DNA of 64,000 nucleotides from positions 21,142,001-21,206,000 of the forward strand of contig OZ281499.1 of assembly GCA_965637545.1 (NCBI GenBank), written 5' to 3'. Positions 1 to 64,000 of this stretch are shown one piece after another (positions within the stretch are counted from its first letter, which is position 1; each line of letters opens with the position of its first letter). The notes beneath the pieces were generated by a model. It had not been told where the DNA came from. It saw nothing but the letters and a program-made list of their open reading frames with translations, and did not search any database. Origin of the DNA: Phallusia mammillata (Eukaryota). The translations under genes and the position numbers were made by a program.

Positions 1-3000
1 ACAATAAAGCAAATAAGTGGCTTATTTGACAATAAACTTGAGAAAAGTAAAGGCAAAATGTTATGCGCCGCAAACGATATTATCACAAAAAAAGATAAAA
101 GTTTTCCCACATAAAATACCGCCGCTTTTCTCCCTTTGAGCCTACACCATCGCCTTCTTCAAGTGACAATAATGACACGACTGTCCGATCAACCCACAAC
201 ATTATACAACCAACACTTTAGTGCCGGCACTTATGTGGTCAAAAACAACCAATCTCTTCAGTTTAAAGTGCTGACACTGGTTCGGTGATGTAACCATCAT
301 GTATCGGTCGATTAACTCACTTTTCCACCGCAGATGCTGACCAAGATTATGGGTTCTTTGGACAATGCTCATGTGCATACTACAAAAAGTCGTTACTACA
401 ATCGTTCAGCACGCCCGTGTGATAGCAGAAAATAACATGTTTTAAAAGGTTTCGATATGCAAAATTTTTCGGCGTCCGACTGCAATTTTGGTGATGTTTA
501 CAAAAGGTCAGTTTATGTGAATTGGATGTGAACGCCACTACTGAAGGCAATTTGGTTTCTAGTCTAAAATAATGCAGTATTTATACTTATCAGAAGAGGA
601 AATCTTGCATACAATCGTAATCTTCTAAAATCTGACCAGAAAACTTTCCGCTGAACACACATCGGGTTTTTTTACTGTAACATCAGCAAACATGAGGTGT
701 TCGAGCGCTTTACCCTAAACACGCTTGATCGAAACCGCCACGTACGATTCAAGAAAGCCAGCGTTAGGAACAGGTTTGTTTCCCAGGTACGAAGTGAAAT
801 ATAAAACAGATTTGCGCAATTTCGGTACCACGGGCTCTAGAATCATCGCTACATGTTGGGCGAATTCGCAGCCACAAAGCTGTTAGTGTCCGTGGGTAAT
901 ACGATCTTCCTGTGTAAATGCCAGGCGACCTTTTCAAATCCGCATTCCATCGTCTCAAGACCGAAGCCCTAGGTTGTTAATCACCGCAGCCTTCTGAGGT
1001 AAAACAAGTAGAAGGCAAAACCAAAGCAAACTGACTTCACAAAGGAGTGTTGCCGTGTTTAGTGTTGGTCGAGGTCACCACCTTTAACAGTTACGAAGTC
1101 ATCTCAACGTTTTATGACCAAAATGGCATCACGCCTATTTTGTCTGTAGTGTCGTTTTCTCAATATCTATTGTAAGCAATTTTCGCCTGAAAAAAGTGAA
1201 GCCATAAAGGTGTAGCACAGAATTGACAAGGTAACATTATTAACTATCAAGCTTGCGGCGGACATTTTAAGTGGAAACGACTGGTGATGTAATAACTCCC
1301 ACAGCCTACACTTGCCATGGTTTCCACCTTGTCATTCACACCAGAGCACACCGCTAAAATAAACACAAACAATCCAACGAGGTTGAGTCCTCTTAAAGGT
1401 GACTGAACGGTCAAGACCAAGTCTTACTTCATTTATTTGGCCAGGTGGATCAAGCACCCAAAAATATTTAAACGTGCGCCTGATTGGTTATAAAGATGCG
1501 ACTGAACAATGGATTATTAACTCCAATTGGTTTTAATGCTTTTGTCGGCTGTGTAATCATGCTTTAGGTAACGAGCGCGCCTTTGTACAACGTGATGAGC
1601 TAATCACCTTCGGACAATTACCACAAAAACGAAACAATGTTTTTAAAGCCAAGTAGCGCAATTATGGAAAGAGAACCCTCAATATTGTGAGCGTTCACGC
1701 GCTTAATGTAATTAGGCCTATTACAAAAACCACATCCCTTGACACAAGCCGGTTATTATAAAGCATTCTTGGTGCGACGAATTTGCATGTACTCTTCAAT
1801 CGGGAGCTTGTTATAGTTTCGACCATCGTCTACTCCCAAGGGTTGGTATCATACACAGAGCTAATGGCAGGATGTTGGACTGCGTGAGATCTGTAATTGC
1901 AAGTTACTAAGATGGGTTTTGTGGCCAAGAGTTGATTGCTGTGTGGTTTAAAGCAGGGTTTTGTTCATTGTGTTGTGATTATGTGATTAAATAACGTGAA
2001 AAAAACAATTCGGAAGGCTACACGTAAATTCAAAAGTGCACAACATAAATTGCAAATAACCCACTTATTTGTAGTACTGTGGAAGTATTAAAATACAACA
2101 TTTTGACGCAATTGTAGGCTAAAACACAAAAGTTACCGTTTCGACACCTTATAAACGGGTATATTTTTATGTCGTTTACGGACAGTATGATACAACTATG
2201 TCCTACGAAACAGACATAAGACAGCTGGTATTGAAACAGACAGAAGCCAGCTGATATTACTAACAAGGGATTAATCCGCAGTGCGAAAGGTCAAACATAC
2301 GCAGTAAGATAAGAGAAAGATTCTTTATACGTCCGAATTCGGTCCTGCGGTTAATTATAGCGCATTTCGTAAAGTCATGCGGCACCGGTAGCCGAATCGG
2401 TGATTTGGACGAAGCACGCAAAGACACTATCTACGAACAAACCACACATGAACGCAATCAATCAGACTTAAAGGCGGTCAAAACAGTCTGAAAATGCCGG
2501 GTGCGAACGCCAGGTCGCTCGGGTCAAATCGCCACATGTCGGCTACCGCCGCTCCACTGAAATTCTGTTTAATTACTTGCCCCATTTGGGAGAGTGGTTG
2601 CATATGTTTTTAGTCCGTCTAGGCGACATTTTTGGCATCGTGTTAAGTTGTGTTACTTTTCGTTCGATAAAAAAGTTCAGAACTTCCAAGCATTTTAGGT
2701 TGTGGAAAGGTATGTTAGAATTTGGTTGATAACAGCCTCTGTATGCAAATAACAGGACTTAAATTTGCAATGTAGTTTTGCAATAATAGGAGAAATGTGC
2801 AAAAGTAAAATATATTTTTACCCACCAACACCAAGCACCGAAGGATCAAACTGTTTCATTTACATGTTTTAATTTCAAATACAAACGTCAATAAACTTTA
2901 GGGCTACAGATTCACGCCCTTCCATGTATCATAAAAAAGCAAAAGATCTCTTCTCAATATCAACGTGGCAGTGGTCATGACCTTCAATATAATATTTAGC

Positions 3001-4137
3001 TACAATACACTCCCTGGATTCAAACTCCTCGGGTGGTCAAGATGAATGATTATCGATAGCTGTTGGTGGGAGGACGGTGATAAAGTGCGAAGGCGAGTCG
3101 TGATGCTCGGCACGAGTAGGGAAACCGACACCCTGAACCTGCAGAGTCTCAATCGTCGCATTTAAAAGGCGACAGTGCGTACGGCTTCGGGAGGGTCTTG
3201 TGATAAGACAGAAGTGCGTTTCAGTCTTATACCACGTGCGCAAAGTCTGAAAACGCAGAACATTTGAAATAAACAAGCAAAATGTGGCCGGGAAAATTCT
3301 TTACACAACACACTTCATCAGAGGATAGACGCCGGAAGAGTGTTCGAAAACTGAATCACACAGACTGACGAAATAGTTCAACTGTAAGTCACTTGCAGCC
3401 AAAAATTTGACGACTGGATTGTGCTAGACGTTGGACGGAATGCGTGTCAATTGTCAACCCAAAAAATTTCCTAGTGCAATAATGGTGATGCTGTCCAGAA
3501 AGTTTCATATGACTTTTGGGGAATTGTCAAAAGTTGTCTGTGAAAATTTAACTGAAACTTTCCTGTCTATAATCATATACACTGAGTATATTTCTGCTTG
3601 GACTTACATGATTCATATGTTTTGCACAAAATCAGACAGCCTTTCAACAAAAAACTTAAGTTAATTTTATCATATGCCTTAAATGTCGGGAAGTTGTGTT
3701 TCATACCTGTACACAACCCACTTAAAACACTTCACAATTTTGCAATAATCATTTTGTGACAAATACCCGAAAAAAACGATTGAATTTAGCTTTCAAAAGA
3801 GCATCAACAAACTTGTAAACGTAACGTCACTGGCAAAATAAACCAGTCATGTTTAAAAGTTCGCGACAGCAGAAATAATGTCAGGTTGTAAGACGTAAAC
3901 ATGAAATGTCAATATTGCACCCGAACAGCAGTCGAAACTATTTCTACGTATGTTTCTGCTATCTTGTGTGGTTTAACTAAGGGTGCCGGGTAAGAGTCTG
4001 GAGTTTATCTTTACATTTAAAGATAAGAATAGTGCCGACAGCAATAACATGCCCAATACAACAATGCTAGTTGAATTGACCCCTGGAAATTTATAAATTG
4101 TTTATTTAAAGAACTATTATTAAAATTCTTGAGGAAA

Positions 4138-4200
4138 ATATAATGAACAAACTGCCATAATATAATGAACAAACTGCCATAATATAATGAACAAACTGCC
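4138..4200. repeat. 22-bp tandem repeat, about 3 copies (ATATAATGAACAAACTGCCATA)
   Basis: Read directly from the sequence; the third copy is slightly truncated. Confidence 0.9.
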
Positions 4201-6002
4201 ACAACATAAATGACCACAATGCTATTGAAATAGCAGATTTTCAAAACTTTTGTCAACAAATATACATACGGGCCCAATAAAGGTTTGGGCAATTCGACTC
4301 GTTTTTCAATATAATAAGCGTTACAAAATGTTGCGTTCTGAAGGTTACAGTTTATAGGGTAACACGCAATCATTTAGCGCACTGTACCCCAAAACGTACG
4401 AATCACATCACCAACCCCAAAATAGTGCAAACGGGATGTTCGGGTTCAGTTACCCGTCGTAAACCGACCGTATCCAAGAAACCGCTGTTGTAATTATGAC
4501 GCAATGCAAACCGAATGCATACTTGCAAGCCTAAAAACGACATGCAGACGACAGAGTTGAATACTGGTCGAGGTTACGGTCGAACCGCAACTAGCAAATG
4601 CGACAGTCTGAAGATACGTGTCAAGATAAAACAGTCGAGTCGCAAAGTTAAAAAGTCCCGGCGACTATGCGGTTGAGATCAACGTCCGATTAGTCGCAGA
4701 ATTCTCTGCCAACACTTCCGAATCTAAAACCGCATTTTCACGGGCAATGTCGTAGAACTTTTCTCATACATTGCCATCCGAAATCATCAACGTAACTTAC
4801 CAAAAGCGACTGCAGCATTTTCCCCTTTTTTCCTTTCGTCTCTCCTAGCAAGCAGCTTTTTAAGAGCAACGCCGATGGTGATAATCGTCAGTCGAAAGCT
4901 CGGCAACACCAGAGCAAGGTGAAACAAGGATTTAAAACTTGTTCTTAAGTGAACCAAGCTTTGAATTAGGCTTTCAGGAAAAAACGTGTTCAAAGAAAAT
5001 TTCGTTGCCTAAAAAGCAAAACAAACGTATCAATTACGAAGTTTCAAAGAGTCAGGCCAAAGCTAGTATATTAGAAATCAATGCAGTGCGCTTAAATTGA
5101 GTTCATTTCGCTTAATTAGGGAAACATCGTGCATTTCACGTAGGACCATAGAATAGGATGCATTGAATTGTCTTGTTGACGTGTGATTGTGGCCAAGAAA
5201 CTCTGTCTGGCCTTCCTTGAAAGGAAGTTATCAAGGCGCAATTAACAAAACCTTAATTAGGTACCGGCGGTAATTATGACTTCATGGCGCCTGTTTGTAA
5301 AATAAGAAAGTTCAACCCTTACCAAGCAATGCAGACCATCCTATCCTAAGCCACGTGGTACATATTACGCGCATGACTGAGAACGCGGCATGTTCGGCTT
5401 TAATTTGAGACTTCACAGCTGCGCTATTCACGCACAGACTAGAGGTTTAACCGCAATGGCTGTTTACACATTAAACCATATAAAGTGCGCCCATAGTTTA
5501 TTAGGATTTTTCCACAAAATTCTTAGGTATGTAACAGGCTTGAGATGTGACCATCATGATCACAGACAAGGCCCAAATAAGAGCAATATCATTGTCCATT
5601 GTAACGTACAATCACCCCATTGTTAGCCCTAGAACGTTAGACATTTTCGCAGTTCTTCAGCCATTTTGAAGCGATGATTAAAATGCATGCAGCTTCCGTT
5701 AAATCGCATAATTGTGCTGGTGTGAAGAACAATGCACCACCCTGTTATGGTACAGAAAAGGAAGTCCGTAGCAGGCATACACAAAGCTATAGTACTGCAA
5801 AAGCAACATACCAGCAGCTTTGCAGATTGCCTTAGCCTTGGGGCCTCATGGGCTGCGTTTATCGCTACATCTTTAAGCCGCTTAACAAATGTTACCTTCT
5901 TGCATTGCAGACAAACTAACTGAGAACAAACAGCGAATGCTCTGTGCGCGCTGGATTAGCTAACCAAACTATTTATAACACACAAGACAACCCAACCTCA
6001 AC

Positions 6003-8505
6003 ATGGACAACAGACTTGCCATTTGTGCTGCTATTTTTTGCCTAGGTGAGTGCAACAATATTTGTACGACATACGGAAATTTATTTGGCGGGCTTTTTCA
6101 AAACGTTTTTTGGTGAATTAGTTTATTTCACAATTTCGTTTTACGACAAATTAGTTAATGGATTTTTTGTTGCTTTTCAGTACTTTGTGTAATGACTGTG
6201 TCAGCTAAACGACAATGCGATGAGAACGGACGTTGTAAGTATGGTGGCTGGTGCGACAAACTAACCAACACCTGCAGATGTCACTTCAAATGTACCCAAG
6301 AACAATGGAGCACAAACTACTACTGTGGACCTCTTAAAGTAAGTAAAATATTTGATAGCGCTGGTAATAACAAAAGAATTACGACTAAGATACGGTTGTA
6401 TCTTTTCGGTGCAAACAAAAAAGTTTGTCCGAGAAATGTAAGCACAAGATTTAGCAGTTTAATTGCATTTCCGTACCGTGTGCCATTACGTCATTTAGCT
6501 ACTTTTTTACGCATGAATTATTAAACACCGATTGCTCAACTCTGCTGCAAAACCACAAGTCCTAATCAAATTGTTTCTTTCCACAGAACGGATACAGACG
6601 ATACTTTTCGAACCTGTGTAAACTGACGGCTTACGCGTGTGAGAAACAAGAAGATATTCCAATCATAAGAGTCGATGTGACGAAACCCTTTTCGGAAATG
6701 TGTACAAACGAGGAACCCCAAGCTTTATGCAGTGAGCCTGAAGATTTTTGGGGCAGATGTGGTAGTTTCTTTCATCCCAAAGGCAACATTGACGCTGGAA
6801 TTTGCTTGCAAGATGCCTACGCCCAAAAACGTTGCCAGTAAGTATTACCTGTCAGATATTTATCGAAAATTTCGAAAATGCATTAAAATCGGCGGGATTT
6901 TAAGAGATTTTTTCCGTTTGTTGTTTTCGGCCCGCGCATTTAGTTGTGGCGACTTTCTCCCTTAAAGTTTGGCATTGGCCGCATGGGTCCCAATGTTTCA
7001 GTGTTCATGACGTCATCGCTTCGTGACGTATCCATTTCACGAAAAGGTGTCCAAAATAACACCACATCAATCAAAACTGTCAAAACCGCCTAAAACATAC
7101 CAAAGATACACAGTGAAAACTCAGCGCCACGACGCAGCCCAATGAATCAGGGCCAAGGTGGCACACTTCTCAATAGCTGAATAATCGCATATAGGGTTGT
7201 AGCGGACGCTAGGTTTGTGCCACAATCTGACTCATTAAACCTTAAGAGTTAAATTGGTCGAACACTTCAAGCTTTCAATAGCTCAGCACTAGAGTTGGCG
7301 CGAAACCTAATTTGGGTCAAACCAAACTACCAATTAACCGCATTACATGGTTAGTAACTTATGTGGGCAATTTGTGAAGGATGTGAGAAAACGGATACTT
7401 TTATTTTATATCGTGGGAGTGTTTAATGCTTAGTGCAGCAAGTTTGGTGTAAATCATCTTTTCGCATGTGACCTACCACAAAAACGGTTTGTGGGCCAGC
7501 TAACAAGAGGCGCATAGTTGTTGGTTTATTTCAGCAACTACAGACAGCGAGAGGAAACAGGCCCTTGAACTTATGAAATAAGTCTCCTCACTGTGGGTCC
7601 GGATTAATACAGCTGACTCATCGTGTGTTGTTTCTATTCCAGGTGCCCCAGCAGCAAAATGGGATTCAACTGTGAAACCAGGATTAAAGTTCGGTCAGTA
7701 GAAAGCCCCAGTGGTGAAGATTCACAGATCGTAATAAACGATTCCGCGGGCGCTGGCGCCGATGATCAGGTCACTCGTATCGCTGTGTTCGCCGGCATCG
7801 CCTTCGTCGCTTTTGTCGCCTGTGTAGCGCTGTTTGTAAGAAGGTAAGAAAACGTTTTGCATCTGCTGTGGGCAAACTTTTATCATTAGGTAATATAAGA
7901 TAGTTATATTCTTCCCAACAATGCTTGTCGAAACATGTAGATAACGTTTAAAGTACTGGTGTCGAACTTTGCTTTTGCAGTTTTATATCCGCTGTTAACT
8001 ATACTGTATCCGCTGTATCTATAATGTTTAGCTTAAATTAAATGACCGCCAAAGTTTGTTAAAAAACAAATAAAATTTGTCAAGAAGTGTTGATACATTT
8101 ATGATACTTTTTTGAATTTTGCCCGTGCATTTCCGGTTAAGACAATAACATACTGTTCTAAAGAATGTTCAACAAATTAAATTCACAATAAATTGTTCTA
8201 TTTCCAGACACGTGTTTAACCGTCGACAAGCGCTTACGAATGAAAATCACCCGATCGAGTTTAAAGCTCGACCTCACAACATAGCTGACTCGCTTCGTGA
8301 AGCACGTCAGCAGCTTTCAACTTCGCTATCTCATGAGCGCCATCTAGCGGCACGTCAAACTTCGCGGCAGGACGTCGCTGTCAGTTTTACAACCAAAGCC
8401 GATATCAACGAAAACCGGTCGCTTGACACTCTAGCGGTCCTGGACAAACCAAGCGATGACGTATGTGTGAGCTTGTGTACTGACGTCACACATGCTGACG
8501 TATGA
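6003..8505 (+). CDS. Tomoregulin/TMEFF-like type I membrane protein: signal peptide, one follistatin (FOLN+Kazal) domain, EGF-like domain, TM helix and a ~100-aa cytoplasmic tail; 316 aa, 5 exons
   Basis: Manually spliced exons 6003-6045, 6181-6338, 6587-6837, 7643-7843, 8208-8505; all GT-AG, phases consistent, 951 nt. Signal peptide MDNRLAICAAIFCLVLCVMTVSA. Ten-Cys follistatin module CDENGRCKYGGWCDKLTNTCRCHFKC...YYCG...FSNLCKLTAYACEKQEDI...MC, compared from memory with TMEFF CVCQFKC...VCG...NECYL..AACKQQ. Six-Cys EGF module ends CQCPSSKMGFNCE. TM helix IAVFAGIAFVAFVACVALFV is followed by RR. Confidence 0.85.
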
Positions 8506-11500
8506 GATCGTTGGATATCGAATTATGGCGCGAAGTTCCTTACATTTGTTCTTCATATTTTGTCAGCACCGTCTGTTTTACCCGCTTTACCTAAACTGTG
8601 CTATATTTTGGTGCTGACCATCGACGATTCGTTTTACTTGGCCGCTTACTATTTATTGCCATCATTTTATTATCGTTGTTATTGCTGTTATTGCTATTGC
8701 TGTTTTTTTTTATTTATTATTGTTTATTGCAAATGCTATTTATGGAAAATCGACATTAAGTTTATTTACTGCCAAGATTTATGTTTCTTAATGTACACAA
8801 TGTTATTTTTACATATCGGCCGATTCCGCAGTACTGAAAACTTGGTGTTTCAACTATTAAAGTTGGAATACATCAATATAACGTTGTGCATGTGCGATAA
8901 TGATCTACCAATTACAATGCATTTCATTTCTCTCTCTTTATTTTCTTTCTTTCCTTCACAGTGTTACAAAAATTGTATAACTTGCTCTCTGCTGTGCGGC
9001 GGCAAACAAATAAAGTGCTTACTATGTCTCCAAGTCATTATGAAGTGAATCAGAAAAAAAATTAATCAGCAAAAAATCGACCAGAGATGGCGAAAGAGAG
9101 TAATAAGAAATCCCGAAGGCACAGATTCGTGATAAATATTGAGCACATCAAAGAATAGTTGCAATTGATTAACAAAACAATATCTGTGGCCGCGCTTTTC
9201 ATATCTTTATGTTAAAAGTCGGCATTATAGCCAACACAATAAGGCAACTTACCCAAAACTACACTTCGTGCGGCAAAATATAACCTTTTTGTTATTGTGA
9301 CATTGTGTACACAAACGTCTTTACCATCTTTACCGCTCTCAGAAAATACATTAAAAACCATACCGTACCTCAGTTTTATTAACACAAGTCTACAAATATA
9401 GTTAAAAGTTAAACAGCATTACACTTTCTAACATTGGATCTTGGCAAAGTATCAAGTAAAATGTATGAAAAACCTTCGTTACCTGTAGTTGTTTACAACA
9501 AATTAAATCCGAGTTCCTGTGACCAATGCACCATTCCCTCTGCCTTTTCACAAGTTATAGTGAAACAACCAAATGCCGCCGCAATTAAACGCAGCATTTC
9601 TGGTTACAGGCGCCTCATGCCTGTTGCCAATTGCGAAATGATTGCGTAGATTGCTTGAAAAATTGCTGGAAAACTCAGTCGACAGCATGTTGGTGCCGAT
9701 GTAACCGCTCTGCAATTTGGTTGTTGGAAATTCCAATTCCTTGTGATTATATTCATACAAAAGCTGGGAAACTTATATTATTACGCTTCTTTAGACCCCA
9801 AAATTAAAGATTCTTTGGACTACATAAAAAATGTGAACGTTAAGCAGAAATTCATAATGGCAATTTGATTGTGAATTATTTTACATTGAAAACATCAACA
9901 GGACATTGTAAAAACAAACACACGTTACACAATGTTACAAACGACTTATACACTGAAAGCCACTTATATGGTTACAACACACCGTTTGTGTGTAGCAAGT
10001 CCATGTACAACATGAATTATCAGATAACAGGAAGGACGGGGAAATAAGTACATGCTGATGGCTGCAAACAGCATGCAGCGGAGCATGTATGAGCTAAAAA
10101 AATATGACGTTTTTACAGTAGGCAACTGTGTGGTCATGGGCGCCGGCACATATAAGGCAAGAGAGGGCACTTGGACCAATAGAAAAAAAGCAGCTAGAAA
10201 AAGAAATGTGAAAGGTCTTTATTTATGTTTTTTCATTGGACGAGGATGCTCAAAACCGTATTTAGCGATAAACGTCAAATTAAACAGATTTAAGCTTATA
10301 TGAAGTTTGTAAGACAAGATTGTGTTGGTATGTTACGAAACTGTTTTCAAAATCACGTTTTAGTTTATGCTAATTGCCTTGTTAAAGTTTGATATTTAAA
10401 AAAGATTAAACCAAAAAATAATTTCAAATGTTGGTTCACTAAAAAATTAATTTCCGACAAAAATGTTGTTCACCAGTTCGTAGAGAAATTGCCTACAAAC
10501 TTAGGGACATTGACTATTTCCCACAACAACATAACAAAGTCTCACCGAATTTTCGCTTTTGTTTCACAACAGAAACAAGTGCATTTAACAATGTTTCATA
10601 TTTAGTTTAAGGACTAAGAAATCGCGTCCATGGCCGTGTTTCAAATATTTATAAACGATTTTAAGAAACGATGTAACATGACAAATGCACGACAGTTTAA
10701 TGATGTTTAATTTCTCACGTGACCGCTAACACGAAATCGTGCTTGGCGCGACGCAGGGAGTCTGAGAAAGCCAGAGGAATCGGAATATATGTTTAAAAAT
10801 AGTTGAGTAGCAAAGATATGTGTAATAATGCAAAAATGAAATACCGATATTACGTAATGACGGTGGTCTCTAGTATTCGATCAGGAAACTGGAAATTGTT
10901 CTAGTCTTTTTTTGTGTTGTAAATTTTGTATAAATACGGTTTTGTTGATAATGATTTTTATTGGGCTTGCAAGTAAGGCAGCGTAATTCCCATCTAAAAC
11001 AATAGTATGGATGAAGGACTAGAAGAGTTCGTTAAAGAACAGCAACGATTATGTGTAGGTGTACCTTGCTAGCAGATTACAGTGTTTGAGTTTTTAGGAA
11101 CAGTTTTGTTTGACATCTGTATGTTAAAGGTTTAAAATTATGTTTGGTACAAATCAATTGTTTCCCAACAAGGAAAGAATTCCTCCTTTACATGTGGTTT
11201 GTAAATTGGCACTTCAGCTCTGGAAATACAACTTATGAAGTCGATAAAAGACCCAATGTTAAATGATCTTTCTGTGGTTTTACATCTGGTATATGTAGTA
11301 TATTTGGGAGAAATAGAAATGTTTTAATTGGTAAGAAAGGATTTGTCAAGATTTAGGGAACCACTGGTTTAAATGATGAAAAGTTTTCTAAACATACAAC
11401 AATTCGCAACGCAGATATAAAAACAGGATTTAAATTGTTTATGTTTGCTTTTTGGACAAGTATAAGATTTGGCAAAAATTTAATGAACTCGCACTATTAT

Positions 11501-12296
11501 GTTTTATACTCTGTATTACTCTGCAATCTGTATGCAACAACCCTTTTCTGTGGAAAACATTTTTGTTTTTAATAAATCCCCAGATCAGTTACAAGCACGA
11601 TTTGATATTTTTCTTATTTGGTGCAATAATTAGAAATATGCAAAAATGGGCCTAAAATTTCCCTGGCATCACAAGCAGTTGCATAGAATGGTGTAACATT
11701 ATATCGCGATCACGTGAACTAAATGCACGGTTTTTTTACGTTGATGAATCACTCTGCGTGCAGCGTCGGCCATTGAAAGACAGGAAACGCAAAATTCCAT
11801 GAATTGAATTTGAGCAGGAAACTTTGATTCACTTTCAATCTACGGACATTGGTCGCCAGCGGAAACAGTGTTACGTCATTGCGTCGATTGTTTCCCCTAC
11901 GTCATTGGGGGGTGGCGGGTCAGTGACATTGCAAGTATGTGAGAAATGTATATAACAGCGGGTGGTGTGAGGCAGAAACAGACTCTTTTTTTTGCAGCGC
12001 CAGTATAAACTCAGGTTCCTTTTGGCTGGTCAGGCAGGTTTAACGTTAGGATGAAAAGTGAAGTTATAACTACAACCAGATTTACTAAAGAATATATGCT
12101 TTATATTAGAAAATATGTGTTTAAGTTTAAAATAATTGCCAATGTATTTGTTGTTGAGTTTTTTCCCTGAATTTGCAAAAACAAGAAATCAATTTGCATT
12201 GGAAAGTAGAAAAAACATTAAAACTTTTAACTGTGTTTTGCAGATATATAGCTTTTTAACGCATATTTTAGTGGAGAGCATAACTACTGCACAAAG

Positions 12297-18325
<6,029 letters not shown>

Positions 18326-21300
18326 AAACGATTTTTGAGACACTTCGTTTGTTGTTTTGGCTTGTATGTCGCCATATAAGGGATTTAAATTTAAAAATCT
18401 GCTAAATATCAACAAATGGCGGAAAATCTACTAAACACCATACCTGTCGATAGGTGGCGTTAAGAGCACAAGTATCAATTGAAAACGGTGGTCTGGCGTG
18501 CCTGACCCATATACAGACATAAAAAACCTTGATCGGGATTCGTTCCCCGGAGTGTCCTGGGTTCGAACCTTGTGAAAAAAATACAGTAGACCTCGGTTAA
18601 ACTGGAACCATTTGAACAAAAAAAATAACCGACGATTAACCAATGTCAATTGGGTAAATCCTTACCACATTAAAAATAATTTGTGCCTCAAGTTTTGTTC
18701 GAATTGGGCGGATTTTTTTTCGCAGTGTGAACGGTTGTGTTAATAATGTTGGTTCTTCAACTTGTAAATTTGAGTTTTCTGGAGGATCATACAATAATAA
18801 AAAAAACACTAATATTTAAATTACACAAGGTGGTTCAAGCTACTCATGTGGAGTCATAATTTCACGTCACTCCGATAAATCTTACACTTAAGTTTGTGTA
18901 AAACCACGCAATAAGGACGCAATGAGGTAATAAAACATTAACGGAGCCCATATGAAGCAGCACCTTAATAACATAAAACTGCCCAGTCATCTGGACTGTG
19001 TTCGTGGGAGCAAATATAAACATTCAGGTTAATATTTTACTAGACGTTTGGGACGCGCAGCACTCTGTTAGCTGTGGAGGTAAACGTTTAGTCTGCTTTA
19101 GTGCTTCTTGTTAAGAGCGTTTTTGCTAGGTGTTGTAACATGTGAAATTGTTTACGACTCCAGCGTCAATTTGTCAGGTTTAAGCTGAGCGAATTAACGG
19201 GGCTTAACCGATTTTTCAGCAAATGTTTGACAACAGTCAATATTACAAGAAAGTTTAAGCTCTTGTTTATGTTTTTTGCTGTAAAAGTCGACAAGCAAGT
19301 GCTTATATGTGGTGTTTGCGACTTTTTAAAGTTCAGAATCAGTGTAAATTAACAAGATATAAAGCTTGTCCAAGTACGATCTTGTGTGGTAAACAGGCTC
19401 AATAACACCCTACAAGTAGTCGCCAGTAAAAGATTTGTTTACAACCAGTCGACACGGTTGTTCGTATGCAAAAAAATTCAACGCCTTTAAGATGAAACAA
19501 CCCAAAAAATATTTATCGGAACAATAGTTCTGCGAGCCTATAATGACAGTTCACAAGATAGAAATAGGATTACCGGGATAAACATTAAAATTTAATGCCA
19601 AATATAAAGCTAAACAACGTGTAAGGTAGGCTAGCAAACTACCAGCAACGACCCTTATTATTATAACAACATTAAATTGCCTTGAAAACAAAGCACTTCT
19701 AATGCTTTCAAGCAGGTTTCTGAAATGTATAGGTAAAATCTTTGTGAATGGTGTAAAGGTGGTACAGTGGTTTGATTTCTATTATTTGCCCTGAAGGCAA
19801 AGTGCAAATGCACACAACCACCGTAATGACAACAGGTAACTTTTACTCTAACGAAACTGCTTGGTAAACTTGAGATAGCACTTCTAGCAAATGCATTCTT
19901 TGTTGCGAAGTTTGTTTAGTCGCCGTAAGGTAACCTACAACCCCCTCAGTGTTAAAACTTAGTTTGTTTATTCACAATAATCTAGTATGTACAAAGATCA
20001 AGATATATGTTTTTAGGGTAGTTCAGATGTAAGTAGCAGTTGCCAAAAACTATGCTTTTTGATTCATGAAGCTTTTATTTTACAGTCGGCATAAAAATCT
20101 ATGCACAGAAGCCGCAGATTATAATATGTGTAAACAACATTAATATGTTTCCACAGCGAACAGTATCTGCACTAAATTTATCTGTCAACAAATTAAACTT
20201 AAAAATGTGCAAGCAGTACTGTCATTTCAGAGGCAATAAACACAAACGTAAAATCGTAGATATAGTCAATAGTTACCCAGCCTACGTGTTTGGACGTGAC
20301 CGGCTCAAAATTCCTTTCGGTCACATGACGTCTTAAGTCGTTTCGCATCAATGCGCAATCATTTGTTGTGACATATCGGGAGCAGTGAAGCGCAACGACA
20401 AACGGGAGATTCATTCAATGCCAGACAACGCAAATATAATTTGCTATCGAGGCTACAAAAAACAGGAACAAAAGTCAGTAGATAAGGTTTGCCTTATTTC
20501 GATGACTGTGGGTTATTGTATAACCTAATAAAAGAAGCAGATTGTTGGTAAACTCAGTTGCACAATTGACAACAGTTTCCTGTGCCTGTTTTTTATTGTT
20601 TATTTATGTTTAGTTGCATAACGTAGCAGCATAGCTTAGAGGTAGACTTGGCCAGTGTAAATCAATTTTGTATTTGTCTTTGGAATTCCAGCTGCACCCT
20701 GCGTTGTAAGCAACGGCCTGTTAACCATCAGTCAAGACATGAGCTAAAACCAGACCAGATCTAAAGTCTAAACACTTTGACCTTTACTTATCACGGTGAA
20801 TTGCAGAGGCAAGCTACCGACAACAGCACTAAGGTTTGGCCTTGTGAAATCAACCAGTGTAATGTTTTGATACCAGGCTGTTAATAGCAGCATTGTGTAA
20901 ACGTCCATACCGCATGTCAAACCACGTTTATCGTTTTTGTTTCCGTCCGGTTGTGTCTAGTTTGAATCAGCGCTCTTGTTGCCTAGTAACAACACTGAAA
21001 CCTCCTGCCATGTGCTTGAAACATATCGAAAATTGCATACAGGGTTCCCCTTAGTATTGCAGGGAGGCAGAACACTCAGTATTGCAGAGGATAAGAGTAA
21101 AATAGCTAGGTTTTACCAACTAGTAGTCAGACAACGATTCTTGTTAGACACTGCATGTTGTGTGACATTTTGATGCGATTTAAGTGACACCTTTATGATA
21201 ACACGGTTGGCAAACTGCTGGCACGTACAGGTACTTAGCCTATTCTACATTATAAAGAAGTCGCCTATTTACATTTCCAGAGCTACTTATAATCGCCTTT

Positions 21301-21928
21301 TAACTTTGCATACACGTAAAATTTAATTTCCCTACACTGACAATCGCGATAACGTTGACAAGGTATCCAATGTGTACATAAAGAAGCATTTGGATTTTAT
21401 ATGTTAGCTCAAAATATATTGACGATAGACGCGATGGGAGTGAAGTCGTAGTTTGGGAACGCTAGTCCACACCTGCACTATTGTTTTTGTTGCGTAACGT
21501 GCCATGGTACTTGTAATGTTCAGTTAGCGTTCGGCTTAGGGATCGAGTTGGTGGTTTGGGGTTAAAGTTATACAACGGATTGTAATAAACTGTACAAAAC
21601 AGGAAGGTGTTCTGTATAGAAAATGTATTGAAATCACTCGTAGGCAATGCGTTAGGAATAGATAAATTGAGAGTAGGCGGTAACAAAGGATAAAACTGGT
21701 TTGGTGCATTTCATACTGTTGTCTTAAAACTAAGAACAGTTTATACGCTATAAGTAATTACCGACAGCCCAAGCTTAATTCGAAGGACTTTTCTCTACAG
21801 CTACAATTATTTCTTGCTATTTGTATTATTGGCAATGTATTTATTTGTTCAGCAGACCCCTAAGCTTAAAGTAAACATCGTATAATGAGTTACTGTCTGT
21901 CTGGTGCCAGCAGAACAAGTGACAAAAC

Positions 21929-24632
21929 ATGGCACTTCGCGACATGGCTATTGTTAACATTGAAAGGGCCATGAGAGGGCCGAGTGTCCATCCTACCACG
22001 TCAACCAATAATAATAGCAACGTACAAGGTAAGCCATAGATAAATACGAACAACTCTAAATGCAAATTCTTTACACCGTTTGCTAGAAATTAAATTACAA
22101 ATAACTGGTGTTTTCGTTAAATGTTTAATTGGGTCAGAAAACGTTTTCCTATTTTTAAACAAAGACCTATTAATAGAGTCCCAAATTATCCCATGCTATA
22201 CAGGGCTTTAAGGAGTGGTTCCCTATTGTCGAAGTTTGTGCCTCAAGGTTCTAACTACTCGGGGCATATACATGGAGTTAGAAAGAAATCCCAAAATATA
22301 AAACATTTATCTGGTGAATTGAAATAAACTGATGTACTTTTAAACCCGGGTTCTAATTCGATTGAGAGCTTGTACTGATGATGACAGCAATTGTTAAAAC
22401 GTCTGCATCATGTAGTACTCACAAGTTCTCTGGTAGTTATGTTTTTAATTAAACTGAGGCTGTTTTTGGCATTTATAGAGCTTGCGCCTGCCCCTCAAGA
22501 ACAACCGCCATTGGACGATACTCCTCAACCTTCGCAAGAAGAAACTTCCACAAACAACGAACCTTCATCAGAGGAAGACGAATCCTCATCACCACCTCCT
22601 CAGTACGGGGAGGATGACATCGGAGTAACTCTTGACTATGAACCTCCAAATCCTGACGGAATAGTCCAAGAGGACGGAGGTGTCGCAAATGGAGACGGAA
22701 CATCCCCGGAATCTAGAACCGGGCGCCAACGCTCCCCCAATTCCGGATCCGATTCGGATTCCGTTGATGAGGAAGGCAGGACCGGGTGGAGGGGAGCACT
22801 GGGATGCTTTCGATTCTACTCTCACCACTGGGTGGGGCAGTTTTTATCTGGGATTTTTACCGGGCTTGTGTTCTTCGTGATAGGAGTGGTCTTTATTATT
22901 TACTTCACCGATTTGCCGACGTACATAGGCGTCCTCTTCATTTTAGTGAGTCTGCCTCCATGCTGCATGGCAATTAACAGGTAGGAACACCTATGGAAGA
23001 TATGCAATGCTAGTTCTATTGAAATGTATCGCTTAAACGAATATGTGTTCGTGTAAAATACAACTTTACCTTTCCTCTTTAAAAGTGTGTTTAAAATAAA
23101 TACATTTGAAACGTTTCATTTGAGTTAAAAATGGCCTAAATGCATTTCTTCGAAAATTTCGAAAATCTTCTGCTGTTTGGCTTGAAAGGAGGGCGCTGTC
23201 AATACGCATGCACACTGTACAGTTAATCATATTGTCACACAGGTGGAGATTCGCGCGCATGCACCAACGACAACGCGAGCGGTCGATAAACCGGTTAAAC
23301 GCAATTCGCCGCCATCACCGCCACCAAGTAGAAGATGAGGTGCACAGAAACGCGCAACTACCGTTTTCGGATCATCCACCTTCATACAACAACCTTGGAT
23401 TTGTCGGTAAGATGACTGATCATTTAAACACGCCACGGTTAAAGACAGAGATATTAGATAGAAACTATTAATAGAGTGGCACCACCTTGGTTAAGCCTAC
23501 ACTATACTTTGGTCACGGACGGTTGCTTGGTAATTGTGGATATAGTTCCTCTGTGGTTCATGCCCAATTGTGACCTTAAACAGGTTTGGCGAGGCATGTT
23601 TTTCCTATTACTCCTAGCAAATTGGAGTGCCGTAATATGGCTACACTGGCATATGCTGAAATGTCTTGTCACAAGCTGCACTGACGGTCTACGTAGGTCG
23701 AAACAGTGTACAATGTCTGCAGCTTAGTTATATAAGTTAAAAATTTTGTGAAATCAAAAACCTCATCCACAGAACTAAAGTATCTTGACAATCAATGTAT
23801 TGTGGAGCTGAGCGAACAGTTTACTGCAGGGCTTAAGTCAAAGCAAAATCTTTCGGCAATTAAATTATATTTGAATAAGGAACTCAAGATTCTGACAAAC
23901 ATAAGATTTATCTGTTTCAAAAAACACTGTCTGCTATCCAGTGTTATATTAAAGATTGCGTGCATAAATAATAGCTAAAATATGTTAACATGGTTAAGGA
24001 TTTGTGGTATTTGTTTTAATGTTTTGATTTTTACTTTACAGGTGAAGAAATAGGTACCTACATCAATCCAAGCGACTCCAACAGTTCCGTGTCACTGTCT
24101 AATGACGTCATCGCCCCTCCTACGTATGATGACGTAGTCAAATACAAACAGATGATGGAAGAGCAACGTAAGTTGTTTGATCAACATTCGATTTTTTGTT
24201 TCATAATTGTAGATCGAATCCATATGATGATGGTAACAAAAAAAAAGATTTCATAAAAGAATAGAAGACCCATAACACACTCTACGATTTACATACTTAT
24301 TGCGTACAGCTGCTTTTTAAACTAATTTTGAGGTCAGATCAATTTAGATCAAAGTAGTTTTAACAGTACAACCAAAAGTCATAAAATAGATTTCCCATTC
24401 TGTGTTTATAATATTCGTTAACGAATGATGATGCTAAGGCAAAACTAGTCCGAGATACAAAGAGCTAAAAAATGATCAAGTACTGATGGTATTAAATCCG
24501 ATGTTATATTTACACATGACACTGTTTTGTTTGATAGGTCTTCAAGAAAATAGTTCCAATTCTCAACCGGCTGTTATCGTAACAGATGAAACACAAAACG
24601 ACCAACCCACAACAAATCCCTCAACTACTTGA
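21929..24632 (+). CDS. Uncharacterised two-TM-helix protein with an acidic/Pro-rich N-terminus and three PPxY (WW-binding) motifs; 328 aa, 5 coding exons
   Basis: Exons 21929-22028, 22479-22980, 23243-23406, 24042-24167, 24538-24632; GT-AG, phases consistent, 987 nt. An in-frame TGA lies just upstream of the ATG. Hydrophobic segments WVGQFLSGIFTGLVFFVIGVVFIIYF and TYIGVLFILVSLPPCCMAI. Motifs PPQY, PPSY, PPTY. No family recognised; exon 1 assignment is the least certain part. Confidence 0.78.
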
Positions 24633-27600
24633 TGTCTGGTACAATAAAACTTTTTTAAGCCAAACAACCTTCAAAAACAATACGAAATGACCTTGCGTCG
24701 TATATTGTAAATTGTTCGACATATTTTAGAACTTGACACATTTGAATCTTGTGAGTAAATGAACTTGCAGTTAAGTTTATATTTCACTTACATATGTAAG
24801 AATTTGAATGAAATACTGAAACATACTCATTAGACGTATTTGTGCCAAATGGTAAAAAGTGCAAAAAACGTGTATTATTGCCTGTATTTAAGTCGAACCC
24901 TATCTTGGTGTTACCAGTTTCAAGTCACATCTTTTTCGATTCATTTGCTTTTAAGTATTCCGTACGTCTTGCGATAGAACCTTTAAATTTAACATAAAGA
25001 TAGTATTATAGGTTTGTATTTTTTCCTTCCAACAATATTCGGTATTCCATTGCATAAATGAAGCGTACACGAACCGAGCCGTCAATCAACGTTGTACAAA
25101 TTTCATTAAGGTGCGTTTCTTCAGTCAACTTGACTTCTATGCAAAACCACATACTTTGCAAATTTAATGCATTTGTCACTATACGTCTGTTATGTCACAC
25201 AAAAGATGTATTGCTCTCTCGACCTAATATAATAAGTCTGCAATAGATGAAAGATTATGACAGCAAAGGTGGAAATATAGTCACTGTTTTTCTGTTAATA
25301 TTTAGACACAGGAAATTTCGGGTAAAAACTTGTGGTACAAAATTGTTTCTGAAAACCAAAGCATCCATACCGAATTCGACAAAATTAAACTGTTGAAAAC
25401 TATATTTCCAAGGGGATATTAATACTTTTCCAAATACTAGAAATTACTTAATAGTCCGGCTTCTCCAAAAAGGGCGATATAAACTTATATTAAGAGGTTT
25501 ATTAAAGTATTATTGTTTATCATATTGGTAACATATTGTCGTGAATAATGAACCTGCTCTTTGCAATTTGAACCTGCTCTTTTTGACAATTTTTCACTTT
25601 TCTTTTTCTTTTATCAATGTACATCTGAATCTGATTTTGTTTCGCGATTTATTTTAACGTTTTGTGTTTATTTCACGACTTTTTTCGCTGGCACTTTATC
25701 CTGTACACCTTTTTCGTGTTTTTGTTTGTTTATTTTTATTGACAGTTCTTTTAATTCTAATACAATTTGTGGCTTATTTCTCTACAATCCGCGTGTTATC
25801 AAACAGATTAAGGCCGGTTATTACCTTACAACAAAATAAATTAAACCCTTATTAAACCTTTTACACTACGAACAATATAGAAAAGTTATAAAAAGCTTAA
25901 TTTTAGGCGATTGGTTCAAATGCAAACAATCCATTGTAAGATGGCCGACAGCCATTGTTACATAACAAAGAAAGACAATAAACCGTAAAACCTATTTGCC
26001 AGAGTAACAACGCCCCCAGGATAGTTAATAAGTAATAGATTTCACCCAGTTCACGACGTATTCCTGAGAAAAACCATGGGTAGTTTCCAAACTTTTACAC
26101 CAGTTTAGCACATACCACCAAAGTAAAAGATTACGTATAGCATCGAAAATTGGGTTTCCCATAGGCATGTTTTGTGTCATTAAAAACTGATTACAAACTC
26201 ATGTTTTAATAGATAGCTTTTAAACGCCAATGGGCATCTGAACTCTTTAAAGTGGGATTATATATCATTCAATGACGAAGCATTTTCGAAATACCCTATG
26301 AAATATTAATAAACTATAACTATAAAGTTTATTATTGTATAACACCGTTTTTCGTGTCAAGCATGGACTTGAGCATTGCTACAAAACAACAATAAAGACA
26401 TAATACTTCAGCTAAGCTACAGGCATAACCAATTTGCTCCTTTCTGAGCGTTTGGGCTTGATAAAAGCCGAAAATGGGCGAATTGGGGTCCTGACAGTAG
26501 CCTACATTGGACAGTTAAAATCCAATGCCGTGACAAGGCAAATTTTGTCTTCCCTTTATAGACGCGTAACAAAATCCACGAGATCTAACGTTTGATATTT
26601 TGTTCATATTACCATAAAACACGATGTTATTAGTTTCATTACATCAGCCGTAACTTTTCCTGGTCTTGTCTGTAAAGGACAATTTGGTGCCAGTTTCATT
26701 TAACATTTACAAATTACCTATCTGTTCAGAAGGCTGTATGAAAAAAGAAAAAGAATGCGTCTTTAACAAACCGAATTCCATGGATCAGAACCGTTAACGG
26801 AGAAAGCTACTACTGAGTGCTCATACCAAGTTATCAAACAGTAAGTTAGCCTATAATAGCGTAAGAAAAAACTGTCTCTCTTTTTGGCATCAACGACTCA
26901 CAAACAAGTTAATACAATAAACAAGCACCTTTTCATAAGTACAGCAAACTATTAAAGACAAGCAAATTTTGTTGACATAGCAAAGTTGCTTACACATCAT
27001 CTCCATTTTTTTACTTGGAAGATTTACTTGCGAGTACGCTTTGCTTAATCAAACGCGGCAAATCTACTTAAGTCTTAAAAATGTCAATTTGTTTGAAGGA
27101 AATACATAAAAAGAGTCGGGCCATCGAAGCATGAGATCGAAACAGCGCACCAGATTTGTTTTAGAAAAGCCTGACAGTTAAGCTCTGATACAAATGTGGT
27201 CGAGTGTGAACCTGAATCAAGTCGGTGTATTTTAACTCAAGCCCAAATCCGACATGGAAAGCCCGGGCCAACAGTTCTGAGCCATACAAGTAACTATACA
27301 AGACATGAAATCAACCTTAAAAGAGCTTCATCAATGCACAACTGCCGCTGTTAGAAATCATGTGGTGATTACTTAAAACGTATTAAACAACCGTTGATGT
27401 TACCACAAGTGGAGTTTAAAGGTTTGATATTGATTACGTTTTACACTTATGATAACAAAACGAAACAGTTACTACATATTATTTCTTTAGAAGTGGTTTG
27501 GTTTTAAGTTGTTCATAACCTGTAAACAAGTAAAACACAAGCATATAATGATATGACAATATTTAACAATATGACATTAAAAAATGTGATTATGACTATC

Positions 27601-27854
27601 GAAAAAGTTCCCAATATATACAAACCGTATAGTTTAACATAATAGAAAGTATGCGATGGTATTTCCTACGCAAGGCAGGATAGACTTAGCCAAAGCAATT
27701 TCGAGACAACACGGGCAAACGCAAAATGCAATGTAGTGTATTTTCATTGCAGTGCGAAAAAGCATTGGAGAATGATAAAAAGGTAGGATGAACCGTCTTG
27801 ATTCGGTAATAAATGAAGTGCAAGGATAGGTTTGCGCCAGCCCTATAGTTTCAC

Positions 27855-30800
27855 TCAATACGCCATTACACTCTGCATCATTTTGTAATTGTCTCTGTGC
27901 ACCGCCCTGTGGGAAAAGAAATCAAATATTTAATCGCTAAGAGGCGCTAAAGATACAAATCCAAAATATGTTCAAGTCATATTTTTTTATCATTTCTTTA
28001 AAACCTACAAAATGGTAAAAATCAGTTAAAGGGCAGATTAAACAACTGCAAATTAATTCACCGCATAATGTAAAGTTAAGGATCTACATATGGACACAGC
28101 CTTTCATTTTTTTGTATTCCATCGCTCCTTATCTTTGCGCAATTATTTTCGGCTTGGTGAATGTTTTCAATTTACTGCGTAGCGGTAAACGTTATGGAGC
28201 GCAAAAACAGTACAATTGTGTCGGTAGGGGTTCTTTTACTAAGCGAAACTCAAACCAACCAAACCCAACTCACGTTCAAATTCTTATTCAAATAGAATCA
28301 GACCTTGTATCTGGTTAAGTAATCATTCTACCTTTAACTAGTTGAGACTTACCATACTATAAAATTGGACTTACTTGACGACATTTTGTGCCATAATTGA
28401 CTTCACAGGTCGCGATTTAATTCCCTGAGACGGATGGAAGAGTTTTCCTTCTTTGTTCGTGGTCGCCACTTTCTTCTGTTTTATACTGTATGGATCGTTT
28501 GAATGCGAGGGATAGGGATCAAATGTTCCAGCTTTTGCTCCACCAATCTAAAAATAACACTACTCTAAATTCCTGGTATATGAACACATTAAATATGCAT
28601 CTACTTTATTGTATGGATAAGTAAACTCCAAAGAAAGCTGAAATATTAAGCTGTGTAGCGTATTTCCTATGTATACTTGCAAATTGTTACAGAAAAGTTA
28701 GGCACTTCTGAACAACCATCCTTAAACTTATACCGGTATAACTATCAGAGTGGTAAGATAAAAAATCGTAAGTGTGTTAAAAGAACATTTATGCAAGCGG
28801 TACAGTAGACATGCAGCTGAACAATGTGACGTTAGCCACGAGGTTGGGTGATTTTTCTGAGCAAAGTTTCGGTAAAACAATGCCTTGCGATGTAACCGGT
28901 TCTAATCATTTCAGTCGTAAACCCTAGCTATCCACGTTTTTCCGAACGCGAAGTCTATGCGGTAACCTTGAAGTCGTACTCAAGTACCGAAGGCAGACAT
29001 AGTGAAAACGTGGTCTATTTAAACCTTATTTCAACAATAAAACAAACTACAAACAACATAGCCGTTTGATGTTGTGGAAATTTACCTTTTTAGGTGGTGA
29101 ACTAGGTTTAAATGGCTTAACCGCGGGTAGTTTTGGCGAGGAATGTTTGCCTGGACCTAATGCACGATCTGATCTGTAAGGATTGTTGTCAAAATATGAG
29201 GATGGATGGAGGTTCAGTTTAAATGGTCCACCCTTCAAAGATCCTTTGTGTGCAAGTTGGTCTTTCTACAACAAAAAAATACACACCAAAAGTCGAAACA
29301 GTAGAATGTATGAAGAATGCAATATGTTAAACTTGGACTAAAATTTCTTTCAATTATATCAATGTTTATATCAACTAGATCAGGGCTACTCAAACTTTCT
29401 TGCTCTGCGACCCCATTTTCAAACAGAAATTTCTACGCGACCCCTTGATGGGTACAGCCCAGGGGTGCACAACCTCTTCCCTATGACGGCCGCATATTTT
29501 TTTTGCTCAACGGCCTCCAATTGCCTGCTTGCTTGTGTTTCAAAATTACTGATGTAAAGAAATACTTCTAATATCTAATAGCGCCTAACTTGATACACAG
29601 ATTGTCAGTGTTAGCTTTTATGACGTCATAATCTATATTGTGACGCTTGTGGCTTCTGCTTTATCGCATTGTTTGCACACAATAGGCATTAAAAGTCTGG
29701 CGCATGTGGCTTCTAGGCTGGTAATACTTTAAGTTCCACAAAATGTGCTTAGAGCAGTTTGAAAATCAAAATATTTGGCAAAAGAGTTTTTATTTACGTC
29801 ACGGCCGCCAGTCGCCAGTACATACATTTTAATAAACATGTTCACGGCCGCACAAATTCGTCTATGGCGCAGCACTTGTGCACCCCTGGTAGAGCCTATG
29901 CACGAGAATGATGTTTAAACAATAAATTTACGCATGTAAACTATTTAATGTGACAATGACAAATAACGCACGATGTTTCGCGACCCCAAAATTATATTCC
30001 GCGACCCCAATTGGGGTATATACCAGCAGATCATGTAATAAGTTTTACTTACTTCAATTTATATGTATTTAATACATATAAAGCAGCAACAACCAGGGTT
30101 TAACCTATTGTCTTAACACTTACCCGCCGTAATTCTTTTCCTCTATCAAAAGCTTCCACAGCATGATCATGGTATTTACCTAATGTAACATTCATGTAAC
30201 TGAAATCGAACAAACAAATAAATTTCAAAAATCGTATTCTGTTGGTCTGAAGGTCATATGATCATACACACCCATAGCCAGTTCCTTTTTTGCCAGGGTT
30301 AGTGGTAAAATTTCTTCCTGGTGCTGTGTAGGGCTTCCGCTGTCTCGAAACTGGACTAAAGGCACCAATGGCTCCAGAAAATGTACCATAGTGGTTTCCC
30401 AGGCCACACCTACGAGAGAAAATGTCAGGTTTTATACTTAAACATCTGGATTGGAAAAAATCTATGGAAACAAATAAAAAAAATTTGGAACAGAACAGTA
30501 ACAGACTCTCCAACAGGCAGCATGGTTATTGACGATCACCATTTATGTAACTTAATAGAATGGAAAATATTTGTGGAGTTACTGAATCAGTCAATGAATA
30601 TCATGAAATATAGAAGATGTTGTTGTCCAGAATTCGCAAATTTACTAGTTGCCACACCATGTGCATTGCTGATTGTTTTGTTGTTTTTTTGCCACTGATT
30701 CAACATGTGTACTTATCTTTCAATTATGTTTTAGCCAGTGGTTTTATAGGAACTGAAGATTGCAGATATGGGACTTTACATTAGTTATGATTATGACATT

Positions 30801-32040
30801 TTTTGGAATGCCCAGTCAGTGTTTTTTGCTTGTGATTTACTTGCATGTATATACTGTATATTTTGTTTTGTTTCTTACGGTAATTTTTCTCCATTGTTAG
30901 GAAGGAATGCTTTTCCAATATTCTTATTACTTTGTCGCAATCGTTCCTGTCTTCTCAGTTTGATTGGATCTGTGTAAGCTTCCTTTTCCATGATACGCTT
31001 GAACTGGCTATCAAAATACCCAGCCTGAAAAGATACAATAGCTGTGCGTCAACATGTTTTGGAAACACAGCACATACCCAATGATGGTTGACAAAATAAA
31101 GTGGTATAATAGAAGAGACTGTTCACACTTACAGTACATATTACTGCAATATATATATACATGGAATTGACTACATTTCAATTTTGGTTAATCATTGTAC
31201 ATCAGGCCTTTAAACGTAGATATATCAAATTTAAGGCAGTCTTACAAACTTTTGGTACAGCATTTACAAACATTGCAATGTGAGGCTATGGATACTATGA
31301 TAGTTGCAGTATGTTGATACATAACACTTGTTTTTTTTTTTTTTAAAGCAATTCACTGTAGCATTCTTGTTTTAAACAACATGAGAAATTCCTACAAACT
31401 TCAAAGAACAAAATTAAATACCAGTTATGACCATATGATAGAGTACCAAATTGACAGTAATACCACATTCATAATGTACCTGCAGTGCTGATCTAGTTTT
31501 GCTTCCACCAGGCAACATATGTTTTCCTTTGTATGCAGAATCATTAAAGGGCACTGAAATGACAATTAAAGCACTATTTGAAACAGAAATAGTGTATTTT
31601 ATTTAGTTTTGGTTTTAAATGGCATAAAATACTAACAGCAATCAGAAAAAACAAACTACTGCATGACAAACTTACAACTTTATGCAACAACCTTTCCTTT
31701 TCTGCAATTTAAAGCAGCTCTACATTGTTTATCTATCTCTGACTCATGTTTGTGGCATGTAGTTACATTTTTTTGATCACAAATCGAATTAAAATAAACC
31801 CAAATAAACTTAAGCAACAACTATTCATTTACAAATTTATTTATTTTATTGCTTTTAGAAGTAAATAAAAAAATAAGTTTAGAAATCAAAAAACACAACA
31901 AACATAAACTTTTTTCACAGATCATACTTACAACTGCTGACATGGACTTTAGGATATTTGTCACCAATTGTGGTGTAACCAACTTCACTAAACAATCCAA
32001 TCCTCTCCATGTCAGGTTTGCCACCTCCCCCACCGGCCAT
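27855..32040 (-). CDS. CFAP96: Cilia- and flagella-associated protein 96 (C4orf47/UPF0602 family); 315 aa, 8 exons
   Basis: Minus-strand exons 32040-31932, 31553-31480, 31024-30879, 30409-30272, 30199-30124, 29265-29086, 28547-28375, 27906-27855; GT-AG, phases consistent, 948 nt. Translation includes GKPDMERIGLFSE, MLPGGSK, AGYFD, GKAFLP, CGLGNHYGT, TNPGKKGTGYG, GPFKLNLHP..YFD.NPY, FKPSSP.KK, GGAKAGTFDPYPSHS and KSRPV.SIM, all matching human C4orf47 as I recall it. Confidence 0.95.
29381..30017. mobile_element. Older, truncated hAT-like MITE interrupted by the 29460-29888 element
   Basis: Starts with a CAGGGCTACTCAAACT-type hAT end. GCGACCCC motifs appear twice on each side of the inner element. 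No intact right TIR was found. Confidence 0.5.
29460..29888. mobile_element. Non-autonomous hAT-type MITE (429 bp) in CFAP96 intron 5
   Basis: Perfect 13-bp terminal inverted repeats CAGGGGTGCACAA (29460-29472) and TTGTGCACCCCTG (29876-29888). Flanking 8-mers GTACAGCC (29452-29459) and GTAGAGCC (29889-29896) match 7/8, consistent with an 8-bp hAT target-site duplication. Subterminal CGGCCGCA words occur near both ends. Confidence 0.8.
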
Positions 32041-32438
32041 TTTCTATGTTATTTAGGTACAGACCTACACAAAAATCTAAAACCTACTTGTAAAGTATCA
32101 AGTATTAAAAACAATTGTATGTAACAACAAAAATGCAAATAAAAGTTTTGGAAATAATAAACTTAGGTAGTTAAAATACTTCATTTCTGGTAAAGTATGT
32201 TTTCATGAAAATAATAGCAAATAACATCAAATGTTTCAAAACTTGCAGCAACTGAGGTGCAATAATTCCATCCATAAATTCGTACATGTCGCAGTTCAAG
32301 TATTAAGTATGCACGGCAAACACTCTACATAACCAGAATTGGAGGCAAGTTTACCTTAAAAAGCTACCGAGTACCGACGAAAACAACAAACGAAAAGCAG
32401 CATTTCGCGCAACTAGCAAAACCGCAAAGCTGTCAACT

Positions 32439-32451
32439 GTTGCTTAGCAAT
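32439..32451. promoter_or_regulatory. RFX X-box-like motif GTTGCTTAGCAAT
   Basis: 12/13 match to GTTGCTTAGCAAC, lying between two ciliary genes. Confidence 0.55.
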
Positions 32452-32775
32452 ACTGATGGTGGCGCAAAAACTAGTAGTTTTTAACTTCAAGGAATACATT
32501 TCGACAAGTTTTATAAAAATACTTTTGGAAATAATAAATCTTTTAAAATTAATAATTTTAGTTATTATAATTCTTTTCACAACTGATAATTCAAATAACA
32601 ATCACATAATTGACCTAAACAAATTCGGACACCTGTACGAATAATTAATACAAATAAATTAAGTGTAGTTAATGAAAATAAAAGTTTACTTAAAAGTTGT
32701 AATTATTTTATAATTAATTACCATACTGGCTTTAAAAAGTTATTTGGGAGTTATAATTACACAAAAATCTAACAT

Positions 32776-32789
32776 ATTTCCATGGTAAC
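32776..32789. promoter_or_regulatory. RFX X-box-like motif ATTTCCATGGTAAC
   Basis: 13/14 match to GTTTCCATGGTAAC, about 100 bp upstream of the CFAP299 ATG. Confidence 0.55.
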
Positions 32790-32885
32790 CAGGTACTTTC
32801 CCATATTACACAGATTGCATTGTTTGAGATATTGTTGTTAAATTGTGAAAATTTGTGAATAAAAACAGATATCATTGGCCAAGAA

Positions 32886-35800
32886 ATGGAAGAAGAAGGT
32901 GCAGCTGGAGCTGATAACATAGTCACGGAATTTGCGACATACGAGGACTTTCTAGATTCACAAATCACGTCACTGGATCTGTACTATTTAGAGGTAATTT
33001 TATTCTGCATATTTTCCTCATATTTTTGCATCAGGTTAAGCTTCGTTGTGTTGACACTGGTATATGCATCTCGAAGTTTGCTTTCTCCATCTAAGCATGC
33101 AGTTTATTTGTCGTTAAGGATTAATAAAAACAAAATTGATAAATGTAAATGATGGAACATGGAACACATATTTTTGAATGAAGCATTCATAGCTCATGAC
33201 TCTAATTCCTATGGATGATATCCCAAAATTTGCAATGACTGCTTTAAAAAGTAATAAATCTAAAATATCAAACCTGTGATTTTAAGCAGCTCAGTTTGTT
33301 TTTTAATTCATTATAAACTGCATAATATCTAAGTTTTCACTGCAGTGTGTTGTCCAAATTTGTACAAAAGTAATATGTGGCACCTTTTTTAGATTGAATT
33401 TACGACTTACTGCAGTAACACAGAAAAGTACTATTACTTGAGCTTGAAATATTTTAAAAAATTCTATTCCTACGTCTTTTTGCAATCCTATGGCATCATG
33501 CTCAGATCACAGAACACGAGCATCATTTAAATAACAGAAAACTTAACCTGATAACCCATGTTTTTTCAGTGTCCTTTCTGTTTTATGAACTCATTTAACA
33601 ATTAGATAAAGTGACAATAAAATTCGACTGGGCTTGACTTTGTTTTATGTTTATGTTTTAAATTCATTTTTTAATAATGTATTGTTTTCGAACAGGATGA
33701 AGAGTTGGCAAGGCAACTTGTTGAACTTGGCTATCGAGGCAGTGGAGAGGTTTTAAAGCGAGAAGAATTTGAAGCAAGAAAACAAGCAGCAGAAGCTTCA
33801 AGACTTTCAAAGAGAAGTCAACAAAAGTAAGACATGCCATAGGAATAACATTGCAAAATATGAATTAGAGTATTTTTTGTTATGAGCAAGATGTGTATAT
33901 ATATATATATATATAAGTCATAAATAACAGTTGTGCTAAAAATCAAACGATATTTCGGTTTCAAACTGGTTATGACCGGTTCCAGTTTTTCTGCCTCCTG
34001 CCAAACCCCCAAACCCCCAAACCGGTTTAAACTGGTTTTCAAAATCAAAAATTAAGATCAAAAAAAAAATTTGACCTGATTTTCGAAAAAACCTTAGCCT
34101 TTTCCGATTTTGGGGGGTCAAAGAATCGAAGAAAAGTCCGGTTTTCTGTGGGAAACTGACATTTTTTATTTCAGTGTTTGGCCTTAACCTATGCTTGTTT
34201 TATTAAGTAGTATATTTTACATTTATTATTTAACTATATATAATGCTATCAGTATCATTTCTAGTTTTTTGGTGAAATTGTTTTAATTAAGTTCTATTGC
34301 CAAAAAGTTAAATATGTCATGCAATATCCTTTAATCCTAATCTTTTTTAAAAAGTATGCTTTTAAACTATAACATGATGACAAATGTCATGATACAAACT
34401 TCCAACATTGTATGCTTTGACAAATATATTAGAGCAACCAACTTGACAACAAGCACAAATATCATACATCACCATTTCTAAACAGTTTGCATGATTTGAC
34501 TGTATTCATATTAAGTTTATTAAATCCTAAAAATACCCACCGCCAGGTGGCAGTGCTGGATCAAAATGCATTTTATTATCCATTGGCCGCTTTTTTATTT
34601 AAAATACGGACATTCAACTTTCCAACAAAAACTACTTCTTGGAATCACAAGAGTGATTAAAATTACAGGTAATATCAAGTTTGGCTTTATATGTAGTGTA
34701 ACCAGCGCCTAAGACCGTATTCTACACAATCAAAGTAGCCCACTTAACTAAAAAATGTTGCTAACTTAGTCGCATTAAAGCTGTAAGCCCACAAGCTGGA
34801 CTGAAGGTGGGTGGCCTACTATGTGTGACGTATGCTGCATTGCGCAGTTGGCCAGTAAAAGCGGCACACTTAACCCAATAGGCCTACAGATGTCGAACAC
34901 CTGTCCGGTTTAGCGATTCCTTTATATCCGCCAAACACCTACATCCTTATCTAAAGCTACCGGCAAATATTATGGCTGATCCGACTCCGGTAGCTCGCTT
35001 TGAAATAATAATCGCAAGGCCGTGAACCTGTGCTCCTTGCACAAAGGCCTGCGGTTGACATAATTGGCTGTTAATCGCCAAAACACCTGATCCCTGCCAT
35101 TGCCCTCTGTTGTTTTATTTTCGTTATTGAGTGGACCAAGCGGTAATTTGAAGCCGGTTCTGTGCATAAGGTGGAATGGATTACACCCAAGGGTTGAGGT
35201 CAGATCCTAAACACGTGTCGTTCTGTGTGCAGTAATTGTGTCTGGGTTGGGGGTAATAAACTGGGCACGTGCCAACTTGACTGACATCAATTTGATTAAT
35301 CACAAGCCAACCGCTCAAATATTTTACAAACGACAGGCCTTGACTGCTGAGCACGCAAACTCTTTCCTTTTTTCCCCAAATTAGCAAATACTCCTATATG
35401 TTAACTCGGCTCAAGTCGCCGAAAACTCAAATTAACCCGAGAAATGTTTGTTACCACCCCACAACAAACAATTTTTGTCATGGAGACCGGAAATAAATCA
35501 ACGTGCATTTGATTTATTTTATTAAACTTACGGTCTATGCTTTCATCCGCCGATGAGATCGAAATAAAATTAAAATGTTGTGTCCATTAGGCACGTTTTA
35601 TATGAAAGGGGTTGTTCAAATATTTCCGCATTATTGTTTTCCAGAAGCTTGTGATTTTCTGTGCCTCGAAGTCTTGAGATCTTATTTGGTAATTTTAATA
35701 TTGAGCATTTCTTCGTGTGTCCACAATCAGTCTGTGTATTGGTTTTACCTTTTCGTTTATAACATGTGAACCAAACTTTAAGATCTAGTTAACCCACGAG

Positions 35801-38800
35801 GACAATTTACCCAAAAAAGAACATTTGTAAAGAACAATTACTCATTGCAAAAACGATTCAAGCACTACCGTACATATTGAGTTTCAGATCTGTGCGTTTG
35901 GTTGATTTAAAACAATATTTCCTAGTTAAGTGCTACGACACCATTCTTGAAAGCAAATCCATTTACGGCACATGTTGTGTTTCCATGGTCTGCGTTTTTC
36001 TTGTTTACATTGAGCCCACACATTGTGCGACCTATTATCACACCTTGAAGACCACCCCTTTATACCCGGTTGCTATCAAAACAAAACCGTGCCAAAACTG
36101 TAGTCGCTTTAGTCGACATAACTAGACACTTTTGTGTAGTTAGTAACACGAGCGCTACTGGACCATCTGCAGCCAGAAAGCTCTCTTTTGTCGGCGATTA
36201 TCAATTGGCGTTTTGATGTGGTTGGTTAACAGACAATCCAGCCTCGGGAAGCCTTGAGTCTCTCGGCCGGTTCAGGAAGGCAATTGTTCCGCACCCGGGG
36301 GCACTCGACCCCGAAGTGATCACCTATTGATGCCCGGCCACCTGCGCAAGTGTTCTGGGGGTGCACGCGTTTGATAAATGATATGATTGTCGGCCTTTTT
36401 ACATTGCGTCTGCCCAGTAAACAGGTTATTAGGCGTTGCTAACTTGATAAATTGTGACCAGGTGCGTTTTGTGGGCTTGGAAAACTCAACGCGCCTTACA
36501 ACGCCACTCGGCATTTAGCGCTCATCTTACAGCCATTGAGCATTTTGTTGTGTAACAGAGGCTATGTTTTGGCAATGGGGCAACGTTTTCTTCGTCTTGC
36601 CCAATTCTGAAACTGTAACCAACAAAACGGGTGGTTTTCGTCTCGCTTTCGACAGTATTTTTTGACTTGGGTAAACAAATCTTGTTTCAGCACCCTTTTA
36701 GGTCATCGTAACGTTACGCCTGCGCAATAATAATAACACCTTTGTTTATATATGGTTGTGTTTGTATACTGACCTAAATACCATAACGGATTAGGTCACC
36801 TAATGACGTTACGCTAAATGCCAACGACCGAATGTGCTTTGAGGAATTTGCATACTAGTTTGCCGAGCTGCTGATTTTGCAAATTGACTTTTAGCTGCAA
36901 ACCCCTTTGAACTCGTGTTATCACAGCGACAACCGCAAGCATTTTTGTGCCAAACAGACCAATTCAGATGCTAGGAACCCAAACTTTCCCTTGAGTAGGT
37001 TGAAGGTGCTGAGAGAGCCGATGACCCAAACCAGCAGAAACAATTCTTTTTTCCCACAGACATTTTCCCAGCACCGCAAAACTGTAAAGTTCAAAACTTG
37101 TCGCTCAGTTTTACATGCCAAGATGCAACCTTAAGCCGCGGACTTTGAAATTACAAAGAAAACTTACGACCCCTTCCGTTGACAAGCCCGCAAAAGTCCA
37201 AACAACCTTTAGTTGTAGAAACTCATCCATGTCATAACAGCTTTCTAACTTCGTGCAAGGAACGTGCGAAGTTTTTCAAGGCGGCAGAATTATGCAAGCG
37301 ATGACCTTAACAGACCACACACGAACGGAGCCTTTGAAATGTATTCCACTGTATAGTTTGTTCGTTGTAAGGGGCCTGAACTTATGCATGACAGATGGCA
37401 GGGCAGAGACATCGCATATGTCATTCTCGGCTGACGGGAACTAGGCCCCGTGCTTTTGTTAAAGAAAATCTGTACAAGACAACCCTTCTAACAAAACGAT
37501 TTTGACGTTGATTTGATTTCAAAATTGTGTTTTGAGATTTGAAATCGCATAACCCGTCTATTGATCTCCTAACTGCATTTTTTTCAGCTTTTGCTTGTGT
37601 CTTTTAAAGCTTGGCTTTGTGGGAGGAAAGAAGACAATAATCCATATATGCGATTATTATGTTCGTTATTTCGTTAGGATTTAAGTTAAGCTGTATTTCA
37701 ATTGGGCAATATTATTTCAACAGGCCCAAATGGCTAACACATTGAGAAAAACACAAAGGAAAAAATATGAGACAAAAAACTCATGACCCTTAAACTGTTC
37801 AGAATCGAGTCCTTAAATTGCGTTTATTGCCTCCATTATATTTATAACTTGCCAATTTAGCTGGTTTATGCCATGAAACTCCGATGTTGCTATAACCGAT
37901 AGAGGGTTGTTCACCTGATGCGACTTACGAACACCTGGAAAGGGTGAATGAATCGTAGAAAGTAGTTAATCGTGTGACATGTAGACGGTAGGAAACCCTT
38001 TACAGTCTACAGTGTTGAATTGCTGGGTCCTGTTACATGTGTGACGAACCACACGTGCCCCTATTGTTTTTGTCCGGTGATTGACGATTACGTAATTATC
38101 CTTTGTTGAAGTTGATTTGTCAATTTAATTACTTGGCCAAGATGTTTTTTGAAAAAAAAAGGAAAATTAACAGTTTTGCAATTAAAATTTAAAGATGGTT
38201 ACGTATTCTATGGCATTATAAAAAGGAATTTTGATTCAGCGATTGACAAAAGCAATACACATGTGAGTGGCGAAATTGTAAAAGCGATTTATTTTTTATT
38301 TTCTTCGTTTTTGAACATTCGTTTTACCGCCCTTGATGCAGTCATTAAACGTCAAAGGCATTGAAAAACCCTGATTCTAAGAAAGTATGGAAATATATAG
38401 TTTGTTACACAAAACTTCTAATTTCAATGCCAAAAGTTTACTCTTTCTCTGTGATGTAATAAATAACATAGTTGCACATTTAAACGTTTTTTCCTTTGCC
38501 TTGTGACGTTGCTATGACGTTGTTTTACCTGAAGTTCTTTCCGTGTTGTTTGATTGACAAGTGAAAGTTGAATTGCTCGATGGGTCCTTATCAGTGACCT
38601 TTGACGAGATAATAACTGACCTTTGTAAAGAAAACATTGCGGTGAAAACAGTCTTGTTCTCTGGATGACATCAACTGATTTTGTTGCCACAGCTGTAAAT
38701 TAATGAGTTTAACATGTTACTATGTCCAGGACAAGACTGGACATTCGTTGTGTTGTGTTGAAATACGCTTATGTTTATCTTAGCGGAAATCCATTTCACA

Positions 38801-41800
38801 AAATGGTTCTTTGGTCAAGCTTTTGTTGTTGCTGTCAAAAGGAAATTTGGGCTTTAGTTCGTGCTTTTTATTTAGTTTCGTTTTTGCTAAACGTTATCAA
38901 ACGTTTGACATATTTTTTTATTTTATGACATACTATTTATTTTTCTGGTATGCAAATTTCATGGGTTAAATTTATTGAACACGCCAGTATATTTGAATAT
39001 GGCTTATCGATATTTTGACAACTCTTTGTCTTTTTTTATCAAATACATAATTTAACGGCCCCATTCTGCGATTTTCATTTTTTTCTGAAATGTTCTTTCC
39101 GCAGTTTTTACGTTTTTAAAATAGGTAAAAAGTCCAACGAGATATTCCACTTTTTATTAGGTTACATAAACTACTTAGATTTTTATTCACAAAAAAATGT
39201 AGGTGTCACGTTTATGTTACCAATATCTCATATTTCATCTGCAAGCATTCTTGTGGTCTCCCGTCACATTTCCAGTTATATATATATACATGACACATTT
39301 ATTCACGGCAGTTGTCAAAATATTGTAACTCATATTCGGGTCGTTACGAACAGGTGTCATGCGGCAGGAACACTTAACCGAAGGCAACTCAGCGCACAAT
39401 CGGTACACGGGTATACGTTATGCGATATAGATATATTATTGCATGGTCGGCGCGCTAATGTAAGACTTACATCAGTCCAGATCCCATTATGATAAGCTAG
39501 TTTCACCTTTCATATATGACAGTGTTTTAAAATGAAAATCCATTGTGGTGTTCTGTGCTGGAAAAGTTTGTCAGTAACCATATGATTGCGATTTATATTC
39601 AATACCCATGGAAAAAAGTTAAAATGTGGAAAATACTTGTCGTGTGTCCGCTAAATTACAAGGTTCAGATTGTGATTATTATGTCTTGAAATCGGATAAT
39701 TCAGACGTGTGTACTGTACAGAGAATTACTCAAAAACAATTTTAGTAGTTGTCTTTTCTTAAATTAATCACAGACACCATGTCAACAATCAACATTTCTT
39801 TTTTGGCTCTATTGGTATTAATGCAAATATCGTACATATTATCGTAATAACTAAGAATGGAAAATATTTTCCCAGTAACGAAATCAGTTATGAATATATT
39901 GGAATATATATATATTTTATCTAGTGGCATCATCAGTTCCTTATTCAAATAGAAACACTCTCAGTTTAGTATCGTAATACAAATCCTATGACTTTCATGG
40001 CGTGGTTAGAATTTTTATATACTTTGTGTTTAAAGTAAAGTAAATGTAAAAGTTAACTTAAGCCTTTCTTACATCATGCGTTCACATGAATGCAAACTAT
40101 TTGTCCAAAATTCACTCTTTCATTTTTCAAAAAAAATTGGTAAAATATTTCCAAACGTTCGTCTTTTGCAATTCCTTTTCTCTCTTACGCAATCTGATCC
40201 CGTTGCAAGTCACAATTTTTTACTGGAACCACCTGCTTGGTTAAGGGTCACTTTACCCCCTAAGAGATGGACCCCAGATAACGTCAACTATGTGGGTAAA
40301 TGTCGTCATGGCCAATCGCGCTGGGTAACGTGTCAGTTGGTGTTGCATAACTGTTGGGGGACGGTAGTTTCTTAGCTTTGCAAAGCTGCAGGTAAATTGA
40401 CACGCATAGTTAGCTTAGTAAATTGACACGCATAGTTAGCTTAATATAAAATAAGACACGTCTCTTGTTTGATAAGTTATTTATACTTTTATACAAGGAA
40501 AAAAGTTTAAATATTCTGGTGCACGTAATGTACTTCAATATTATTATTTTAAAGTGTTGTATTAAATATCTGTTTTTGCAACGAACCTTTTGCGTTGTAT
40601 TTATCAGTATTTTAAATTTTTCCTCATTGAACTGCAGTACTTTTATGTTATGTTCTAAAAAAAATATTTTGGTATGGTCTTGGCGGACATTTTGAAAATG
40701 GGATTATTTTTTAGGAGAGGGGGGGGGAGTAAACTCATTGTGGCTAAAAATGCACCATTGGGTTGACATAAAAAAATTCGTTTAAATAACTTTCATCTTT
40801 GTTAGGGCGTGTCAATTTGTCACGTTAATTCGTTCTATTAATACATTGAAAGCTGCAATGCAAATGGAGAAACGCCACAAAATTTGGGATACCAGCTTTA
40901 AAACCCATCGCCTAAACCAGGTTAAGATGCCACCTTATATTTCACCTGCGTGCAAGCTGTACAAACTCTACGCACAATAGCATTCAAACTTCGCATTTTA
41001 ACCTCACCTATAGATCCTAAAAACTTTAAATCATCCATCAACACTTGGTTAACGAGGCCGGGCGCTTGGAGCATTCTTAGCACGGTTCAAGCCTAAATCG
41101 CAACCTGCAACCGTATTGCACCGGTGCCCATCTGTTCATATGACACCACCTAAGACCTGGGTCACCGCACCAAGCAGGTCTAAGTGACAAGCGCATTAAC
41201 ACATCTGCTTCACTATAACAGTTGCGAAAGGCGTTACGGGAGCACCCCTGTGCTGTTTTTACGTCCATTGGCCGTGATGTTTTGACGACAGGATAATTAG
41301 ATAAATGCATTTTTGGGGTTTGTGCTTGTGCCAATGTGCTCGGGGTGATAAAATTCCTTCGAGTTGATTTACAAAACACGGTCAAGTGTTGGAATTCGGG
41401 TGAACGGAACGTGTTTAGGTTTTTTCTCGCTGTTTTTCTTTTGGCGAAGAATGATCGGTGCAACTGTCTGCGTGGCAAGATATATGAAGTCGAGCACTAG
41501 TCTACATAACCGTCTCGCCGATAACGAGCTGTTTCACGTTTTAGACAGCAGACCTATATGTCTACATCTCTTGTACACCAATCTTAATGCGCGAGCGATG
41601 CAATAATTGCCACCTAACTATGCCCATAACCATTGCCTAAAATTGTGCTTCGAAAAATGACAGTTATGTTGCTAGTTGAAATGTTCAAACGTAATTTTTT
41701 AATCTTGCCGTCGAGGCTGTTTTTACCAAATATTCTGTTTTTGTTCGAAGCTTTTTTAGATTTAGTTTAAATTTACATCCAACAAAACGAAAATCATGAG

Positions 41801-44800
41801 TCACAAACACGTTGCATTACTCGTGAAATATTTTTTCTCGCGTAGTTTGCAAAGTTATGTTGATGTGTATGAGGCTTTCAGAAATGCCATAGAACGCTTG
41901 TCGTATATTTAAGGGCGTTCAAGTTCGTTCATATTAGTCCCGCTCATTCGACGGTTGCCTCTCAAACAGGTGTGGTAAGGGTTTGCACACCTGCTCTGGT
42001 GCGTGCTTCTTTAATTAACTTCCAAACAATTTTGACACGCCGTGTTTAATTTTACCCAACAAGGCCAGACACAAATAAACAACTTTGAACCCAACATCAA
42101 TGCGGGACTTTCGACTTGTTTTTTATCTTGGATTGGCAAAAAAGCATGACCCACTGGTGTTTGGCCCATGTGTACACTTGAAAATGCATTTCTAGTTGTG
42201 GAATTTGCGAAAAATTAGGAACGAGGTTACAAACAAGGGCCGATTTTACAGGAATTCGGATCAAAGTGACGACCTAATATTCACTTGCAAAGAAAACTAA
42301 CCACATCAAAGTAACTACATCTATCGTCGGGATATCATCTTACGGAAGCTGGTAGCAATAAAATTAGTCATGGCCACTTGCAGGAAATACCACAATTCCG
42401 CAAATCAACGCGCAGTGCCAAAAACCAAGCTCGTCCTGCTAAGCCCACGAATCGAATTTCCAACGTAAATTCGCGACACCTGCGTTTTGTGACATCACAA
42501 TTGATGTGCGAACGATTCGAATTTTCGCCGCGACCGCGCATTGACAGTCTAAACCGATCGGCTTGTTACAGCGTGTTGCCTGGCTTGGTAAGCGCACTCC
42601 GTAATTGCAGGTTACGTGTGCATCCAACAGGTGTTACGCCGCACCCTGTGTGGCATTTCGGGTGCCAGATATCTTGCTGTCAATCATGATTTCTTGAAGC
42701 TTGTCCACTTCGACCACGTGATGAATGACGTGGGAAAGTGGACAGTCGATTTTTCTTGACCACTCGGCCACTGACAGTTGTTGGTATTCTTGTTTTCCTT
42801 TAAAGTTGACGCGTAAAGACGAATCGGTTCTCGCACCTGGCTATAACTTGTTCACGTGAAAGTTAACACTTGATGTACACGTCAGCGGGAAAAAACGTAG
42901 GAAATGTTCCAGGTGTTACTGGTTGTTTTCTTGTTATTTTAAAGCAAAAAGACAAATAACCAGGCAATTCTTTTTTCGTGCCTTTTTGGCATTTTTCTTC
43001 TAAACATAAATTTTGCAAAATATATGTTCCTTTTTTGTGATAGATTAGATTGTTTTTACTTATGTCTGAGAAAAATCTGAGAAAAAGTTGTACACGCCAT
43101 ATTTATATCAAGTCATAAGGACCTAAACTAACAATACATTGCCAAAATTTCGCCTAAGCAGTTTTATCTAAAAACACAATCCATGAACAGGTCGCTTCAC
43201 GGTTTCTGCAACCCTCACTTGACCTCACGTGCAAGCAAAAACATTTTAAATCCAATTCCGAAGAATTTCACTGCTTAAAACTGACAGCCGGGTACGCAAT
43301 ATGATACTGACGCAGATAGTTAGAATTCGGGGAATGCCTCATAAATTTAATTTTAGGAAATAAACTTGTATTTTCCAGCTTGTAAAGTTATTAAGGTGTC
43401 AGTTTACACGCGTATGTACCAGACCACCCACTTGCAGACCAGTTCGGTTGTTTGCCAAATGTGTGAACTTTACATGATGTTGAAATTCAACTGCGAGTTT
43501 GTTTGTCACCAATGTCAACCGCAAGCCCAAGGTTTACATGTCTCCTGTCAAATTTGAAATTTCAAGTTTTGGATCAATGAAAAAACCGTGCTTTTTACGG
43601 TTCGGTAAAAGGTAATAAACCTACAAAGGTGAAATTGTTCGTATGAATGTTCATCAGTCCAAACTGTTGCATAACGCAAACACAATTGTTGAAGGTCAGA
43701 GTTTAACAGGCACGTTTTTTGATTTTGTTTTGTTTATTCTGTAAAGCAATTTTCTGGAAAATTATGATATATCATACGTAGTTCGTATTGTAAAAACTCC
43801 AAGTGTGCCATAAAATGTTTCTATCTTTGCCGATTCTGTCGTTAAAATTTGTGCAAACTTGCAAAATTGAGAAACAATTTTGAGTTCGTTACATTGTTAA
43901 AATAACCTAAATCATGTTTTTTTTTTCGGTGCCCGTTTTAGGAACACCTCAATATTAATGTGTAATATAACATCTAATAGTATGGAGTGAAGCCCAGGTA
44001 TTTGAAAAGTCCAAACCAATTATATACCTGCTGCGTTTTTAATGGCTAAGTCTCGAATCCCATTCTTTGTTTTTCGCTGTACCGAAGAATCGTTTAGACG
44101 TGGGCCCACGCAGCAAAAACCGTCGGTTGGTATCGAAATGTGATTGTGCTACAACTGTTACATTCGTGTCTTTTTTGCTTTTAACCGCTTCATACACGTT
44201 AATTAGAGTGACAAAAACAAAACCCGACTGAGCGACCAAGCACAAACCGACAGCTAATTTTATCGAATTTGTGTTCTCATCTGTAACATGCTGCACCTGC
44301 CGACTCACTCGAGCAATTTGTTTACCACTCGCTCATGTTGTTTTGACAGAACTCTCGTGAGCTCAGGAAAGGACTTAAGAAGTGCCTTCTTACGGGCTCT
44401 TGCTCAGCGTGAGGAGGGAAACAGAAGTGGCAAAATGACGGTAAGATTTGTGGTTAATTCCATGCTGCATGCACGGTGTCTTGCACGCACCAACCATGTT
44501 GGAGGCTGCGAACAATCCCAGTAAATTAATCTACAAAAACGATTTGCAACTCTTTTATTGAGTTGTTTGTGAGGTCATAATAAATACTTCTTTGTTCAAA
44601 TTTCTACATGTCTTAGGTTTGGGGAACTGTGATTTTGAAGGAAAGGTAGCAAATAAATTTCTGATTTTCATATCCCAAGACCCAATTCATTGTAAAAAAG
44701 TGACACTTTAAATAGCAAATAACCCCATTTCTATTCTGATGTATCAATTTTGAAAGGATTTGTAAAACATCAAACAATATCCTAATAGTCTCTATCATTC

Positions 44801-47800
44801 TTATTGTAAATAAATCATTTTAAAAGCTCCTAAAAATTCCATTGGTCGATTCGAGATGCAATAATTTTCACTGTACTTCAGCGTTTAGCGACCCGTTCCT
44901 GTTACCGGCCGATAATTCAAGTCCCTCCTTAACCTACAAACTTATTCTCACACATTAGGAGCTCAATACACAACATACCATGTATTGCGGGTTACACGGG
45001 TCGATGTGAAGTCAACAGGCTGTTCAGATTTGCTGACGTACCGCGCTACGTCAATCACCTACTTGTAACATGGTTTTGCATTTTTAATCGTAATGTGGCC
45101 TGATAAATTTGCACACATGGTTCGTTGCAGCCAACCCAGTTTTTCTGCAGGCGTTTTTGACCTAAAATGTGTCACTAATACGCCGATACTTGAACCCAAG
45201 AAATGAATATGTCGTGATAGCTGGTTGTTATGAATGCTTCGGGGCTGATCCACTTTATGAATGTATATGTTCATATGTTCACCTTAGGTTTAACGCAAAT
45301 TTCACAAAAAAACTACAAATATTGTTGTGGCTACAAGCACCACAATGCGAGGTAAAAATGACTTTTAAGTAATCACAACTTTTTAGCCATCACTTGTCGA
45401 ACAGAAATACCCAACATTCTCAACTACATGACAAATTACTATTAATACGTTTACATATACGTTGGGTTTTTTCAGAGGTGTGTAAAAAAAATACTGCTCC
45501 CCCTTTTCTTTACAAAACAATGTAATAAATTATATTCTAAATTCCCTTCACGATAACGCTTTTATTGCTATGTCACCGAATTTGGCAATTCATCAACCAA
45601 GCACCCAATTCACACTGTTTGTTATTTTAAGCTTAAGAATACTTTTGGCAACCTTCTAACCTTAACTCCTTACGAAGCTTTTCAATCAAACCGATTGCCA
45701 GCGCAGTGTTTCCGGATCACAAAAATCACAAAGGGACTTTACACAATACAGCAGACATTTTTTTATTTCCTTAAACAATCAATTTTAGTGTTCCAAGCAC
45801 ACTGACCCCGTCGAACTTTCCCTTTGTGACCAACAATGCCCTATGCCCCCCTCACGAGCCCCAGCTTAGCCTCGCTTTGACATCTTAAGGGTTCGTTTCC
45901 TGTTTCGTTTGCCAATGTCACGGGCAAGGGCGCCGCGTGGATTGTGACGTCATAATAGCCCCCAGGTGCCGGCATTTTAGTCCCGGTACAGCCTTCGACT
46001 ATAGGTGGTAAAAGCACGCGAGAGCCTTTAAAAATATAAATTGTTTAACTGCCTGAGCAGTAAAACTTGAATTAGTTTACTTATCTCAAGTCAACAACGT
46101 TATATACTAGTGCTTCATCACACTTTATTTATTGCCCTTTTATTGGTTTCAATTTATGCCGATTTTTTGTTTTAGAATTCGCATATTAGTGAGTCATATT
46201 TTCCACGAGCAAAAAAACTAAAACGCAATTAGATGCTCGATCAAAAATACAACCGCATGTATTAGGTAAAAACTTTTCACCAATCGTGTTTCATCAATGC
46301 AAAACGAGAATCAATTTGTTCGTTTTGTGTTTCTGTCGCCTACAATATATTATTAGACACCCAGTTTTTCTGGACCAATTGTCTATTTTGAGAAATTGCA
46401 TTTTGTTTGGCAAGCATTTGACTAAAAGTTCAGTGTTCGGTCGTGCACAAAACATCGCAACCCAATTGTAACCGCAAGTTTTAAGCATTGAAGCTATCCG
46501 GTTACTTATGGGTCATTGTTACCCAGGGGGATTCCCCAGGCCCCGTCCGCCCCCTTTGTCCCTCAACAGCGATCCGCAATTAATTGTCACCCGATCGGGT
46601 TTTTAATCGGGTCGCGTGTGTGGGGTAGAATTTTATATAACCGATCTCGAAATGCACTTGAGAAGTTGGACAATGGGGGTCGTAAAGTAGCAAAGTCCTT
46701 CAAATGTCTGTGTTCGTGATATGAGCCGGGTGCTGTGCCAAAGTGTTTTGTGTAACTCGATATTTAAGGTTGCGCTTATAATCCCATTACTTAGGGAGAA
46801 GGGAGATTATAGAGGCAACAGATAATAAAATCACATCAATCAACAAATGCATGTTTAAAGTTATACAGTTTACCTGTTTTATTGTAAAAAGATATGCAAA
46901 GTCCACACAAACCGTTTTGGCAATGCTTTTACGAGGTTTGTACTGTTATTTGCTGCACTTTGTTTCAAATGAACTCTATTACTCTGTTGAAAACAGCTAT
47001 CTCGCCTCACTTCTGTACGGTTGTAGCAAATGCCAATAGTTTGTTTGACAACCTGCATTAAATTTGCATCCAAACTGTATTGTATATTGGAAACGCCACA
47101 AGTTTATATTTGTTGTTGTTTAGTCGATCATATTCATTCGTGACAAGAATTCAAGGAACCAGGAGATATCCGGATATATAGATTACGCTCATCGACTCAA
47201 AACCGAAGACTTCGATCCTTATTTTTCAGGAAAGAAACGTCTCCTACCCAGGCCATCCGACCTCAGGTTTTTATTTTATCGTTACAAAGAGTATGATACA
47301 CCCAGCTAGCACACTAGGGTGTTACATAGTTTTCGAATCGATCTTTTTAATTCAGGTTCGGGTTTAAGCTAGTTTGGGGCCCCCTTTTCAATAAAACGGG
47401 CTTGATTCGACCCTAAATCATTTCGTTCGTAATTTTGACCTTGGAAAACTAAGCGCTTGTTTAAAAAAAAGTCGAGTTCGGGCGCTAATTTCAGGCCAGC
47501 TTGCAACTCTCGGTCGTAACACGAAAGCTTTTGTACTCTTAGCTTGCTATCACTTATATTGTGCCTGTGTCGCTATAATAAGTCCGCTGTAATACAACCG
47601 ATGCTCACTGGTTGTAAACAACTGTTTTTTGGACTATAGTCATATCCATGCACTTACGTTGAATTCATGTTGTGGCAGTTTTTACAACTGGGAAACCCAG
47701 ACTTCAACATCCAACCCGACTCCAAATTACCAAGTAATTGCCGAAAACGCTTCAGGACTTCTCTTCAAAAACAAAAGAGACAGAAAGATTCTGAACGTCG

Positions 47801-48380
47801 ACCCCAAGGTGAAGTTGTTTTTTATTGAACTACAGCTTGTTATAATGACTTTGTGGTTGTGGTTTCTGGCCATATGCGACGGTTTGAGCATATTATGCGT
47901 AGCAATGTTTGTATGTACAAACATGTTCGTTTGTTTTTAACTTTAAAAAGAAGTACTTGAGACTCAAAGTAGGTTATTGTCATCAAAAATGTAGCTTTGT
48001 AAGGAACGCTGTCGTAAACTATGCAAACTTTAGTGATGCAGTCATCTAATGTTATGTCAATCCTCATTTCATTAAACGACTGTTTGAAACCTAGCGTACA
48101 AACATAGCTTGTTTGTTCAAGGGAAAAACCTATATTTTTCCGTGTGTGAATGCTTGGGAAACCGCCTTGATTTGGCATAACGACTACAATAGGCCTGACA
48201 TACTATAATTTATATTTTGCTTTGATTGAATTTTATGTTTTGTACAAATTACCAGAACACAACTATTTTATTTCACGACAGGCCACCACACCAGGCGACA
48301 ACTCGACCCGAACACCGATCGATACCGACCAGTACGTACAGGTGGTTATATACGATCACATTACAAGAAGAAAAACCTAA
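32886..48380 (+). CDS. CFAP299: Cilia- and flagella-associated protein 299 (C4orf22); 233 aa, 6 exons, with introns of 10.5 kb and 2.7 kb
   Basis: Exons 32886-32993, 33696-33826, 44350-44440, 47124-47266, 47679-47808, 48282-48380; GT-AG, phases consistent, 702 nt. Translation includes [102 protein letters not shown] and YDHITRRKT*, which match human C4orf22 as recalled. Confidence 0.96.
33896..33915. repeat. (TA)10 microsatellite
   Basis: Read directly; start of CFAP299 intron 2. Confidence 0.9.
40392..40443. repeat. Perfect 26-bp tandem duplication (GTAAATTGACACGCATAGTTAGCTTA x2)
   Basis: Read directly; inside CFAP299 intron 2. Confidence 0.9.
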
Positions 48381-48546
48381 TTGCTACAATAGAGTCTTCC
48401 TCTATCTTGTTCGTCTTGCGCTGTATCTTGTGTCGTGAATGTAATCGTCTTCTCTACATGTTACAAATAAAAGTACATTTATGATTACGACGGTGCACAT
48501 GCGATTTTGTATCAATTGTCAAATCTTGCAATAAATGGTACAGTAT

Positions 48547-48595
48547 CTGCAGGTATTAAGGCCCAACAAAAAATATTCCTTGCAACTAAAAAACT
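48547..48595 (+). repeat. Short dispersed-repeat fragment with a second copy at about 63497-63547
   Basis: CTGCAGGTATTAAGGCCC...CAACTAAAAAACT versus CTGCAGGTATCAAGGCCT...CAACTAAACAAACT. Confidence 0.4.
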
Positions 48596-51500
48596 GTCAT
48601 ACAGAACGAATGTTATTTCGTCGCTATACGAAAATTATAAAGTTTAAACCCTATGCAGCATCAACTTTTGGACAATAGTTGTTTAAACAGCTTGGTAAAT
48701 TTTAACCGCTTAAAATAAAAGGCTTTCAAACTGTGGCAAGTTTACGAAACTGTTGCTATATTTTCACTAAAGCTCTCAGGAAAATAAACGAGACACTGCC
48801 CTCGACACACCCCCAAGTTTAAACCAATTACGTGATGCGAAAGTGAACTCACGTAACAACATGAGGCTATCACAGCGCGTCTATAATTAGCCGACCGATC
48901 CCGTTTTAATCGCTTTATTCACTTCAATGAGCATTCACAACAAATCCAAGATATCGTTTGTTATGAAGCCACTAATTTTTCATCAGTGCCTTTTTAAAAG
49001 GGCGTGGAAAACTCGAAATTAATTTTGGTTTTTAAGCGCTGCTAAAGTTGCCATAATTATGACGTTTCGTCAGCACGATTTGCCAGCGTTCAATGCATTG
49101 CGTGCTACTGGTTAAGTAACCAACACATTACCCACCCATTCGGCTACAAAAGATCAATTTGTTTTTAAATAAGCGCCGAATGATCGATTTCAAAAGTTTC
49201 CAAGACTTTAGCGTTTCGTCGCGCAAGACTTGAAAAGGATCCGACATTCAAAAATATCCAGAATGATATTTTCGGTATTTCCGTTGCGACCCAAATTTCA
49301 AAGTGCCAACAATGGTGTTGACAGGTGCCATGTTGTGTCACTGTGACATTGCTGACATGTTCCTAACCTGTCACGCCCATCGGCCGCTGCCACGCCTGCC
49401 GTTAACATTCCACAACATCAGTGATCTATTAAATATGTCTCCCGTTTAAGCTTTAAGTACGCGATTATAGGATGGTAAAACACAATAGAAATAGAAAACA
49501 CAAAACAACGCCTTCCAAAGACAACTCCAACATTTCCAATAATATTTAAAAGTACAAGATGTGTCTGGTTGAATAAGTTCCATTACTAGTTACGTAATGC
49601 TAAAGGTAAATTTGGTCAAAGCAAAGGTGGCGAAATTTGTAACACATTTAGACTAAAGTTTCTTAATTCCGAGGGCCAACATGCCGCGAAATAATATTTT
49701 TGTTAGTCTACGACCACAGCACGAAACAAAATCATTTTTAATACCATTTTTCTTTATTTTGATTCAGGACTCGTCAGTAGTTGCTAAGCCCCAAATAGCC
49801 CTAAACCTGAAAAGGTCGACGAAAAATACAATTCGCAACAAGTCCTGCTGCGGCCTGTTGATCCGTTTTCGTATAATAACGGGTACAAGGGTTTGGTAGA
49901 GGTGGGCTATTTGTTGAACTATCGACAAGTTTGTGAAATATTTGGGACTTCCATTCGTTGCACGCCCCATCAACAGCCACGTGATGAATCTGCCCCCAAA
50001 AGTCCAACCCCACAACCCCCAACAATGTTGTGACATCTGATCGTGCAAAACAAACACATCGGCGCGAGCCACGGATTATCGAACACGCTTATCCTTGTAC
50101 GTAATTGTGCAACCCTAAAACTCCCGTCTACCCCCTGGTAACCCATGCACCGCTTGGCACACGCTTGTCAATTTTTACTGACATTTGCAAGTCCTAATCC
50201 GTGCACATTTTGGGGCCAATTGCCGGTTGTGGCCCCAAGGACCCCTGCTATGTTTTGGGTTTCAAAATTTAGGCAAATTCAGCATGTTTGTGACGTCAAT
50301 GCCTTCTCGTTTGTCTCGCGTTGAGCAACAGAAAGTTTGAGAGTTTAAAATTTGTGTTTACGACTAAGATACCTGAACTGTTTGTCCACAGTTTGTATGG
50401 GATATTGATGACACGTTTCGTAATATTGATGTCTCTGGGTCATTGCATTTTTAAAAAGGAAAGGCTTAAAACAAATGTTTTCGTACCTAAAAATTTCATC
50501 AAATGCAATGCACACTTTAATAGCCTAATTGCAGACTTAGCGAATTTAACCAGATTAGCCAACATTATTTGGGAAACAGAGATTTTGCAATTTCTTCGCC
50601 AGACGATACAGATCGGGCAAAACACTTTCCCATGAAACAGACAAAGTGAGCGAAACTTGCTTTTTCGCTTGAAAGGAAAACAATTACACGTCGCTTTTCA
50701 AATCATACAACTGTGATGCAACTCGGAACAACGTACAATGCAAACGAACTGGAGGGAATCAAGCTAATGACATCACAACCGGACCCCCTTTCCAACTGGC
50801 AGAACATCCGGTGTGAGTGGGGGTAGAAAACAGGGGTTAGTGGGGCGTGCAGAAATGAAAGTGCTTCTATGTCCTGCCCAGCTGGGTCTGGGTGAGTTGG
50901 GGCGTTTAGGGACTTCCGCGGTTGCTATACGTCATGGGGGCCTTGGGGATTTCCCAAGAAAAACAAGCACACTGACTTATGGTGCGGCAAACTTGTGGCT
51001 GATGGCATGTAAATAGTACAAGGTATTTTGGGAGACCTGATTCCTACCTTATGGCACGTAGACACTTGGTTTTGTTCAAAAGAATGTGAGCAAACTTGTT
51101 TTAATGTGAAAACATATTGCGAAGAAATATTTGCCAAATACCGGTAACCAAACACCGTCCGATCATCGGATCGTCGTGTAACCAACCCTGCGCGAATCCA
51201 TTGTCAGGTTGCACCTGTTTGCGAGATAAATTCGTGAGAATATTAATAAAGGCCAATTCGAATTTTGCCGGAGACTGTTTTCCGTTTGTCAATCTCGACG
51301 TTATGAGATATACAGAGCGGCCATCGCCGGGTATTGGCCAAAGAACCCGATTCCGGGCCAACTTGGACCACCCAGGCCCGACCCCCCGCGAATGTAGCAT
51401 CACCTGGTCATGACGTCACGACGTATTGTGTTTGTTTACGTCAGAGAGCGCGCGCGTTTAATCAAATTGCCAGCGACGGGCAATCAGCGCGAAGTGGCCC

Positions 51501-54500
51501 ACCTATGCCGAAGTTTAAACCAACATCAGGTTTTGGCGAGATGTTATAGGGAGATAAGCGACTCGATGAATCTTCATGGGATTTGGGTGCGGAATAGGCG
51601 AAATGCATTTGTTAAGCCCTGTTTCCATGTTGCGTTTTGAATAAGTTTCCACATATTCTTTTCCATTTTTCTTCTTCTATTCTATTTTCTTTACCTAGGG
51701 CTTATCGTTTACCAAGTGCAAACTAAACAAAGCAGAAGTTGACATGAAACACCTCTATGACGCCACAATTGTAAGATAGGGAGCAAGTGGGACGGCAGTG
51801 GGAGGGCAGTGTCATTAAAGCAATCTTGACCGGATGCCTTAAGTTTTTACAGCAATTCCTTATTTGTTAAACGAAATATTATCTGGGATTTAAAGTCTTT
51901 CCTGTTCTGACCACTACATAGGGGTCTCTATGGGTGAAAACGGGGGCTCGAGGAACCCCTACTGTGATGACCCACGGAGATCCGGTGACCCTGACCAACT
52001 AAAACAACAAGTTAATCTTTGAGATTTTGTTTCACTCACTTCACTTACTTTACCGGGTTTTCGTTTTGTTAGCTGCTCCCCTGCCAAAGAACGAAACACT
52101 AAAGATATTTTGTGTTAAAGTTTCTTCTGCGATCTGCTTTAAGTTGGGTTTGGTTTAGCGCTGCAATTATCGCATGGTTTTGCCAGCTGTTGTAGCTTGG
52201 AATTTCAAAGGTCGGAGCTAAGATTCGTGGTCTGCCTTTTCACGTTTCTTGGTAAGGATTTAAATATTTTTGAAACTTCTATTTAACAACAAAAATGCTG
52301 AACTACACAGACCGAAGCAGCAATTAAATGTTTTTGCTGTAAATTTTGATTGTAACGTCAGAGATCAGGGTCAAAAACAAAGTTGCATTGCAAATGATAA
52401 TCATATAATTTCCTCATGAACCGAAATAAATGTTAAAATTTCTTAGGCATGAAAAACATTTGTTTATCTCCAAAATATTATTAGGTCATCTCAAAAATAG
52501 CGACACATGGCAACGTCATTCATCATTCCCTAAATCTTTCATGCCCTCACGTTGTAAATGTAGGATGACACATAGTTATTATATACGACCAAACATGTAA
52601 TCTTTCAAACTCAGATTTCACATATTGAAAACCGGGTTCAAAATTCCAGATTCGAAAATCGTCATCCAATCAGCACGAATCGAATCGATCACGTGTTTAG
52701 AAAAGGAAATTCTGGGAAAAATCGCAAAACTTGTCAGAAAAATGCGGGAACAAAACATTTTTTATTGCCCTCCGTCGACAGATTGGGGAGCGCGGTGGGT
52801 TTGCGGTGACGATAGACCAATAACGTGCCTGCACGCGTCATCATTCGTCAGCACACGTGACTTAATCGGGATTAAGAGATCAAAAGCTTCATCCTGTTGT
52901 GCAATGAACCGTGACAAAGCGCGCACACGGAGCTTGTGAGATCATAACAATGGGATTTGGAAGACAATGTACGTTTCATCACGTGGTTGGAGTGCTTCCG
53001 GGTGGAGATAAAAAATGACGTTGATCTTAAGATCTGCTGCTATGATTGATTGTACAACAAAAATAAGGAGAACTGTGTCTACGAAGGTCGTTTTTTGCAT
53101 GAAAATCGTGACTGACTGTGTAGATGCTTTATGTGAAATAGCTTATCACCCTGATTTTCTAAAAAAAAACTTGGAATATCTTTTTCATCGGTAGTATTAA
53201 ATACCGCATGTTGGAAGTGGCAAATAGACTTGAAAATGCTTTTGCAAAAAATATAATATTGCGGACTTTTGAAAACGCTGACGGTTAAATTCGGGTTGGG
53301 TGAGGGTTTGTAATTAAAACAACAACACTAGAATAAGGTCTAATTTACCCTTGCCGGGGCTTGTGTTCGAACATTCCACACACCGTGTGTTATTTAGTAC
53401 CACCATTTTTTACTAACAGCTTTTGCTGCGTTTAAAACTGTTGCTGTCAGGCATAATATGAACCTGACATAGCATTTTTCATGTTGTCGTGCCCTTTCAG
53501 TGACAAGAAGATGACCATGGGTTGTTTTATGCCTGATTACTTCAATAAACATTGTACAAAAGATTTCTATCAATCCATGGAATGCAGAGATGTTAATAAA
53601 CCGGACTGAAGAGGGTGAACTCCGTTCAATACATTGGGACGTGCTTTATAGCTCTCTGAACTATGGATACAGCTGTTGTTAAGGTCCAGGAAACGGCGGG
53701 CAGACGTTTTCAGCCATTATCGTTCCATCATAGCCTGGGCAGTAAAATTATTACGGCATAGGCCCGTTGAAGCTGAAATCGAATTACGTGAGCAGCTGAA
53801 CACACAGAAATAAGTTGTGATGACTCTAGTGGATTAAACATTGTGACAGACCAACTGGGAATTCGTTTCCAACCGCACGTTACTGTATTTACTCCCAATA
53901 ACTGCTTTCCACATAAAGCTGGCATTCTTCAGTTTCTCCCAATTCCAATTTACAAAATAACTCTTTACGGCGTCCTTTAAACTTCCTCCACAGCTGTTAA
54001 GAGTGAATGTGAGGAAATGAGTTTGCATATAAAACGGAGGTAAATAGCTAGCAGGGCAACAAACAACCATAGTCGGAACAGGAAAGCAAAACACACACGA
54101 CAATCATACCAACAAACCAAACTGCATACACACACAATCGTAAATCGGTACTATCCCAACCGTACACCAAACCAATATGTTGTTATTGAATACAACTACA
54201 ATAACAATAAAAGTATATTTTTGGGACAATCGAAAAAGAAAAAAGGCGCTAAAAGATGTTACTTGCCGTTTTCATGTAGTATTAAGTTTTAACAACCCCA
54301 TTACATAATCTTTTTCGCGCTGGTTTTGACAAATACCGGCTCAAACCTTCCGACATTGTGCCCTTGACATAAGACACCCCATACCATTCATTCACATGCA
54401 TTAGGGCGGCTAATACTAGCGGTTTCAGGTGGCTTGCTGTGTGATGCAGGGATGCCTTTAATGGCACCCACTTGTTATGTGCATAAATAGGAGCATTTGT

Positions 54501-57500
54501 GGTAATTTCGTGCTGTCCAGGTGTGCATGTGTCACCTTCTGACGTTTTTTCACCCCTCTACCAATTTGGCGATGAAGGCCTGAAATTAGCTCCACTGACA
54601 TTTCGAAACGGACGACTTTCAGTTTACGATGCACGGTGCCTTTTTGCGCAGTCTTGGTTTGGTAAAATAACATTCATCCGTTGAGGATACACGCAAGACA
54701 AGATGCTATTTCGGGTTTGTAAAAGGTGATGTAATGAAAACACCAGCGCAGTAGTTTCAATACAATGAAACGCACCCCAGAAGAGCATCTGAATGTGTTT
54801 TTTTTAGAATCATGTAAACTATTTCATAAAAGGGTATGATTATCTTAGACTTATAGGTGGACAAAAATCGTAAATGTCTGTTTTGGTATATATAAGGCCA
54901 TTATTATCGGTGACGCATTTTTTGAATTTGGTTGAACAAACGTAAAGTCAGATATTATGTTCCATTTTATGGTTAAAAAACTAATTTTACATTTGATTGT
55001 AAAAATGTTGGGCAATCGCAAATATATACATAAAAATATACAACAACATTGCACAATACCGGGGAATTATTGCGCAATCGGCATTTTGCAAAGCTTTACT
55101 TTGGACAGGGGCGACAGCAGCAATGTAGCGCCGCAAACTCGGCACAGTTAATGACTTCAATACAACATATCTTAGCCATATGCTGGTGCAGCGTATGAAA
55201 TCGTACGGCGCGTTTAGCAAGCTGGTCTTTCGGGCTCACGTATTTGCCCAGCTGCTTAAATCGTCGAAAACAAATAAAACATCAGGTGCGTCAAACAATC
55301 TTTCACCAACATATGGAGGCTTCAATACTGAGCTGGGTATTAGGGGCGGTCAGTTGCAGGACCGGAAAGAGTTTATGTGGTTGTGGAATCGCATTATGAG
55401 ACTTTATCTTCAATTTTGCCCAAAGTGGACACCTCCGTCTAACTTCGATTGTTGCTGGTTCCCCTGGTAACAGTTGTGAAGAAGGTTTTGGGTTACTAAC
55501 AGTCAACACAATATTGTTGTTTAAATATAATATAATTTGTATAAAATTACATCAAAGGTAACACTAAAAAGGAAAACAAAGGGAGCACTAAATCTACACA
55601 TATCATCACTCTTGTATTCAAATAGAAAATATATAAGAATTACGTCAAAGGTGTTTTTAACAGCCCGATTAGGAGTCGATTAAATTACTTTTTTCGGGGC
55701 AATAAAACTCAAAAACAAAATGGAACTTCTTTCTTTTTCAATTTGGTATCAACCGCTAAGCCACAGATGTCACAAGAAAAATCTTTTGAAGGTATGACTG
55801 ACACGAAAGCGTATGCTTTGGAAATACAATTTTCCCTTTCGTCAGAAAACCTTAACCACAAACTACCAGTAATCGACCACAAATGTATTGCACAAAGGGG
55901 CATTGACATTTCACACAGAAGCCAAAGTTGCACTGCGACCAAGATTGTGGTGATGGATTTTCGCTTTTCACATCTGACTGGAACAGGACAAAGGGCCTTT
56001 TGACGAAACTCGGTCCTTGCGATTCTGAATGAACAAGTGCATTAAGCAGTGCGACTTCATTACACAGCTCTGTGCACATTCCTATGCCTGCCGAATAGGA
56101 CCCCATCGGTATATGGGCAAACAAACACTGTGCGTTCGCACAACGGCAAATGATTAATGAACGAACCACATAATGGCATAAATCAGAGTTGTGATGTCTT
56201 TACTGAGATAGCCAACCTGAAGTCCGGGTCGCTTGTCCAGTTAAATAATTTTAGTGCAATATTTTACTGCAATGAAAATATAGCATCAGTTTTCTTGCCA
56301 TAGATTGAGAAATATGCTCTTTCACTTGGTATTTGTGTTGACAAAGTGGCAGGCAGTTTCGCTTTCATAAAGGTTTTAATGGCTCTTCTATATTTAAGTT
56401 GGCATTGCAATGAAATTAAATGGGGTTTGTCAGGTTAGTACAGAAATAAAGTCGTCAGCTTTTTAACATACCAACAGTACGGCGAGGAAGGTATATATTT
56501 AGTTGTTGATTGCGTTTACCAGCTGAATACAAGGTTACGTCACATTTTTATCACATGACTATTTAGCGAACCGTTGTGAGTCAAAGAGATAAAAAGAAAG
56601 TAGCTGTGAGATATGAGTTCCCGATTTTGAACAAGTGCATTTTGTTTGCATAAAAAGGTTTCATGATTTAATTCGGAATTAGGTGCAAAATGTAAAGAAA
56701 AAAACACATTTATTTCCATTTTTTAATCTTTGTATTTCTACATTTATATTATTATCAATTTACAATTTACATGAATATATTTAAAACATGATTACCGCAA
56801 AGCAAGGCAAACCCAAAACGCTTTTTCAATTTGTTCTGTGCCTCCCTACAAATTAAATTCGGTTTCCCAAAGTTGTAAAAAATCGACAACTTTAAAGATG
56901 TGTATGGCGGGTGAAGCTGAACAAAAGTTTATTTCGATTTTTGAATTAAGCCATAAAATTTTCACTTAAAATCTGTTAACACTTCAAGTCCTGATGTATC
57001 CTCTCCCATATATCCATTTTACCCAGTCTGTCGTTAAAATGTGATAGAGTGAGAAAAAATTGTCTATTACTTGCTCAGAAAGGTACTCGTGTTTAAAAAT
57101 TGTCCACCAAATGTCCAAGTGTGTATATCTACAGCTGTTACGACAAAAAGTTTATTAGGTATGGCGCGAAGACATAATTCCACACTCCTAGATGGAAACC
57201 ACTATAAATTAATTGCTTTTAGTCTTGGGGGTGATCCAAATATTGTCCCCGGTCAAAAAAGATAGTCTAACCACGACTAGAACACGTAAGGAATGTCGGC
57301 AACAGCTGGAGCAATAGAAATCGTAGGTAGAAAGTAAAAAAAAAACTTCAAAGGGGGAGCACACGGTTGGTGATTTATTTGTCATGTGTTGACATTTCTG
57401 TCGGTGGAACGGAGATGAAAGAAGACATGAGACGTGAGAACGGAAAGAAATATGAACAACTGGTTATAATGCGGCTCATATGATATTAAATGATAATGCC

Positions 57501-60500
57501 AGGCATGCTACGATTAGTTTTGACTCCGACGAACAGGTGTGCAACACTAAGCTGTGTTTGTCTTAAGAGTTATATTGGATACGGCACACTAAAAAGGCCA
57601 GTGGCTCTTCAGACGCGCAACGAGAAATATGATTTGGCAACTTTTTGCCGTTTCTCATAGATGTCACATACCTTATGATCGAGACCAAAGTCTGTGGGAA
57701 ACAACCATAAGATTTGTGACGTACGATTCATTACGTAATAGATACGGAGGTTTTACTGGGTTCGGATTATATTAGGTCATGTTTATACGATTTTCTAAAC
57801 CAAAAAATTTTTGGGTAATAATAGAAATTTTGACGCAATTTGGTTCCAACTCTAATAACGCATACAAGCCTATTAGGATTAGTTTTATGTATAATGTCAA
57901 CCATAGTGCTGATAGAAGTGGGAGTTTATTATAAACCTTGGTGGTTTACACAAAATATCAAGTCTGTAGGAAACTGTAGTTGAAAGTTATTACATAAAAC
58001 GTGAATGTCGTCTATTACGACATATGTTTTCGTGGTAAGATGTCTCTCTGTGCATTGAAAGTAGAATAAATAAATTTGGAGTTATTTGCCGTACATTGAT
58101 TTCACATAAGGGTTAGCTTAAATATAAGACTTTTTACCAAATATAAGACTTTTTTACCATGATTTGTTGGCTAGTAAAAGACAATCATATTAAGGTGTTG
58201 ATGCACATTTAAGTCTGCAACAAAACTTTCGAGAGCGAAATTGGAAAAAAGTGGAACAAATTTTGCTTTAAAATTTGAATGAAAGTCATTTCCACAAAAC
58301 CGAAATGTCACTTTCATTTTCCCAACAGTCCTCTGCGCTACTCGTGTAAGTCTAATTGGCGTGCGTATAACCATAAAGCAGGTGTAGCTTCACGAGATAA
58401 TTTGTTGAACAAATACCCTTGAACGGTTGCAAACCTTTTAACGCACGCTTGCACAGAGAGACGCAATCCAATGGTTAACTTAAACTTGCCGGAGATGTTG
58501 CCATTTCCATAGCGTGGGCTAAAAGCCCAGAATTGGGGGGGTTGTGTACACAAACTGTTGGGCTTGTGGTTTTGCCCGCGTAAGCTTCCGGTTAAAGCTC
58601 TGCAAGACTTAAACAAACACTCGCTTGCTTGTGCACACCTGAGAATTGCAGCCTGGACAGGTGTTCGATGCTAATCAACGATCTTGTTTGCTAGGAAACC
58701 AATTAGGCAGCCACTCGTTGGCCAATTAGAGCTCCCCTTATCAGTTTGACGGCGCATCAAAGATTGGACTATCACCGCGTGGCCCAAGAGGCGCTGGGGT
58801 CACCTTCCCAGGTGATCCGGGCTGTTCTTAACCTCAACTTTCTTATCGCATTGCTTTATTCAGGAAACATTATCTGTTCTGTACAAATATTCACTATTTT
58901 TATGTAACTTGAGCAGAACTGAATCCATATTAATATGCTGCCATGATGATTTGTTTAGCTCTATGGTCTGATTTCGGCGATTCTTTGTGAACCAAACAAT
59001 TTTGTTTCGATTCAAGTTAGATAATTTGCACAACTCACTTATTTCCCCAAATGCCATTCCTCCGATCTTTGAAAAACGTCACTACAGCTGTCCTTTCTCA
59101 AAACCTTCGATTTTCGACAACATTTTTGAAGTGTGTCCGCCTTGTTGAAGATAAGAAGGGCGATAATATCGAGATAAGTTGACGCTTATCGCGGCTGCCA
59201 AACTGTGGCCAAGTGGTTCGAAATTCCCCAAAACGCCTCATGAACCTACAAGGCACAAGTACTTCGATTAATTTGTGACAGCGCCATCAAGTTAGGGTGC
59301 GATTGGCGACAGTTGGGTAAACAGCTGATGGCTAAATGATTGTCCTCTCTCAAGCGAGTTGGAAGGGTGACGTGATTGATTTACTTGTGGTTGGCGCAGT
59401 GCCTTTGTCCGCCAAATCCGATTTAGGTCATTACAGGGTTCGTGAGCGTCGCCATTTTGCTTCTGTGCTGCCAACATTGGGTGGGGACCGATAATTGGTG
59501 GCCACGACGCGTCGATTTTAGGAATATAACGGTCAAGCTACATGAGATCGTATGGTGGTAAAGGTTAATTGTCACTCGATTGACCGTTTTAAATAAACTA
59601 ACCTACGTCAATCTGTAACGATATTTTCACAGACTGATAGTGTGACATCACATATGACATCATGGTAACATATAAGTTCCACGTGACGACGAAAAAAGGC
59701 TAATTGATTATTAGGGGTAACAAATTCGCAGGTGCTATTGTTTTTTTTTTCGTAAAAATACACTTTGCTGAAAGTAAGTTAGAGAGAGTATTTGCATCAA
59801 CAAATGGCAGCTATCAAGTTTTATTTGTCTTGTTTTCGAAACGTCCAAACGCGCGCGCCCACCTGTTTGACTTTACACGCGCCATCGCGATTTTGTGGCA
59901 ACATAAAAACCCGACTCGCACAACGAAACCCGCCATTCGTCGTCGACCAGTGGCAGGTGTCGTGTGTCTTACACCGCTGCAACAAAGCAAGATTTCGTGT
60001 ACAAATTTTGTAGTTGACGAAATGGTAAATCAGTCCTGAAGTTTAAGTCGCAATTTAGATGATTTTTATAAGTTGTTTTAGGTAGCTAGGTGGAGTGACA
60101 AATAGTTTAACAGTCTGCATGTTCAAATGTTTTGGACACGTTTTTTACGTGCATTTGTTATTTGGTATTGCAGCTCAAAGGGTGTATTTGAATAACGTTT
60201 GCTTTATATCTGATATTAATGCATGTAGCAACGTTTGAATAACATATCACAAAATTTTGTGGCATTTTCCAAAACACATTTTAACGATTTTACATGGATA
60301 GAACTGCAAGATAACTTGCCAAAGCATGAATTTCCGAAATTGCCAAAAAAAACATTTGTCCAAACAAGTGATTTTTTGCACAGTTTTCAATGCGCTTAAT
60401 TTTTTACCTTTAAAACTCATTAATTTTTGGCACTCATGTTGGTTGAAAGGTAATTTTAGCGCTTCTTGCAATCTTATAAGCTTGTGGTATCCAACCCTAT

Positions 60501-61098
60501 AGCGATTCTGTGGATCCACGTTTACCGCAAGTCAAAATAGCAGAGCACACCTGCAGAAGAGAACCGGCCTTGAATTAAAGGTGTCAGATTTTCGCGGTTT
60601 TAATCTAGAATGAATTAAAGTCGCCATCGCGGTTTGAGAAACTGTGGTTAAAGGAAGGAGACAGTTTTAAATTAAAGCACTTAACCTATTATGCTGTGGT
60701 GTAAAAAACGCACTCTTTTTTAAAACGCTTTAATGTTGTGGCTTATTTGTTTGGTTTCTATGAAGGAAAGCGCTTTTCGGGCCTCGGGTATTTGCAATGT
60801 GAGACTTTATCGCGCAGCTGGGATCTCGCATATCGTTTAGCTCTGAAAACCGAGCGGTTTTAAGATCTCAACCCCAGATAGCCTTGTTAAAAGCTAGTTG
60901 TTGGTTTGACTTTTGACCTAATCCCTTCGCGGCCCGGCGGGCCAGCTGGCAAAACCCGTGCGAAACGCCTGAAAACTCAGTGGTAATGGAAACTTGCCTG
61001 TGAGTTGAACATCTTGGTCCAATCTCTCACGCTTCTCAGTAGCCTTGTTGTTTTGCGCTCCAGTCAAAAGTCACCTGGCCAACGTCAACGTTTGTGAC

Positions 61099-61119
61099 CT
61101 TTCCTTTCTTTTGTTACAG
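61099..61119 (+). other. Strong 3' splice acceptor 32 nt upstream of the BMP ATG (5'UTR intron or trans-splice acceptor)
   Basis: CTTTCCTTTCTTTTGTTACAG|G; no partner donor identified nearby. Confidence 0.6.
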
Positions 61120-61151
61120 GTTTTTTTCCGGCGTAAACATATCTGAACAAA

Positions 61152-61734
61152 ATGTCACACAAGCGCTTCACTTTTATCCACATCGCTGTGTTCTGTTTAC
61201 TCTTGGCGCTTTGCTTGTCGCAAGCCTCAGCGAAACGTTCACGAAAAGGCGGGAAAGGACGGCGCGGAAACCGGCCATCAGATAGCGAAAATAACCGAAG
61301 TGAGTTTGCCGCAAGTCGAAACAACTCGAGCGCAGTCGCTTCGCCGGAGCTCGACGTCGCAGTTTCCGCGGAGGAAGAGGAAGTTTCACGCGGAAGTAGT
61401 AGAACAGCTGGACGCTCACGATCGCAGAAAACAAGGCCACAAAAACGCGGGAAAAAGCGCAAGGGCCGAAAAGGCAAACGCGGCCGCAAAAGGCCACAGA
61501 AAAAGGTGATGCGGGACGTTATGCGTAAACTATTTGGATTTGATCACATGATTGAAGGAAAAGGAAGGTTGAATTCGGTAATTCCGATTGATCCCGCGGT
61601 AGAGGATTCGGGTCCTATTCAACCTCCGGAGTTTATGTTGGAACTCTACCAGTCCTACAAGGAGGACTCCAGTATGATGCACTTGAAGTTTGGTTCCCAT
61701 GGAAACACAGTGAGGAGTTTCTTCTCAGTGGCAG
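61152..61734 (+). CDS. First coding exon (signal peptide and start of prodomain) of a BMP-type TGF-beta superfamily precursor, BMP3/GDF10-like or ADMP-like; gene continues beyond the window
   Basis: Signal peptide MSHKRFTFIHIAVFCLLLALCLSQASA. Prodomain motifs MRKLFGF, QPPEFMLELYQSY and HGNTVRSFF match BMP-family prodomain signatures (L..FG, PP.YML.LY, GNTVRSF). Phase-1 donor GCAG|GTGAGA at 61735. No further exon recognised before 64000. The mature domain is not in the window, so the subfamily is unresolved. Confidence 0.88.
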
Positions 61735-64000
61735 GTGAGAGCTTGCTTCTATTTTCAAATGATTGTTGTCCGACATTTTTATACTTTGTCCTAAGAAAGT
61801 ACAAGTTTGGCAACATCAAAAAGCAATAATAAACTGTTAGGAGTTCCGCTGGCAAATTTACATAGTTTTGTGTGCACTAAAATAGGCGCCTTTTAAGGCC
61901 ATCGGCGAACCGGTAACACAAAAATCGTACTTGCTCCACCACTTTCGCTGAAAAATTTGGCACAGTTACAGTGCAACGGCCCATAAACATCCAACACCAA
62001 ACATGTGTGTTTCATAAACACCGGGGACACCTGTAACTGGCTGTGGCTGTAGCCAGGCGGATGCGTAAGGCCCAAGTATTGCGGAAAGTGTGGGCCGGTT
62101 TGCTCGTTCGACCGCGATAGGATTTTATATGCGATTCCTTAACATGTACTTTGTGGTCGGTTCGCGTGCGTGAAGCTCCAATGGAAGAAATCCAGTTGTT
62201 TCAAAGTCTTAACACCTGACTTGGTCTGCAGGTACAAAAACGAACAAATTTGTAATTAAAGTGACTGATGATGGCATGAGCATTTGCCGAAACGGTTAAA
62301 ACATAGAGCAAATCGCTTTTTACGTTTATTTGGGCCGTTAATTTTATCATTAACAGATTTTCGATAGTGTTTCAAAATGAAACGTGTGACAAAGTATTTT
62401 CATCATTAGTGAAATAGGTTGTAACTTTCCGTAAAATACTTTGTCTTGCTTGTCCCGTTTTTGTAACAGTACCTAAAGTTTTTTCACTTGTTTTCTTCTA
62501 TGTCGACAAAAATTAGGGAGTTTCGTATGTTTGTTGGAGAAAGTTATAGCGACATTATAAGACTCACTAATAGACAGAACTGGTGGTCTTAACTTAAACC
62601 GACGAAAACTAAGTTACAAACAATTTGAGTGTTAAAAAAGGTTTGTTAACATATTGCCCAAGGGTTTAATGTTTATCACAGTACCGAATCTGTATAGTTC
62701 AAACCCTCTATTGACCCTGTAACGATCGTTTCATGTTTGTCTTAACGTTTTACGGCAACAACGAGGGTTTGTTTTGACGAATAACAAGAAATCAAAGGCA
62801 GCTAGTTAAACACACTTCATCCGTTTGTGGCTGTTTATTGACCTGGTGTTGTGCTAGCGTTCACGCAATATAAAAAGTTTACCAGGCAATAACCCGTTTT
62901 AGGATTAGCAACTTATTAAAGTGTTTTCCAATGTACTAAGCATGTACTAATTAAGAGTAACCGCTTGGCCCCTTTTTCTAGAATGCACAATGTAAAAAAA
63001 AAAACGTGACAGTATAAAAATGTCTAAAGGCGCATAGAATTCAAATAAGGCACAACATATGAAAAAAGTTATGATATGCTTTTAAAAAAACAAAAACGGT
63101 TAAGGCAAAAGATGGTAATATGCTTTTAGTGTAAGAAAGAAAAAAAAACATTTTGCGCACTACACTGATTCACATTTTGCGCACTACTGATTTGAAACAA
63201 GCCGGTACCAGCAAGTATGCAACTGTTACCAGCCAACGTTAACTAGATATCAGATGCAACTTAATGCGTCAAAGGACTTCTAAAGCAACCACAAAACGTG
63301 TTTTTGACACGAACGCTCCACCGCAGTGTGAAAATGGCAGGTTGCAATGAAGTGCCTCGCGAGAACACGGACCACCCGTGCAAACGTAAAGCAGAAAAGT
63401 TTAATGCAATTACGATGCCACGTTTTAGATCAAACAAAATTCACACCGTTTAAACTTTAGCAAATATCTTATTTTGGCCAAATAAATGTAAGGCCCCTGC
63501 AGGTATCAAGGCCTATCTATAAACTATTTTCTACAACTAAACAAACTTTGTGAACCGTTGTGAGTGCGTTTAAATTTTCAAATCGGATGAGACCAAAAAC
63601 CTTTTTATGCATTTAAAAAATGTAGGCAGTGAGCCTTCATAGTTTCAGATACCTTATTATTCAGACGGTAACCCGAAAAGTTACGCCCACAGGGCGGTGA
63701 ATTAAAAACTGTCGGAAAACCGTCAACGATGACATGGAAACGCAATTTTAACACGAAATTTCTTCGAAACAGAGTGCAGAGAATTTGCTAAACCCCTAAA
63801 CTTAAATTTAATCCAGCCCCTGTCAAACCACAACCGCACAGTTTGTAGCAACTAGAAGCAAAATCGTGTTTTAGTGGATGTGGTGTTGACTAGAATATTG
63901 AGGTAACGATGACTGTCATTTTTCTCCTGGTGAATTTGGTGAAAGATATACACCCGAACTTTTCCAATTATTAGTTTTTTTTTGGATCAAGAACGCCCTA

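Follow-up and report, generated by a model that had tools for sequence, protein, structure and literature searches.

Does CFAP299, a cilia gene of the ascidian Phallusia mammillata, stay next to a BMP gene because it houses control elements of this neighbour, or is the pair, together with an intron of more than 10 kb in CFAP299, simply a survivor of ancestral gene order? The question arises from a window of 64,000 nucleotides (contig OZ281499.1, positions 21,142,001 to 21,206,000 of the forward strand), for which an initial annotation had suggested an ancient regulatory block.

CFAP299 spans 32886-48380 on the plus strand and consists of six exons and 233 codons (splice sites read from the sequence), which equals the length of the Ciona product. 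The exons were recognised one by one using the Pfam DUF4464 profile, and the introns, from 1 to 5, measure 702, 10,523, 2,683, 412 and 473 bp. The following features were located:

32886-32993, plus strand: CFAP299 coding exon 1 (Pfam DUF4464; donor GAG/GTAATT)
33696-33826, plus strand: CFAP299 exon 2 (DUF4464 profile positions 26-70; splice sites)
33827-44349, plus strand: CFAP299 intron 2, 10,523 bp (splice sites)
44350-44440, plus strand: CFAP299 exon 3 (Pfam; splice sites)
44441-47123, plus strand: CFAP299 intron 3, 2,683 bp (splice sites)
47124-47266, plus strand: CFAP299 exon 4 (Pfam DUF4464; splice sites)
47679-47808, plus strand: CFAP299 exon 5 (Pfam; splice sites)
48282-48380, plus strand: CFAP299 exon 6 including the stop codon (Pfam; splice sites)

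Exon 2 is 98% identical to the Ciona exon and the protein encoded by exon 5 is 100% identical with that of Ciona. The size given for intron 2 in the initial annotation is reproduced here with boundaries one base further to the left, as read from the splice sites, and the 2.7 kb given for intron 3 agrees with our measurement. The CFAP299 introns had also been described as oversized relative to the others; the sizes hold, but they are not the sole long introns at the locus since BMP3 intron 1 is 4,695 bp.

The next protein-coding gene on the plus strand begins about 12.7-12.8 kb downstream of CFAP299, at 61152, and encodes a TGF-beta family precursor, in keeping with the BMP precursor annotated initially on this strand, whose first exon likewise ended at 61734. 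Its parts are:

61118-61151, plus strand: BMP3 trans-splice acceptor (AG at 61118-61119) and 32-nt 5' UTR (RNA contigs)
61152-61734, plus strand: BMP3 exon 1, with the signal peptide, a basic low-complexity stretch and the start of the prodomain (residues 1-194 of the public protein P0001)
61735-64000, plus strand: the part of BMP3 intron 1 that lies in the window
66430-66719, 66858-67292, 68011-68430 and 70170-70355 (extended coordinates, beyond the window), plus strand: BMP3 exons 2-5

The mature domain is located 4-6 kb past the window (G000:C6:21210011-21210430 and 21212170-21212355), where PF00019 matched on the last two exons and the seven-cysteine knot pattern can be read, while exon 1 alone gave no TGF-beta match in Pfam. 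Exon 4 matches, at 99% identity, a public protein of 636 aa that contains PF00019 (3e-31) and the PF00688 propeptide and is recorded as BMP3 of Phallusia mammillata; this identity was public before the present analysis. By its prodomain the gene aligns with Q4H3U5 of Ciona (E 1e-66) and with the LOC120347787 product of Styela (E 1e-39). A full-length tree (467 columns) has a BMP3/GDF10 clade (100/99), distinct from BMP2/4, BMP5-8 and Nodal and with ADMP as sister, which holds a tunicate sub-clade (100/100) comprising the Phallusia gene and its Ciona and Styela counterparts. Moreover, the mature domain is split by an intron that falls 5-6 codons ahead of the NHA motif, and this BMP3-type intron is common to BMP3 of Ciona, Styela, amphioxus, pipefish, oyster and hemichordate; the Phallusia ADMP and BMP2/4 mature domains are each in a single open frame. 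The separate ADMP gene is on another chromosome (C7:2.70 Mb; L005) and groups with named ADMP at 98/97, and the BMP2/4 gene is at C2:21.87 Mb.

With the mature domain only, the BMP3/GDF10 grouping is weak (83/33), an AU test rejects neither an ADMP (p 0.24) nor a BMP2/4 grouping (p 0.135), and a search of solved structures by exon gave BMP3 as best for the N-terminal half and BMP2 for the C-terminal half. These values are what an ADMP or BMP2/4-type gene has in its favour, which would make the comparison with human 4q21 false. Such an identity is highly improbable, and largely refuted, in view of the full-length tree, the prodomain orthology to Ciona and Styela genes whose own mature domains fall in BMP3/GDF10, the BMP3-type intron, the genome's own ADMP and BMP2/4 genes, and the upstream neighbour CFAP299, likewise present in vertebrates. 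On these sequence comparisons vertebrate BMP3 and GDF10 have one orthologue in tunicates, which is the BMP gene in the window; the public name, the mature-domain intron and the separate ADMP bear out the orthology first proposed, as does the phylogeny that had been suggested to separate BMP3/GDF10 from ADMP and BMP2/4. BMP3 is known for antagonism through a type II activin receptor. Specifically, the Phallusia gene corresponds to Ciona Bmp3 (Q4H3U5) by prodomain, tree and upstream neighbour, whereas its mature domain has diverged further (end branch 1.14) and reads 'CAGTCTLANSK' where the loop is usually 'C.FP'.

BMP3 RNA contigs from three runs begin at 61118-61120, and one of them has ...ATTCTATTTGAATA ahead of the AG, completing the 16-nt ascidian spliced leader (PMC1488885). 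Because the BMP3 mRNA receives this leader, the promoter itself must be at some point upstream of 61119 that the mRNA 5' end does not mark. A tunicate operon of CFAP299 and BMP3 was considered, the BMP3 mRNA being trans-spliced, but was rejected given a gap of 12.7 kb with an antisense spliced transcript.

The same order on one strand was found in Ciona intestinalis (a DUF4464 gene, then BMP3; gap 4.35 kb), in a third ascidian (CFAP299, then BMP3; gap ~7 kb) and in the pipefish, a teleost (CFAP299, then BMP3; gap 2.4 kb, PRKG2 downstream). In two amphioxus assemblies ~7 Mb separate CFAP299, which has other neighbours there, from BMP3, and no CFAP299 exon was detected in 10 kb of BMP3 flank in Styela (upstream), two amphioxus species, oyster or hemichordate; for Styela and the hemichordate, CFAP299 and BMP3 are placed on one chromosome solely from the equal sizes of the carrying sequences. 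A long amphioxus GDF10 model has 166 extra N-terminal residues that could have been CFAP299, and they are not. The head-to-tail CFAP299-BMP3 pair is common to three ascidians and vertebrates, not amphioxus. Conservation since the chordate ancestor, as initially claimed, is not supported in view of the amphioxus distance, so that adjacency is shown for tunicates and vertebrates and not for the chordate ancestor; the adjacency expected in relatives was recovered in Ciona, the third ascidian and the teleost, and failed in amphioxus and, within 10 kb of BMP3, in Styela and the hemichordate. The tunicate-vertebrate pairing was not reported in the literature searched, which did not cover the supplementary microsynteny lists of Irimia et al. 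(2012).

Tunicate genomes have lost most of the ancestral gene order, and a pair kept with vertebrates in both order and strand is for this reason a good candidate for constraint. The vertebrate block comprises Bmp3-Cfap299-Fgf5-Prdm8-Antxr2 at human 4q21, with Bmp3-Cfap299-Fgf5 reported for human, zebrafish and turtle (PMC9928969). As in that block, confirmed here in the pipefish, CFAP299 is directly upstream of BMP3 on one strand; in contrast, Phallusia keeps this pair only, its upstream neighbour is CFAP96 and its downstream gene is saposin-like, and the scale is 37 kb, not hundreds of kb. The flanking genes of the pair differ between Phallusia, Ciona and pipefish and no FGF gene is present on the Phallusia BMP3 chromosome, which indicates that the wider block has decayed.

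Vertebrate CFAP299 has very large introns. Intron 2 is at the identical position in amphioxus CFAP299, where it is 287-515 bp in a gene body of 1 kb. The three ascidians in which the genes adjoin have 3.5, 5.3 and 10.5 kb (the last in Phallusia), and in each of them (3/3) it is the longest visible CFAP299 intron. Among the species compared it is long only where CFAP299 adjoins BMP3, a link between length and adjacency that comes from few lineages. Two ENA contigs (L028, L029) carry CFAP299 with a short intron 2 and no BMP3 within the 9-10 kb downstream searched; their downstream DNA is partly transposon-derived. Relative to the Ciona locus, the Phallusia introns and intergenic gap are ~3x longer. 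The Phallusia intron 2 is ~97% single-copy, with only two small repeats (~33950-34152 and 39836-39961), the remainder matching itself alone genome-wide. Its open reading frames gave no domain in a Pfam search, six-frame translation of the introns and of the CFAP299-BMP3 interval, piece by piece, revealed no hidden conserved exons, and Fox-type motifs are not enriched in it (z 0.13). Intronic alignment of Phallusia, Ciona and the third ascidian gave no match above controls, a weak test for conserved elements because at such distances the non-coding DNA of ascidians has as a rule diverged beyond alignment.

Between the two genes the following features were located:

48381-61119, no strand: CFAP299-BMP3 intergenic region, 12.7 kb
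55230-55462, minus strand: 3' exon of an unannotated spliced transcript (RNA contig, run X5; the contig continues ~170 nt to the left of 55230)
55240-55297, plus strand: 59-bp block alignable to the DNA between CFAP299 and BMP3 in Ciona
59038-59259, minus strand: 5' exon of the same transcript (RNA contig, run X5)

Open reading frames of the intergenic region contain no Pfam domains, and an Rfam search of 32-64 kb found no family. The 59-bp block aligns with the corresponding Ciona interval in matching orientation at 78% identity (E 4.6e-6) and 46.8 bits, ahead by only 4 bits of the top score among the controls (42.5 bits, n=56). It is single copy genome-wide, contains TATTTGC, CAGCTG and CAGGTG, carries a Fox-type site, and is absent from the third ascidian in an alignment search; a candidate Styela counterpart, a weak 17-bp match, failed to extend and was discarded. 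A spliced minus-strand transcript also sits between CFAP299 and BMP3: a single RNA contig (run X5) connects 55462 to 59038, and the skipped ends, CT..AC on the plus strand, read GT..AG on the minus strand.

From sequence evidence of this kind, CFAP299-BMP3 may represent a small regulatory block with candidate BMP3 control DNA in the intergenic region and intron 2, a reading that we consider plausible while holding it as tentative. BMP3 control DNA interspersed with CFAP299 in these two places would have held the pair together; CFAP299 itself would be the bystander of the block, and any rearrangement that parted the genes would sever BMP3 from its control elements. What speaks for this is indirect: an intron that is long only beside BMP3, its largely single-copy DNA, and the one collinear intergenic block with its Fox-type site. 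Bmp3 of Ciona is zygotic, expressed early in vegetal cells, and is driven by, and requires, Foxa.a and Foxd (PMC8189585). The likeness to genomic regulatory blocks and ancient microsyntenic pairs (Irimia et al. 2012, PMC3514665) is that a developmental regulator has been beside an unrelated long-intron bystander over a very long time, with the long-term adjacency present in three ascidians and the teleost and absent in amphioxus. Arrays of conserved non-coding elements, which define those blocks, were not found through the CFAP299 introns of Phallusia, Ciona and the third ascidian, and a single intergenic block aligns; with no intronic alignment and one 59-bp block, the case for a regulatory block is circumstantial.

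Neutral survival is possible as well, if somewhat doubtful: the adjacency would have arisen once, in the tunicate-vertebrate ancestor or earlier with loss in amphioxus, and would not yet have been broken, intron 2 having grown by drift with nothing in it that BMP3 needs. Thousands of ancestral neighbour pairs would leave some that persist by chance, amphioxus shows that this pair is not obligatory, and the lack of alignable conservation and of motif enrichment in intron 2, as well as the decay of the wider block, suit such a history. Against it, three ascidians retain order and strand in heavily rearranged genomes, the same intron is the longest visible one in all three and consists of unique DNA, not repeats, and the partner is a developmental signal, as regulatory blocks typically contain (PMC3514665). 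Rather improbable, in our view, is a role of the long intron in the service of CFAP299 itself or of a transcript not yet annotated, in which case the BMP3 linkage would be a separate matter; the intron might then contain, for instance, an alternative promoter, an enhancer for a cilia gene or a non-coding RNA. Unannotated spliced transcription does occur at the locus, and CFAP299 is head-to-head with CFAP96, also a cilia gene, in Phallusia and the third ascidian, which suggests that CFAP299 has its own local regulatory set-up. However, the amphioxus gene works with a 0.3-0.5 kb intron in its 1-kb body, the protein is almost unchanged across animals in sequence comparisons, and intron 2 holds no conserved exon. 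Returning to a regulatory block, its origin could conceivably, though this is unlikely, be placed in the tunicate-vertebrate stem, where CFAP299 would have joined BMP3 and then been co-opted to harbour control elements of BMP3; in the compact genomes of ascidians the ancient intron, 0.3-0.5 kb in amphioxus, would have swollen to 3.5-10.5 kb.

If intron 2 holds no BMP3 control elements, CFAP299-BMP3 is one more surviving neighbour pair. If it does, the loci of Phallusia (37 kb) and Ciona (~15 kb) would be well suited to studying how a bystander becomes locked to a developmental gene, and an origin in the stem, if true, would be the datable birth of a regulatory block that in ascidians is small enough for dissection by electroporation. 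Finally, the ascidian loci might then indicate the positions of BMP3 control elements in the much larger vertebrate CFAP299.

The window (G000:C6:21142001-21206000) is part of a 240-Mb chromosome-level genome of Phallusia mammillata, and the Pfam DUF4464 (CFAP299 family) profile matches its + strand exon by exon. Reading the splice sites from the sequence gave CFAP299 six coding exons (233 codons in total) with introns 1-5 of 702, 10,523, 2,683, 412 and 473 bp, which confirms exactly the lengths given for introns 2 and 3 in the initial annotation. Downstream on the + strand, the first protein-coding gene begins at 61152; as had been predicted, it is a BMP precursor gene, with a TGF-beta mature domain divided between its last two exons. 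The predicted block had been closed at 61734, which is the end of exon 1 of this gene, and exons 2-5 were read from the 30 kb directly beyond the window (extended coordinates carry the window numbering past its end). Spliced gene models were searched one exon at a time.

Coding exons of CFAP299 (splice sites and DUF4464 matches) and BMP3
32886-32993, + strand, CFAP299 exon 1
33696-33826, + strand, CFAP299 exon 2
44350-44440, + strand, CFAP299 exon 3
47124-47266, + strand, CFAP299 exon 4
47679-47808, + strand, CFAP299 exon 5
48282-48380, + strand, CFAP299 exon 6
61152-61734, + strand, BMP3 exon 1, inside the window
extended 66430-66719, + strand, BMP3 exon 2
extended 66858-67292, + strand, BMP3 exon 3
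extended 68011-68430, + strand, BMP3 exon 4, first part of the mature domain
extended 70170-70355, + strand, BMP3 exon 5, second part of the mature domain

CFAP299 varies strikingly little: a 173-aa echinoderm-like fragment shares 84-94% identity with proteins of sea urchins, hemichordates, amphioxus, ascidians, annelids, molluscs and cnidarians, and nearly all proteins compared have 233-234 residues. The identity of single exons is therefore no guide to the species behind an anonymous contig. Head-to-head with CFAP299 lies CFAP96 (Pfam PF15239, C4orf47 homologue; 28374-32048, - strand), with the first coding exons <1 kb apart, and the two genes likely share a bidirectional promoter. This divergent cilia-gene pair is also present in the contig of a third ascidian (L032); the head-to-head neighbour of amphioxus CFAP299 is a NUDIX gene, not CFAP96.

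A search of 1.84 billion representative proteins with BMP3 exon 4 returned, at 99% identity, a 636-aa protein (P0001) named 'BMP3 bone morphogenetic protein 3 [Phallusia mammillata]', i.e. the BMP3 identity is already in the public annotation. It matches the exon model except for three substitutions and one single-residue indel, and was used for the full-length analyses. The next matches were Ciona Q4H3U5, an uncharacterised Styela clava protein, amphioxus 'BMP3-like/GDF10-like' and hagfish GDF10. In comparisons with solved structures by exon, the N-terminal half of the mature domain was closest to BMP3 and the C-terminal half to BMP2. In a tree of the mature domain alone the protein branched basally in BMP3/GDF10, but support was weak (83/33), and an AU test on this alignment left both ADMP (p 0.24) and BMP2/4 (p 0.135) unrejected. 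The prodomain matches the Ciona protein with E 1e-66 and the Styela protein with E 1e-39, followed by amphioxus BMP3, and the full-length tree (31 proteins, 467 columns) has a tunicate clade (100/100) within a BMP3/GDF10 clade (100/99), whose sister is ADMP. Moreover, the gene has the intron, 5-6 codons ahead of the NHA motif, that interrupts the mature domain in the BMP3 genes of Ciona, Styela, amphioxus, a pipefish, an oyster and a hemichordate. Because of the prodomain matches, the full-length tree and this shared intron, the BMP3/GDF10 identity is settled, and the orthology initially proposed is borne out. Separate family members are present elsewhere in the genome, e.g. ADMP (C7:2.70 Mb), BMP2/4 (C2:21.87 Mb), BMP5-8-like, Nodal-like and others. 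Two tandem TGF-beta genes (L002 and L003) lie on one strand of C2, 15 kb apart (G000:C2:21849851-21865330); one is BMP2/4-like and the other groups with Ciona Q4H2P7.

According to RNA contigs of public runs, the acceptor at which the BMP3 mRNA begins occupies 61118-61119, 32 nt ahead of the ATG. The leader added there by trans-splicing is the ascidian one of 16 nt, ATTCTATTTGAATAAG, which Ciona has in identical form; the promoter therefore lies upstream of this acceptor. One contig keeps a TACGGG tail before the leader, which we read as a template-switch primer. An operon is ruled out by the 12.7-kb gap between CFAP299 and BMP3.

Order of CFAP299 and BMP3, and length of the intron at the CFAP299 intron 2 position
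Phallusia: CFAP299 then BMP3, one strand, adjacent, gap about 12.7-12.8 kb; intron 10.5 kb
Third ascidian (Logan contig of SRR10746996): CFAP299 then BMP3, one strand, adjacent, gap about 7 kb; intron 5.3 kb
Ciona intestinalis: CFAP299 (233-aa DUF4464 gene) upstream of BMP3, one strand, adjacent, gap 4.35 kb; intron 3.5 kb
Pipefish Syngnathus scovelli: CFAP299 then BMP3, one strand, gap 2.4 kb, PRKG2 next on the opposite strand
Amphioxus: BMP3 about 7 Mb away; intron 287-515 bp
ENA animal contigs L029 and L028: no BMP3 within 9-10 kb downstream; intron 335 and 834 bp, respectively

The third ascidian has the long tunicate type of BMP3 exon 1. In human, zebrafish and turtle the genes are reported to belong to a Bmp3-Cfap299-Fgf5-Prdm8b-Antxr2 block (PMC9928969, the sole source here for the human gene order). 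In three amphioxus assemblies no CFAP299 exon was found within 10-17 kb upstream of BMP3. Amphioxus CFAP299 itself lies between the NUDIX gene and TMEM175 on the same chromosome, about 7 Mb from BMP3. In Styela and the hemichordate Glandiceps the two genes are more than 10 kb apart, on contigs of identical length and so presumably on one chromosome, and no CFAP299 was found within 10 kb of oyster BMP3. What has been shown is thus adjacency in tunicates plus vertebrates; it may be older, with loss in amphioxus, and the claim that the pair was kept 'since the chordate ancestor' is unsupported as written, given the amphioxus distance. Since other genes follow BMP3 in Ciona and the pipefish, the kept unit is the CFAP299-BMP3 pair only. 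The downstream gene in Phallusia (L020; extended 76347-83414, + strand) carries cysteine motifs of the saposin type and resembles prosaposin.

Amphioxus CFAP299 has two coding exons only, and its sole intron, after residue 80, is at the position of Phallusia intron 2. In each of the three ascidians the intron at this position is the longest visible in CFAP299. Repeats make up about 330 bp of the Phallusia intron, and the other 9.95 kb has no further match anywhere in the genome; its ORFs matched no Pfam domain, no Rfam family was found, and a search for exons shared with Ciona or the third ascidian gave none, so intron 2 is long unique non-coding DNA. This is what a bystander model expects, and falls short of proof. 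One of the two repeats is a single diverged unit (33950-34152, about 70% identity) belonging to a satellite with a repeat length of roughly 196 bp, long tandem arrays of which occur on chromosomes C1, C2, C4, C5, C7 and C8; the other is a dispersed short repeat of about 110-125 bp at about 39836-39961 with many copies (82-86% identity). In L028:4573-5763 and L029:15604-20235, flanking CFAP299, reverse-transcriptase, RNase H-like and helicase-like ORFs represent transposon debris, which limits inference on CFAP299 neighbours there.

A sensitive comparison of the Phallusia and Ciona loci with exons masked gave one match above controls, 55240-55297 against Ciona L022:7965-8023 (59 bp, 78% identity, E 4.6e-6, 46.8 bits; best score 42.5 bits among 40 locally shuffled and 16 unrelated sequences). 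Both copies are in the CFAP299-BMP3 intergenic region in equal orientation, and the block, single-copy in Phallusia, is probably a real conserved element. It carries two E-boxes (CAGCTG and CAGGTG) and a Fox-type site, TATTTGC (TGTTTGC in Ciona), which is suggestive because, at the 32-cell stage, Ciona Bmp3 depends on Foxa.a and Foxd (PMC8189585). The block was not found in the third ascidian, and a weak Styela match failed to extend; an indel of one base speaks against its being a coding exon. One RNA contig from one run represents an unannotated spliced minus-strand transcript between the two genes (exons 59259-59038 and 55462 to about 55060; 3,575-bp intron with GT..AG ends), which overlaps the block and has no convincing ORF.

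We tentatively favour regulatory entanglement of CFAP299 and BMP3, at somewhat under an even chance: CFAP299 intron 2 and the intergenic region would both house BMP3 control DNA, and selection would therefore act against breaks separating the genes. The identity of BMP3 and the synteny on which this builds are established. We infer the enhancer part from the order and strand kept in rearranged genomes, the intron-length pattern and the unique intron DNA. The CFAP299 introns of Phallusia, Ciona and the third ascidian gave no sequence aligning above controls, and intron 2 showed no enrichment of Fox-type motifs (z 0.13). The main rival, by which this is one of thousands of neighbour pairs and has survived neutrally, we regard as only a little less likely, and it is unlikely that intron 2 serves CFAP299 itself or an unseen transcript.

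The vertebrate Bmp3-Cfap299 block has been published (PMC9928969) and Ciona Bmp3 has been studied. For the tunicate pair, its absence in amphioxus and the intron-length pattern, we found no describing paper in the literature searched. Pairs of developmental and bystander genes are a known class, with 197 such pairs in Ciona according to PMC3514665, and CFAP299-BMP3 is a candidate addition to it.
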